The notes: generated by a model not told the origin, from the sequence alone. A stretch of DNA of 58,218 nt from Caenispirillum bisanense (GCA_945878895.1 CAMDVZ010000001.1:1-58218); one strand, 5' to 3'. Shown: positions 1-58,218, counted from the first letter of the stretch. Program-made: numbers and translations.

Positions 1-101
1 CGCCCCGCTCCTTCCGGCCCGTGACAGCCGCGCTCCGTTTGCGTAACAAGCGGCGCGAAACGGCGCCCCGTTGGCGCGACGGGCGGCGCGAGGAGATTGC
101 G

Positions 102-1718
<1,617 letters not shown>

Positions 1719-1753
1719 GCGCGACGGGACGACGCCGTCCGACGACGTCGCGC
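1719..1753. terminator. candidate bidirectional hairpin between convergent fumA and nagZ
   Basis: Inverted repeat GCGCGACG (1719-1726) / CGTCGCGC (1746-1753) with an inner GGACG/CGTCC pair. It fills the 38-nt gap between the two stop codons. There is no U-tract. Confidence 0.35.
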
Positions 1754-1756
1754 CCG

Positions 1757-2785
1757 TCAGACCAGCCCGTCGAGCAGCACCGCCAGCCGGTAACGGTGGC
1801 GCGCCAAGGTCGCGGCGTCGGCGTGGTCGAAAGCCGCGGCGCGCCGCGCGTTGGCGCGGTCGAGGCGAATGCGGGCCACCGACGATAGCGGCGCGACCGC
1901 GTCGGCGATGGCGGTCATTTCCTCCATCCGCCCGTTGCAATGCAGGACCGCGTCGCAGCCGGCGTCGAGCGACAGGCGCGCGCGTTCGCCGAAGGAGCCG
2001 CCCAGCGCCTTCATCGAGAGATCGTCCGACAACAGGAAGCCGTCGAACCCGATCCAGCCGCGGATCACGTCGGCGACGATGCGTTCGCTGGTCGTGGCGG
2101 GCCGGTTGCTGGCAAGCGCGCGATAGAGCACGTGCGCCGTCATGCCCCAGGGAATGTCGGCGAGCGCCCGGAAGGGCGCGAAGTCGCTCGCGCGCAGCTC
2201 GTCGAGCGAGGCATCGACCACCGGCAGTTCGAGATGGCTGTCGGCCATGGCGCGGCCGTGTCCGGGGATGTGTTTGGCGACCGGCATGACGCCGCCCGCC
2301 AGCAGTCCCTCGGCCTGCGCGCCGCCCAGCGCGATCACGGGTTCGGGCGCGTGACCGAACGCGCGGTCGCCGATCACGTCGTGGGCGCCGGCCACGGGAA
2401 CGTCGAGCACCGGCGCGCAATCGACGTCGATGCCGAGCGCCAGCAACTCGGCCGCGAGCAGCCGACCGTTGAGCCGGCTCGCTTCGACGGCGGCGTCGTG
2501 GTCGCGCGCGTACAGTGCCGCGAAAGCCGATGCCGGCGGCGAGGCGCGCCAATGCGGCGGCCGCAGGCGACGCACGCGACCACCCTCCTGGTCGATCAGG
2601 ACCGGCGCGTCGGCCCTCCCGACGCTGGCGCGCAGATCCGCGACCAGCGCGCGCACCTGCTCGGGGGTAGCGACATTGCGCGCGAACAGGATGAAGCCGA
2701 ATGGATCGGCGTCCCGAAAGAAGCTGCGCTCGGCTGCCGAGAGGGTCGTGCCGGCGCAGCCATAGATGGCGGCGGAAGTGGTCAT
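1757..2785 (-). CDS. nagZ: beta-N-acetylhexosaminidase (GH3, NagZ)
   Basis: Internal ATG (2783-2785) of ORF 1757..2998 gives MTTSAAIYGCAG. GH3 motifs present: VLIDQEGGRVRRL and KHIPGHGRA. The extra 71 N-terminal codons are Pro/Ala-rich read-in. Confidence 0.88.
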   Translation of the reverse strand: MTTSAAIYGCAGTTLSAAERSFFRDADPFGFILFARNVATPEQVRALVADLRASVGRADAPVLIDQEGGRVRRLRPPHWRASPPASAFAALYARDHDAAVEASRLNGRLLAAELLALGIDVDCAPVLDVPVAGAHDVIGDRAFGHAPEPVIALGGAQAEGLLAGGVMPVAKHIPGHGRAMADSHLELPVVDASLDELRASDFAPFRALADIPWGMTAHVLYRALASNRPATTSERIVADVIRGWIGFDGFLLSDDLSMKALGGSFGERARLSLDAGCDAVLHCNGRMEEMTAIADAVAPLSSVARIRLDRANARRAAAFDHADAATLARHRYRLAVLLDGLV

Positions 2786-2888
2786 GGCGACAGGATAGAG
2801 GGTCGCGGAGTCGAGGGAAACGGCGCCATGCCCAATTCCGCGCCCGATGCCATCGCACGTCGCCGGCGCGGCCGACGGCGGATCCGGC

Positions 2889-3461
2889 TCAGCCCGTCTT
2901 CTCGCCTTTCCCGCCGCCGGTCCAGTTGTCGGTGGAGGGCAGCTTGACGATGCAGCTGGCGCGCAGGATGCGGGTGTCGCCGGTCGACAGCCAGACATGG
3001 CTGAACAGCATCGAGCGGGTGCGGCGGAACAGGTCCAGGCGCCCCTCGACCCAGTCGCCCTCGCGCGCGGGCGCCACGAAGTCGAACGTCATGTTGATGG
3101 TCGGCGCGAACTTGCCGCGGATGCCGGCCACGAACATCGCGCCCATGCCGCCCATCAGGTCCGCCACGCTCATCATCATGCCGCCGTGCAACGTCCCGGC
3201 GGGATTGCACATGTACGATTGCACGCGTAGGCCCATGACGAAGTGGTCGACGGTGCCCGCGGCGCCGCGCCGGTAGTACAGCGGCCCGACATGGGTGTTG
3301 TAGTTCACGACCTCCGCGCCTTGCTGGAAGTCGATGCGCCTGAAACCGTCGGGCGGATTGTCGGGGATGTGCCGGTAGATGGTGCCGCCGGGCGCGGCCC
3401 CGGCGCCGAAATCGGCGCCGCCGACGCTCGCGCCGGCCGGTGTCGTTGCCGTGTCGTTCAT
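2889..3461 (-). CDS. PaaI-family hotdog-fold thioesterase
   Basis: C-terminal 190 aa of ORF 2889..4517, starting at MNDTATT (ATG 3459-3461). Contains the hotdog motif GTLHGGMMMSVADL. Confidence 0.75.
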   Translation of the reverse strand: MNDTATTPAGASVGGADFGAGAAPGGTIYRHIPDNPPDGFRRIDFQQGAEVVNYNTHVGPLYYRRGAAGTVDHFVMGLRVQSYMCNPAGTLHGGMMMSVADLMGGMGAMFVAGIRGKFAPTINMTFDFVAPAREGDWVEGRLDLFRRTRSMLFSHVWLSTGDTRILRASCIVKLPSTDNWTGGGKGEKTG

Positions 3462-3976
3462 TCCTTGTCGGTCCTCGTGTCTTTCGGTGCGGGCATGGCG
3501 CGCCGCTCGTGAATGGGGTGCCCGGATTTCAGCAGGGCGAACAGCCCCTGCCCCGTCATCAGATCGCCGCGTCGTCCGTAGATGCGGGCGCCGACATAGG
3601 CGACGTCCTCGTCGTGACCGGTGCAGGTGGCAACGCCCTCGACCCAGTCGCCCATGCGGGTGTTGCCGAGAAAATCGGCTTGCAGGCGCAGGGTCACCGC
3701 CCGGCGACGGGTGGCGCGATAGACCTCGCTGCCCATCGTCGTGTCGAGGAAGGCGCTGAGCAGCCCGCCATGGATGATTCCGAGCGCGTTGAGGTGATGG
3801 CGCATCACCCGGAAGCCCCGCCGCAGGGTGCCGTCCTCGAGGGTACGGCCAAACCACGGACCGGTGCGGGTGGTAAACCCGCCGCGGCCGGTCATCAGGG
3901 TGAAACCAGGCGGCGGATCGGCGGCGCGCAGCAGCGCCGCGATCTCGTCCCCGGAGGGTTCGTGTGTCAGACTCAT
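3458..3976 (-). CDS. PaaI-family hotdog-fold thioesterase (tandem paralogue)
   Basis: Internal ATG 3974-3976 (MSLTHEPSG) of ORF 3458..4210. Contains the motif GIIHGGLLSAFLDT. Its stop overlaps the downstream thioesterase start by 4 nt. Confidence 0.75.
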   Translation of the reverse strand: MSLTHEPSGDEIAALLRAADPPPGFTLMTGRGGFTTRTGPWFGRTLEDGTLRRGFRVMRHHLNALGIIHGGLLSAFLDTTMGSEVYRATRRRAVTLRLQADFLGNTRMGDWVEGVATCTGHDEDVAYVGARIYGRRGDLMTGQGLFALLKSGHPIHERRAMPAPKDTRTDKE

Positions 3977-4025
3977 GTGCCTTGATAGACCGATCCGGCC
4001 ACCCTCTCCAACCACCGATCCCGAC

Positions 4026-4622
4026 ATGCCCTTTTCCGAGCCCCGCCTGCTGAGCGTCGGCCATTCCAACCATGCCCTTGATCGCTTTGTCGCGTTGTTG
4101 CGCGGTGCCGGCGTGGCCTGTGTCGCGGACGTCCGCTCCTCGCCGGTTTCGCGCTTCGTGCCATGGTTCAACCGGGCGGCCCTCGCGGCCTCGCTGCGCG
4201 ACGCCGGCATCGGCTATCGTTTCCTCGGCGACCGGTTGGGCGGCAAGCCGAAAATGCCGCCGACCGGACATGCCGGCACGATGTACGACGCGATCGCCGC
4301 CACGCCGTCGTTCAAGGCAGGCCTCGCCGAGCTGCTCGATCTGGCGGCCGAGGCACCGACGGCGACGATGTGCGCGGAGCGTTCGCCGCTCGACTGCCAC
4401 CGCATGATGCTGGTGGCGCGCCACGCGGCGCCGGCCGGCGTCGCCATGGCCCATATCCTCGCCGACGGCACCGTCGAGCCGCACGCCGAGACGGAGCGCC
4501 GGCTGATCGACTGGCATCGCGAACGCACCGGTGGCCTGCTCGCGAGCGCCGATCCGGTCGCCGAACGCACCGTCGCCTACGACGCCCGGTCGGTCTGGAT
4601 GACGGCACCGAAGCGACGATAG
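4026..4622 (+). CDS. DUF488 family protein
   Basis: Internal ATG 4026 (MPFSEPRLLSVGHSNH) of ORF 3828..4622. Contains CAERSPLDCHR, a Cys/His pattern typical of DUF488. Confidence 0.7.
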   Translation: MPFSEPRLLSVGHSNHALDRFVALLRGAGVACVADVRSSPVSRFVPWFNRAALAASLRDAGIGYRFLGDRLGGKPKMPPTGHAGTMYDAIAATPSFKAGLAELLDLAAEAPTATMCAERSPLDCHRMMLVARHAAPAGVAMAHILADGTVEPHAETERRLIDWHRERTGGLLASADPVAERTVAYDARSVWMTAPKRR

Positions 4623-4702
4623 CTTGCGAGCCGGAACGGTATCGCGGCGACCGGCCTTGCGCTAGCTTCCGGCGCTTCGATCACCGATCCGGGAGACCAT
4701 CC

Positions 4703-5098
4703 GTGCGCCTGTTCGTCACGACTGCCTTGCTGCTGGCAACCACGCTGGGCATGGCTCGCGCGGAAGTGCCCGTGCGCCCCGGTTGCTTCGGCGACATCAC
4801 GATCGAGGGACGATCCGACATCGTCCTGCCGCTCCAGTTCGGGGAGGAGCGGCGGGTCATCGTCAGCGCCACGGCGCCCGGCAGCGACCTGTTGTCGGCG
4901 ACGCTCACCATCCTGCACGGCGAGACGATCTGCTCCGAGGTCGCGCTGGCCGAGGCCGCCGGCGAGAACCAGACGCACCAGGTGTCGGCCGCCTGCACGG
5001 TGGCGATCGCGAAGGACACGCCCGCCGTCTTCACCATCCGCCTGGTGTCGGCGCCGCAGAAGAACCGCCAGATCAGCGTGCGGGCGCAGTGCTTCTAG
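4703..5098 (+). CDS. small secreted hypothetical protein (4 Cys)
   Basis: GTG 4703 follows GGGAGA (4691-4696). The N-terminus VRLFVTTALLLATTLGMARA looks like a signal peptide. I recognise no family. Confidence 0.5.
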   Translation: MRLFVTTALLLATTLGMARAEVPVRPGCFGDITIEGRSDIVLPLQFGEERRVIVSATAPGSDLLSATLTILHGETICSEVALAEAAGENQTHQVSAACTVAIAKDTPAVFTIRLVSAPQKNRQISVRAQCF

Positions 5099-5119
5099 GA
5101 TCGGACCCAGCGGACTCCG

Positions 5120-5968
5120 CTACATTCCCTTGAAATCGCCCTTCCGCTTCTCCACGAATGCGCGACGGGCCTCCTTGGCGTCGGCGGAGCCGTTCAGCAA
5201 GCCGCCCGCGTTGGACGTCATCACCATCGTCGTCTCGAGCGAGCTGTCGAGGGCGGCGCGCATGATGCGCTTGCCGATCCACTGCACCATCGGCGGCACC
5301 GCGATGATCCGCTCGCACAGCGCGCGGGTGGTCTCCTCCAGTTTCTCCGACGACACCAGGTGGTTGAGCATGCCCCACTCGTAGGCGCGCTCGGCGGCGA
5401 GATCGCCCGTGTAGGCGAACTCCAGCGCGCGACCGAGACCAACCATCTTGGGTAGATAGTAGCAGCCGCCGTTCTCGATGATCTGGCCGGCATGGTGGTA
5501 GCCGACGAAGCGGGTCTTCTCGCAGCCCACGCGGATGTCGCAATGCAGCGCCATGTCCATGCCCGAACCTACTGCCGGGCCGTTGATCATCGCGATGGTG
5601 GGTTTGCGGATCAGCGAGATGTCGCGGTGCAGGTCGGTGAAGCCGTGAAAGAAATGCTGCCGCGAGGCATCGGGTCCCTCGTGCGTGCCGCGCGCGCCGG
5701 GAAAGTCCGGCCCGGTCACGTCGGGTCCCGACGGGTTGCGCAGATTGAAGCCGGCGCAGAAGGCACGGCCAACCCCCGTCAGCACGATCACGCGGACGTT
5801 CGGATCGTCGTCGCCGGCGCGCATGTACTCGCCGACCTTGGCGAGGGTGCCGTTCATCTCGGCGGTGCCGACCAGCGTGTTGAGGCTGTCGGGCCGGTTG
5901 AAACGGATCCAGAGGATGCCATTGGGCTCGGGTTCGTAGAGCAGATAATCGACGAGCTTCGGTCCCAT
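5120..5968 (-). CDS. enoyl-CoA hydratase/isomerase (crotonase) family protein
   Basis: Full ORF. Crotonase motifs present: VIVLTGVGRAFCAGFNL and INGPAVGSGMDMALHCDIRV. Confidence 0.85.
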   Translation of the reverse strand: MGPKLVDYLLYEPEPNGILWIRFNRPDSLNTLVGTAEMNGTLAKVGEYMRAGDDDPNVRVIVLTGVGRAFCAGFNLRNPSGPDVTGPDFPGARGTHEGPDASRQHFFHGFTDLHRDISLIRKPTIAMINGPAVGSGMDMALHCDIRVGCEKTRFVGYHHAGQIIENGGCYYLPKMVGLGRALEFAYTGDLAAERAYEWGMLNHLVSSEKLEETTRALCERIIAVPPMVQWIGKRIMRAALDSSLETTMVMTSNAGGLLNGSADAKEARRAFVEKRKGDFKGM

Positions 5969-6254
5969 GGTTCGTTTCCTCCTCGATGGTGGGGCAGTGG
6001 CCTCGCGACTGTGAGCGCCCGCGAGACGTCACGCAATCGACTCCGGCGCGCGGAATCGTCGGACCAGCCGCGCATCGTCGTGGTTTGCCGCGAGTTCGGT
6101 ATCGCGCCAGACTGCGCGCGGCGTCGGAGCGTGTCCTGTATCCACGGAACGGTAAGGCGTCGGGCCGCATGGCCACGACCGCGAGTGCCGTCGGACGCGC
6201 CACGGTTCGATGCCAGATTCGCCCCGCCGACCCGACCGACGAAAGGTTTGCCAC

Positions 6255-7124
6255 ATGACATCGCCAACCGACATCGCGCACCACTACGCCGAAATCGGCG
6301 AGGTCATGCTGCATTACGTGACGGCCGGTAGTGGCCCACCGGTCGTGCTGATTCACGGCTGGCCGCAAACCTGGTACGAGTGGCGCCACACGATCGCGGC
6401 ACTGGCGCCCAGATACACCGTGATCGCGCCGGACATGCGGGGACTGGGCGACAGTTCGCGTCCGCTCGGTGGCTACGACAAACGCACGGTCGGCAACGAC
6501 ATCTGGCGCCTCGTCACGGAGCATCTGGGTCACCGCCGTTTTCTGCTGGTGGGCCACGACTGGGGCGGACCGACCGCGTTCGCCATCGCCGCGGCCCATC
6601 CCGACGCCGTCGAGAAGCTGGTCGTGGTCGACGTGGTCATCCCCGGCGACGGCGGCGATTTCAGCCAGGGCGGCCGCCGCTGGCACCACCAGTTCCACAT
6701 GACGCCCGATCTGCCCGAGGCGCTGACGCAGGGCCGCGAGCGCCTGTATCTCCAATGGTTCTACCAGACGTTCGCCTATCGCCCAGGCGCCATCGGCGAG
6801 GCCGATCTCGAGGAGTTCGCGCGCACCTACAGCCAGCCCGGCGCGATGCGCGCCGGGTTCGCCTTCTACCGCGCCATCGGAGAGGACGCGAAAGCCAACG
6901 CGGCGTTGCTGGCCACGGGGTTTCGCCTGCCAATGCCCGTGCTGGCGATCGGTGGCTGCTCCAGCTATCCGCACGCCCGCGGGCGCGGCAGCGAACCGGA
7001 GCAGAGCATGCGCCGCGTCGCCACGAACGTGCGCGGCGTCGTGATCCCCGAGTGCGGCCACTTCGTCCCGGAAGAACAGCCGGAAGCGCTGAACCGGCTC
7101 CTGCTGGAATTTTTCGCGGAATAG
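6255..7124 (+). CDS. alpha/beta hydrolase (epoxide-hydrolase / haloacetate-dehalogenase-like, Asp nucleophile)
   Basis: ATG 6255 (MTSPTDIAHHY) within ORF 6210..7124. Motifs present: VVLIHGWPQTWYEWR, the nucleophile elbow LLVGHDWGGP, and C-terminal CGHFVPEE. Confidence 0.85.
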   Translation: MTSPTDIAHHYAEIGEVMLHYVTAGSGPPVVLIHGWPQTWYEWRHTIAALAPRYTVIAPDMRGLGDSSRPLGGYDKRTVGNDIWRLVTEHLGHRRFLLVGHDWGGPTAFAIAAAHPDAVEKLVVVDVVIPGDGGDFSQGGRRWHHQFHMTPDLPEALTQGRERLYLQWFYQTFAYRPGAIGEADLEEFARTYSQPGAMRAGFAFYRAIGEDAKANAALLATGFRLPMPVLAIGGCSSYPHARGRGSEPEQSMRRVATNVRGVVIPECGHFVPEEQPEALNRLLLEFFAE

Positions 7125-7161
7125 GCCGGTTCACGCGGCAAGGAACCGGCCGTCGAGGCGG

Positions 7162-7181
7162 TGGCTGGGGCGCCAGGATTC
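7162..7181 (-). repeat. distal att core: displaced copy of the tRNA-Gln 3' end
   Basis: Exact 20/20 match to 47703-47722. Identity stops where the tRNA continues CGAACC and this copy continues CCAGCA. Confidence 0.85.
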
Positions 7182-7249
7182 CCAGCAGGATTCAGAAGGC
7201 CCCTTTAGAACAGCTAATTCATTGAATCTAATGGAGTTTTTGTCCACCC

Positions 7250-7284
7250 TGTTACGACTCTGTGTTACGAGTCCCTCCTACGAA
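7250..7284 (+). repeat. TGTTACGACTC / TGTTACGAGTC / CTACGAA motifs (candidate arm-type recombinase sites)
   Basis: TGTTACGACTC lies at 7250-7260, TGTTACGAGTC at 7263-7273 and CTACGAA at 7278-7284. The same motifs recur at 47621-47642 beside the other att core. Confidence 0.4.
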
Positions 7285-7294
7285 GGGACACCGC

Positions 7295-7491
7295 ATGGCT
7301 CTCGCCACCAACATCGTCTCGCGCCGAGGAACGTACTACGTCCGGGTGGCCATGCCGGTCGATTTGCAGGTCGACGGCGGCCCGAAGGAGGTCTGGCGAT
7401 CATTGAGAACCAAAGACAGGCGGGATGCGAAGAGCCTCGCCGCAGGCGTCGTGGGCGGCCTTCTGGCCGAGTGGGACGGTGTGCGCGGCGG
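7295..7491 (+). pseudogene. tyrosine integrase, N-terminal stub only (truncated by IS21-family insertion)
   Basis: MALATNIVSRRGTYYVRVAMPVDLQ...WRSLRTKDRRDAKSL matches the conserved N-terminal module of island and phage tyrosine recombinases. The frame runs into the IS end at about 7492. There is no catalytic domain anywhere downstream. Confidence 0.7.
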
Positions 7492-7598
7492 TGACAAAGT
7501 CTTCCACTGGAGCGGCGGCGATTTGCGGCTGCGGCGGAGTAAAATCCAGCCAGTGGTAAGGCGTTCCTTTGTCGTCAGGACGAAGGGGCGCCGAAGGG

Positions 7599-9098
7599 AT
7601 GTATGTCGTGGAGGTTTACGCGGCGGTTCGACAATTTGTTTTCAATGATGGCAAGAGCCGCCGGGAAGCGGCTCGTGTTTTTGGATTGAGCCGCGAGACG
7701 GTCTCGAAGATGTGCCGGTTCTCGATGCCTCCGGGCTATGTACGGCAGCGACCGGCGGAGAAGCCGAAGCTGGGGCCGCTGATTCCAGTGATCGATGCAA
7801 TCCTGGCGGCTGACCGGACGGCTCCGGTGAAGCAGCGTCATACGGCCAAGCGGATTTTCGAACGTCTGCGCGCCGAGCATGGGTTCGCGGGCGGCTACAC
7901 CGTCGTCAAGGATCATGTGCGGATCGAGCGCGCGCGGGGGCGGGAGACTTTTGTTCCGCTGGCGCACCCGCCTGGCCATGCGCAGGTGGATTTCGGCGAA
8001 GCCGTGGGTGTGATTGGCGGGGTACGCCAGAAGGTTCATTTCTTCTGCATGGACCTGCCCCAATCGGACGCCTGTTTCGTAAAGGCCTATCCTGGGGAGA
8101 CAACGGAGGCGTTCCTGGACGGGCACGTCTCGGCGTTCGAGTTCTTCGGTGGCGTGCCGCTGTCGATTCTCTACGACAATCTCAAGATCGCAGTTGCGAA
8201 GATTTGCGGCGACGGCAAGCGCGAACGCACGCGGGCGTTCACCGAACTGGTCAGTCACTACCTGTTCAAGGATCGCTTCGGACGGCCGGGCAAAGGCAAC
8301 GACAAGGGCAAGGTCGAAGGGCTCGTGAAGCATGCGCGGGCGAACTTCATGACGCCGGTTCCGATCGCCCCGAGCTACGAAGCGTTCAACGCGACGTTGT
8401 GCGAACGCTGCCTGGATCGCCAGTCACAACGGGCTGGACGGCACGCCGAGACGATCGGCGAGCGTCTGGCGGCCGATACGGCGATCATCAGGACCCTGCC
8501 AGCGACACGGCTGGAACCGTGCGAGAAGCGGGCGGCTCGCGTGTCGTCGACGGCGTTGGTGCGCTATCGCGGCAATGATTATTCGACGCCTACGTCTTTC
8601 GGGTTCCAGGAAGTCCTGGTGAAGGGGTTTGTCGAGGAGGTCGTGATCCTGTGTCGCGGGGAGGAGATTGCCCGGCATGGGCGGTCCTACGGCCAGGGCG
8701 TGTTCGTGTACGACCCGTTGCACTATCTGGCGCTGATCGAGATGAAGCCGAATGCGCTCGACCAGGCGGCGGCGTTGCAAGGCTGGGATCTGCCGGAGGG
8801 GTTCCAGCATATTCGCCATCTTCTGGAAGCCCGCATGGGTAATCGAGGCAAGCGCGAGTTCATTCAGATTCTGCGCTTGATGGAGGCGGCGCCGAAAGAA
8901 GTCGTGGCCGAGGCGGTGAACGACGCGATCCGGCTGGGCGCGATCGGCTTTGACGCGGTCAAGCAGATCGTTCTGGCTCGCATCGAGAAGCGCCCGGCGC
9001 GGCTCGATCTGGCGGCCTATCCGTATCTGCCGCAAACAAGCGTCAGGACGACGTCAGCCGCCGACTACGCCGTGCTTGTGTCCGGGAGCCTCGCATGA
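7599..9098 (+). CDS. istA: IS21-family transposase IstA
   Basis: N-terminal HTH (GKSRREAARVFGLSRETVSKM), a DDE-type core, and a size and layout typical of IstA. The ATG at 7599 is preferred over the TTG at 7569. Confidence 0.88.
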   Translation: MYVVEVYAAVRQFVFNDGKSRREAARVFGLSRETVSKMCRFSMPPGYVRQRPAEKPKLGPLIPVIDAILAADRTAPVKQRHTAKRIFERLRAEHGFAGGYTVVKDHVRIERARGRETFVPLAHPPGHAQVDFGEAVGVIGGVRQKVHFFCMDLPQSDACFVKAYPGETTEAFLDGHVSAFEFFGGVPLSILYDNLKIAVAKICGDGKRERTRAFTELVSHYLFKDRFGRPGKGNDKGKVEGLVKHARANFMTPVPIAPSYEAFNATLCERCLDRQSQRAGRHAETIGERLAADTAIIRTLPATRLEPCEKRAARVSSTALVRYRGNDYSTPTSFGFQEVLVKGFVEEVVILCRGEEIARHGRSYGQGVFVYDPLHYLALIEMKPNALDQAAALQGWDLPEGFQHIRHLLEARMGNRGKREFIQILRLMEAAPKEVVAEAVNDAIRLGAIGFDAVKQIVLARIEKRPARLDLAAYPYLPQTSVRTTSAADYAVLVSGSLA

Positions 9099-9982
9099 GC
9101 GCCGCCAAGAAGGTCGACAAGCCTGTCGCCGCGGAGACGATGCCATCGGGCACGACGAGCGGAACGCCACAACTCCTCCTCACGCATCACCTGAAGCAAC
9201 TCAGGCTTCCGACGATTTTGCGCGAGTACGACAAGCTGGCCAGGGAGGCCGCGCGCGAGGGGATCGATCACACGGCCTATCTGTTGCGATTGGTAGAACT
9301 GGAACTCATTGACCGGGAGCGGCGGGTCGTTGAACGGCGCATCCGTCAGGCGCGCTTTCCAGCGGTGAAGAGCCTCGATACGTTCGACTTCGTGGCAATC
9401 CCCAGCCTCAACAAGATGCTGGTGCTCGAACTCGCGCGCTGCGAATACATCCTGCGTCGCGACAACATCATCGCGCTCGGCAACTCCGGCACGGGCAAGA
9501 CTCACATTGGGCTGAGCCTCGGACTGGCGGCCTGTCAGAAGGGCTTCTCGGTCGCCTTCACGACGGCGGCGGGTCTGGTGCATCAGCTCATGGAGGCCCG
9601 CGATGAGAGGCGGCTGCTGAAGCTCCAGCGCGACCTGGCCGCGGTAAAGCTGCTGATCATCGATGAACTGGGTTATGTGCCGTTCTCGACGGCCGGCGCC
9701 GAGCTTCTGTTCGAGGTGTTCAGCCAGCGCTACGAACGTGGCTCGACCATCGTCACTTCGAACCTTCCATTCGAGGAATGGACATCGGTGTTCGGCGCCG
9801 AGCGCTTGACCGGCGCGCTTCTCGACCGGCTGACCCACCATGTCCACATCCTGTCGATGAACGGCGAGAGTTATCGGCTGACGCAATCCGCGCGCCGCCA
9901 CAAACTCGCCGCCACGGGGGCGGACGACCAGCCCGCCGTCGAGGCCATTGATCCCGACACCGGTGGAATTACCACCCGATAG
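9095..9982 (+). CDS. istB: IS21-family helper ATPase IstB
   Basis: ATGA overlap with the istA stop. Walker A GNSGTGKTH and Walker B LLIIDELGY are present. Confidence 0.9.
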   Translation: MSAAKKVDKPVAAETMPSGTTSGTPQLLLTHHLKQLRLPTILREYDKLAREAAREGIDHTAYLLRLVELELIDRERRVVERRIRQARFPAVKSLDTFDFVAIPSLNKMLVLELARCEYILRRDNIIALGNSGTGKTHIGLSLGLAACQKGFSVAFTTAAGLVHQLMEARDERRLLKLQRDLAAVKLLIIDELGYVPFSTAGAELLFEVFSQRYERGSTIVTSNLPFEEWTSVFGAERLTGALLDRLTHHVHILSMNGESYRLTQSARRHKLAATGADDQPAVEAIDPDTGGITTR

Positions 9983-10000
9983 CCTCAGAACACGGTCCCG

Positions 10001-10048
10001 CCGCCGACATGCAACGGGGCCCGATCGGGCCCCTTTGCTTGTCGGCGG
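10001..10048 (+). terminator. hairpin downstream of istB (inside the IS right arm)
   Basis: GGGGCCC-GATC-GGGCCCC (10016-10033) is followed by TTTGCTT and nested in the outer stem CCGCCGACA/TGTCGGCGG. Confidence 0.45.
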
Positions 10049-10176
10049 ATCCTCGCCTCACTGGCCTGCTTTTACTCCGCCACGCTGGCCTGGATTCTCT
10101 CCGCCGTTGACACTCTAAAGTTCATAACGTCTCGGCTTTCTTCCGGCAGTTCGGCGCGCCATTTTGGCGCCTATCC

Positions 10177-10542
10177 TCAGTTGATGCGGCCCGTTGCCGT
10201 TTTTCCGTCCTTGTCCGTTAACTGGACGACGCCCTTGACGGATGTCAGGGGCGCAGGAGCCGTGCCTGCCAACTTCTTGCCATCCGCCGTCGGCTCCAGC
10301 GCAATACGCTGCGTCTTGCCGTCGATGACCATGATGGCCAGCACTTTGAAGCCCGTCGTCGGCAGCGGTTTGTCCGTGGCGTCGCTCACCAGGACTTCGA
10401 TCGCCGTTCCGCGACCGATCACCTCGATATGATAGCTGCCGGCATCGACGAGTTCGCCGCCGTTCGGGCCCTTGCGGGGCTCGTGGGCGAAGGCGGGAGT
10501 CGCGAGCAGGGCCAGGGCGAGAACGAGTTGTTTGGGTCGCAT
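10177..10542 (-). CDS. small periplasmic protein of unknown function (candidate metal chaperone of the RND cassette)
   Basis: ATG 10540-10542 (MRPKQLVLALALLATPAFA, signal peptide), with the mature N-terminus predicted as HEPRKG. It lies 23 nt downstream of the RND pump gene on the same strand. Confidence 0.7.
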   Translation of the reverse strand: MRPKQLVLALALLATPAFAHEPRKGPNGGELVDAGSYHIEVIGRGTAIEVLVSDATDKPLPTTGFKVLAIMVIDGKTQRIALEPTADGKKLAGTAPAPLTSVKGVVQLTDKDGKTATGRIN

Positions 10543-10565
10543 TGTCGTGGTCCTTTCGGAGGTTG

Positions 10566-13500
10566 TCAGAAGGCTTCGATGGGCTTCAGGTTCTGGCCGG
10601 GCGCCTTGGCGGCCGCTGCCGCCTGCTCCGCCTTCACGCCGTCGATCAGGCGTTGAAGCGGCTTGCGGCCGTAGCGCAGGAACAGTACCGGCGTCAGGAA
10701 GGTATCGAGCAGCGTGGCGCTGACGAGGCCACCGAAGATGGTGATGGCGACCGGATGCAGGATTTCCTTGCCCGGCGCGCCGGCATCGATCATGAGCGGG
10801 ACGAGCGCAACGCCAGCTGAGAGAGCGGTCATCAGCACCGGTGTCAGGCGTTCTAGGCTGCCGCGCATCACGAGTTCCGGGCCGAACGACATGCCCTCGT
10901 GGATCGCTAGGTTGATGTAGTGGCTGACCTTCAGGATGCCGTTGCGGGCCGCGATGCCGGTCAGCGTGATAAAACCAATCATCGAAGCGACGGAAAGCGG
11001 TTGCCCTGACCACCACAGCGCCGCCACGGAGCCGATCAAGGCCAAAGGCACCGAGCCCATGATTATGAGAGCAAAGAGCGTGGAGCGGTAGCGGCTGTAG
11101 AGGATGGAAAAGACCATCGCGAGCGAGATGGCCGAGAGGAGCCCGATGGTGCGCGTCGCCTCTTCTTGCGCCTGGAATGTTCCCTCGAAGCTGGTGAAGT
11201 ATCCCTGAGGCAGCTGCGATGCCGCAACGGACTTCCGGATGTCCGCCACGATCTGCGCCATGTCGGTCTTACCGTCGCTGTTGGCGAGCACGACGATGCG
11301 GCGCTTGCCATTCTCGCGCAGGATCTGGTTCGGCCCGTCGGTCTCCTGCACATCGGCGAGCTGGCGCACGGGAACCCAGCCGAGCGGTGTTTCGATCAGC
11401 ATGTCAGCGAGGGTTTGCGTCGTGCGCAGGCTGTCAGGCAGGCGCATCACGACGTCGAAGCGCCTGTTGCCATCGACGAGCTTGGAGACGACCCGACCGT
11501 TCGACAGCCTTTCAAGCGCCTCGGTGATGGCCGCCGGCTGCAAGCCGAAAAGCGCGGCGCGCTCGTAATCGACTGTGATCTCCAGCTGCGGGATGCGCAC
11601 CTGCTTCTCGACCTGCAGGTCGACGACGCCGGGCACGAGCCCAAGCTTGTCGCGGAACTCGCCGGCGACGCGGCGCAGCGTATCGAGATCCTCGCCGTAA
11701 ATTTTCAGCGCGATCTGGGCGCGCACACCCGACAGCATATGGTCGAGGCGGTGCGAGATCGGCTGGCCTACATTCGTTGCGACCGGCAACACCGCGAGCT
11801 TCGCGCGGATATCCTGCACGATTTCTCCCTTGGATCGGGCGGACGGCTTCAGATCCACCTCGACCTCGGACGAGTGCACGCCTTCGGCATGCTCGTCGAG
11901 TTCGGCGCGTCCGGTGCGGCGGCCGACCTGGCGAACCTCGGGAATCTGCATGATGAGCCGCTCGGCGATGAGGCCAACGCGATGGCTCTCCGCAAGCGAT
12001 ATGCCGGGGTTGAACAGGAGGTTGATTGTGAAGCTGCCCTCGTTGAAGGGTGGCAGGAAGGAGCGCGGAAGCTGCGTCGCCGCGGCGCCGGCGACGAGGA
12101 CGCCTGTGAGAGCTCCGGCCATCAACGTGCGGGGGTGCTGGAAAGACCAGCCAAGCAACACGCGATTGCCGCCCTTGAGCTTGCGCACGAGCCAGCCCTC
12201 GTGTTCATCGAGCCGCTTGAGCCCGGGCAGCATATAATAGGCCATGACCGGGGTGAGCGTGATCGAGACCACGAGGCTCATCAGGATCGAGATGATGTAG
12301 GCCTTGCCCAGGGGGGCAAAGAGTCTGCCCTCGATGCCGGTCAGCGCGAACAGCGGCAAGAACACGAGGATGATGATCATCGTGGCGTAGACGATCCCGG
12401 AACGTACCTCCTGGCTGGCGCCGACGACCACGTCGAACACCGAACGAGGATTGCCCTGCTCACGGTTCTCACGCAGACGGCGGAAGATGTTCTCGACGTC
12501 CACCACGGCGTCATCGACCAGTTCACCGATGGCGATGGCGAGGCCGCCGAGCGTCATGGTGTTGATGGAGAGGCCCATCCACCAGAAGACGATCGCCGTG
12601 GCAAGGATAGAGACCGGGATCGCCGTCAATGAGATAGCCGTGGTGCGCACGTTGAGGAGGAAGGCGAAGAGAACGATGGCCACGACCGCCACCGCCTCTA
12701 TCAGGACAGTTTGGACGTTCTTGATCGATGTCTCGATGAAGTTCGACTGGCGAAACAGGATGTGGTCGACCTTGATGCCACGGCCAAGCGTGGTGCTGAT
12801 GTCGGCCAGCGCCGCCTCGACGGCCCGCGTCAGCGTGATGGTGTCCACGTCCGGCTGCTTCTCGACCGAGAGGATGACCGACGACTTCCCCATATAACCG
12901 GCGTCGCCGCGCTTCAGGCGAGCGCCAAACCCCACCTCCGCCACTTGGCGCAGGTAGACCGGGCGGCCGTTGACGTTGGCGACGGCGATGGAGCCGAGGT
13001 CCTCCAGCCGCATCGTCTTTCCGATGTTGCGGATCAGGAATTCGCGGCTGTACAGGTCGGCAAAGCCTCCGCCGGTGTTGGAACCGAAACTGGCCAGCGC
13101 CGTCTCGATCTGCGCCTGCGTCACGCCGAGCGCGCGCATCGCGGCGGGATTGGGCGCGACCCGGTATTGCCGGACCTCGCCGCCGATGGGGATGACCTGC
13201 GCCACGCCGGGGATCGTGAGCAGCCGTGGGCGAATCACGAAATCCGCGATTTCGCGCAGCTCCATGGGCGAGATGCTTTCTGGCGCAGTCATCGCCGCCA
13301 GCACGATCTGGCCCATGATCGAATTGATCGGCCCCATCTGCGCGATGACATTCGCGGGCAGCTGATCGCGCACCAGCGACAGCCGCTCGGCGATCTGCTG
13401 GCGATTGCGGTAGATGTCCGTGCCCCAGTCAAATTCTACGTAGACGATGGAGAGGCCGACCCCGGAAACGGAGCGCACGCGGGTCACACCCGGCAAACCA

Positions 13501-13721
13501 TTCATCTGTGTCTCGATGGGGAAGGAGACCAGCTGCTCGACCTCGGGCGGGGCGAGACCCTCCGATTCCGTCATGATCGTGACGGTCGGCTTGTTGAGGT
13601 CGGGGAACACATCGACGGGCAGCCTCGTGACCGTGAAGGCGCCGAAGACGATCATCACCGCGGCGAGCGCCAGCACCAGCAGGCGGTTCCTGAGCGATTG
13701 AGTAACAAGAAAATTGAACAC
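10566..13721 (-). CDS. CusA/CzcA-family heavy-metal efflux RND transporter
   Basis: 1051-aa full ORF with the RND 12-TMS, two-large-loop layout. The TM4-type motif [16 protein letters not shown] (G-x-x-x-D-x-A-x-V-x-x-E-N) is characteristic of HME-RND pumps. Confidence 0.88.
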
Positions 13722-13731
13722 CGCTCGCCCC

Positions 13732-15444
13732 TCAGCGGATCTGATTGAGGAGTTCGACGCCCTGCGTCACGATCCGCTTGGCGGGATCGAGCCCCGAGAT
13801 GACCAGCATGCGGTCGCCGTCCAGCGGCTCCACGCGCACTTCGCGCGGCACGAAGCGTTCGGCGTTGGCGTGTTCGTAGACTATCATCTGGCCGTTGCCG
13901 GCGCGAACAACGGCGGTCCTTGGCACGGCGATGCCGGTCTTCGTCTCTTCGGTCTCCGCGAGGACAGTCAGCAACTGTCCCATACGCAGTCCACGTGTGC
14001 TTTCGTTCACCGCGAAGTGGATCGGGATCGCCTGGTTGCGGTCGGCAAAGCCCGTGCCCTGGTAGTCGAGCTTCAGCGAACGTCCGTCGTTTAGCCGCGC
14101 CGTGCCGGTCTTCGCGCCGGCCAGCGCATCGAAGGTCAGGGCCTCGATCCAGAGCCGGTCGGGATTGACGATCTGGAAGATGACCGCATTGACCTCGACT
14201 ACCTGGCCCGGTGTCGCGGCCGCCGAGGCGACAACGCCATCGACGGGCGCCGTCAGGCCCTCTGGCTCTCGTAGCCCCCGATCGAGATTGGCGCGACGGT
14301 TCTTAAGTCCCTTGAACTCTAGCTCCGCATCCTCGATCTGTGATCGAGCGATCACGTTTGCGATCGGACGCAGCCGCTCCAGCCGTCGCTGAACCAGCGC
14401 AATCTGTTGATCAAGCTCCCGCGCCAGCTGCTGCTGGCTCGTGATGTCGGCCGCACCGAGCGAGGGTTGAACAAGCGCCAGAACGTCGCCGGCTTTGACG
14501 CGTTGCCCGAGTCGGGGGAAACCGCCAGGCGGCGGCGAAAGACGCCCCGTCACGGACGTCTGCACGGAGCCACTGGCGGAGGGATCGGGGATCACGCGGC
14601 CGGCAAGAGCGATCGAACGGCGATGCTCCTCCGACTTCGCCATGATCGTGCGCACGCCCAGGATGCGCTGGGTCGCCTTGGGCACGAAGACCGCGCCGTC
14701 CGGAAAACGCTGCGCGAGATCAACGGCCGACTGGACCGCAGCCCGCGCACCAGGCGGCGCACTATCCGCTTTTGCGTCGCTGACACCGAGCGCCAAAGCC
14801 AGCGAGGCAATCAGAACAGAAGCTGTCTGAGGCTGACCCTTGCGGCGGCTGCGCATCACCAGCATTCCGGCAAGGAACGCGACGATGCCGACTGCCGGAA
14901 GCGTCGGGTCATAGGACGCGATCCGCTCCTTGACACCACTCGCGACCGCTGTGGCGACAGGCCACGAAGTCTTGACGACAACCCGGGCAGGCGTCTTCGG
15001 CGCCGGTAATCTCAGCGTACCGGTCAGGACGTCGATGTCGGCGCCGGCCGTCACCGTGAAGATGAGATCATACGATCCGCCACTTGCGGCCCAATCCACG
15101 GGCAAGCCATAGGTCCCATCGGGGTTCTCCTTCGCCGCGACAGTGCCTTTCGGGGTATCCACCTCGATCTGCGCACCGGTCACCGGCTCATTGGTCACGA
15201 AACGGTCCACGAAAATCGTCAGTGCATTGTTGCGATAGACCGCGATCAGCTCGAATGTCGTCGAGGAGGCGTCGATCCTTGGCGCGATCGTGGTGGAAAC
15301 GGGCGTCGGCGGCGCGCCGTGGTCGTGTCCTTCGTGGGCTCTGAGACCAGATGCCAGGCTTGCGAAGGCCACAACCGCCAAAGCCGCCATGGTCCATCGA
15401 CCACGCGTCGTACCCGACCGCGCTGGATGTGCGTTCGCCAGCAT
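13732..15444 (-). CDS. efflux RND periplasmic adaptor (MFP) with ~200-aa N-terminal periplasmic extension
   Basis: The C-terminal ~350 aa is a typical MFP ([29 protein letters not shown]). The N-terminus has a signal peptide, HEGHDHG, a beta-rich domain, a TM segment and a second signal-peptide-like stretch. The start is taken at ATG 15442-15444, with 15390 and 15534 as alternatives. Confidence 0.8.
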
Positions 15445-15584
15445 CGGCAACTTCCTCAATCCTTGAATCTGCTTCAGGCCAATATCAAAAAGGGGTTCCA
15501 CGCGTCTGTTACAATTTGTTTCAGTACTTCGCACCGACCACGGCTACACTGGTCGCGACGATCGGTGAGCAACCGCGGGAAAAG

Positions 15585-16346
15585 ATGACATCTGGACAAC
15601 TCACGACAACGAATGCCGATCACGGGCATATTCTCGTGGTTGACGACGATCCGCAGATCCGGCTGCTCGTGTCGCGCTTTCTGCAGCGTCACGGCTATCG
15701 GGTATCTGGCGCGGCAGACGGACGCCTCATGAACGAGATTATGTCTCGGTCGCCGATCGATCTCGTTATCCTGGACGTCATGCTTCCTGGGGAGAGCGGC
15801 CTTGATCTCTGCCGCGTCGCACGCGCCACCACGCAGGTGCCTATCATCATGCTGACCGCGCGTGGCGACGAAGGCGACCGGATCGCCGGGCTTGAGGTTG
15901 GGGCTGACGACTATGTGACCAAGCCCTTCAGCTCGCGCGAGCTGCTGGCGCGCGTTCGCGCAGTACTGCGCCGCATGCGCGGCCGCCCCGCGAGTTCCGA
16001 TCCCCATGGCGCTGACATAGTCGGCTTCGACGGCTGGTCGCTCGACCTCAGACGGCGCGAACTCACGTCGCCGCAAGGCGTTCTCGTGGACTTGTCCTCC
16101 GGCGAATTCGACATGCTGGTGGCCTTCATCGAGCATGCGAACCGGGTGCTCTCGCGCGACGTGTTGATGGAGTTCGCCAAGACCCGGACCTCCGACCCCT
16201 TCGATCGGACCATCGATGTTCAAGTGAGTCGCCTACGTCGGAAGCTGTCGGATGGAGAGGAAGACAGTCGCATGATCAAGACGGTTCGCGGAGCGGGCTA
16301 CATGTTCACGCCAAGGGTCACCGCCAATAGACGGACCGTCGGATGA
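15585..16346 (+). CDS. OmpR-family response regulator
   Basis: ATG 15585 (MTSGQLTT). Receiver motifs ILVVDDDPQIRLL and DLVILDVMLPG are present, with a winged-helix C-terminus (TVRGAGYMF). Confidence 0.88.
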   Translation: MTSGQLTTTNADHGHILVVDDDPQIRLLVSRFLQRHGYRVSGAADGRLMNEIMSRSPIDLVILDVMLPGESGLDLCRVARATTQVPIIMLTARGDEGDRIAGLEVGADDYVTKPFSSRELLARVRAVLRRMRGRPASSDPHGADIVGFDGWSLDLRRRELTSPQGVLVDLSSGEFDMLVAFIEHANRVLSRDVLMEFAKTRTSDPFDRTIDVQVSRLRRKLSDGEEDSRMIKTVRGAGYMFTPRVTANRRTVG

Positions 16347-17758
16347 TTTTGAAACGCATACTGCCAGACACTGTCGTCGCCCGCGCCGTCGCTATCCTGG
16401 TGGCGGCGCTCGTGGCCGTGCATCTCATGGGCTATTGGGGCTATCGCGTAAGTGCGAGCGCTGTGGCCGAGAGCGCCCGCGACCGGGCTCTCGCCGAACG
16501 GCTCGTTTCGATCAAGCGTGCGGTCGCCAACATTCCCGATCCGTCGGAACGAGACCGGGCAGCCCATGCGCTTTCGAGCAGCAGCCTGGAGGTGCACTGG
16601 AGCCGGATCAGCCTTGTGCTGGCAAACGCCCCACTGACCGATCGCGCCAAAGCCACGGCGCAGCGGCTGAAGGAGCTTGTCCCCGATCTCGCGACCGAGG
16701 CTTTCCGCATTGGGTTCGCCGACGACGGCGCGATCGCCTCGGGCGAGACGGAGCCCTATCGCCACATGCTGCTGATATCGATGCGCCTCGATGATCAGAG
16801 CTGGGTGAACTTCTCGACGCCAAGGCTAGGCATCGTTCCTCACTTCGATCCCGCCGTCCTGGCGCTGACGATCTGCCTCGCCGTCGTGATCGTCGTGATC
16901 GCCGCGCTGCTGCTCGCGTGGGTAACGCGGCCATTGCGTGACCTCGCCGTGGCGGCCGAGCGCTTCAGCCTCGACGGCAAGCCGGAGCCGCTCGATGAAT
17001 CAGGGCCGTCTGAGGTCCGCCGCGCCGCCCACGCCTTCAACACGATGCGCGAACGCATCCGTAAGCTCGTGGGCGAACGCACGCAGGCGCTTGCTGCCGT
17101 CTCCCATGATCTCAGGACGCCAATCACCCGCATCCGCCTGCGCTCCGAACTCCTTGACGACACGCCAACGCGTGAGTCGATCGAAGCCGATCTTTTCGAA
17201 ATGGAGGAGATGATCGACTCCACGCTCGAATTCCTTAAGTCCGGCGAGAGCTCCGAGCAGCGGCGCCGCCTGAACCTTTCGTCGATCGCCGAGACTTGCG
17301 TCGATGACGCCAAGGATGTCGGGCGTGACATCGAATTCTCGGGCGCCGAAAATCTTTCCGTCGAAGGTCAGCATCTCGCGATAAAAAGGGTGGTCAGCAA
17401 CCTTATCGGGAACGCCCTCAAGTACGCGATGACGGTGCGCGTGGAGGCGCGTCGCGACGGCGCCTTGGCCGAACTCGTGGTGCTCGATGATGGGCCGGGA
17501 ATTCCGGATGACAGATTGGAAAGCGTGTTCGATCCCTTCGTGCGGATTGAAGCATCGCGGAGCAAGGAGACCGGCGGCGTCGGCTTGGGTCTTACGATCG
17601 CTCGCTCTATCGCGAGGGCGCATCATGGCGATATCGCCCTTGCGAACCGGGTCGAGGGCGGGATGTCGGCGACGCTGCGACTGCCGATCGCGCCCATTCA
17701 ACCGGCCAGACGACAGACCGCCCGGTCCGCTGCTCGGCTGCCTGTCCTTAGAGTCTGA
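16343..17758 (+). CDS. sensor histidine kinase (HAMP-HisKA-HATPase)
   Basis: ATGA overlap with the regulator stop. H-box SHDLRTPITRIR, N-box NLIGNALKYA, G1 DDGPGIP and G2 GGVGLGLTIA are present. Two predicted TM segments flank a periplasmic loop. Confidence 0.88.
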   Translation: MILKRILPDTVVARAVAILVAALVAVHLMGYWGYRVSASAVAESARDRALAERLVSIKRAVANIPDPSERDRAAHALSSSSLEVHWSRISLVLANAPLTDRAKATAQRLKELVPDLATEAFRIGFADDGAIASGETEPYRHMLLISMRLDDQSWVNFSTPRLGIVPHFDPAVLALTICLAVVIVVIAALLLAWVTRPLRDLAVAAERFSLDGKPEPLDESGPSEVRRAAHAFNTMRERIRKLVGERTQALAAVSHDLRTPITRIRLRSELLDDTPTRESIEADLFEMEEMIDSTLEFLKSGESSEQRRRLNLSSIAETCVDDAKDVGRDIEFSGAENLSVEGQHLAIKRVVSNLIGNALKYAMTVRVEARRDGALAELVVLDDGPGIPDDRLESVFDPFVRIEASRSKETGGVGLGLTIARSIARAHHGDIALANRVEGGMSATLRLPIAPIQPARRQTARSAARLPVLRV

Positions 17759-17779
17759 CTCGATAAGGGATCGAGCGGG

Positions 17780-17908
17780 TCAGACGGCGAGCCTGCGGGT
17801 CAGCAGCCTAATGCTTGCGACGAGGACCCAGGCTTCGGCGCTGGAGACGCCGGTGGACCGGCCGTTCTGTTCACGAGCTTGTAACCGACGGACCGTAGCT
17901 GTCGTTCG
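17780..17908 (-). pseudogene. possible transposase C-terminal remnant (IS5-family-like tail)
   Basis: The minus-strand reading ...RRLQAREQNGRSTGVSSAEAWVLVASIRLLTRRLAV* resembles the conserved ...RRIATRYDK..LA.I.LASIR.WLR tail of IS5-type transposases. Only about 42 codons remain and there is no start codon. Confidence 0.3.
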
Positions 17909-17920
17909 CTAGCGTCAACG

Positions 17921-18505
17921 GTGGGAACGATGATGACGATTTCCGACGACCTCCTCGACATCTATGTCGGCAGGGCTACCGGCGGCTACGGCCTGGCGAG
18001 TGTCAACCAGCTACAGCACGCTTTGCAGGCCGCGACGCTTTCGGAAAAGGCCGGAGACCCGCCGAGTCTGATCGTGGCGGCCCTGCTGCACGACGTCGGC
18101 CACATGATCCACGATCTTGGGGAGAACCCGGCATCCGCCGGAATCGACGATCGCCACGAAGACGCCGGAGCCGAATGGCTGGCGGCGTGGTTTCCGCCCG
18201 CCGTGGTGGAGCCCGTGCGTTTGCACGTGGCGGCCAAGCGGTATTTGTGCGCCGTCGAACCCTCGTATTTCGGCACGCTGTCGCGCGACTCGATCCGTAG
18301 TCTCGCGTTGCAGGGGGGACCCATGTCCACCGACGAGGTCGCCGGTTTCGACCGGCTGGAGTGGGCCGAAGGGGCGACGAAGCTCAGACGGTACGACGAA
18401 GCGGCCAAGGATCCGGCAGCGCGGACCCGCAGCTTTGAATACTTTCTGCGCTACGTCGGGACCTGCCGGGGACAAGCGCTGGTCGCTGCGGCGATACGTC
18501 CATAG
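17921..18505 (+). CDS. phosphonate-operon-associated HD-domain protein (PhnZ-like HD phosphohydrolase/oxygenase family)
   Basis: Full ORF (GTG start) with the HD motif AALLHDVGHMIHDLG plus downstream DRHEDAG and RLHVAAKRYL. It sits immediately upstream of phnCDE. Confidence 0.7.
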   Translation: MGTMMTISDDLLDIYVGRATGGYGLASVNQLQHALQAATLSEKAGDPPSLIVAALLHDVGHMIHDLGENPASAGIDDRHEDAGAEWLAAWFPPAVVEPVRLHVAAKRYLCAVEPSYFGTLSRDSIRSLALQGGPMSTDEVAGFDRLEWAEGATKLRRYDEAAKDPAARTRSFEYFLRYVGTCRGQALVAAAIRP

Positions 18506-18552
18506 GCGTGGATTCATCCAGACCCGGAAGCCAGCCACGGCTTTTCCAGTCC

Positions 18553-18592
18553 ATGTCACCAATCGGTCATGTCACTGTCTCGTATCCGTAGT
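18553..18592 (+). promoter_or_regulatory. Pho-box-like array upstream of phnC
   Basis: Four 7-bp units at exact 11-bp phasing: ATGTCAC-caat-CGGTCAT-gtca-CTGTCTC-gtat-CCGTAGT (consensus CTGTCAT). The array lies 45-84 nt upstream of the phnC ATG. Confidence 0.55.
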
Positions 18593-18636
18593 CCCGGGCC
18601 GGTAGGCTGTCGCAGGCGACAACCGGCGAGGTTTCG

Positions 18637-19434
18637 ATGCTGCGACTGGAAGGCCTTGTTAAGAATTTCGGCGACAAGCGGGCGGTCGACAACGTGTCGC
18701 TCGCGGTGCCGGCGGGCCAGCTGGTCGGGGTGATCGGGAGATCCGGTGCCGGCAAGTCGACCCTTCTTCGCATGATCAACCGGCTCGTCGACCCGACCAG
18801 CGGCCGGATCGAATACGACGGCATCGACGTGACGGCTCTGCAGCGCGCCGACCTTCGTGCCTGGCGCGCCCGCAGCGCCATGATCTTCCAGCAGTTCAAT
18901 CTGGTGGGTCGTCTCGACGTGCTGACCAACGTGCTGATGGGGCGACTCAACAAGGTCTCGACGACCCGTTCGGTGCTGAAACTCTGGTCCGACGAGGACA
19001 AGGCGCTGGCGCTGGCCGCGCTCGAGCAGTTCGGCATCGCGGGTATCGCCGCGCAGCGGGCCGAATCGCTGTCGGGCGGCCAGCAGCAACGCGTCGCCAT
19101 CGCGCGGGCGCTGGTGCAGGAGCCCGACATGATCCTAGCCGACGAGCCGGTCGCGTCGCTCGATCCACGCAACACCAGGATCGTGATGGACGCGTTGCGC
19201 CGCGTGAACAGGCATTTCGGCATCACCGTGCTGTGCAACCTGCACTCGCTCGACCTTGCCCGCGAGTATTGCGACCGGCTGGTTGGAATATCCGCCGGCC
19301 GCGTCGTGTTCGACGACGTTCCCGCGGCGCTCACCGAGCATGTCGCGCGGGAACTTTATGGCCTCGAGGCCGACGAGGTGATGGACATGCCCGCGTCGCG
19401 CGCGCCGGCAGGCGTGGTCGCGGTCGCCGCCTGA
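18637..19434 (+). CDS. phnC: phosphonate ABC transporter ATP-binding protein PhnC
   Basis: Walker [10 protein letters not shown], signature [15 protein letters not shown] and Walker B MILADEP. Followed directly by phnD and phnE. Confidence 0.92.
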
Positions 19435-19494
19435 ATTTTTCGCCGGGCGTCGCCGGACGCGCGCCCTCCCCCCTAGAAGAACCGGAGTACAAAC

Positions 19495-20430
19495 ATGATC
19501 GTCCGCCGCAATCTCATCGCCCTCGCGGCCTCCGCTGCTGCGTTCGCCGCCTCGCCGGCCCTCGCGCAGAGCTGGAAGGCCAGCCATCCGGAACTCGTGT
19601 TCGCCGTGGTTCCGGCCGAGAACGCCTCGGGCGTCACCGAGCGCTTCCAGCCGTTCGTCGAATACCTGTCGAAGGAACTCGGCGTGAAGATCACGCTGCG
19701 CATCGCCAACGACTATGCCGCCGTGATCGAGGGGCAGCGGGCGGGCAATATTCACATCGGCGCCTACGGCCCCGCAGCCTACGCGCGGGCGGCGATCACC
19801 GGGGTGAAGGTCGAGCCGTTCGTCACCACCCGCAACGCCGATGGGTCGCTGGGCTACTATTCGGTCACCTACGTGCTCGCCAAAAGCTCCTACACGAAAA
19901 TGGCCGATCTGAAGGGCAAGACGCTGGCGCTGGTCGACCCCAATTCGGCGTCGGGCAACAACGCGCCGCGCTTCTTTCTCAACCGCGACGGCTACGACGT
20001 CGACTCCTACTTCGGCAAGAACATCTACGCGGGCAGTCACGAGAACGCGATCCTCGCGCTGACCCAGGGCACCGTCGACGCCGCCGCCAACTGGTGGAAC
20101 GCGGAAGACGATTCCAATCTCACTCGCATGCTGAACAAGGGCATGCTGAAGAACGCCGACGGCTCGCCGATGAAGGCGTCGGACTTTCGCATCGTCTACA
20201 AGTCCGACCTGCTGCCCAACAGCCCCTACGCCTATCTCGCCTCGCTGCCGGCCGATCTCAAGACGGCAATCTCGAAGGCGTTCATGGAGGCGCCGACGAA
20301 GGCAAAGCCTGCATTCGACAAGCTGTCGGACGGCAAGGACAGGGAGTTCGTGAAGAGCGACGCCAAGTCGTTCGACCCGATCGTTCAGATGATCCGCTTC
20401 GTCGACGAGATGCGCAAGAAGCGGTCGTAA
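19495..20430 (+). CDS. phnD: phosphonate ABC transporter substrate-binding protein PhnD
   Basis: Signal peptide followed by VFAVVPAENASGVTERFQPFVEYLSKELGVKI...YAAVIEGQRAGNIHIGAYGPAAY, the typical PhnD pattern. Confidence 0.9.
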   Translation: MIVRRNLIALAASAAAFAASPALAQSWKASHPELVFAVVPAENASGVTERFQPFVEYLSKELGVKITLRIANDYAAVIEGQRAGNIHIGAYGPAAYARAAITGVKVEPFVTTRNADGSLGYYSVTYVLAKSSYTKMADLKGKTLALVDPNSASGNNAPRFFLNRDGYDVDSYFGKNIYAGSHENAILALTQGTVDAAANWWNAEDDSNLTRMLNKGMLKNADGSPMKASDFRIVYKSDLLPNSPYAYLASLPADLKTAISKAFMEAPTKAKPAFDKLSDGKDREFVKSDAKSFDPIVQMIRFVDEMRKKRS

Positions 20431-20507
20431 AGGACGGCGTGCCGGAGATGAGCGACAGCGCGTGCTTCGGCCTTTCGTCCATCCCGACCCGATCGTAGAT
20501 CAGTAGA

Positions 20508-21389
20508 ATGGCCATAGCGATCCAGAGGCTTCCCGACGGGCGGGAAGCCGCCATGATGCGGGCCTACGCCGAGGCCGTGGCGGCCCGGCGCGCCCGCACC
20601 GCGCTCGGACTCGTCATCCTGTTGCTGCTCGCCGCGGTATCGGCGCACGTCAGCGAAGTCGACATCGGAAAGTTCGTCGACCATATCGGCGGCGTCGGCG
20701 GCTACTTCGACCGCACGCTGCGGCTGGAATCCGGCGCCCGCGTCTGGACCGACCCCGCCGACTGGCTGTGGGGCTGGAAGCGCTGGGGACGGTTGCTCGT
20801 CGATACGCTGCTCATCGCCTATCTCGGCACGGTGCTGGGCGTCATCGCCGGCTTTTTCCTGTGTTTCCTCGCCGCCGAAAACCTCACGCGCTCCAGGCCG
20901 CTCCGCTTCGCCGTCCGCCGCTTCCTCGAGGCGTGCCGCACGGTGCCGGAGATTGTGTTTGCGCTGGTGTTCGTGGTGGCGTTCGGCCTGGGTCCGCTGC
21001 CCGGCGTCTTGGCCATCCTGATCCACACCATGGGCGCGATGGGCAAGCTGTTCGCCGAGGTGGTCGAGAACATCGACATGAACCCGGTCGAGGGCGCCAC
21101 CGCCAGCGGCGCCGGCTGGGTCCAGGTGGTGCGCTTCGCCGTGGTTCCCCAGGTGCTTCCCAATTTCGCCTCGTACAGCCTGCTCCGCTTCGAAATCAAC
21201 GTGCGCGGCGCGGCCGTGATGGGCTTCGTCGGCGCCGGCGGAATCGGCCAGGATCTCGTCGAGGCGATCCGCAAGTTCCACTATTCGGACGTCAGCGCGA
21301 TCCTTCTGATCCTCATCGCCACGGTCATGGTCATCGACCTGCTCACCGAACGTCTGCGACACCGCCTCATGGGCAGGGGAGCGGCCTGA
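20508..21389 (+). CDS. phnE: phosphonate ABC transporter permease PhnE
   Basis: Polytopic permease with a PhnE-type EAA-like loop (NIDMNPVEGATASGAG). It lies in the phnCDEE arrangement. Confidence 0.88.
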   Translation: MAIAIQRLPDGREAAMMRAYAEAVAARRARTALGLVILLLLAAVSAHVSEVDIGKFVDHIGGVGGYFDRTLRLESGARVWTDPADWLWGWKRWGRLLVDTLLIAYLGTVLGVIAGFFLCFLAAENLTRSRPLRFAVRRFLEACRTVPEIVFALVFVVAFGLGPLPGVLAILIHTMGAMGKLFAEVVENIDMNPVEGATASGAGWVQVVRFAVVPQVLPNFASYSLLRFEINVRGAAVMGFVGAGGIGQDLVEAIRKFHYSDVSAILLILIATVMVIDLLTERLRHRLMGRGAA

Positions 21390-22252
21390 TGAGGAGCCCG
21401 CTGCGCGCCGCCGCGACGAACGACCTCGCCGGAATCAGGGCGCGCCATCCCGACGTGTTCGCGCTTTCGCCGGCGCAGCGGTTGACCGGTCCCGCCATCG
21501 TGGCCATTGGCGTCGGTCTCGCGCTTTACGCATTGTGGCGGCTGGAGTTCTCGTTCGAACGTATCGGGACCGGGATCGTCCAGCTCGGTTATTTCCTGAC
21601 TCTGATGGTGCCGCCGTCCAGCGGCGGCAAGTTCGCAATGTATCTCGGTGCTCTCGCGGAGACGCTGGCGATCGCGTTCCTGGGGACGCTGGTGGCGGCC
21701 GTGCTGGCGGTGCCCGCCGCGTTGTTGGCGGCCCGGAACGTGGTCGCCAACCGGGTCGTCCACTTTCTCGCCCGCCGCGGCCTCGACTCGATCCGCGGCA
21801 TCGATACGCTGATCTGGGCGTTGATCTTCGTCAGCGCCGTCGGCCTGGGTCCCTTCGCCGGCATGCTGGCGATCGCGGCGGCCGACTTCGGTGCCTTCGG
21901 CAAGCTGTTCTCCGAGGCGATGGAGAACAGCGACCGCAAGCCGGTCGACGGCGTCCTCGCCAGTGGCGGCTCGGAGATACACGCGGTGCGGTTCGGAGTG
22001 CTGCCCCAGGTGTTTCCGGTCATGCTCAGCCAAGTGCTTTACTACATCGAATCGAACACGCGCTCGGCGACGATCATCGGCATCGTCGGTGCCGGCGGCA
22101 TCGGCCTGCACCTCGCCGAGGAAATCCGCACGCTCGAATGGAGCCGGGTGGCGTTTCTGGTGTTGATGATCCTGGTCACCGTCGCGGCCATCGACTCGGT
22201 GTCCGCTCGGGTGCGCTTCGCCATCATCGGGGATCGACGGAGGGCGGCGTGA
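21389..22252 (+). CDS. phnE: phosphonate ABC transporter permease PhnE (second copy)
   Basis: ATG 21389 overlaps the upstream TGA. Paralogous loop (NSDRKPVDGVLASGGS). It is the internal part of ORF 20768..22252. Confidence 0.88.
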   Translation: MRSPLRAAATNDLAGIRARHPDVFALSPAQRLTGPAIVAIGVGLALYALWRLEFSFERIGTGIVQLGYFLTLMVPPSSGGKFAMYLGALAETLAIAFLGTLVAAVLAVPAALLAARNVVANRVVHFLARRGLDSIRGIDTLIWALIFVSAVGLGPFAGMLAIAAADFGAFGKLFSEAMENSDRKPVDGVLASGGSEIHAVRFGVLPQVFPVMLSQVLYYIESNTRSATIIGIVGAGGIGLHLAEEIRTLEWSRVAFLVLMILVTVAAIDSVSARVRFAIIGDRRRAA

Positions 22253-22986
22253 CGTCTCGCGTGCCGGGCAGCCCCGAGGCCCCGCGCTATGCCCTGTACT
22301 ACGCGCCGCGACCGGACGAGGGGATCGCGCGAGCGGCGGGCCGCTGGCTTGGCCGCGATGCCGAAACCGGCCAGCTCTTCGGGCAACCCATCATACCCGG
22401 GGTATCGTCCGAGCAGGTCGCGAAGGCGACGGCCTCGCCCCGACGGTATGGCTTCCACGGGACCCTGAAGGCGCCGATGGCCCTGCGCGAAGACGTTTCC
22501 GAGGGGACGTTCCTCAGTGCCGTCGGGGATTTCGCCGCGTCGACCGGGAGCTTCGCCGTCCCCAGGCTCGCGTTGGTCCTTCTCGACGGCTTTCTCGCCC
22601 TGGTGCCCGCCGCAGCGTGCACGGAGCTTCATGCGCTGGCGGACCGGTGCGTGACGGAGTTCGATGCATTGCGGCTGCCCGCGTCGGACGAGGAGCTGAC
22701 TCGCCGGCGATCGGGAGGCCTGTCGCCCAGGCAAGAGGCACTCCTCGCCCGGTGGGGATATCCCCATGTCCTGGACGAGTGGCGGTTTCACCTGACGCTG
22801 ACGGGGCGCATCGACGACGACGCGACGAGCGTGGCGCTCGCGGCCACGCTCAGGCTTCACTTCGAGGCGTTCATCGGACGACCGCTGCCGGTGCGCGATG
22901 TTTGCGTCTTTCGGGAAAGCGCCCCCGGACAGCCATTCGTCGTGCTGTCTCGCTTCAGACTCGGCGGTCGCTCGACGGTGGCTTGA
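22249..22986 (+). CDS. DUF1045 / 2H-phosphoesterase-type putative phosphonate metabolism protein
   Basis: GTG 22249 overlaps the phnE stop (GTGA). Two H-x-T motifs are present (YGFHGTLKAP and RFHLTLTGR). It is the C-terminal part of ORF 21535..22986. Confidence 0.75.
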   Translation: MTSRVPGSPEAPRYALYYAPRPDEGIARAAGRWLGRDAETGQLFGQPIIPGVSSEQVAKATASPRRYGFHGTLKAPMALREDVSEGTFLSAVGDFAASTGSFAVPRLALVLLDGFLALVPAAACTELHALADRCVTEFDALRLPASDEELTRRRSGGLSPRQEALLARWGYPHVLDEWRFHLTLTGRIDDDATSVALAATLRLHFEAFIGRPLPVRDVCVFRESAPGQPFVVLSRFRLGGRSTVA

Positions 22987-23539
22987 CGAGATCGACGATC
23001 AGGCGCGCGAAGGCGCGCGCGGCGTTGTCGAGCGGTCCGTCGTTTACGATCGTCACGAGGCTGGCGTGGTCGACCGCGAACGCGGTACCGCGCTCAAGGC
23101 GTTCAGCCATCGCCGCGCGGTCCTCGCGACCGCGGTCCGCGATCCGGGCGGCCAGCATGTCCATCGGCGCCGTGATGACCACCGGACGAAGGAAAGGCGC
23201 ATCCGGCCCCAGGTGCTGGAAGTGCTCCCGCGAACCGCTGACGACGACGGCGAATCCGGCGCGACGCCAGGCGTGAATCTCGCTGCCGATGCCGTAGTCG
23301 TTGCCGTGGGCGTGCCAGTCGAAGGCGAACAGGCCACGCGCCCGCCGGACCGCGAACTCCGGTCGGGTGAGGGCGACGTGGTTCTCGCCGCCGCTGTCGG
23401 CGGGACGGGTTATGTAGCGGTGGGCGAACAGCACGGCCGGCCCGGCGCCCAGCAAAGTGCGTGCGCGCCGGAGAACGGAGTCTTTCCCCGCGCCGGACGG
23501 TCCCATGACGTAGACGAGCGGCGCCTCGATGTCAGACAA
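22955..23539 (-). CDS. phnN: ribose 1,5-bisphosphate phosphokinase PhnN
   Basis: P-loop VMGPSGAGKDSVL. The start is placed at the TTG at 23539, which overlaps the phnM stop. The upstream ATG at 23599 is possible but would overlap phnM by 68 nt. Confidence 0.8.
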   Translation of the reverse strand: MSDIEAPLVYVMGPSGAGKDSVLRRARTLLGAGPAVLFAHRYITRPADSGGENHVALTRPEFAVRRARGLFAFDWHAHGNDYGIGSEIHAWRRAGFAVVVSGSREHFQHLGPDAPFLRPVVITAPMDMLAARIADRGREDRAAMAERLERGTAFAVDHASLVTIVNDGPLDNAARAFARLIVDLVKPPSSDRRV

Positions 23540-24677
23540 CGCGCTCCCCTTCGCGCCAGACCGTGCGCACGACGGGAGCGCCGTCGACGGTGCGGACACG
23601 CACGAGATCGGCGCGCCGGTCGGCCGCGATTTCGCCGCGGTCCTGCAAGGCCACCGCGAGCGCTGGGTTGCGCGAGGCCAGCCGCACGGCGGCCGGGAGC
23701 GAGATTCCCGACCCGCCGAGCGCCAGCTTGAAAACCGCCTCCATCAGACTGGTCGGCACGTAGTCGGACGACAGGATGTCGGCCGTACCGTCGATCAGGA
23801 GCTCCGAAGCAGCGATGTTGCCGGAATGCGAGCGACCGAGGACGAGGTTCGGCGCGCCGACGAGAACCGACAGCCCGCCCGCCCGCGAAGCTTCGGCTGC
23901 CTCGCGGGTAGTGGGGAACTCGGCGATCGTCATGCCGTCGGCGACCGCCTCCTGGACGTGTGCGGTCGTGGCGTCGTCGTGGCTGGCCAGCGGCAGGGCG
24001 CGCGCCTGGGCCCGTTCGACGATTTCGCGGCGATGGGAAGCGGCGTTCTTGCGGTGCAACGCGAGCGACTTTGCAGTGAACGCCTCGAACTCCGCGTCCG
24101 TCATCGCGAACTTCTTCGTGTAGTATAGCCGCTGTTGCGCCGGGTCGACGAACTGGCGCTGGCCCGGCGTATGGTCGTTGATGGAAATCAGGCCCACGAG
24201 CGGAAGATCGATCCACCGGTCCACCGCCTCGACCGCGTCGTCGGCCGAAATTTCGCAGCGCAGGTGCAGGCGGTGTTCCGCGCGAGTCATGCCGCTCCGG
24301 CCGACGGCGATGACCGCCTCGACCATCCGTTCGCGATCGCGAACCCGGTCGGAGTTTCCGCGCACGTCGCCGAGCGCCAGCGAGTCGAACACAGTCGTGA
24401 TGCCGGCGGCGCCGATCTGGGTGTCGTGGGCCATCACCGCGGGAATGCTGGGCCACGCCACGCCCGGTCGCGGCGAGAAGTGCTTCTCCATGTTGTCGGT
24501 GTGCAACTCGACGAGACCGGGCAGGAGGTAGTCGCCGTCGAGATCGATCGCTCCGCCGACGTTGCTGCGCCCGCGCGAGACTTCCACGATCTGGTCGTCC
24601 CGCACAACGACGGTGCCGTCGAACACCTCGTCCGGCGTCACGACATGGGCGTTGGTGAAGATCATGTCGGGGCTCAT
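23532..24677 (-). CDS. phnM: alpha-D-ribose 1-methylphosphonate 5-triphosphate diphosphatase PhnM
   Basis: ATG 24675-24677 (MSPDMIFTNAHVV) overlaps the phnL stop. Amidohydrolase pattern GLVELHTDN is present. It is the internal part of ORF 23532..25259. Confidence 0.88.
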   Translation of the reverse strand: MSPDMIFTNAHVVTPDEVFDGTVVVRDDQIVEVSRGRSNVGGAIDLDGDYLLPGLVELHTDNMEKHFSPRPGVAWPSIPAVMAHDTQIGAAGITTVFDSLALGDVRGNSDRVRDRERMVEAVIAVGRSGMTRAEHRLHLRCEISADDAVEAVDRWIDLPLVGLISINDHTPGQRQFVDPAQQRLYYTKKFAMTDAEFEAFTAKSLALHRKNAASHRREIVERAQARALPLASHDDATTAHVQEAVADGMTIAEFPTTREAAEASRAGGLSVLVGAPNLVLGRSHSGNIAASELLIDGTADILSSDYVPTSLMEAVFKLALGGSGISLPAAVRLASRNPALAVALQDRGEIAADRRADLVRVRTVDGAPVVRTVWREGERVV

Positions 24678-25372
24678 TCGTGGACTCCGGGAAGGGCGAC
24701 GCGATGGACGCGGGTCGCGAGGGCATCGCGCATGTTGGCGTCGTGGAAGATGGCCACGATCGCGGCGCCGGCGTCCCGTCGCTCGCGGACGAGGTCGACG
24801 ACGGCGTCGCGGTTCTCGGCATCGAGCGACGCGGTCGGCTCGTCGAGCAGCAGCACGGGATAGTCGACGCCGAGGGACCGGGCGATGTTCACCCGTTGCT
24901 GTTCGCCGCCGGAAAACGTCGCCGGCGGCAACGCCCACAGGCGTTCCGGAATTCGCAGGCGGTCCAGCAGCGACTTCGCGCGTGCGTCGGCTTCCGAACG
25001 GGAACGCCCCGCCCGGATCATGGGCTCGGCCACCACGTCGAGAGTGGCGACGCGCGGGATCACCCTGAGAAACTGGCTGACGAACCCCATGGTCCGGCGA
25101 CGAACGTCCAGCACTATCCGGGGTTCGGCGTCCACCAGTTCCGTCCAGCCATCGTCGTGTCGAACGCGGATCGATCCGGCTTGCACCCGATAGTTCCCGT
25201 ATAGAGACCGCAGCAGCGTGCTCTTTCCCGCGCCGGACGGTCCGACCAGGGCGAGGCACTCGCCGGTCTCGACCGAGAGCCCGACGTCGCGGAGAACTGG
25301 CAGCGTCAGTCCTCCCTGGGCGTGGACGGTGAACGACTTGCGGAGTCCGGTGGCGGCGAGAGCGATGGACAT
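24674..25372 (-). CDS. phnL: C-P lyase system ATP-binding protein PhnL
   Basis: Contains [24 protein letters not shown] and LLLDEPT. It occupies the position between phnK and phnM. Confidence 0.9.
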   Translation of the reverse strand: MSIALAATGLRKSFTVHAQGGLTLPVLRDVGLSVETGECLALVGPSGAGKSTLLRSLYGNYRVQAGSIRVRHDDGWTELVDAEPRIVLDVRRRTMGFVSQFLRVIPRVATLDVVAEPMIRAGRSRSEADARAKSLLDRLRIPERLWALPPATFSGGEQQRVNIARSLGVDYPVLLLDEPTASLDAENRDAVVDLVRERRDAGAAIVAIFHDANMRDALATRVHRVALPGVHE

Positions 25373-25376
25373 GGCG

Positions 25377-26162
25377 CTACACCGGCAGGATCGAGGAGAC
25401 GAGGGTTTGCGCGTAGGGATGCTGCGGATCGTCGAGCACCTGGTCGGTCAAGCCATCCTCGACTACCCCGCCGCCCTGCATGACCATGAGCCGGTGCGTC
25501 AGCATCCGGGCGACGCCGAGGTCGTGCGTGACCAGCACGACCGAGAGGCCGAGATCGGCGACAAGGCCGCGCAACAGGTCGAGGATGCGGGCCTGCACCG
25601 ACACGTCCAGTCCGCCCGTCGGCTCGTCCATGAAGACCAGCCGCGGGTGGCTGACCAGGTTGCGGGCGATCTGGAGCCTTTGCCGCATGCCTCCCGAGAA
25701 CGTAGTCGGCCGGTCGTCGATTCTGTCGCCGTCGATCTCGACCCGCCCCAGCCAGTCGATGGCGGCGCCCCGGATGTCGCCGTAGTGGCGCGCGCCGACC
25801 GCCATCAGACGCTCGCCGATGTTCGCGCCGGCGCTGACGCCCATGCGCAAGCCCTCGCGGGCGTCCTGGTTGACGAATCCCCATTCGGTGCGGGCGAGAA
25901 GCCGTCGGCGCGCTTCCGACAGGGCATGGATATCCACGACGCCGGACGATGCCGACGCATACGCGACCGCGCCGCCGTCGGGGGTCTGCCGGCCGGCGAG
26001 GCAATCGAGCAGTGTCGTCTTGCCGGATCCGGACTCGCCGACGATCCCCAGAACCTCGCCAGGCCACAGGTCGAGGTCCACGCCGGTACAGGCGATCCTC
26101 TCGCCGAAACGCTTCTCGATGCCACGGGCACGCAACAACGGCCGGTCGTCGAGCGCCGTCAC
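25377..26162 (-). CDS. phnK: C-P lyase system ATP-binding protein PhnK
   Basis: GTG 26160-26162 overlaps the phnJ stop. Contains GESGSGKTTLL, FSGGMRQRLQIAR and VFMDEPT. Confidence 0.9.
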   Translation of the reverse strand: MTALDDRPLLRARGIEKRFGERIACTGVDLDLWPGEVLGIVGESGSGKTTLLDCLAGRQTPDGGAVAYASASSGVVDIHALSEARRRLLARTEWGFVNQDAREGLRMGVSAGANIGERLMAVGARHYGDIRGAAIDWLGRVEIDGDRIDDRPTTFSGGMRQRLQIARNLVSHPRLVFMDEPTGGLDVSVQARILDLLRGLVADLGLSVVLVTHDLGVARMLTHRLMVMQGGGVVEDGLTDQVLDDPQHPYAQTLVSSILPV

Positions 26163-27034
26163 GAGGCCGGCTCCGTCGCGGCGGTCCGACTGCCGCAATA
26201 GTCGGTGTCGGAACATACGAAAAGGCGGCTTCCCGCGTCGTCGACGATCATCTCGTCGAGGAAGCTTTCCGAGGAGCCGCACAGCGCGCAGCATCCCGTC
26301 CAGCGTTCGATCTCGAACGGGTGGTCGTCGAAATCTAGACTTTTCACCGACGTGTAGGGCGGGACGGCGTAGATTCGCTTCTCGCGGCCGGCGCCGTAGA
26401 TCTGCAAGGCCGGGCTCCGGTCGAGTTTCGGGTTGTCGAACTTCGGGATCGGCGACGGGCTCATCATGTAGCGGCCGTCGACCAGGACCGGGTAGTTGTA
26501 GGATTTGGCTATACGGCCGTGTCGCGCGACGCTTTCGTAGAGACTGACCTGCATCACGCCGTACTCTGCCAGCGCGTGCAGCGTCCGCGTCTCGACCTCG
26601 CGCGGCTCGAGCGTGCGGAGCGGCTCGGGAATCGGCACCTGGAAGACGAGAATCTGGCCTTCGCGGAGCGACGTTTCGGGTACGCGATGACGGGTCTGGA
26701 CGATGGTGGCGTCGGCCGTCCTGGTGGTGGTCGCAACGTCGGCAACCCGCGCGAAGAAGCGCCGGATGCTGACGGCGTTGGTGGTGTCGTCGGCGCCCTG
26801 GTCGATGACTTTCAGCGTGTCGTCGCGACCGACGATGGCGGCCGTGACCTGGATGCCGCCCGTGCCCCATCCGTAGGGCAGCGGCATCTCCCGTCCGCCG
26901 AACGGAACCTGATAGCCCGGAATCGCGACGGCTTTCAGGATCGCGCGCCGGATCATGCGCTTGGTCTGCTCGTCGAGATACGCGTAGTTGTAGCCGCCGT
27001 CGAAGGTCGACTGGTCGTTCGATGAACCGGACAT
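26159..27034 (-). CDS. phnJ: C-P lyase catalytic subunit PhnJ
   Basis: Full ORF containing YAYLDEQTKRMIRRAILKAVAIPGYQVPF and the C-terminal Cys cluster CALCGS...VCSDTDYC. Confidence 0.93.
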   Translation of the reverse strand: MSGSSNDQSTFDGGYNYAYLDEQTKRMIRRAILKAVAIPGYQVPFGGREMPLPYGWGTGGIQVTAAIVGRDDTLKVIDQGADDTTNAVSIRRFFARVADVATTTRTADATIVQTRHRVPETSLREGQILVFQVPIPEPLRTLEPREVETRTLHALAEYGVMQVSLYESVARHGRIAKSYNYPVLVDGRYMMSPSPIPKFDNPKLDRSPALQIYGAGREKRIYAVPPYTSVKSLDFDDHPFEIERWTGCCALCGSSESFLDEMIVDDAGSRLFVCSDTDYCGSRTAATEPAS

Positions 27035-27037
27035 GGC

Positions 27038-28135
27038 CTATTCCGCCGCCCGGTCGAGCGCGGGGGGCGCCGCGCGCGATTCGACCTCGGCGCGCAAGGC
27101 CCGGACCACGACGAGCTCCGACTGAAAGTCGACGTAGTGGGGCAGCTTGAGGTGCTGGACGAACCCGGACGCCTCGACATTGTCGCTGTGCGAGAGGACG
27201 AATTCTTCGTCCTGGGCCGGCGAGGTCGCGGACTCGGCCAGTTCCCGTGCGCGCAAGGCACGATCCACGAGTGCCATCGACATCGCCTTGCGTTCGGCAT
27301 GGCCGAAGGCCAGGCCGTAGCCGCGCGTGAACTGCGGCGGCACGTCGCGGGACCCGGCGAACTGGTTCACCATGTCGCATTCGGTGACGTCGATTTCGGC
27401 GATCTCGATGGCGAACCCCAACTCTTCCGGGATGAAGGACACCGGCACCGGGCCATGGCGTATCTCGCCGACGAACGGATGGTTGTTGCCGTATCCGCGT
27501 TGCGTGGAGTAGCCCAGCGCGAGAAGGAAACCCTCGTCGCCACGCGCGAGATTCTGAAGCCGCACGGAGCGGTCGGCGGGCAGATCGAGAGGCTCGCGGG
27601 TCAGGTCGCCGGGCTCCCGCGCGGCAGGTGGTGCCTCGAGTATCCCCTCGCGTTCCAGGATGGCGCCGACATGCGCCATTGGCTGCGCCGTCGCGTCCGG
27701 ATCGACCGGCGCCGCGGGACGATCGGCCTCCACGGCAAGCGAGAAATCCAGCAGTCGATGCGTGTAGTCGAACGATGGCCCGAGCGACTGGCCGCCGGGT
27801 ACGTCCTTGAACGTCGCCGAAATGCGGCGTTCCACGATCATCTGGCCGGTGTCGATCGGAACGCTGGCGCCGAACCGCGGCAGCGTCGTCCGGTAGGCGC
27901 GAAGCAAAAAGATTGCTTCGACGAGATCGCCGCGCGCCTGCTTCACCGCCAGCGCCGCCAGCTCGCGATCGTAGCAGGACCCCTCGGTCATCACCCGGTC
28001 GACGGCGAGCGTGAGCTGCCCGTCGATCTGCGCCAGGGAAATCTCCGGAACCGTCCGGTCTCCGCGACGCTTGTCGGCGAGCAGATCGAGCGAGCCGGCG
28101 ATCGCGGCTTCTCCGCCCTTTACGGCAACGTACAT
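27038..28135 (-). CDS. phnI: C-P lyase core complex subunit PhnI
   Basis: ATG 28133-28135 (MYVAVKGGEAAI). It has a PhnI-typical N-terminus and size, and sits between phnH and phnJ. Confidence 0.9.
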   Translation of the reverse strand: MYVAVKGGEAAIAGSLDLLADKRRGDRTVPEISLAQIDGQLTLAVDRVMTEGSCYDRELAALAVKQARGDLVEAIFLLRAYRTTLPRFGASVPIDTGQMIVERRISATFKDVPGGQSLGPSFDYTHRLLDFSLAVEADRPAAPVDPDATAQPMAHVGAILEREGILEAPPAAREPGDLTREPLDLPADRSVRLQNLARGDEGFLLALGYSTQRGYGNNHPFVGEIRHGPVPVSFIPEELGFAIEIAEIDVTECDMVNQFAGSRDVPPQFTRGYGLAFGHAERKAMSMALVDRALRARELAESATSPAQDEEFVLSHSDNVEASGFVQHLKLPHYVDFQSELVVVRALRAEVESRAAPPALDRAAE

Positions 28136-28136
28136 G

Positions 28137-28736
28137 TCAGCTGTCCACCGCGACGCCGCGCGGAAAGGCGAGAATCCGCGACGCGGTCGCGAAGACGATG
28201 TCGAGACCGCACGGAAAGGATTCCCGGTCGGCGCGCCGGTTGTCCCAGAAGGATTCCGGAACACCCGGAACCGACACTTCGATCCGGCCATCGATTCCGG
28301 GCCCTCGCCATGTCCGGGGCGCGGACCCATCCAGCGACGGCACCTGGATCAGGAGGGTCGCGGAGCGATCGGGATAGGTGTCCGTGCCGATCGGGAAGCC
28401 AGCCAGATATCCCGCATCGGTCTCCGACAGGACCGCGATCGCGGCATCCTCGCGTCGCGCGACGATTTCGGCACCCGTGTGGAAGCGTATGAAGTCTCGG
28501 ACGGCAGGCTGATCGAAAGACGGGGCGAGCCAGACCGGCGCGTCGCCATCGGCCAGCGTGAGCAGGATGGCGGCGCTCGCGCCGCAAAGCGGTCCCGCCG
28601 GGTTTGGCGTCCGCTCCAGATCCCCGATTCTCCCGGGATGGGCGAACGCGTTCAGAACGGCGCGGAACGTCCTTTGCGAATCGTGCGTTGGATCGTCGAA
28701 GCCCGTGCCGACATCGCCAAGAAGCGCGACGCTCAT
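28137..28736 (-). CDS. phnH: C-P lyase core complex subunit PhnH
   Basis: ATG 28734-28736 overlaps the phnG stop. Contains THDSQRTFRAVLNAFAHPG, a PhnH-type motif. Confidence 0.88.
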   Translation of the reverse strand: MSVALLGDVGTGFDDPTHDSQRTFRAVLNAFAHPGRIGDLERTPNPAGPLCGASAAILLTLADGDAPVWLAPSFDQPAVRDFIRFHTGAEIVARREDAAIAVLSETDAGYLAGFPIGTDTYPDRSATLLIQVPSLDGSAPRTWRGPGIDGRIEVSVPGVPESFWDNRRADRESFPCGLDIVFATASRILAFPRGVAVDS

Positions 28737-29215
28737 GCCGCCGCCTCGCGTGCCACGGTGAAAAATTCCACTTTGGTCGCCGCGACGCGTCCGGCGGCCA
28801 TCCGTCGACGGTCCTCGTGCTCTTTCGCCAGAGGCTCGACGATCATCGTCTCGATGCGCGCCCGCCACTCCGGCAGCGCGCCAAGCGCGTCGACAACGGC
28901 AATAATCTCTACTTTTCCGCGGTCGCGGCCGCCGGCATAGCCGATGCCGAGTTGCCCGCCCGCGAGCCGCACCGCCGCTCGCGTCGCCGTCATTTCGCCC
29001 GCGCAGAAAGCGGCTCCGGCGCCGGAAGTACGGCCCTGCACCATGACAAGGCCGACCTCGGGACGACGCACCACCACGTAGTCGGGTGGCGCGCCCAACG
29101 CGCTCCAGAGGGAGCGAAGGCGGCTCCCCGGAGATTTCGCCAACACCGACAGCCAGCGACGGCGGCGTTCCGTCGGGTCGTCGGGCGGGGGTGATTGCTG
29201 ATCGCTGATGGTCAT
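28733..29215 (-). CDS. phnG: C-P lyase core complex subunit PhnG
   Basis: Full 160-aa ORF and first gene of the phnGHIJKLMN string. It has PhnG-like size and the CAGEMTATRAAV region. Confidence 0.85.
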   Translation of the reverse strand: MTISDQQSPPPDDPTERRRRWLSVLAKSPGSRLRSLWSALGAPPDYVVVRRPEVGLVMVQGRTSGAGAAFCAGEMTATRAAVRLAGGQLGIGYAGGRDRGKVEIIAVVDALGALPEWRARIETMIVEPLAKEHEDRRRMAAGRVAATKVEFFTVAREAAA

Positions 29216-29426
29216 GACCGGCGCACCATCGAAGCGCCGCGTTACAATTCGGCGCAGGATTCTATAAGAATTTGTGACGGCGACATGCTTTCGGTGGACC
29301 GCCGCCGGGGCGGTCGGGTTCGCGCTCCGGCGCGGCGCGAGCCACCGGCCGGCCGCCGCGAAACCGATGGCGGGATCGTCCGCGACCGCCCCGCCGCAGG
29401 CACCCCGAAAGGGCGGTGTTCCGAGC

Positions 29427-30692
29427 CTATGCCGGCAGCAGCTTCTGCACGTCGGCGGACATTTTCGCGAGCGTCGCCAGGGGCTCGGCTTTCTGCGCCA
29501 CGACCGATTGCAGATGGTCCTTGATGACGTCGGTGATCTTCAGCCCGTTCTCCCCGGGAAACGCGTACCAACCGGTCGCCTTGGGCAACTGCTTCATGGC
29601 GACGACGTGATTGGGATTGGCGGCGTAGAAGTCCTTCAGCATCGCAGGATCGTCCGCGACCTTCAGCGCCGAGGGGAAGTACCCGGTGGCTTTGACCATC
29701 ATCGTGGCGCCCACCGGACCGGTCGCGAACTTGATGTAGTCCCAGGCCGCCTTTTGCTTCGCCGGATCCTTGGCGAACAGCATGGCGGTGTTGCCGCCCA
29801 TCGGCAGGCGGCCGTTCGCCGTGATCGGGAACGCCGCGGTCCGGAGCTTGAACTTGTCCGCGACCTGCTTCGTGACGCCGCCGAGCCGCGACGTGGAGTG
29901 ACCCCAGAGTCCCATGCTGCCCGAGGTGAAATCCTGCAGCGCCACCGACTGCGCGACGTCCCTCATCGTGCCTTCCTTGACCATGCGCGAGAGCGTCGAG
30001 ATCGCCTGCTTGCCGGCCTCGGAGTCGAAGGCGACCTTCTTTTCGTCGTCGGTCAGCATCGTGCCGCCGTAGCTGAAGACAAGCGCCTGGAACATCCAGT
30101 TGCCGGTGATGTCCCAGTCGAAGTGGAAGCCTTGCGCGCCGCCGCCGAGCGCCTTTATCTTGCGCGCCAGATCGAACAGGCCGTCCCACGTCGTCGTCGG
30201 CGCGTCGGTATTGGCGCCCGCCTTGGCCGCGAGGTCGGCATTCAGGTAGATGATCGGCGTCGAGAGCGAGAAGCCGATCCCGTACTGCTTGCCCTTGACC
30301 TTGCCGATGTCGAGCAGACCCGGCGCGTGGCCGAATTCCCTGAATTGCGCGTCGGAAGCGACGAAACCGTCGAGCGGCTGCGCGATGCCCCGGTCGACGA
30401 AGATGCGCTGGCGGTTCAGGCCGTGGTAGGCGACGTCGGGCAGCGTGTTGGCGACGGCGGCCCGCAGGATGCTCTGGGTGATTTCCTCGTAACCCGGCTG
30501 CGGCGCGCGAAAGGTGATCTTGTATTGCGGATTCGCCTTCGTGAACTCGCGCGCGATCTCCTCGTGCAGCGTCTTGAACAGGTCCGGAATGGAGTACTCG
30601 ACGACGATCTCGGTGGTCGATTGCGCGATGGCGGGCGCGGCGACCAGGGCGGTCGTGGCGGCGAGCGAGGTGACGAGGTCGCGTCTCAGCAT
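29427..30692 (-). CDS. ABC transporter substrate-binding protein (family 1, UgpB/sugar-type)
   Basis: Signal peptide (LAATTALVAAPAIAQS). A 421-aa family-1 SBP layout, and the last gene of an ATPase-permease-permease-SBP string. Confidence 0.8.
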   Translation of the reverse strand: MLRRDLVTSLAATTALVAAPAIAQSTTEIVVEYSIPDLFKTLHEEIAREFTKANPQYKITFRAPQPGYEEITQSILRAAVANTLPDVAYHGLNRQRIFVDRGIAQPLDGFVASDAQFREFGHAPGLLDIGKVKGKQYGIGFSLSTPIIYLNADLAAKAGANTDAPTTTWDGLFDLARKIKALGGGAQGFHFDWDITGNWMFQALVFSYGGTMLTDDEKKVAFDSEAGKQAISTLSRMVKEGTMRDVAQSVALQDFTSGSMGLWGHSTSRLGGVTKQVADKFKLRTAAFPITANGRLPMGGNTAMLFAKDPAKQKAAWDYIKFATGPVGATMMVKATGYFPSALKVADDPAMLKDFYAANPNHVVAMKQLPKATGWYAFPGENGLKITDVIKDHLQSVVAQKAEPLATLAKMSADVQKLLPA

Positions 30693-30711
30693 GATTGTCT
30701 CCGGTTGAGGT

Positions 30712-31548
30712 CTACTTGATGCCCGAGAGCGTCATGCCCTCGATGAACCGCCGTTGCGCGGCGAGAAAAAACAGGACCAGCGGCGCGGTGATGACGACGA
30801 CACCCGCCATCAGCGGGCCGTAGTCGATACCGGCCTCGGTGTTGCGCAGATAGACGGTGCCGAGCGCCGGCATCGCCATGTCGGGACTGGTCACGATCAG
30901 CAACGGCCAGAAATAGTCGTTCCAGTGCACGACGACCGAGAGGATCCCGAACGCCGTCAGCGCCGGAACGGCGGTCGGCAGCATGATCCGCCACACGATG
31001 CCGAACTCGGACATGCCGTCCAGCCGGGCGGCGTGGACCAGATCGTCGGGCACGGTCAGGAAGAACTGGCGGATCCAGAAGATGCCGAACACCGAGATGA
31101 CCGACGGCATCACGAGCCCGGCGTAGGAGTTCAGCAGCCCGACCTTGCTCAGCATGATGTAGTGCGGAATGGCCGGCACGTGCGCCGGGATCAGCAGTCC
31201 GAACAGCACGAGGGAGAACAACACTTTCGATCCGGCGAAACGCAGCTTCGCCAGCGCGTAGGCGGCCGGCACTGCGACCGCGATCTGCAGCACGAGAATG
31301 GTCGCCGTGACGACGACGCCGTTCAGCAGGTAACGAAGCAGCGGCACCTTCTCGAACGCGGCGAGGTAGTTCCGCACGGCGTCCCACTTGCGCGGAACCA
31401 GATGGAGCTCCTGGGTGAAGATGTCGTCGGGAGCCCGCAGCGAGAGCGACAGCATCCACACGAACGGCGCCAGCATGACGATGGCGCCCGCCATCAGCGC
31501 CGCGTGGCGACCCGCTTCCGCGGCGAGCGAGGGTCGGAGGGCAATCAC
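30712..31548 (-). CDS. ABC transporter permease (UgpE/carbohydrate type)
   Basis: GTG 31548 overlaps the upstream stop (GTGA). EAA loop HAARLDGMSEFGIVWRIMLP is present. Confidence 0.85.
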   Translation of the reverse strand: MIALRPSLAAEAGRHAALMAGAIVMLAPFVWMLSLSLRAPDDIFTQELHLVPRKWDAVRNYLAAFEKVPLLRYLLNGVVVTATILVLQIAVAVPAAYALAKLRFAGSKVLFSLVLFGLLIPAHVPAIPHYIMLSKVGLLNSYAGLVMPSVISVFGIFWIRQFFLTVPDDLVHAARLDGMSEFGIVWRIMLPTAVPALTAFGILSVVVHWNDYFWPLLIVTSPDMAMPALGTVYLRNTEAGIDYGPLMAGVVVITAPLVLFFLAAQRRFIEGMTLSGIK

Positions 31549-32477
31549 GAGTAGTGCACCCGCCGCTCGGCGAGCCGCACTTTGAGCAGCGTGAGCAGCA
31601 GGACGAACGTCAGGAAAACGACCGTGATCGCCGCCCCGTAGCCCGCCCGGAAGAAGCCGAAGCCTTCCTGGTACATCGTGTAGAGCAGCACTTCGGTCGC
31701 CTTGTTGGGACCGCCCTCGGTGAGCACAGCCACCGTGTCGAACACCTGAAAGCTGCGGATCGACGAGATGATCAGCACGAACAGCGTCGAAGGTCCAAGC
31801 ATCGGCCACGTGACCGTCGTGAAGCGGCTCCACCATCCGTCGGCGCCGTCGATGGAGGCCGCCTCGTGCAGATCCCGGGGGATGGACTTCAGACCGGCGA
31901 GAAACAGGATCATGTTCAGCCCCAGCATCTGCCAGACGCCGATCGCGGCGAGCGTAGGCAGGGCCAGCGCGGGGTCCTTGAGCCAGTTGTGTTTGCCGAG
32001 GCCAGCTGCGTCGAAAACCAGATTGATGAAGCCGATGCTCGGATGCAGCATGATCTCCCACACCGTCGCCATCGCGATCAGCGTGGCCGTCACCGGCAGA
32101 AAGAACGCGGCCCGGTAGAACGCCCGCAAACCAGTGCCAGCCTCGATCAGCAGCGCGACGACCAGACCGAGAACGACGGAGGCGGGAACCACCATCGAGA
32201 CGTAGAGCAGCGTATTGGTCAGCGACTTGCGGAACACCTCGTCGCCGAGAAGCGCCCCGTAGTTGTCGGCGCCGACCCAGTTGAGCGACGCCGCGCCGAA
32301 CTGCCAGTCGGTGAACGACAGGACGACCGTCGCGACCGTCGGCAGGACGAGAATGCCAAGCAACAGGATCGTCGCCGGCGCGACCAGGCCGTACGCCGCC
32401 AGCGCCTCGGTCCGCGCTGGCGTCTTCCGCGCGATATTCTCAGCGCCGGGCGTGCCGGCGATGGCGGCGAGGGTCAT
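31545..32477 (-). CDS. ABC transporter permease (UgpA/carbohydrate type)
   Basis: ATG 32475-32477 overlaps the ATPase stop. EAA loop EAASIDGADGWWSRFTTVTWP is present. Confidence 0.85.
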   Translation of the reverse strand: MTLAAIAGTPGAENIARKTPARTEALAAYGLVAPATILLLGILVLPTVATVVLSFTDWQFGAASLNWVGADNYGALLGDEVFRKSLTNTLLYVSMVVPASVVLGLVVALLIEAGTGLRAFYRAAFFLPVTATLIAMATVWEIMLHPSIGFINLVFDAAGLGKHNWLKDPALALPTLAAIGVWQMLGLNMILFLAGLKSIPRDLHEAASIDGADGWWSRFTTVTWPMLGPSTLFVLIISSIRSFQVFDTVAVLTEGGPNKATEVLLYTMYQEGFGFFRAGYGAAITVVFLTFVLLLTLLKVRLAERRVHYS

Positions 32478-33622
32478 GGCCTCGCCTCGATGCGGCGCCC
32501 GTCGGGCGCGAACAGCAGGATACGGGCCAGGATCGGCCGGACGCGGACGGGTTGGCCTCGCGCGAGACCGTAACCGCCGTCCGGCGTCACGCGGACGATC
32601 ACCGGTTGGGCCGATCCTCGGCACGCGACGTGAACGAACACGTCCGCGCCCAGATTCTCGACCTGCCGGATTTCGCCGGGCAGGCCTTCGCCGTTGGCGT
32701 CGGACGCCGGCGCGATGTCGGCGTGCTCGGCGCGGAACGCGACGGTGAGAGAGGCGCCCGCCAGAAGTCCCGAGTTGAGCGGAAAGGCGATGCCGCCGGC
32801 CTCGACCATCCCGCCCTCCCGGGCTATCCCGTCGAGCGTGTTGATGCGCGGGCTGCCGATGAACACGGCGACGCGTAGATCGGCCGGCGAATCGTAGATC
32901 GTCCCTGGCGACGCTACCTGCAGCAGCCGTCCACCCATCATGACGGCGATGCGGTCCGACATCGTCATGGCTTCGGACTGGTCGTGCGTGACGTATACGA
33001 AAGTTGTCCGGAGCCTCCGGTGCAGATCGGCGATCTCCGCCCGCGCCTGGACGCGCAAGGCGGCATCCAGATTGCTGAGCGGCTCGTCCATCAGGAAGGC
33101 GCGGGGTTGGCGCACCATCGCCCGGGCGAGCGCGACGCGTTGACGCTGGCCGCCGGAGAGCTGGGAGGGCTTGCGGTCCAGCAGCGGCTCGATTTCGAGG
33201 GCGTCGGCGGCCCGACGCACGTCGGCGTCGATCTCGGCCCGGCGCTCGCGCACCGACCGCACGACGGCGCCGACGAGCGGAAGGCGCTGCCAGGGACGCA
33301 ACCGACGCATGGTCAGGGGCACGGCGATATTCTGGGCCACCGTCATGTGCGGATAGAGTGCGTAGCTCTGAAAGACCATGGCGACGTCGCGTTCGCGCGG
33401 ACGGAGGTGATCGACCGGCCGACCTCCGATCGAGACTTCGCCGCTGTCGTGCGTCTCCAGGCCAGCGACGATCCGTAACAACGTGCTCTTTCCGCAACCC
33501 GACGGACCCAACAGCGTCAGGAATTCGACTTCGCCGACGTCGAGCGAGACGTCGCTCAGGACGCTGGTGGCGCCGAACGTCTTGTTGATGGATCGCAAGG
33601 TGACGCCAGACATCGAACTCAC
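32474..33622 (-). CDS. ABC transporter ATP-binding protein (UgpC/MalK type)
   Basis: Contains [38 protein letters not shown] and a C-terminal TOBE-like domain. The start is GTG 33622 or ATG 33613. Confidence 0.88.
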   Translation of the reverse strand: MSSMSGVTLRSINKTFGATSVLSDVSLDVGEVEFLTLLGPSGCGKSTLLRIVAGLETHDSGEVSIGGRPVDHLRPRERDVAMVFQSYALYPHMTVAQNIAVPLTMRRLRPWQRLPLVGAVVRSVRERRAEIDADVRRAADALEIEPLLDRKPSQLSGGQRQRVALARAMVRQPRAFLMDEPLSNLDAALRVQARAEIADLHRRLRTTFVYVTHDQSEAMTMSDRIAVMMGGRLLQVASPGTIYDSPADLRVAVFIGSPRINTLDGIAREGGMVEAGGIAFPLNSGLLAGASLTVAFRAEHADIAPASDANGEGLPGEIRQVENLGADVFVHVACRGSAQPVIVRVTPDGGYGLARGQPVRVRPILARILLFAPDGRRIEARP

Positions 33623-33670
33623 TGCGTGGGACGGCCTGGCCGCAACATAGTGGGATGCGGTGTCCGCGAC

Positions 33671-33699
33671 GTTACATCGTCGTGACTCTTGCGCGACGG
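33671..33699 (-). promoter_or_regulatory. Pho-box-like array for the minus-strand ABC/phnG-N operon
   Basis: Minus-strand reading CCGTCGC-gcaa-GAGTCAC-gacg-ATGTAAC, with 7-bp units at 11-bp phasing. It lies 49-77 nt upstream of the ATPase start. Confidence 0.3.
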
Positions 33700-33766
33700 T
33701 GCCGGGATGTCCGTGGATGCCGGTGCAACGACGCCGCGAGGCGATTCATTCACACGTCCCCACCCG

Positions 33767-33795
33767 CCGTCACGGAACTGTCTTTGGTCTGAAGC
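33767..33795 (+). promoter_or_regulatory. Pho-box-like array for the plus-strand ABC/gpdQ/PMH operon
   Basis: CCGTCAC-ggaa-CTGTCTT-tggt-CTGAAGC at 11-bp phasing, 36-64 nt upstream of the ATG at 33831. Confidence 0.35.
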
Positions 33796-33830
33796 TTTGG
33801 TGTCGCCGTCCAGGCTGAAAAGCCTCCGCC

Positions 33831-34781
33831 ATGACGATGGCCAGTCTCCAACACGCCGACCCGGCTGCCGGGGCACCCACGCGAGGTGCGACGGTCCGGC
33901 CGGCTTTCGTGCGACGGGGCTGGTGGCTACCGTACGCGCTGCTCGCGCCGTCGATCGTGTTTCTGGTGCTGTTCACATACTTGCCGATCGTGCGCGTCGC
34001 GGTGGATGCGCTGCGCGAGGTCCCGCACGCGGGTGGCCCGTCGCGTTTCGTTGGTTTGGCGAACTTTTCCGCAGTTCTGGGTGATCCGGCATTCATCAAG
34101 GCCGCGACGAACAATCTGATCTACGCGGTCGGGACGGTCGTGCCCACGATCTTGCTGGCGCTGCTGTTCGCGCTGGCGGTACGCCGCTCGAACGCCTTCA
34201 CCGCCGTTCTACGTGTTGTCCTTTTCTTCCCGTCGCTCGTTCCCCTAGTGGCGGCGGCCTCGCTCTTTTTCTTCATCTTCCTGCCGCACCTGGGGTTGCT
34301 CGACCACTACCTGCGCATGGTCGGCCTCCGGGGGCCGAACTGGCTCGGCGACAGCGACGTGGCGCTGTGGTCGATCATGGGAATCACGGTGTGGAAGAAC
34401 GCCGGCTACTACATGCTCTTCTACATCGCCGGTCTGCAGAACGTGCCGCGGGACACTATAGAGGCCGCGATGATCGACGGCGCCAACGGCCTGCAACGGC
34501 TGTGGTACGTGCTGTTGCCGGCGCTCGCGCCGACGACGGCGTTCGTGGTTGTCATCGCGCTGGTCAACGTGCTGACAAGCGTCGATCACGTGGTGGTGTT
34601 GACGCGAGGCGGGCCGACCAACGCCACCAATCTCGTCCTCTATTACATTTTCCAGGAAGCCCACGAGAACTTCAATTATGGCAAGGCCGCGGCGGCCACG
34701 CTGATGAGCGTCGCCGTGCTTCTGGCGATATCGCTGGGATCGGTCCGCGCTATGGAACGGGGAGGCCGCGGTGTGGCGTGA
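33831..34781 (+). CDS. ABC transporter permease (UgpA/carbohydrate type)
   Basis: Full ORF with EAA loop EAAMIDGANGLQRLWYVLLP. Confidence 0.85.
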   Translation: MTMASLQHADPAAGAPTRGATVRPAFVRRGWWLPYALLAPSIVFLVLFTYLPIVRVAVDALREVPHAGGPSRFVGLANFSAVLGDPAFIKAATNNLIYAVGTVVPTILLALLFALAVRRSNAFTAVLRVVLFFPSLVPLVAAASLFFFIFLPHLGLLDHYLRMVGLRGPNWLGDSDVALWSIMGITVWKNAGYYMLFYIAGLQNVPRDTIEAAMIDGANGLQRLWYVLLPALAPTTAFVVVIALVNVLTSVDHVVVLTRGGPTNATNLVLYYIFQEAHENFNYGKAAAATLMSVAVLLAISLGSVRAMERGGRGVA

Positions 34782-35607
34782 CCGCGGACTCGCTCCGATG
34801 CTGCTCGCGACCCTGGTCGCGGCGGTGGCTTTCGTGTGGGCGGCACCCTTCGTCTGGACCGTCGTGGCGGCGTTCCGTCCGGACGGCGCCGGAAGTGTCG
34901 GAATGGCGTCGCTGGTGCCCGACCTCAACCCGACCCTCTCGAACTTCCGCAACGCCCTCGATAGCGGCTCGTTCGGTCTCTACTATTTCAACACCGCGCT
35001 GGTCGTGTCCGGGGTGCTCGCCGTCCAGTGCGTGACGATCAGCCTCGCGGGGTACGCTTTCGCGCGCCTGACGTTTCCCGGCCGGGACGTACTCTTCTAC
35101 GCCTTCCTCCTCCAGCTGATGCTGGTGCCTCCGGCCCTGATCGTGCCGAACCTGCGCACCATCGTGGATCTCGGTCTCTACGACAGCCTCGCCGGAGCCA
35201 TGGCGCCATACTTCGCTTCGGCGTTTGGCACCTTTCTGATGCGCCAGACGTTCCTCGCCATTCCCCGCGACTTCGAGGAAGCCGCGAGCATGGATGGCGC
35301 GCCGTGGTGGGCGATCGTCTGGTACGTGCTGCTGCCGATGGCGCGGCCAGGACTTGTCGCGTTCGCCATTGTCTCCGTGACCGCCCACTGGAACGAATTC
35401 CTGTGGCCGCTGATGGTCATCAACGATCCGTCCAACCACACGCTGACCATCGGGCTCGCGGCGTTCACGCGCGGCGCGGAGGGCGGCAAGGAATGGGGCG
35501 TGCTGGCGGCGGGCACGCTGCTCGTCGTGGCGCCCTTGGCGCTCGCGTTCGTCGCGTTCCAGCGGCGCTTCGTGGACAGCTTCGTATTCAGCGGAATCAA
35601 GGGTTAG
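34771..35607 (+). CDS. ABC transporter permease (UgpE/carbohydrate type)
   Basis: Full ORF (GTG start, with the ATG at 34798 as an alternative) and EAA loop EAASMDGAPWWAIVWYVLLP. Confidence 0.85.
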   Translation: MWRDRGLAPMLLATLVAAVAFVWAAPFVWTVVAAFRPDGAGSVGMASLVPDLNPTLSNFRNALDSGSFGLYYFNTALVVSGVLAVQCVTISLAGYAFARLTFPGRDVLFYAFLLQLMLVPPALIVPNLRTIVDLGLYDSLAGAMAPYFASAFGTFLMRQTFLAIPRDFEEAASMDGAPWWAIVWYVLLPMARPGLVAFAIVSVTAHWNEFLWPLMVINDPSNHTLTIGLAAFTRGAEGGKEWGVLAAGTLLVVAPLALAFVAFQRRFVDSFVFSGIKG

Positions 35608-35617
35608 GAGACTGGCG

Positions 35618-36940
35618 ATGAAGAGCACGAGACGTTGGACGATGGCGGCCATCGCGCTGGCCACCGGCGCGGGGTTCGCCGGCGAGCCGCTGGCGCAGAC
35701 GAAGATCGACTTCTTCTTTCCGGTTCCGGTCGAGGGCAAGCTGGCGCGCGAGATGACGCGCCTGGTGCGCGTCTACAACGACAGCCAGAAGGAAGTCGAG
35801 GTCACCGCCGTGTACACCGGCGGATACGACGACACCAAGCTCAAGGCCCAGGCCGCGGCCAAGGCGGGCAAGCCGCCCGCCGTCGTGCTGATGAGCGCGA
35901 ACTTCAACGTCGACCTGAAGCTGTCGGGCGACATCATGTCGCTCGAACCGTTCCTGAAGGCCGGCGGCGCTACGCGCGAGAAGTTCCTCGGCGACTTCTG
36001 GCCCGCGTTGCATGCCAACGCCACGGTCGACGGCGAGTTGTACGGCGTTCCGTTCCACAACTCGACGCCGTTGCTCTACTACAACGTAGATCACTTCAAG
36101 CAGGCCGGTCTCGATCCCGCCAGACCGCCGCAGACCTGGGCCGAGCTTGCCGACGCCGCGAAGAAGCTCACGAAGCGCGACGGCGACAAGATCGAGCGCT
36201 ACGGCTTCCAGATGCCGGGCGGCTACGATTACCTCGGATGGCTGATGAGCGCGCTGTCGATGTCGAACGGCGGTCGCTACTTCAACCAGGATTTCGGCGG
36301 CGAGGTTTACTACGATTCGCCCTCGATGCTGGGTGCGGTCCGCTTCGTCGACGACCTGATCCACAAGCACAAGGTGATGCCCCCGGGTGTCGTCGAGGCC
36401 GGCGGCGTGTCGACGGCGTTCTTCGCCGGCAACGCCTCGATGGTGCTGCTCTCGACCGGATCGTTGTCGTTCATCCGCGAGAACATGAAGGCGCCGTACA
36501 ATGTCGGGTTCGTGCCACGCAACGTGCGCAACGCGGTGCCGATCGGCGGTGCTTCGCTGGTGATGTTCAAGGGCCAGAGCGAAGCCAGCCAGCAGGCCGG
36601 CTGGAAGTTCATTACGTGGCTTTCGTCGACCGAGACGCTGGGCGGCTGGAGCCGGTTCACCGGCTACTTCGCGCCGCGCCGTTCCAGCTACGACACCGCC
36701 GAAATGAAGGAGTTCATCGCCAGGAACCCCGACGCCAAGGTGGCGCTCGACCAGCTTCCCTTCGCCCAGCCCTGGTTCTCCACCTACCAGACGGTGGCGG
36801 TCCGCAAGGCTCTGGAAGACGAGGTCCAGGCGGTGATGAACGGGAAGAAGAAGCCCGACGCGGCGGTGAAGGACGCCCAGAAGAAGGCCGACGAGTTGCT
36901 GCGGCCCTTCAACGACCAGACGTCGCTGAAGCTTCCCTGA
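35618..36940 (+). CDS. ABC transporter substrate-binding protein (family 1, UgpB-like)
   Basis: Signal peptide (MAAIALATGAGFAGEPLAQ) and a 440-aa family-1 SBP layout. Confidence 0.82.
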   Translation: MKSTRRWTMAAIALATGAGFAGEPLAQTKIDFFFPVPVEGKLAREMTRLVRVYNDSQKEVEVTAVYTGGYDDTKLKAQAAAKAGKPPAVVLMSANFNVDLKLSGDIMSLEPFLKAGGATREKFLGDFWPALHANATVDGELYGVPFHNSTPLLYYNVDHFKQAGLDPARPPQTWAELADAAKKLTKRDGDKIERYGFQMPGGYDYLGWLMSALSMSNGGRYFNQDFGGEVYYDSPSMLGAVRFVDDLIHKHKVMPPGVVEAGGVSTAFFAGNASMVLLSTGSLSFIRENMKAPYNVGFVPRNVRNAVPIGGASLVMFKGQSEASQQAGWKFITWLSSTETLGGWSRFTGYFAPRRSSYDTAEMKEFIARNPDAKVALDQLPFAQPWFSTYQTVAVRKALEDEVQAVMNGKKKPDAAVKDAQKKADELLRPFNDQTSLKLP

Positions 36941-37022
36941 TTCCGATCGCTCGCTTCCGTCCGGGCGCCGTCGCGTCCGGACGGGGGCGCACACCACCAC
37001 GCTCCCGTTTCGAGGCACGCCG

Positions 37023-37871
37023 ATGATCATCGCTCAAATCACCGACCTTCACGTCCGGCCGCGCGGCCGGGTAGCCTACGGCATCGTGGATACCAACGCC
37101 ATGCTGGCGGCCACCGTGTCGGCGATCGCCGCGCTGCCGCGGTGTCCGGACGTGGTGATCGCCACCGGCGATCTCACCGACTGCGGACTGGCGGAGGAAT
37201 ACGAGGTCCTGCGCGAGACGCTGCGGCCGCTGTCGATGCCGGTCTATCTGATCCCCGGCAACCACGACCGCCGGGCCGAAATGCGGACCGCCTTCGCCGC
37301 GGACGGCTACCTCCCGACCGGCGACGGCTTCCTGCACTACGTCGTCGAGGGTCATCCCGTACGTCTCATCGGCCTGGACACCGTCGTGCCGGGGTACGGC
37401 CATGGCGGGATGTGCGCAGAGCGCCTCGCCTGGCTCGACGCGCGCCTCGCGGAGGAGCCGGAGCGGCCCACGCTCGTCTTCATGCACCACCCGCCATTTC
37501 GGACGGGATTGCTCGACATGGACAACATCAATTGCCGCAACGGCGAGGCCATGGCCGACATCCTTCGCCGCCACGACAACATCGAACGCGTGGTGTGTGG
37601 TCACCACCATCGTCCGATCACGACCCGCTGGGGCGGAACGATCGGTTCGGTCGCGCCAAGCACGGCGCACCAGGTGACGCTCGATCTGGTGCCGCACGGC
37701 AACCCGGCGACGTTCACCATGGAGCCTCCGGGCTACCAGCTTCACGTCTGGACCCCGGACGCCGGGCTGGTCACGCACACGGCCTGCGTTGGTGCCTTTC
37801 CGGGTCCGTTCCCCTTCGTTCTGGACGCCGACTATCCGGGCGTTCGGGCCCCCACCACCAAGGCAGCGTAG
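37023..37871 (+). CDS. GpdQ-like binuclear metallophosphoesterase (glycerophosphodiester / promiscuous phosphodiesterase)
   Basis: Calcineurin-like motifs occur in order: ITDLH, GDLTDCG, GNHD, MHHPP and GHHH. The sequence is collinear with Enterobacter aerogenes GpdQ as I recall it (YLIPGNHD, FMHHPP). Confidence 0.78.
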   Translation: MIIAQITDLHVRPRGRVAYGIVDTNAMLAATVSAIAALPRCPDVVIATGDLTDCGLAEEYEVLRETLRPLSMPVYLIPGNHDRRAEMRTAFAADGYLPTGDGFLHYVVEGHPVRLIGLDTVVPGYGHGGMCAERLAWLDARLAEEPERPTLVFMHHPPFRTGLLDMDNINCRNGEAMADILRRHDNIERVVCGHHHRPITTRWGGTIGSVAPSTAHQVTLDLVPHGNPATFTMEPPGYQLHVWTPDAGLVTHTACVGAFPGPFPFVLDADYPGVRAPTTKAA

Positions 37872-37878
37872 CAAGACG

Positions 37879-39459
37879 ATGACCCGCAAGAAAAACGTAC
37901 TCCTGATCGTCGTCGACCAGTGGCGCGGCGATCTGCTGCCGATCCTCGGCACGCCCCATCTGCGCACGCCCAATCTCGATCGGCTGTGCGCCGAGGGCGT
38001 GACGTTCCGGAACCATTTCACCCAGGGCGCTCCCTGCGGTCCGGCGCGGGCGAGCTTGCTCACCGGCCAGTACGTCATGAACCATCGCGCGGTGCAGAAC
38101 ACCGTGCCGCTCGACGCCCGGTTCACCAACATCGCCCTCGAGCTGCGCCAGGGCGGTTTCGATCCGGCGCTGGTCGGCTACACCACGACCACGCCCGATC
38201 CGCGCACGACGTCGCCGGACGATCCGCGCTTCCTGGTGCTCGGCAACCTCATGGACGGCTTCCGCCCCGTCGGCGCGTTCGAGCCCTATCGCGACGCCTA
38301 TTTCGGGTGGGTCGCCAGCCAGGGCCACGAACTGCCGGCCAATCGCGACGAGATATGGCTGCCCGAGGGTGCGGCGTCCGAAGGCAGCGGCGCCACCGCG
38401 CGCGCGTCGCGGATACCCAAGCAGCTGTCCGACACCGCCTGGTTCACCGAGCGCGCGCTGAGCTACCTGCGGGGTCGCGACGACAAACCCTGGTTCCTCC
38501 ACCTCGGCTACTACCGGCCCCATCCGCCGTTCATCGCGCCCGCGCCCTACAACGCGATGTACGATGCCGCTGACATGCCCTCGCCGGTCCGCGCCGCCAG
38601 CCCCGCGGAAGAGGCCAGCCAGAACGCGCTGCTACGCCACTACGTCGAGAACGTCAGGCAATCGAGCTTCTTCCAGGACGGCAAGAAGCTGGCCAGCGAG
38701 ATGACCGACGCCGAGGTGCGCCAGACCCGCGCCACCTACTACGGCCTGATGAGCGAGATCGACGAGCATCTCGGCCGGGTGTTCGATTTTCTTCAGGCGA
38801 CCGGCCAGTGGGACGACACGCTGATCGTCTTCACCTGTGACCACGGCGAGCAGCTCGGCGACCACCATCTGCTGGGCAAGATCGGCTACTTTGACGAATC
38901 CTTCCGGATTCCCATGATCGTGCGCGATCCGCGCGCGGAGGCGGGGGCAACGCGCGGCAGCGTCGTCGACCGTTTCTCCGAAACGATCGACATGATGCCC
39001 ACCGTCCTCGAGTGGCTGGGCCTGCCGGTGCCGCGCCAGTGCGACGGCCGTTCGCTGCTTCCATTCTGCCACGGCGCGCCGCCGGCGGATTGGCGCACCG
39101 AGGTCCATTTCGAATTCGACTTCCGCGACGTCCACTATTCAAAGCCCGAAACGGCGCTCGGCATACCGATGGACAAGGCCAATCTCGCCGTGGTGCGCGA
39201 CCACGACTACAAGTACGTGCACTTCGCCGCCCTGCCGCCGCTGTTCTTCGACCTGCGGGCCGATCCGGGCCAGTTCGAGAACCGCGCCGAAGATCCTGCC
39301 TATGCGACCCTCGTGCGCCGCTACGCGCAGAAGATGCTCGACTGGCGACTCGGTTTCGCCGATCGCACCCTGACCGGCTATCGCGCCTCGCCCGACGGAC
39401 TGCAGGTCCGCGTCGGACCCGACGCGATGCCGGCTGCCATCCGCCCATCGTCCCGCTGA
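37879..39459 (+). CDS. alkaline-phosphatase-superfamily sulfatase-fold hydrolase, phosphonate monoester hydrolase (PMH/PehA)-like
   Basis: ATG 37879 (MTRKKNVLLIVVDQWRGD). Contains the formylglycine motif C-G-P-A-R (APCGPARASLLTG), DHGEQLGDHHLLGK and YKYVHFAALPPLFFDL. Only 7 nt separate it from the GpdQ-like gene. Confidence 0.7.
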   Translation: MTRKKNVLLIVVDQWRGDLLPILGTPHLRTPNLDRLCAEGVTFRNHFTQGAPCGPARASLLTGQYVMNHRAVQNTVPLDARFTNIALELRQGGFDPALVGYTTTTPDPRTTSPDDPRFLVLGNLMDGFRPVGAFEPYRDAYFGWVASQGHELPANRDEIWLPEGAASEGSGATARASRIPKQLSDTAWFTERALSYLRGRDDKPWFLHLGYYRPHPPFIAPAPYNAMYDAADMPSPVRAASPAEEASQNALLRHYVENVRQSSFFQDGKKLASEMTDAEVRQTRATYYGLMSEIDEHLGRVFDFLQATGQWDDTLIVFTCDHGEQLGDHHLLGKIGYFDESFRIPMIVRDPRAEAGATRGSVVDRFSETIDMMPTVLEWLGLPVPRQCDGRSLLPFCHGAPPADWRTEVHFEFDFRDVHYSKPETALGIPMDKANLAVVRDHDYKYVHFAALPPLFFDLRADPGQFENRAEDPAYATLVRRYAQKMLDWRLGFADRTLTGYRASPDGLQVRVGPDAMPAAIRPSSR

Positions 39460-39473
39460 ACGGAGAGAATTCG

Positions 39474-41117
39474 ATGTCCACGAACACCACCCGACGCACG
39501 CTCGTCGGCGGCCTTGGCTCGGTCGCGGCGGCGACCGCCTTGCCGCGCTTCGCCATCGGCCAGGCCGATGCGCGCCCCTCGATCACGATCGCGGTGCAAC
39601 AGAACACCAACACGAACACGCTGGAGCCACTCCGCGAGCAGTCGAACGTGGGCGCCCGCATGCTCTACAGCTTCATCGAGCCTCTGATCGACGCCAAGCA
39701 TCAGGGCGATCTCGGCGCGCAGCCGGGCCTGGCGACATCGTGGCGGCGGATCGACGACAAGACCGTCGAGCTCAAGCTGCGCCAAGGCGTGAAGTTCCAC
39801 AACGGCGACACGATGACCGCCGAGGACGTCGCGTACAGTTTCGGACCCGAGCGCATGTTCGGTACGCCGGGCGCTGCCGGCGCGGCGCCGGGCGGAACGA
39901 TGTTTTCGACGGCGCCCGGCGCGGCCGGACGCGAAACGCCGCCGGAGGTACGCGCCGTGGCGCGCCGCCTGTGGCCGAAGCTCGAGCGCGTGGAGATCGT
40001 CGACAAGGAAACCGTTCGCTTCGTCAACGGCACGCCCGACGTCACGCTGGAGGGTCGCATCGGTCGCTACGGGTCCGAAATCATCAGCCGCCGCGGGTTC
40101 ATGGAGTCGTCGGACTGGCTCGCCTGAGCCCGCCGCCCGGTCGGCACGGGTCCCTACCGGATCGCCGATTTCAAGCCGGACACGCATCTGGTCCTCGAGG
40201 CGTTCGACGAGTACTGGGGCGGCCGCCCGCCGATCAGGCAGATCCGCTTCGTCGTCGTTCCGGAAGTTTCCAGCCGCGTCAACGGCTTGCTCTCGGGCCA
40301 GTACGACTTCGCCTGCGACATCCCGCCCGACCAGATCGCCGGCATCGAACGCAACCCGCGCTACCACGTCGTGGGCGGGACGATCACGAACCACCGTCTG
40401 ATCTGCTTCGACCAGAAGCACCCCCAGCTCGTCGATCCCCGCATCCGTCGCGCCATGGCGCTCGGCATCGACCGCAAGCTGATCGTCGACACGCTGTGGA
40501 GCGGCCGTACCCGGGTGCCGCACGGACTGCAGTGGGAGTACTACGACAAGATGTTCCTGTCGGACTGGCCGCAGCCCGCCTTCGATCCGGCGCGCGCCAG
40601 GGCTCTGATCAAGGAAGCGGGCTACAAGGGCGAGCCGATCCCGTTCCGGGTGCTGAACAACTACTACACGAACCAGGTTTCGACCGCCCAGATCCTCGCC
40701 GACATGTGGGGGCAGATCGGCCTCAACGTGAAGCTGGAGATGAAGGAAAACTGGCAACAGATTTTCGAACGGAACAGTCCGCGGGCGATCCGCGACTGGT
40801 CGAATTCGGCACCGTTCGGCGATCCCGTCAGTTCCATCGTCAACCAGCACGGGCCTGCCGGACAGCAACAGCAGGTCGGCGAATGGACCAACGCGGAGTT
40901 CAACCGTCTGTCCGAGGAGCTCGAGGGCAGCGTCGATTACGAACGCCGCCGCGTCGTCTTCCGGCGCATGCTGGAGATCGCCGAAGTCGAGGATCCGGCC
41001 TACACGGTGCTGCACCAGAACGTGATCTTCTACGGCAAGCGCCGGGACATCCAGTGGACGCCGTCCAGCCTGCAGTACATGGATTTCCGGGGCCGCAACT
41101 TCCGCGTTGGCGTCTGA
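39474..41117 (+). pseudogene. family-5 (DppA/OppA-type) ABC substrate-binding protein interrupted by one in-frame TGA
   Basis: ORF 39012..40127 (real ATG 39474 after GGAGAG) and ORF 40287..41117 are in the same frame. The stretch after the TGA at 40125-40127 still reads ARRPVGTGPYRIADFKPDTHLVLEAFDEYWGGRPP, a conserved SBP5 core. Confidence 0.8.
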
Positions 41118-41122
41118 GCGTG

Positions 41123-42160
41123 ATGGTGGCTCTCCCCGACGTGGAACCAGCCACGGACCGGCGCTTGGTCGATATCCGCGGGCTGACCGTGGATTTCGAC
41201 ATGGGCGCGAGGGTGTCCCGCGTCCTGCACGGCATCGACCTTTCGATCGACAAGGGCGAGGTCGTCGGCCTTGTCGGCGAAAGCGGTTGTGGCAAGAGCG
41301 TGACGTGGCTCGCGGTTCTCGGCCTGCTGGGTCCCCGGGCCCATGTCGGCGGGATCGCGACCCTCGGCGGCGAGCCGCTGCTCGGGATCGGGGACGAGCG
41401 CCTGTCGCGCGTGCGCGGCGGGCGGATCGCGATGATTTTCCAGGATCCGACCGCGTGCCTCAACCCGGTCAAACGCATAGGCGCGCAGGTCTGCGAGGCG
41501 TTGCATCTGCATCGCGGCATCGTTGGCGAGCGGGCCCGCGCCGAGGCGCGGCGGCTGCTCGACCGCGTCGGCATCGCCGCCGCCGCGCAGCGCATGAACG
41601 AGTACCCACACCAGATGTCGGGCGGCATGAACCAGCGCGTGATGATCGCGACGGCGCTCGCTGGCGAACCCGACCTGCTGGTCGCCGACGAACCGACCAC
41701 GGCGCTCGACGCGACCATCCAGGCGCAGATACTCGATCTGCTGCGCGAGGTGCGACGCGATACCGGCATGGCGATGGTGCTGATCTCGCACGATCTCGGC
41801 GTGGTCGCCGAGAATTGCGACCGGGTCGCCGTCATGTATTGCGGCCGCGTCGTGGAGCAGGCACCCGCGGAGCGTCTGTTCGAGAAGCCTTCCCACCCCT
41901 ATACGCGCGGCCTCCTCGCGGCTTTGCCCGACCTGGCCGGACCCACGCGGCGTCTCGAGTCTATTCCCGGCAACGTGCCCGAACCCTGGAACCTGCCGAC
42001 GGGTTGTGCCTTCGCGCCACGTTGCGGCGCGTGTCGGGACTTCTGCACCGGCACGGTTCCACCCTACCGCGCGGTCGCCGCGGGGCATCTGGTCGCCTGC
42101 GCGCGCGCCGGATTTCTCCATCACGCCCCGTCGGCGCAGTCCTCCGCGGTGGCGCGATGA
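41123..42160 (+). CDS. ABC transporter ATP-binding protein (DppD/OppD type)
   Basis: Contains GESGCGKSV, MSGGMNQRVMIATAL, LVADEPTTALD and the C-terminal oligopeptide-type extension PTGCAFAPRC. Confidence 0.88.
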   Translation: MVALPDVEPATDRRLVDIRGLTVDFDMGARVSRVLHGIDLSIDKGEVVGLVGESGCGKSVTWLAVLGLLGPRAHVGGIATLGGEPLLGIGDERLSRVRGGRIAMIFQDPTACLNPVKRIGAQVCEALHLHRGIVGERARAEARRLLDRVGIAAAAQRMNEYPHQMSGGMNQRVMIATALAGEPDLLVADEPTTALDATIQAQILDLLREVRRDTGMAMVLISHDLGVVAENCDRVAVMYCGRVVEQAPAERLFEKPSHPYTRGLLAALPDLAGPTRRLESIPGNVPEPWNLPTGCAFAPRCGACRDFCTGTVPPYRAVAAGHLVACARAGFLHHAPSAQSSAVAR

Positions 42161-43143
42161 CTCCCTTGCTCGAGGTTCGCGGCCTCGCCCGGCACTACAG
42201 GGTCCGCCGGCCAGGTGGCCTGTGGGGGCGCACCGCGGTGCTCAAGGCGGTGGACGGCGTGTCGTTCGCCATCGGACGAGGCCGCACGTTGGGGCTCGTG
42301 GGCGAATCCGGCTGCGGCAAGTCGACCGCGGCGCGCCTGGCCCTTGGCCTGCTGCCGGCGACGTCGGGCGACGTTCTGTTCGATGGCCAACCGCTGTCCA
42401 CGCGTCAGGACGCGGCGTGGCGGGCGTCCCGGCGCAAACTGCAGCTGGTGTTCCAGGACACGCTCGGCGCGCTCGACCGGCGACTTCCGATCGGTCTTCA
42501 GATCATGGAGCCGCTCGACATCCATGGCATCGGCACGCGTGCCGAACGGCTGGAGAAGACGAAGGACCTCTTCACCGCCGTCGGGCTGCTGCCCCACATG
42601 TTCGACCGCTATCCGCACGAACTGTCGGGCGGGCAGCGCCAACGCGTCGTGCTTGCCCGCGCGCTCGTCGCCCAGCCCGCGCTCATCGCCTGCGACGAGC
42701 CCATCTCGGCGCTCGACGTGTCGATCCAGGCGCAGGTCATCAATCTCCTGCACGACCTGCGCGAGCAGTTCGGGGTCGCCTACCTGTTCATCAGCCACGA
42801 CCTGCGCGTGGTGCGGCAGGTCAGCGACGAGGTCGCGGTGATGTATCTCGGGCGGATCGTCGAACAGGGCACCCCCGATCGCCTTTTCCGTCAACCCGAA
42901 CATCCCTACACGCGCGCGCTTGTGTCGGCGATACCGGTGGCGACGCCGAACCGGGCACGCCAGCGGATCATTCTCAAGGGGGACCCGCCCAGTCCCGTCG
43001 ACGTGCCCGCCGGCTGCGCGTTCCATCCGCGTTGCGCCCTCGCCGGGCCGCGCTGCAGGGTCGAGACGCCGGCATTGCGTTCGATGCCGGGCGGACATCG
43101 CGTGGCCTGCCATCTGGCCGGCGAAACCGCCGCGGCAGCGTAG
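42157..43143 (+). CDS. ABC transporter ATP-binding protein (DppF/OppF type)
   Basis: ATGA overlap with the upstream gene. Contains [35 protein letters not shown] and PAGCAFHPRC. Confidence 0.88.
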   Translation: MTPLLEVRGLARHYRVRRPGGLWGRTAVLKAVDGVSFAIGRGRTLGLVGESGCGKSTAARLALGLLPATSGDVLFDGQPLSTRQDAAWRASRRKLQLVFQDTLGALDRRLPIGLQIMEPLDIHGIGTRAERLEKTKDLFTAVGLLPHMFDRYPHELSGGQRQRVVLARALVAQPALIACDEPISALDVSIQAQVINLLHDLREQFGVAYLFISHDLRVVRQVSDEVAVMYLGRIVEQGTPDRLFRQPEHPYTRALVSAIPVATPNRARQRIILKGDPPSPVDVPAGCAFHPRCALAGPRCRVETPALRSMPGGHRVACHLAGETAAAA

Positions 43144-43155
43144 GAGCGGCTCGTC

Positions 43156-44094
43156 ATGATGCGTTACTTGGCCATTCGGGGCCTGCGGGCGATCCTCACG
43201 ATCGCGTTCGTGGTCACCTTCGCCTTCTTCATCCTGCGCCTGTCGGGAGATCCGGCGCTGCTGATCCTGTCGCCGGAAGCACCGCCGGAAGCGGTCGAGG
43301 CGTTTCGCAAATCGTGGGGCCTCGACCGTCCGCTGTGGGAGCAGTACCTGCGCTACTTCGTGGCGATTTTTGAAGGCAATCTTGGCCGTTCGATGCGCGA
43401 CGGGCGGCCGGCGCTGGATCTGGTCATGGATCGCGTGCCCGCGACGCTCATGCTCACGTTGCCGGCCTTCGCGCTCAAGCTGTTGATCGGCGTGCCTGCC
43501 GGCATATTCGCGGCGCTCAGGCGCAATTCCTTCGTCGACCGTCTGGTGATCGTCTGCTCGGTGGCCGGCCACTCCGTTCCGAGCTTCGTGCTCGGGCTGG
43601 TCCTCGTTCTGCTCTTCGCCGTCAATCTCAACTGGCTGCCCAGCGGCGGCGCCGACAACTGGAAGCACGCCATTCTGCCGGTCGTGACCCTGGGAACCGC
43701 CGGCGCCGCGATCATCGCCCGTTTCACGCGGTCGGCGATGCTGGAGGTGCTGGGTCAGCCCTATGTTCGCGCAGCGCTTGCCAAAGGCGTGCCGTGGCCC
43801 AGCGTGGTGTGGCGCCACGCGTTGCCCAACGCGGCGATCCCGACGGTGACGATCATCGGTTTCATGGTCGGCACGCTGATCGCCGGCGCCGTCGTGGTCG
43901 AGAGCGTGTTCTCCTGGCCCGGCGTCGGCAGGATGCTCGTGGTCGGCGTCGCCAATCGCGATCTCGCGGTCGTGCAGTGCGTTCTTCTGCTGGTGGCCAT
44001 GTGCATGGTCGCGTCGAACTTCACCGTCGATCTCCTGTACGGCTGGATTGACCCGCGGCTGCGCGCGTGGGCGACCGGCGCGTCCGGCCATTGA
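43156..44094 (+). CDS. ABC transporter permease (DppB type)
   Basis: Full ORF. The N-terminus MMRYLAIRGLRAILTIAFVVTFAFFILRLSGDPA is typical of DppB/OppB. Confidence 0.88.
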   Translation: MMRYLAIRGLRAILTIAFVVTFAFFILRLSGDPALLILSPEAPPEAVEAFRKSWGLDRPLWEQYLRYFVAIFEGNLGRSMRDGRPALDLVMDRVPATLMLTLPAFALKLLIGVPAGIFAALRRNSFVDRLVIVCSVAGHSVPSFVLGLVLVLLFAVNLNWLPSGGADNWKHAILPVVTLGTAGAAIIARFTRSAMLEVLGQPYVRAALAKGVPWPSVVWRHALPNAAIPTVTIIGFMVGTLIAGAVVVESVFSWPGVGRMLVVGVANRDLAVVQCVLLLVAMCMVASNFTVDLLYGWIDPRLRAWATGASGH

Positions 44095-44101
44095 GGATTC
44101 C

Positions 44102-45007
44102 ATGACCGCCATCGACCCTGCGACGTCCGAAGTCGCCATCGGCGCCCCCCGGCGGCCGGTCCGGGCACGGTGGTCGCGCCTGATCGAGGCGTGGCCGCCG
44201 CTGGTGATGCTCGCGATCGCCTGGATCGTCCTGACCCTGATCGTGGCGGTGGGGGCGGACGCGATCGCGCCCTACGACTATTCACGCATGGACCTGCGCG
44301 CGCGCCTGGCGCCGCCGGCCTTCGCGGGCGGCGTCTGGACGCATTTTCTCGGCACCGACGAACTCGGACGCGACGTCTTCAGCCGCCTCGTCTATTCCGT
44401 TCGCATCAGCCTGCTGATCGCGTTCGCGGCGACCATCATGGGCGCCGTCGTGGGCACGCTGCTCGGTCTGCTGGCGGCGCACCTGCGCGGTTTCTTCGAG
44501 GAAGCCGTGCTGATGCTGATCGACTTCCAGGCGTCGATGCCGTTCATGATCATCGCGTTGGCGGTGCTGGCGTTTCTCGGCAATTCGCTGCCGCTTTTCA
44601 TCGGACTGATGGGGCTGCATGGCTGGGAGCGCTACGCGCGAATCTCCCGCGGGCTCGCCATCTCCGCCAGCGAGCAGAGCTATGCGGGCGCAATCCGGCA
44701 GCTCGGCGCCACGCCCTGGCGGGTGTACGGACGCCATATCCTGCCCAACATCGCCAGCACGCTGATCGTGAACATCACGCTCAGCTTCCCGGAGATCATC
44801 CTGCTTGAATCGGGCCTGTCGTTTCTCGGCTTGGGCGTGCAGCCGCCGCTCACGAGCCTCGGCAACATGGTCGGCTACGGTCGCGAGTACATCGAGCTCG
44901 CATCGTGGATCCTGCTGTCGCCGGCGGCGGTGATCGTGCTGACCACGCTTTCGATCAGCCTGATCGGGGACTGGCTGCGCGATCGGCTCGATCCAACGCT
45001 GCGGTAA
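44102..45007 (+). CDS. ABC transporter permease (DppC type)
   Basis: ATG 44102. Contains the FLGTDELGRDVFSRL motif typical of DppC/OppC. Confidence 0.88.
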   Translation: MTAIDPATSEVAIGAPRRPVRARWSRLIEAWPPLVMLAIAWIVLTLIVAVGADAIAPYDYSRMDLRARLAPPAFAGGVWTHFLGTDELGRDVFSRLVYSVRISLLIAFAATIMGAVVGTLLGLLAAHLRGFFEEAVLMLIDFQASMPFMIIALAVLAFLGNSLPLFIGLMGLHGWERYARISRGLAISASEQSYAGAIRQLGATPWRVYGRHILPNIASTLIVNITLSFPEIILLESGLSFLGLGVQPPLTSLGNMVGYGREYIELASWILLSPAAVIVLTTLSISLIGDWLRDRLDPTLR

Positions 45008-45095
45008 CGCCGACGGGATACTCGCCCCGCGCAACGGACCGATCGCCAGGCGCGTCGGCGCATTCACACGACACGACCGGACTGGATCATTCGCG

Positions 45096-46640
45096 ATGAA
45101 GTTTACCCGCCGTACCGCGCTCGTTTCCGCAGCCGTCCTGGCCGTCGGCGATCGGGCACTCGCCCAGACCGATGGGCGCCCCGTGCTCACTATCGGTGTC
45201 GCCCAGGTACCGCCAACCCTGGAACCGGCACGGGAATTGAGCAACGTCGGCACGCGGGTGACGTACTCGGTGTTCGACACGTTGATCAGACGAGATTTCC
45301 TCTCATCGCCCGACGGTGGCGGATCGAAGCTGGTGCCGGGGCTCGCCACGGAATGGACCCGGGTCGGACCGAAGGAACTGGTGCTGAGGCTCCGCCGGGG
45401 CGTAAAATTCCACAATGGCGACGAGTTCACCGCCGACGACGTCGTCTACACCTTCACCTCGCAGCGCATGTTCGGCGCCGATGCGCTACTGCCCGAGGCG
45501 CGGTCGTACTTCGCGACCCTGGAGGGCGTCGATGCCCTCGATCCTCATACGGTCCGGTTCCGGACCAGGGCGCCCGACGTGCTGCTGGAGCACAGGCTCG
45601 CGTCGTGGTGCGGCTGGATCGTGAACAAGCGCGCCTACGAATCCCTCGGCATCGACGGATTCGGCCGGGCTCCGGTCGGCACCGGACCTTACCGGGCGCG
45701 CGAGATTCTGCCGGACCAGCGCATCGTGCTCGACGCGTTCGACGATTACTGGATGGGCAAGCCGGCGGCGCGCCGCGTCGTGTTCCGCGAAATCCCGGAG
45801 CTGGCGTCCCGCGTCGCGGCGCTGCAGGCCGGCGACGTCGACATGATCACCAACATCCCGCCCGACCAGGTGCCGCAATTGCGCAAGCGCGAGGGTATCG
45901 ACGTGCGTTCGGTCGTGCTCGCGAACGTGCATGTCCTGACGTTCGACGAGCGCGGTGCCGGCATGGCCGACAAGCGCGTACGTCGGGCGCTGGGGTTGGC
46001 GATCGACCGCAGACTGCTGGTCGAGACACTGTGGGACAACGCGGCGTCGGTTCCGCCGGGCCACAACTACCCCGAATACGGCGACATGTTTCTCGCCGGA
46101 CGGCAGCTTCGGTACGCGCCCGACGAGGCACGCCGGCTGTTGAAGGAGGCCGGCTACGGTGGCGAGAAGATCGTCTACCGGACCATGCCGAACTACTACA
46201 CCAACGCGTTAAAGGCCGCGCAGGTGATCGTGGAGATGTGGAAGGCGGTCGGGATCAACGCCGAGCTTCAAATCGTCGAAAACTTCACGCAGATGCGCGC
46301 CGCGGGCGCGCAGGTCGGCAACAATTCCAACTCCACGCGCCTGCCGGATCCGCTCGGCGCGCTGTGGATTTCGTGGGGACCCGGTAGCTTCTTCCAGACC
46401 GGCAAGACCTGGACCTCGACGCAGGCCTTCAACGACGCGGGGCGCGCGCTCGAGGCCGAAACGGATCCCGCCAGGCGCAAGGCACTCTTCACGGCGATGC
46501 TTGACGCCTGGGAGGACGAGGCTCCCGGCACGGTTCTCTACCAGCCGGCCGAGTTCTACGCCGCGCGCAAGCGTGTGAAGTGGCGTCCCTACACGTTCTA
46601 TTTCATGGATCTCCAGCCTGACAATCTCAGGTTCGAATAG
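45096..46640 (+). CDS. family-5 ABC substrate-binding protein (intact paralogue at operon end)
   Basis: Signal peptide, APVGTGPYRAREI and FDDYWMGKPA. It is a paralogue of the interrupted gene at 39474. Confidence 0.85.
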   Translation: MKFTRRTALVSAAVLAVGDRALAQTDGRPVLTIGVAQVPPTLEPARELSNVGTRVTYSVFDTLIRRDFLSSPDGGGSKLVPGLATEWTRVGPKELVLRLRRGVKFHNGDEFTADDVVYTFTSQRMFGADALLPEARSYFATLEGVDALDPHTVRFRTRAPDVLLEHRLASWCGWIVNKRAYESLGIDGFGRAPVGTGPYRAREILPDQRIVLDAFDDYWMGKPAARRVVFREIPELASRVAALQAGDVDMITNIPPDQVPQLRKREGIDVRSVVLANVHVLTFDERGAGMADKRVRRALGLAIDRRLLVETLWDNAASVPPGHNYPEYGDMFLAGRQLRYAPDEARRLLKEAGYGGEKIVYRTMPNYYTNALKAAQVIVEMWKAVGINAELQIVENFTQMRAAGAQVGNNSNSTRLPDPLGALWISWGPGSFFQTGKTWTSTQAFNDAGRALEAETDPARRKALFTAMLDAWEDEAPGTVLYQPAEFYAARKRVKWRPYTFYFMDLQPDNLRFE

Positions 46641-47002
46641 CGTCCAGAGCGCGTACAAAAGGGTGGATTCCGAGCCGGGCCAATTTGCACTGTCGCAGCG
46701 ACCGCCGAGTGTGGTTAGCCAATCGCTAGCGATACTGCGCCGCGACGCTAGGCAAAGCCAGACGGAACAACCCAACGGCCTGTCAAGCCGTTGAGTCGTG
46801 ATTCGGCGCGGTGTGGCTGACTTGGCTGCACCAAAAGTTTACCGGGCATTCGCCCATCCAGATCAAACGCCAGCGGTGACATTACTTCCGCGAATACAAA
46901 AGGCATTGCACCCGACTACATCAATCACGCGATGGGCCATGAGTGGAGCGGAATTCCCAACGGCAGCAAACTTCAGCCGCACGACCTTTGACGTCCGCCC
47001 AG

Positions 47003-47422
47003 CTACGCTCGAAACATGTTCTGGATCCGCTCCCAGTGTCTCGATCCGTCATCCACGTCTGGGACCTGACCGTGATTCAACTCGGCAAAGAAGTCCAGCA
47101 AGTCGCGCTCGATTTCGCCCTGCTCCCACACCAGCGTGCGTGCGATCGCCATTATCGAATCGAACCATTGTTCGTCCAGGGCCATACGCATCAGTGATCC
47201 GTTGTCGAAGCCTATGGCATAGGCGATACGGGGCACCCACGCGAGCGGCACCGGCAGCGTGCCGGCGCGGATGGCGGCGATGACTTCGGCCGTTGTGTCG
47301 AATGTGTCGGCGAGTTCCTCGTTCGAACAGGGAGTTTTGGTCATCATATCGTCGATGAAGCTCGCCGACGTGCGTTCGATGGGTCGTAGCGGTGTTTTGT
47401 TGACCATGTCGTCCTCGATCAC
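47003..47422 (-). CDS. hypothetical protein with possible HTH (XRE-like) segment
   Basis: The only credible ORF in the lower-GC right arm of the island. SNEELADTFDTTAEVIAAIRAGTLPVPLAWVPRIAYAIGFD resembles a helix-turn-helix. The start is GTG 47422 or ATG 47407. Confidence 0.5.
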   Translation of the reverse strand: MIEDDMVNKTPLRPIERTSASFIDDMMTKTPCSNEELADTFDTTAEVIAAIRAGTLPVPLAWVPRIAYAIGFDNGSLMRMALDEQWFDSIMAIARTLVWEQGEIERDLLDFFAELNHGQVPDVDDGSRHWERIQNMFRA

Positions 47423-47620
47423 GACGCGGAATCGCGTCTGCTGGTCGATGTAGTCGTGATCGGGCCGAGAGTTTGAGGCGAAGTGGAGTTTTGGCGTAGG
47501 AAAAGCGCCGGAGCCGAGGTGTATGAGACCGGGCTAACCGACTACGCTGACGTCCAGCACGAATGGCAACGCCGGACCCAATATCCCGCTGTAGGAGACG
47601 TACCTTACCCCGCCCACATG

Positions 47621-47642
47621 CTACGAAACGGTGTTACGACTC
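47621..47642 (+). repeat. CTACGAA and TGTTACGACTC motifs (partner of 7250-7284)
   Basis: CTACGAA lies at 47621-47627 and TGTTACGACTC at 47632-47642, 60-80 nt from the att core in the tRNA. An IHF-like TATCAATAGCTTA lies on the minus strand at 47671-47683. Confidence 0.4.
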
Positions 47643-47702
47643 GGCTTGAATTTCCAGTCCAGACCATCCATAAGCTATTGATATTAAACGATTTACAGGA
47701 AA

Positions 47703-47722
47703 TGGCTGGGGCGCCAGGATTC
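47703..47722 (-). repeat. proximal att core (3' end of tRNA-Gln)
   Basis: Identical to 7162-7181. Confidence 0.85.
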
Positions 47723-47777
47723 GAACCTGGGAATGGCGGAATCAAAATCCGCTGCCTTACCGCTTGGCGACGCCCCA
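47703..47777 (-). tRNA. tRNA-Gln (anticodon UUG)
   Basis: The reverse complement reads UGGGGCGUCGCCAAGCGGUAAGGCAGCGGAUUUUGAUUCCGCCAUUCCCAGGUUCGAAUCCUGGCGCCCCAGCCA. It folds as a cloverleaf with a 7-bp acceptor stem, a T-arm CCAGG-UUCGAAU-CCUGG, an anticodon loop UUUUGAU and an encoded CCA. Confidence 0.95.
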
Positions 47778-47845
47778 ACACGACGTTCCGACCCGGAACG
47801 GGCCGTTGTTTAGACGCAACGCGAAGCCTCGGCAACCGCCGGCAA

Positions 47846-48361
47846 TCAGCCCGCCGCCAGCGCGTTCTGGAACAGGTCGCCGGGCACGAACTTGCCGTCG
47901 GCATACAACAGTGGCGCGGCGGTGGGGTCGAGCGCGACCTCGACGATCCTGCCCAGCACGATGGTATGCGTGCCCGCGACCATCGTGTGAAGCGTCTCGC
48001 AATCGAAGTTCACCGGGCAGCCCTTCAGCACGGGCACGCCTGTCGCCAGCACGCCCCACTCGCCCATGTCCGCGAACCGGGCATCGCCCTCGATGCCGTC
48101 CATGCCCGCGAAGCGCTCCGCGATCTTGCGATGCGGCGGCGCCAGCACGTTGACGCAAAAACGCCGACTGGCGACGATCAGGGGATGGGCGCTGGCGCCG
48201 CGGTTGACACAGACCAGCAGTTGGGGCGGTTCGGCCGACACCGAGCACACCGCCGTTGCCGTCAGGCCACCGCGTTCCTCTCCCAACCGGGTGGTGATCA
48301 AGGTCACGCTCGCGGCGAGATGGCGCATGCCCTTCTTGAACGCGCCCAAATCGATACCCAT
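47846..48361 (-). CDS. flavin reductase family protein (HpaC/RutF-like)
   Basis: ATG 48359-48361 (MGIDLGAFKKGMRHLAASVTLITT). Contains GLTATAVCSVSAEPPQLLVCVN, a typical flavin-reductase domain pattern. Confidence 0.82.
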   Translation of the reverse strand: MGIDLGAFKKGMRHLAASVTLITTRLGEERGGLTATAVCSVSAEPPQLLVCVNRGASAHPLIVASRRFCVNVLAPPHRKIAERFAGMDGIEGDARFADMGEWGVLATGVPVLKGCPVNFDCETLHTMVAGTHTIVLGRIVEVALDPTAAPLLYADGKFVPGDLFQNALAAG

Positions 48362-48548
48362 GCCGTCGATCCTCCCCGCCAGGCGCCATCGCGTCCGTCG
48401 CCCCCACAGTGCGACGGACGCGGGCTGCCGCGCAACGGCGGCGTGCGGGTTGCGCACCGTGGCGCCGCATGCGAAACCTCGGCCCGCAGGATAAGGATCG
48501 CGACGCGCGTCAGCCCTGCGATATGGCCGGCGACGACGCACGGACCCC

Positions 48549-49448
48549 ATGGAAGATCAGGCTCCCCCGCTATCGCGCGCTCTGGCCCGCACGACCGTGC
48601 GGGGCGTTCGCGCGGATTTGCTGGCGTCGCGCCAGATCGTCCTGACGGCACGCGACGCCATCGGCATCCACCGCACCCGCGTCGCGTTGCGGCGGTTGCG
48701 CGCCGCGGTGTCGGTTTTCCGGTCTCCCCTCGACGGAGATCCCGTCGTGGACCGGCTTCGCGACGCAAAGACCTTCGCGACGGCTTGCGGGCCGGCGCGC
48801 GAGATCGACGTGTTCCTGACGTCGACCCTCGCCGCGGCGGTACCCGTCCTGACCGTGTTGCCGTGGGCTCCGGAGGACTTCGCGGCCCTTCGCGCGACCG
48901 CGACACGCTTGCGCCGCACCCGCCACGACGCGGCGCGGGCGGCGCTGAACGGCCAGGCATTCGCAGCCTTCGACGCCGCCGTGCTCGACTGGCTCGAACG
49001 GCCGGACGCGGACCCTGCCCCCCCGACCGACGTCCCGACCATACCCGACCTGCTCGACCGGCGGCATCGCTCGATCCGGAAGACTTTGAAGCGTCTCGAC
49101 GGACTGGATCCGGCTCGCCTCCACGAACTGCGCCTGCGGGTAAAGAAGCAGCATTACGCCACGTCCTTCCTTGGCGGGTTCTTTGACCCGGTCGCGGTGC
49201 GGTCGTATATCGGCAGCACCGCCGCCTTGCAGGACACGCTGGGCATCGCCAACGACCACACCGAGGCGGTGCGCATCGCCAAGGAAATCGCCGACGCGGC
49301 GCGGCCAAAGGGCAGGCTGGACCGCGTCTCGGGAGCGCTCTGCGGCTGGTTGCTGGCCGCTGGTCGGCGGGACATGGAAGAAGAGATCAAGCGCGCCGCT
49401 CGGCGGTTCGCCCGGCAGGCGCGGTTCTGGCGCAACGAGAAGGACTAA
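48549..49448 (+). CDS. CHAD domain-containing protein
   Basis: Repeated basic helices with conserved His/Arg (IHRTRVALRRLRAAV, LHELRLRVKKQHYA) characteristic of CHAD. Confidence 0.75.
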   Translation: MEDQAPPLSRALARTTVRGVRADLLASRQIVLTARDAIGIHRTRVALRRLRAAVSVFRSPLDGDPVVDRLRDAKTFATACGPAREIDVFLTSTLAAAVPVLTVLPWAPEDFAALRATATRLRRTRHDAARAALNGQAFAAFDAAVLDWLERPDADPAPPTDVPTIPDLLDRRHRSIRKTLKRLDGLDPARLHELRLRVKKQHYATSFLGGFFDPVAVRSYIGSTAALQDTLGIANDHTEAVRIAKEIADAARPKGRLDRVSGALCGWLLAAGRRDMEEEIKRAARRFARQARFWRNEKD

Positions 49449-49452
49449 AACG

Positions 49453-50634
49453 ATGTCGCAAGCCCAACCCGAGGAACGGATTCCCATATCAGTGCTGACC
49501 GGCTTTCTCGGTAGTGGCAAGACGACCCTGCTGCGCGAATTGCTGCGCAAGCCGGAGATGGGCGACACCGCCGTCATCATCAACGAGTTCGGCGAGATCG
49601 GGCTCGACCATCAGCTGGTCGAGAACTCGAACGAAGAAGGCATGGTGACCCTCAACAGCGGCTGCCTGTGCTGCACCGTGCGCGGCGACCTCGTGCGCAC
49701 CATGAGCGAGCTCTACCTCAAGCGCACCCGCGGCGAGGTGACGCCCTTCAAGCGCATGATCGTGGAGACGACCGGGCTCGCCGATCCGGCGCCAATCCTG
49801 CACACGCTGATGACCGACCCGCTGCTGGCCACGCGCTACCGGCTCGACGGCGTCGTCACCACGGTCGACGCAATCAACGGCGCGGCCACCTTGGACAATC
49901 ACGCGGAGTCGGTGAAGCAGGCCGCGGTCGCCGATCGCCTGCTGCTGACCAAGACCGACATCGCCGACGCGCCAGCGCTCGACGCGTTGATGGCGCGCCT
50001 GCACCTCCTCAATCCCGGCGCCCCGATGTTCCGCATCCGGCACGGCGAGATCGCGCCCGCCGACATCATGAACGCGGGGCTCTACAATCCCGAGACCAAG
50101 AACGCCGACGTCAAGCGCTGGCTGCGCGACGAAGCCTATCTGACCGAGGGCGGCCACGGCCACCACCACGGGCACGACCACCATCACGGCGAGGGTCATG
50201 GACACGACCACGGGCACGCCCATGCCGGTTCGCCCGACAAGCCTTTCGATGGGCCCGGCGCCGAGCACTACGCCGCCCATCAGGACGCTCACGACGTCAA
50301 TCGCCACGACGACAGCATCCGCTCGTTCTGCCTGGTGTTCGACAAGCCGTTCGCGTGGGCCAGCGTGGCCGGCGCGCTCGACGCGCTGGTGACCTACCGG
50401 GGACCCGACCTGTTGCGCGTCAAAGGCATCCTGAACGTGATCGAGAGCGACAAGCCGGTCGTGATCCACGGCGTGCAACACGTCTTCCACCCGCCCGCGG
50501 TCCTGGAGAAATGGCCCGACGAGGACCGTCGTTCCAAGATCGTCTTCATCACCAAGGACATCCCCGAGGCGACGATCCGCAAGGTGTTGTCGAACTTCCT
50601 CGAGAGCGGCGAGCAGTGGAGCAGCAAGGCCTGA
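49453..50634 (+). CDS. COG0523 (CobW/ZigA-like) metal-chaperone GTPase with His-rich insert
   Basis: ATG 49453. P-loop GFLGSGKTTLL, the metal motif GCLCCT, and the His-rich stretch GGHGHHHGHDHHHGEGHGHDHGHAHAG. Confidence 0.85.
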   Translation: MSQAQPEERIPISVLTGFLGSGKTTLLRELLRKPEMGDTAVIINEFGEIGLDHQLVENSNEEGMVTLNSGCLCCTVRGDLVRTMSELYLKRTRGEVTPFKRMIVETTGLADPAPILHTLMTDPLLATRYRLDGVVTTVDAINGAATLDNHAESVKQAAVADRLLLTKTDIADAPALDALMARLHLLNPGAPMFRIRHGEIAPADIMNAGLYNPETKNADVKRWLRDEAYLTEGGHGHHHGHDHHHGEGHGHDHGHAHAGSPDKPFDGPGAEHYAAHQDAHDVNRHDDSIRSFCLVFDKPFAWASVAGALDALVTYRGPDLLRVKGILNVIESDKPVVIHGVQHVFHPPAVLEKWPDEDRRSKIVFITKDIPEATIRKVLSNFLESGEQWSSKA

Positions 50635-50659
50635 GGCGAGCCAGCCAAGGACGAAACCA

Positions 50660-51763
50660 ATGACCCCGGTAAACCCATCGACCCTGTGGCGGGCCGTGCC
50701 CGTCGTCGCGGTCGTTTTCGCCTTCGCCGTCTTCGCGCTCGCTGGCAAGCTCCCGTCCTCGGGGCTCCTCGGCGTCGGGCTGCCGATCCTCGAGTTCGTC
50801 GTGCTGGTCGGTGGAGTGTTCGCCGCCGTCCACCATGCCGACGTCATCGCCCACCGTACCGGCGAGCCCTACGGCACACTCGTCCTGACGGTCGCCGTCA
50901 CGGTGATCGAGGTCGCGCTGATCCTGTCGATCATGCTGGCCGGTGACGGCAGCCCGACGCTAGCGCGCGACACCGTGTTCGCCGTCGTCATGCTGGTCTG
51001 CAACGGACTGGTCGGCCTGTGTCTCGTGCTCGGCGGGTTGAAATACGGCGAGCAGGGCTTCCGGGTGCCCGGCGCCAGCGCCTATCTCGTGGTGCTGATG
51101 CCGCTGGCGACGCTGACGTTGATCCTGCCGAGCGCCACCACGAGCACGCCAGGCCCGTTCTACACCGTGACGCAGACCGTTTTCGTCGCCGTCGTCACGT
51201 TGGCGCTCTACGCAGTGTTCCTCTACGTCCAGACCGTTCGGCACCGCGACTATTTCCTGCCGGACGCCGCCGACGGGTCCGAAGGCGCGGAACACGTGCC
51301 GCCGTCGGGCCGACAGGTCGCCGAAAGCGTCGGGCTGTTGCTGGCCTCGCTGGTCGCCGTCGTGTTGCTGGCCAAGAGCTTTGCCGGCTCCGTGAAGACG
51401 GGCGTCGCCGCGGTGGGCGCGCCGGTCGCGGCCGTCGGCCTGTTGGTGGCGTTGCTGGTGCTGCTGCCCGAAACCTTGGCGGCGCTGCGCGCGGCGCGGC
51501 GCAACCAGCTGCAGAAGAGCCTCAACCTCGCGCTCGGCTCTTCGCTGGCCACGATCGGCCTCACGATCCCCGCCGTCGCGGCGCTCTCGCTGCTTCTGGA
51601 CCAGCGACTGGCGCTCGGACTCGAGCCGCGCGACGAGGTGCTGCTGGTGCTCACCTTCGCCGTCAGCCTCGTCACCTTCGGCGCCGGCCGCACCAACATC
51701 CTGCCGGGCTTCGTGCATCTCGTGCTGTTCGCGACCTACACCCTGCTGGTGTTCGCGCCCTGA
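50660..51763 (+). CDS. calcium/proton antiporter (ChaA / CaCA family)
   Basis: About 11 TM segments with two alpha-repeat-like regions (GEPYGTLVLTVAVTVIEVALI and LALGSSLATIGLTIPAV). Confidence 0.7.
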   Translation: MTPVNPSTLWRAVPVVAVVFAFAVFALAGKLPSSGLLGVGLPILEFVVLVGGVFAAVHHADVIAHRTGEPYGTLVLTVAVTVIEVALILSIMLAGDGSPTLARDTVFAVVMLVCNGLVGLCLVLGGLKYGEQGFRVPGASAYLVVLMPLATLTLILPSATTSTPGPFYTVTQTVFVAVVTLALYAVFLYVQTVRHRDYFLPDAADGSEGAEHVPPSGRQVAESVGLLLASLVAVVLLAKSFAGSVKTGVAAVGAPVAAVGLLVALLVLLPETLAALRAARRNQLQKSLNLALGSSLATIGLTIPAVAALSLLLDQRLALGLEPRDEVLLVLTFAVSLVTFGAGRTNILPGFVHLVLFATYTLLVFAP

Positions 51764-51766
51764 GCG

Positions 51767-53257
51767 CTACTCCCCGGTCGTGCGCACGCGTTTGACCGCG
51801 GCTTGCCAGCCGGCGTAGCGACGGTCGCGGTCGGTGGCAGGCTCCGAGGGCGCGAAGGATCGGTCCAGCGTCCAGGTCGACGCGACATCGTCAAGCGACT
51901 CGAACAGGCCGGCGCCTAGGCCGGCAAGGAACGCGGCACCCAGCGCCGTCGTTTCGGTGACGGTCGGCCGTTCGACGTCGACGCCTACCGTGTCCGCCAG
52001 GCGCTGCATCAGCGCGTCGTTGACCACCATGCCGCCATCGACGCGGATCGCCCCCACCGCGGCGCCGTCGGCGCGCATCGCCTCGACCAGGTCGCGGGTC
52101 TGGTAGCAGACCGAATCCAGCGTCGCCTGGGCGATCTCGGCCGGTCCCGTGTCGCGCGTGAGGCCCAGCAGCGCCCCACGCGCGTCGGCGTCCCAATACG
52201 GCGCGCCGAGACCGACGAACGCCGGCACCATGAACACGCCGTGACCGGGTTTCGCCCGTGCGGCCAGCGCGCCGACCTCGCCGGAACCGGCGATGAGCTT
52301 CAGCCCGTCGCGCAGCCATTGCACCGCCGCGCCGGCGACGAAGATGCTGCCCTCCAGCGCGTAGGTGGTCTTGCCGCCGAGACGATAGGCGATCGTGGTC
52401 AACAGCCGGTTGGTCGAGCGCAAGGCGACGTCGCCGGTGTTGAGCAGCGCGAAGCAGCCCGTGCCGTAGGTGCTCTTGATCATGCCCGGCTTCAGGCACG
52501 CCTGGCCGACGGTCGCGGCTTGCTGGTCTCCGGCCATGCCGCAGATCGGGATCGCCGCGCCGAACAGCGCAGGCTCCGTTGCGCCGAACCAGCCGGAATT
52601 GTCGACGACCTCCGGCAGCAACGCGTGCGGCACCTCGAACACGCGCAGCAGGTCGAGGTCCCAGCGCCCGGCATGGATATTGTAGAGCATCGTACGGCTG
52701 GCATTGGTGGCGTCGCTGGCGTGCCGCTTGCCGCCGGTCAGGCGCCACAGCAGGTACGACTCGATGGTGCCGAACGCCAGCTTGCCGGCCTGCGCGGCCT
52801 CGCGCGCGCCGGCCACGTTGTCGAGGATCCACGCCAGCTTGGTCGCCGAGAAATACGGATCGAGCAGCAGGCCGGTGCGGTCCGTCACCTCGGGTTCGAG
52901 ACCGGCAGCCCGCAGTTCGGCACAACGATCCGCCGTCCGGCGATCCTGCCAGACGATGGCGTTGTGGATCGGCCGGCCGGTGGCACGGTCCCAAACGACC
53001 ACCGTCTCGCGCTGATTGGTGATGCCGATGGCGGCGACGTCGGCAGCGGCGAGCCCGGCCTTCGCGATCGCGCCGCGGCAGACCTCGACAGTGGCGCCCC
53101 AGATTTCCTCCGCGTCGTGCTCGACCCAGCCATCGCGCGGGTAGATCTGCGGCAGCTCCTTCTGCGCCGAGGCAACCGGCCTGGCCGCGGCGTCGAACAG
53201 GATCGCCCGCGTGCTGGTCGTGCCCTGGTCGATGGCCAGGATGTGGCGGGCGGCCAT
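51767..53257 (-). CDS. glpK: glycerol kinase
   Basis: Contains [30 protein letters not shown] and [13 protein letters not shown]. Full 496-aa ORF. Confidence 0.95.
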
Positions 53258-53258
53258 G

Positions 53259-54011
53259 TCAGATCGCGTGCATGCCGCCGTCGATCACCAGCTCGCTGCC
53301 GGTGATGTAGCGGGACTCCTCGGAAATCAGGAACAGGATGCCGTTGGCGATGTCCTCGGGCTGACCCAGCTCGCCGATCGGAATGCGATCGATGATGCGC
53401 TGGCGCGCCTGATCGGTGGTGAGCACGTCGCCCATCGGGGTCGCGATGACGCCGGGATGAACCGAGTTGCAACGCACCTTGTAGCGGCGGCGGGCGCAAT
53501 CGATGGCGACGGTCTTGGTGAACTGCCGCACCGCGCCCTTGGTAGCGCCGTAGGACGACAGGTCGGGCGTGCCGACCAGGGCGGCCAGCGAGGACAAATT
53601 GACGATCGAACCGCCACCTGAATCGCGAACCGCGGGCACGCCATGCTTGCACCCGAGAAACACGCCCTCGACGTTGACCGACAGGATGCGCCGCCACTCC
53701 TCCAGCGTCTCGTCCTCGAACCGGCTCGGGTACTTGCCAAGGATGCCGGCGTTGTTCACAAGGCCGTGCAGACCGCCATGGCGGCCCACCACCTCGGCGA
53801 TCACGCGCTTCCAGTCGACCTCGCTCGACGTGTCCTGCTCGATGAAACTCGCCTGGCCGCCGATCCGCTGAACGGTCTCCAGGCCACCGTTGCGGTTGAT
53901 GTCGGTCACGACCACCTTCGCCCCCTCGGACGCCAGCAGCACCGCAGTCGCACGCCCGATCCCCGAGCCACCGCCCGTCACCAGCACCACCTTGCCCGAA
54001 ACCCGACCCAT
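53259..54011 (-). CDS. SDR-family oxidoreductase
   Basis: ATG 54009-54011. Contains [15 protein letters not shown] and the catalytic YGATKGAV (YxxxK). It ends 1 nt upstream of the glpK start. Confidence 0.85.
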
Positions 54012-54081
54012 CGCATCCTCCGGAATGTCGCCCCGCACGCTACCGGTCCGCGCCGCCGGGGCACAAGCGCGACCTCGAAGT

Positions 54082-55614
54082 TCAGCCCGCGTTGCGTCCA
54101 CGCATCCAGTCGGCGAAGGCGTCGCGCTGGACTGCCGTCATGTGCAGGCCTTCCTTGGTGCGCCGCCACAACACGTCGTCGGCGTCGCGCGCCCATTCGC
54201 GGGCGATCAGATGCTCGACCTCGCGCTCGTGGAGATCGCCGCCGAAATGGCGGCCGAGATCGGCGAGCTCCTTCGCGTCCCCGAGCACGTCCGCGGTGCC
54301 GGTTCCGTGTCGGCGCGCCAGGCGGTGCAGATAGACCTCGGGCAGGCCGCGGAAAGCCTGATAGAGCCCCTCGACGAAGGCGTCGAAGTCGGCGTGCGGC
54401 ATGTCGCCGTCGGGCAGTGGCTCGCACGCGGTCCAGGCGCCGCCCATCGTCGGATACCAGCCGCGCAGATCCTCGAGCGCGTGTTCGGCGAGCTTGCGGT
54501 AGGTCGTGATCTTGCCGCCGAACACGCTCAGCAACGGCGCCTCGTCGTGCGCGCCGTCGATCTCCAGCACGTAGTCGCGCGTCACCGCCGAGGGATCGTT
54601 GCTGCCGTCGTCGAACAACGGGCGCACGCCGGCGTACGACCACAGCACGTCCGACGGCCCGATCTTGCGGGCCATGTAGTGGTTGGCGAGATCGCACAGA
54701 TACGTCACCTCGGCCGGATCGATCGTCACCGCGCCCGGGGCGTGGCCGTCGGGCAGCGCGATGTCGGTGGTGCCGATCAGCGAGAAATCGCGCTGGTAGG
54801 GAATGACGAAGACGATCCGCTGGTCGCTGTTCTGCAGCATGAAGGCGTGGTCGCCATCGTGCAGCTTGGGCACCACGATGTGGCTGCCCTTGATCAGGCG
54901 CACGCGTTTGCGCGTGGCGACGCGGGCGACGCCATCGAGCCAGTCCTTCACCCACGGACCCGCCGCGTTGACGAGGCCGCGGGCGCGGACCTCGACACGC
55001 CGGTCACCGGCGACGTCCTCGATTTCGATCCGCCAGAAGCGACCGCCGCCGGGACTATCCTCCCGACGCGCCGAAACGCAGCGATGGCGCGCGAAGACGC
55101 GGGCGCCGCGGTTGTGCGCGGACCGCAGGTTCAGGATCACCAGCCGCGCGTCGTCGACCCAGCCGTCGGAGTAGGCGAAGCCGCGGGCGAAATCGGGCTT
55201 CAGGCCGGCGCCGTAGGGGCTCGTCCGCAGATCGACGCTTTCCGTCTTCGGCAGCCGCATGTGCCAGTCGAGATGGTCGTAGAGGAACAGGCCCAGACGC
55301 AGCATCCAGCGCGGCCGCAAATGCGGTTCGTGCGGCAACACGAAGCGCATCGGCCAGGCGATATGCGCCATCTTGGCCAACAGCACCTCGCGCTCCTTCA
55401 GCGCTTCGCGAACCAGCCGGAATTCGTAGTGTTCGAGATAGCGCAGACCGCCGTGGATCAGCTTGCTCGACGCCGACGAGGTGTGACGGGCGAAATCGTC
55501 CTGCTCGCACAGGCCGACCTTGAGACCCCGTCCGGTCGCGTCGCAGGCAATGCCGGCGCCGTTGATGCCACCGCCGACGACGAAGAGGTCGAGAACGTCG
55601 CTGTCCCCGCCCAT
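54082..55614 (-). CDS. glpD: FAD-dependent glycerol-3-phosphate dehydrogenase
   Basis: ATG 55612-55614. Contains the dinucleotide fold FVVGGGINGAGIA and SSASSKLIHGGLRYLE. It is the internal part of ORF 54082..55974. Confidence 0.92.
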   Translation of the reverse strand: MGGDSDVLDLFVVGGGINGAGIACDATGRGLKVGLCEQDDFARHTSSASSKLIHGGLRYLEHYEFRLVREALKEREVLLAKMAHIAWPMRFVLPHEPHLRPRWMLRLGLFLYDHLDWHMRLPKTESVDLRTSPYGAGLKPDFARGFAYSDGWVDDARLVILNLRSAHNRGARVFARHRCVSARREDSPGGGRFWRIEIEDVAGDRRVEVRARGLVNAAGPWVKDWLDGVARVATRKRVRLIKGSHIVVPKLHDGDHAFMLQNSDQRIVFVIPYQRDFSLIGTTDIALPDGHAPGAVTIDPAEVTYLCDLANHYMARKIGPSDVLWSYAGVRPLFDDGSNDPSAVTRDYVLEIDGAHDEAPLLSVFGGKITTYRKLAEHALEDLRGWYPTMGGAWTACEPLPDGDMPHADFDAFVEGLYQAFRGLPEVYLHRLARRHGTGTADVLGDAKELADLGRHFGGDLHEREVEHLIAREWARDADDVLWRRTKEGLHMTAVQRDAFADWMRGRNAG

Positions 55615-55616
55615 CG

Positions 55617-56477
55617 TCAGCCGATCGGTCGTTCGATCTCGACGAACAGCGGCCAGTGGTCGGATGCCGGCGTCGACCCGTCGATCCAGGCGCGTTTGAC
55701 GACGGCGGCCAGATCGGCGGTGACGAAACAGTGGTCGATGCGTCCTTCGCCGGGAAAGCTCTCGACTCCCTCCGCGTTGCCAGCGGCGGTCCACGCGTCG
55801 GTCAAGCGGTCCACCGGCGTCACCCGCCCGAAGATCGGGCTGAGCTCGCCGCACATCAGCGGGTATTCGGGGTGCTCGTGGGTGAAGTTGAAATCGCCCA
55901 TCACGATGGCCGACAGCGGCACCGGCGGCGCCTTCTCGGCGAAGACGAACAGGTCCGATGCCGCGTTGTCCCATGCGCCGCCGCGCCGAGCGGCGCCGTG
56001 CACCAACCGCAGCAGCGCGCGCACCTGGGGAACGCGCTGCGCGGGCAGCAGGTGCGAGAGATGGACGCTATAGACGCGCAGATCGCCGCCGGGCGCGGCG
56101 ATCACCGCCTCGACGACGCCGCGCTGGAGATCGAACTGGTTGCCGAGCGCGGTCTTGGCCAACAGGTGCCCGCGCGCCTCGCGGATCGGCCAGCGCGACA
56201 GCACCGCGTTGCCGAAGGTCCGGCGACGGTTGACGATCCGGCCATCGGGCTCCACGGAACTCGAGTCCGCGTCGAACGCGCCATGGCACCAGACGTACCG
56301 GTTCAGGCGGGCGGCGATTTCGGCGGCCTGGTCGGCGAAGCCGTTGAGGGACCAGCCCTGCACGACCTCCTGGAGGCACACGATGTCGGCGCCGGCGACG
56401 ACGTCGGCGACGCGCGCGACATCGTACTGGTTGTCGGCGCCGAGACAGAAATGAATGTTGTAGGTGGCGAGCAGCAT
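55617..56477 (-). CDS. endonuclease/exonuclease/phosphatase (EEP) family protein
   Basis: Contains LLATYNIHF, IVCLQEV, MGDFNF and the C-terminal SDHWPLFVE, which are EEP catalytic motifs. It ends 2 nt upstream of the glpD start. Confidence 0.82.
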   Translation of the reverse strand: MLLATYNIHFCLGADNQYDVARVADVVAGADIVCLQEVVQGWSLNGFADQAAEIAARLNRYVWCHGAFDADSSSVEPDGRIVNRRRTFGNAVLSRWPIREARGHLLAKTALGNQFDLQRGVVEAVIAAPGGDLRVYSVHLSHLLPAQRVPQVRALLRLVHGAARRGGAWDNAASDLFVFAEKAPPVPLSAIVMGDFNFTHEHPEYPLMCGELSPIFGRVTPVDRLTDAWTAAGNAEGVESFPGEGRIDHCFVTADLAAVVKRAWIDGSTPASDHWPLFVEIERPIG

Positions 56478-56519
56478 GGCGTCAGTCTAGCACGATGATC
56501 GACCCAGGAGAGTCGCGGA

Positions 56520-57614
56520 TCAGGCGGTCTCGATCCGCCGGCCGCCGCCGGCGTCGAACAGGTGGAGATTGTCGGGCGTCACCGAAAACGGCCGCTTCTC
56601 GCCGGGGCTGGCCAGCACGTGCCCGCCCTGCCGCACCGTCAGCAGCTCGCGTCCCGCGCCGAACCGGCCATGCAGGAGCGTGTCCGCGCCCAGCGGCTCG
56701 ACCATCTCGATCTCGAGCATCAACACGACCGCCCCATCGACGCCGGGGACCATGTGCTCGGGCCGCAGCCCCAACGTCACCGGGGCACCCGGCTCCATCG
56801 ACGTGGCCTTGGGCAGTTTCAGCGTCACCGCGGCGCCGCCGGCGGCCACGAGATCGATCGACGCGCGGTCGGCGCCGACCTTGCCGGCGAGGAAATTCAT
56901 CGCGGGCGAGCCGATGAAGCCCGCGACATAGGTGGTGGCGGGCTTTTCGTAGACGTCCATCGGCGAGCCGATCTGCTCGGCGACGCCCGCGTTCATCACG
57001 ATCAGCCGGTCCGCCAGCGTCATCGCCTCGACCTGGTCATGGGTGACATAGACGCTTGTCGTGCCGAGCTCGCGCTGCAGGCGCTTGATCTCCAGCCGCA
57101 TCTGCACGCGCAGCTTGGCGTCGAGATTGCTCAGCGGCTCGTCGAACAGGAACACCGCCGGCTCGCGCACGATGGCGCGCCCCATCGCGACCCCCTGAAG
57201 CTGGCCACCCGAGAGCTGGCGCGGCTTGCGTTGCAGGAAAGTGCCGAGCTCGAGGATTTTGGCGGCCTTCTGGACGCGCGTCTCGATTTCGTCCCTCGAC
57301 ATGCCGCGGATACGCAGACCGTAGGCCATGTTGTCGTAGACCGACATGTGCGGATAAAGCGCGTAGTTCTGGAACACCATCGCGATGTCGCGATCCTTGG
57401 GTTCCAGCTGGTTCACGACCCGCTCGCCAATCGCAATTTCGCCGCCGGTGATGCGTTCCAGGCCCGCGATCATCCGCAGCAGGGTCGACTTGCCGCAGCC
57501 CGAGGGGCCGACGATGACGATGAATTCGCCGTCGGCGATTTCCATGTCGACGCCGTGGATGACCTCCAGCTTGTCGTAGGATTTGCGCACGCCGCGCAGG
57601 CTGACGCGGGCCAT
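56520..57614 (-). CDS. ugpC: sn-glycerol-3-phosphate-type ABC transporter ATP-binding protein (UgpC/MalK type)
   Basis: Contains [11 protein letters not shown], Walker [12 protein letters not shown] and a TOBE-like C-terminus. The signature region reads [14 protein letters not shown], not the canonical LSGGQRQRVA. Confidence 0.8.
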
Positions 57615-57647
57615 GTCATCTTCTCCGGAAAAGCGGTCGCATGGCGG

Positions 57648-58218
57648 TCACTTCTCGGTCTCCACCAGACCGCGCACGAACTGACGTTGCATGAACATGA
57701 CCACCAGCACCGGCGGCAGCATCGCCAGCATCGCCATCGCCATCAGCAGGTTCCAGCTGGGAACCGAATCAACCACGTTGGCCTGGCGCGAGACGGTCAT
57801 GACCACGGTGTAGAAGCCTTCCTTGGTCGTGATCAGCAGCGGCCAGAGATACTGGTTCCAGCCATAGATGAACTGGATCACGAACAAGGCCGCCATCGTC
57901 GTGCGACTCATCGGCAGCAGGATGTCCCAGAAGAAACGCATCGGGCCGGCGCCATCGACGCGGGCCGCCTCCGCCAACTCGTCCGGCACGCTCATGAAGA
58001 ACTGGCGGAACAGGAATGTCGCGGTCGCCGAAGCGATCAGCGGGATGATCAGGCCGCTGTAGGAATCCAGCATCCCGAGGCTCGCGACGACGCCGTAGGT
58101 CGGCACGATGCGGACCTCGACCGGCAGCATCAGAGTCACGAAGATCGCCCAGAAGCAGGTCATGCGCAGGGGAAACTTGAAATAGACGATGGCGAAGGCC
58201 GCCAGCACGGAGATCGTG
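57648..58218 (-). CDS. ugpE: ABC transporter permease (UgpE type), 5' end beyond the window
   Basis: Contains the EAA loop [20 protein letters not shown]. The ORF stays open to the window edge. Confidence 0.78.

Follow-up and report, generated by a model that had tools for sequence, protein, structure and literature searches.

The phosphorus block as cargo of a genomic island

The window, the whole stretch of 58,218 nucleotides of Caenispirillum bisanense DNA analysed here, contains between positions 17921 and 46640 a block of genes for the import and cleavage of organophosphorus compounds. An earlier note on this DNA had called the block island-borne. The borders confirm it: an exact 20-bp direct repeat of the 3' end of tRNA-Gln lies at both and brackets positions 7162-47722. 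One copy (47703-47722) is the 3' end of the tRNA-Gln(ttg) gene itself (47703-47777, minus strand), the island integration site, and the other, at 7162-7181 (no strand assigned), marks the distal boundary, with 0 such matches expected by chance; the motif TGTTACGACTC is confined to these two island ends. Near the distal repeat, an N-terminal integrase remnant with a DUF6538 domain (7262-7648, plus strand) is interrupted by an IS21-type element (7569-9982, plus strand; istA 7569-9098, istB 9095-9982). The features of a tRNA island, a tRNA 3'-end repeat at each border and an integrase, are thus both found, the integrase only as a remnant cut by IS21, and the GC shift is weak. A mobile genomic island of 40.5 kb, inserted at tRNA-Gln in an uncultured, Reyranellaceae/Vineibacter-like alphaproteobacterium from soil or water, would carry the organophosphorus block as its cargo.

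All the units named in the earlier note have the coordinates and strands given there, and the intergenic distances that it reports, 82, 7 and 14 nt, were confirmed. Every gene of the block is intact except that of one binding protein (SBP5a, below), and many neighbouring genes overlap at start and stop or lie only a few nucleotides apart. No phosphomonoesterase gene was found in the block.

Phosphonate import and C-P lyase genes

On the plus strand, an HD-domain phosphonate oxygenase-like gene of the PhnZ/TmpB family (17921-18505; 196 bits against TIGR03276, slightly below the 214.6 cut-off) precedes phnC for the phosphonate ABC ATPase (18637-19434), phnD for the phosphonate-binding protein (19495-20430), two phnE permease genes (20508-21389 and 21389-22252) and a DUF1045/TIGR03223 gene for a putative phosphonate metabolism protein (22249-22986; 264.5 bits, cut-off 248.95). 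The minus strand carries phnN (22955-23599), phnM (23532-24677), phnL (24674-25372), phnK (25377-26162), phnJ (26159-27034), phnI (27038-28135), phnH (28137-28736) and phnG (28733-29215). The C-P lyase set is complete, as the earlier note had it: each of phnGHIJKLMN exceeds its Pfam or NCBIfam cut-off, and PhnJ has the Cys cluster motif. No phnP was found in the phn cluster, and the DUF1045 protein may stand in for PhnP.

Two divergent importers and a GpdQ-like diesterase

Upstream of phnG, the importer A operon comprises, on the minus strand, a CUT1-family binding protein distant from UgpB (SBP_A, 29427-30692), permease 2 (30712-31548), permease 1 (31545-32477) and a UgpC/MalK-like ATPase (32474-33622). 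Divergent from it, on the plus strand, importer B consists of permease 1 (33831-34781), permease 2 (34771-35607) and a UgpB-like binding protein (SBP_B, 35618-36940), followed by a GpdQ-like cytoplasmic metallophosphodiesterase (37023-37871, plus strand). The two CUT1 systems had been counted among three to four importers; both are present, but no ATPase gene belonging to importer B was found within 33831-36940, which leaves the UgpC/MalK-like protein as the sole ATPase for the pair. The best PDB match of SBP_B is UgpB, and against the UgpB equivalog NF008211 (cut-off 411) SBP_B reaches 176 bits and SBP_A 62 bits.

The GpdQ-like protein has its best PDB matches in Enterobacter aerogenes GpdQ (2dxl/3d03, E 4e-46, against 4e-23 for Rv0805), keeps all seven metal ligands (D8, H10, D50, N80, H156, H195, H197) and scores below the SpdA and CpdA equivalog cut-offs; the alignment spans residues 1-220 of 282, the C-terminal part being unaligned. 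The same divergent layout of importer A and importer B plus GpdQ is found without phn or pehA in three relatives (L087, L091, L092), with 63-91% protein identity overall and 87-91% for both binding proteins. GpdQ therefore goes with the upstream CUT1 importer pair rather than with PehA, with which it had been grouped, and the pair plus GpdQ would be an older unit of the host's bacterial family.

PehA and its Acc-type importer

The formylglycine enzyme encoded by pehA (37879-39459, plus strand), a phosphonate monoester hydrolase/phosphodiesterase, passes the NCBIfam equivalog NF045661 (910.8 bits, cut-off 900), matches BcPMH and RlPMH in the PDB (2w8s, 2vqr) with E ~1e-228 and is 62.6% identical to the RlPMH gene by tblastn. 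Its C-x-P-x-R motif is present (C53-G-P-A-R57), and D13, Y101, T103, H215, D321, H322 and K334 are invariant among 26 homologs. The PMH-like identity proposed earlier is borne out by HMM score, PDB matches and conserved residues, and the GpdQ-like one by PDB matches and metal ligands within residues 1-220. As predicted from its family, PehA would hydrolyse phosphonate monoesters and phosphodiesters. Neither esterase has a signal peptide and each lies directly downstream of importer genes.

Downstream of pehA, all on the plus strand, lie genes for an AccA-like binding protein (SBP5a, 39474-41117), the conserved partner of pehA, AccB/DppD-like and AccC/DppF-like ATPases (41123-42160 and 42157-43143), AccD/DppB-like and AccE/DppC-like permeases (43156-44094 and 44102-45007) and a second, intact AccA-like binding protein (SBP5b, 45096-46640). 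The earlier name for this importer, "dpp-like", had to be rejected: SBP5b and SBP5a match AccA in the PDB with E 8e-116 and 2.5e-84, far more strongly than the next non-AccA chains, DppA included (E ~1e-26 to 1e-29), the gene order is that of accABCDE, and the AccA phosphate contacts N54, Y375, Y376 and S419 are invariant in both proteins. Judged by its sequence, the importer at 39474-46640 is an AccA/Acc-type phosphodiester importer. The pyranose-2-phosphate pocket is altered: both proteins have other residues in place of W423, E434 and E510, and only SBP5b keeps Y145 and W178. AccA-family binding protein genes adjoin GDPD, Metallophos or PehA esterase genes, and within the window no AccF (GDPD), AccG (IMPase) or AccR repressor gene was found (compare L096).

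SBP5a is interrupted by an in-frame TGA at 40125-40127, where orthologs have Trp, and a separate ENA assembly shows the same codon. With SBP5a broken here, the PehA-importer unit may be compromised or in decay.

Pho-box-like sites

Pho boxes were sought as 11-bp-spaced CTGTCAT-like repeats in promoter position. The window holds only three consensus matches, all in two promoters: before phnC (18553-18581, plus strand), with three 11-bp-spaced repeats, and 47 nt before importer B (33767-33784, plus strand), where relatives have three tandem repeats and keep the site while the flanks diverge. The match level of these two sites is reached by 0.4% of random 210-nt windows. No Pho box was found at the promoters of phnG-N, the importer A operon or the HD gene, whose best matches, with 5-7 mismatches, are at background. 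The earlier statement that the block stands behind Pho-box-like sites thus holds for phnC and importer B but fails for phnG, the HD gene and the importer A operon. Additionally, a Pho box with at most 3 mismatches occurs at 7 of 46 Acc-linked pehA operon starts (0.36 expected, P ~1e-7). Activation by PhoB is probable for phnCDE and the string of 13 genes at 33831-46640 at the least.

Neighbourhoods of pehA across genomes

We surveyed 80 of at least 317 PehA loci with 10-kb flanks, several of the informative loci being MAG contigs. Orthologs of the SBP5a-ATPase-ATPase-permease-permease set, 55-75% identical, adjoin pehA in about 46 of the 80 genomes, and PehA is therefore to be grouped with the downstream Acc-like importer, contrary to the earlier grouping. 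Linkage to phn genes is seen at about 4-5 of the 80 loci. Four other lineages have C-P lyase genes, HD genes or both beside the pehA unit: L052 (phnJKLM-HD-SBP5-ABC-pehA) and L070 (phnM-phnCDE-HD-SBP5-ABC-pehA), both co-directional, L047 (phnDEC upstream) and L017 (pehA-ABC-SBP5b-NPP-HD). GpdQ-like or other Metallophos genes adjoin it in L047, L050, L056, L065 and L017. The co-localisation for which the earlier note had asked for a survey does recur. In Serratia, phnF-M and a related importer-Metallophos operon are divergently arranged.

About 10 pehA loci have an adjacent HAD or His_Phos phosphatase gene, which implies a phosphomonoester product and points to diesters as substrates. The closest relatives of the block's PehA, which belong to the Reyranella clade, come without the importer and have pcaHG adjoining pehA instead, so the role of PehA is not uniform across the family.

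Interpretation of the block

The reading we favour, and regard as probable, is that the island carries a mosaic of four parallel phosphorus-scavenging modules, Pho-controlled in part. That the block is a phosphorus-acquisition cluster, as first proposed, agrees with the esterases without signal peptides behind importers and the two promoters with Pho-box-like sites. In each module a periplasmic binding protein would capture an organophosphorus compound, an ABC importer would bring it in intact and a cytoplasmic enzyme would free the phosphorus. The first module, PhnCDEE with PhnGHIJKLMN, DUF1045 and the HD oxygenase, would serve free phosphonates; the second and third, the divergent CUT1 importers with their common ATPase and terminal GpdQ-type diesterase, glycerophosphodiester-like esters; and the fourth would be PehA with the Acc-type importer, whose binding proteins keep the AccA phosphate contacts but differ in the pocket where the organic moiety would sit. 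The esterases would yield phosphomonoesters, their breakdown then being completed by phosphatases encoded elsewhere, and a phosphonate monoester substrate would yield free phosphonate that the C-P lyase or HD oxygenase encoded nearby could use. The sequences themselves show the gene identities, island borders, motifs and conserved neighbourhoods; the regulation, substrates and coupling of these modules we infer.

For the fourth module a more specific role is possible and is put forward tentatively: PehA and the Acc-type importer may form a widespread Pho-regulated system for the uptake and de-esterification of natural phosphonate monoesters, candidates being phosphonoglycan fragments and phosphonolipid head groups (glyceryl- or glycosyl-aminoethylphosphonate), with the phosphonate passed to C-P lyase or a PhnZ-like HD oxygenase. 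This handover is suggested by the fused Burkholderiales MAG operons phnJKLM-HD-SBP-ABC-pehA. If true, PMH would gain its long-missing physiological role and the first dedicated phosphonate-ester transporter would have been identified.

The single pathway of the earlier note finds only partial support. In its strict version, in which the whole block would serve mainly to import phosphonate monoesters, de-esterify them with GpdQ and PehA and pass the alkylphosphonates to C-P lyase in one linear route, we consider it unlikely. PehA is orthologous to enzymes that take their name from the hydrolysis of phosphonate monoesters, and the ester-to-C-P-lyase route draws support from the co-directional fusion of the pehA-importer unit to C-P lyase/HD genes in L052 and L070, its place beside HD in L017 and the Serratia operon. 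However, the adjacent phosphatases and the homology of the binding proteins to the phosphodiester binder AccA favour phosphodiesters, for which C-P lyase is never required, at least as strongly, phn linkage is rare, the GpdQ module occurs without phn in close relatives, and phnG-N lacks a recognisable Pho box. The claim that such an integrated module was undescribed as a unit also needs qualification, since ester hydrolysis ahead of C-P lyase was already postulated for marine phosphonate esters (PMC5649143) and pmh genes adjoining phn genes are mentioned in passing (PMC13608971).

Another reading, modelled on Agrobacterium, is improbable: the Acc-like importer and PehA would not scavenge phosphorus but would acquire a carbon source or signal in the form of a sugar phosphodiester, either opine-like or derived from plants or microbes. 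The strong AccA homology, the accABCDE gene order and LacI- or DeoR-type regulators near some homologs would fit. Against it stand the lack of AccR, AccF and AccG in the window, the replaced residues of the pyranose pocket, the enrichment of Pho boxes where pehA operons begin, and the position of the unit downstream of a Pho-box promoter and beside phn genes. That the island merely gathered unrelated cassettes, with a pehA module that is decaying or serves sulfate/aryl ester catabolism, has little probability: the SBP5a nonsense codon, the IS21 insertion with its dead integrase, the Reyranella pehA-pcaHG context and the sulfur-scavenging genes that Rhizobium and Pseudoroseomonas have within 10 kb of pehA are set against sulfur-type neighbours that do not recur, P-related neighbours that recur in several classes, otherwise intact and tightly packed block genes, and the same enrichment of Pho boxes.

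Under the favoured reading of parallel modules, the comparison of 80 genomes ties the poorly understood PehA to a phosphate-ester importer of its own, to regulation by phosphate starvation and, in a small number of lineages, to phosphonate-cleaving genes, which gives a testable lead on its physiological role.

Comparison with known systems

Compared with phnCDEFGHIJKLMNOP of E. coli, the block has phnCDE and phnGHIJKLMN, all above family cut-offs, but in two convergent units instead of one; phnF, phnO and phnP are missing, DUF1045 and the HD oxygenase-like gene are added, and phnG comes after a CUT1 importer. The second and third modules resemble E. coli ugpBAECQ, the Pho-regulon system for glycerophosphodiester and G3P uptake with the cytoplasmic diesterase UgpQ, in their CUT1 importer with a UgpB-like binding protein, UgpC-like ATPase, terminal cytoplasmic diesterase and Pho-box-like site heading the operon. 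They differ in having two divergent importers with a single common ATPase, a GpdQ-type Metallophos instead of a GDPD diesterase, and binding proteins far under the UgpB equivalog cut-off. E. aerogenes GpdQ is the closest structural-database relative of this predicted diesterase and aligns with it over residues 1-220; the gene here comes last behind an ABC importer, as in the Ralstonia and Ruegeria homologs.

PehA is an ortholog of PehA/BcPMH of B. caryophylli and of RlPMH (pRL90232) of R. leguminosarum, with motif and catalytic residues kept, and pehA of R. johnstonii 3841 has the same Acc-like importer downstream; unlike these, pehA here lies inside a phn/ugp-like island, 7 nt after gpdQ. Finally, the acc (agrocinopine catabolism) operon accR-accABCDEFG of Agrobacterium Ti plasmids encodes a cluster-C binding protein to which both SBP5a and SBP5b are homologous and has the same order of binding protein, two ATPases and two permeases; import of a phosphodiester followed by cytoplasmic cleavage would also be shared, as read here from the genes. 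In contrast to the acc operon, the esterase here is PehA, a formylglycine enzyme of the alkaline-phosphatase superfamily, and not the GDPD enzyme AccF, the AccG phosphatase and AccR are missing, the pyranose-pocket residues are replaced, and it is apparently Pho, not an opine, that exerts control.

Gene content of the phosphorus-scavenging block

Genes were called by combining family searches with third-position GC, given the window G+C of 63-70%, and every unit that an earlier note on this DNA had placed in the block (17921-46640) was recovered at its coordinates, down to the spacings of 82, 7 and 14 nt between genes. The first gene (17921-18505) encodes an HD-domain oxygenase-like protein of the PhnZ/TmpB family, which scores 196 bits against TIGR03276, just below the cut-off of 214.6, with TmpB and PhnZ1 as its next matches. 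Family matches identified phnC, phnD, two copies of phnE and a DUF1045/TIGR03223 gene, and on the minus strand phnN-M-L-K-J-I-H-G, where every gene exceeds its own curated cut-off and PhnJ carries the C-terminal Cys motif. Start-stop overlaps of the ATGA/GTGA style, or spacings of a few nucleotides, join many of the gene pairs.

Two importers of the CUT1 family follow: importer A (33622-29427, minus strand), in the order ATPase-permease-permease-binding protein, and importer B (33831-36940, plus strand), with two permeases and a binding protein. Importer B has no ATPase gene, here or in relatives, so the ATPase of importer A probably serves both. The best solved relatives of the metallophosphoesterase encoded at 37023-37871 are E. 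aerogenes GpdQ (E 4e-46, versus 4e-23 for Rv0805), and this protein keeps seven of seven metal ligands. The phosphonate monoester hydrolase/phosphodiesterase PehA (37879-39459) reaches 910.8 bits against an NCBIfam equivalog cut-off of 900, matches BcPMH and RlPMH at E ~1e-228 and contains the motif C53-G-P-A-R57. No signal peptide was found in either esterase, and all five binding proteins of the block have signal-like N-termini.

An Rfam scan of the whole window matched a tRNA only. A hairpin in the gap between the binding-protein gene of importer B and gpdQ was not significant (z-score -1.67), and terminator and promoter consensus scans across 28500-40000 gave sites no commoner than in shuffled sequence.

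Gene neighbourhoods separate PehA from GpdQ

PehA relatives were scanned in one genome per GTDB species; GTDB representatives hold at least 317 such loci, of which 80 were kept with 10-kb flanks and compared with the window proteins. In about 46 of these 80 loci, PehA is adjoined by orthologs (55-75% identity) of the importer that follows it in the window, with the order SBP5a-ATPase-ATPase-permease-permease, SBP5a being the first of its two binding proteins. Most Alphaproteobacteria have the importer downstream of pehA, the RlPMH locus on pRL9 among them; in Betaproteobacteria and Ferrovibrio it is upstream. Cultured strains that carry pehA with the Acc-like importer include R. johnstonii 3841 (on pRL9), Stella sp. 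ATCC 35155, Brucella tritici LMG 18957 and Falsiroseomonas stagni DSM 19981. On this recurrence, the unit to which PehA belongs is the one with the importer behind it, not one with GpdQ.

GpdQ, judged by its own neighbourhoods, belongs with the two CUT1 importers. The divergent layout of ATPase-permease-permease-SBP_A and permease-permease-SBP_B-metallophosphoesterase, where SBP_A and SBP_B are the binding proteins of importers A and B, recurs in three relatives with neither phn nor pehA, at protein identities of 63-91% (87-91% for SBP_A and SBP_B). More distant SBP_A orthologs sit in HAD-ATPase-permease-permease-SBP-metallophosphoesterase operons of Ferrovibrio, Hylemonella and Serratia, and importer operons in Ralstonia and Ruegeria also end in GpdQ-like genes; the original gpdQ presumably lies within a ugp-like operon. 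In Serratia sp. DD3 (L090, 1-12078) the operon, with an SBP_A-like binding protein, is divergent from phnFGHIJKLM, a further importer-plus-esterase cassette beside C-P lyase, in a gammaproteobacterium.

The co-localisation of hydrolase and phn genes described for the window was seen again, in a minority of the 80 loci. A Burkholderiaceae MAG (L052) carries phnJ-K-L-M-HD-SBP5-ABC-pehA, all in one direction, and an Alcaligenaceae MAG (L070) phnM-phnC-D-E-HD-SBP5-ABC-pehA, while phnD-E-C lies upstream of the pehA unit in L047 and L017 reads Metallophos-His_Phos-pehA-SBP5a-ABC-SBP5b-NPP-HD. GpdQ-like genes adjoin the pehA unit in L047, L050, L056 and L065. Directly 3' of pehA there is a HAD phosphatase in nine betaproteobacterial loci, and a His_Phos phosphatase adjoins it in L017; such neighbours would imply a phosphomonoester product, hence a diester substrate.

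The closest PehA sequences come from 22 Reyranella-clade loci (L006-L036, e.g. L010:11555-12256), in which pehA has neither an importer nor a Pho box. After about 22 nt it is followed by pcaHG (protocatechuate 3,4-dioxygenase), with pcaB next in about 10 of the 22, and a role in aromatic ester catabolism is suggested for pehA of this clade. A sulfur-scavenging role, prompted by SfnB/LLM neighbours in Rhizobium and Pseudoroseomonas, was rejected, such neighbours not being recurrent in the 80 loci.

The importer behind PehA is Acc-like

The importer had been labelled dpp-like, but it is Acc-like instead, its matches to AccA, the agrocinopine-binding protein, far exceeding those to DppA. AccA matches SBP5b (45096-46640), the second binding protein, at E 8e-116 and SBP5a (39474-41117), with a TGA read as Trp, at E 2.5e-84, versus ~1e-26 to 1e-29 for the next non-AccA chains, DppA included. 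Gene order is as in accABCDE on a Ti plasmid, with 44-49% identity between the ATPases and permeases and those of Acc. AccA imports sugar phosphodiesters that are then cleaved in the cytoplasm by AccF, AccG being a putative phosphatase, and contacts the phosphate through Asn54, Tyr375, Tyr376 and Ser419 (PMC4526662). SBP5a, SBP5b and all PehA-linked orthologs examined keep these four residues and the hinge Asn284 without exception, whereas Tyr145, Trp178, Trp423, Glu434 and Glu510 of the AccA pyranose pocket are replaced in SBP5a or SBP5b. PehA would take the position of AccF in an Acc-like system.

Other AccA-family binding proteins are adjoined by a GDPD diesterase on pTi and pAt2, and in Pseudoroseomonas a metallophosphoesterase lies beside a 72% ortholog of SBP5b. 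His_Phos or IMPase phosphatases occur in their vicinity, and across AccA-family loci the phosphatases differ (His_Phos, IMPase, HAD). In these gene arrangements a single importer family, that of AccA, goes with cytoplasmic phosphoesterases whose folds are unrelated (Metallophos, GDPD and PehA). Loci with an AccA-family binding protein and an esterase were noted at L095:9001-11459, L097:8035-14950 and L096:7164-14981.

The SBP5a gene contains an in-frame TGA at 40125-40127. Recoding of this codon has no supporting evidence; the simplest reading would be that a TGG codon recently mutated to the nonsense codon TGA, because orthologs have Trp (five of six) or Phe (one of six) at this position and the remainder of the gene is intact. 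A separate ENA assembly (L003), which may share its sample with the window, has the identical TGA.

Pho-box-like sites precede part of the block and some PehA operons

A search of the whole window for CTGTCAT-N4-CTGTCAT with up to three mismatches returned only three matches, a number equal to chance expectation, all of them in two promoters and on the correct strand. One promoter is that of phnC (18553-18581, three repeats at 11-bp spacing) and the other that of importer B (33767-33784, 47 nt upstream); 0.4% of random 210-nt windows attain the same match level. These Pho-box-like sites, ahead of phnC and importer B, are fewer than the earlier note implied; upstream of HD, of phnG, of importer A, of gpdQ and of SBP5b the matches do not exceed background. 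In two related genomes the box of importer B is kept as three clean tandem repeats between diverged intergenic flanks. The 211-nt gap upstream of phnG contains neither phnF nor a Pho box; an AT-rich TTCTATAAGAATTTGTGAC was observed there at 29262-29280.

Among the 46 Acc-linked pehA operons, seven start with a Pho box (up to three mismatches, within 250 nt upstream) versus 0.36 expected (Poisson P ~1e-7), mostly 44-73 nt from the start. Many of the other pehA operon starts have four to five mismatches with the first half-site unchanged.

The block lies on a genomic island

The description of the block as island-borne was borne out by the repeat TGGCTGGGGCGCCAGGATTC, present in exactly two copies, one at each border (7162-7181 and 47703-47722), the latter being the 3' end of a tRNA-Gln gene. 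An N-terminal integrase remnant and the IS21 element that cuts it (7262-9982) lie directly inside the distal repeat. The island measures 40.5 kb, and copies of TGTTACGACTC, confined to just inside its two ends (7250-7273 and 47632-47642), are possible candidates for integrase-binding sites. No near-identical DNA was found on plasmids.

The island also holds, at 10566-17758, an AcrB-type RND pump, a membrane-fusion protein and an OmpR/EnvZ-like two-component system, which appear to have no relation to phosphorus. We rejected the two-component system (15351-17758) as PhoBR, since OmpR/EnvZ-like families score best and the PhoB and PhoR cut-offs are missed; it adjoins the RND pump and is excluded from the block. 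Between SBP5b and the tRNA (46641-47702) runs a lower-GC stretch of about 1 kb, in which an orphan ORF (47003-47407, minus strand) has no family match. Outside the island, 47846-58217 encodes a flavin reductase, a CHAD-domain protein, CobW, a Na/Ca exchanger, glpK, an SDR, glpD and a MalK/UgpC-like ABC system; glycerol-phosphate metabolism thus adjoins the integration site. GlpK is 79-81% identical to proteins of uncultured Alphaproteobacteria, Vineibacter terrae and Reyranellaceae.

A probable mosaic of parallel cassettes

The best reading of the block is a mosaic island of parallel cassettes, each of which would bind its substrate, import it and cleave it in the cytoplasm, under partial Pho control. 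The earlier note had proposed a single pathway from ester import through ester removal by GpdQ and PehA to C-P lyase; this interpretation is partly supported. The co-localisation behind it recurs, but the natural units differ, and the hand-off from ester to C-P lyase is one plausible branch of the mosaic scheme, not a purpose demonstrated for the entire block.

PMH/PehA serves as a model in work on catalytic promiscuity, and the literature searched gave no physiological role for it. Its gene neighbourhoods now assign PehA to a predicted conserved operon that also encodes a binding protein of the phosphate-ester type; this operon often follows Pho boxes and in some cases is fused to genes for phosphonate cleavage. 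The AccA-family pairing implies a class of organophosphate-ester uptake systems that extends beyond the opine case of Agrobacterium. In terms of phosphorus cycling, a possible route is indicated through which C-P lyase could gain access to esterified phosphonates, a process linked to aerobic methane release. The genomic partners of PehA across genomes are a more valuable lead than the window's own cluster.

Ester hydrolysis ahead of C-P lyase was postulated, with mention of PEH, by Sosa et al. 2017 (PMC5649143), and a 2026 paper reports pmh genes adjoining phnWX and phnWYA (PMC13608971). Our literature search found no description of PehA with an Acc-type importer, of Pho boxes at PehA operons or of pehA fused to HD and C-P lyase genes. 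Among known systems, the acc operon, ugpBAECQ and phnC-P come nearest to the block.
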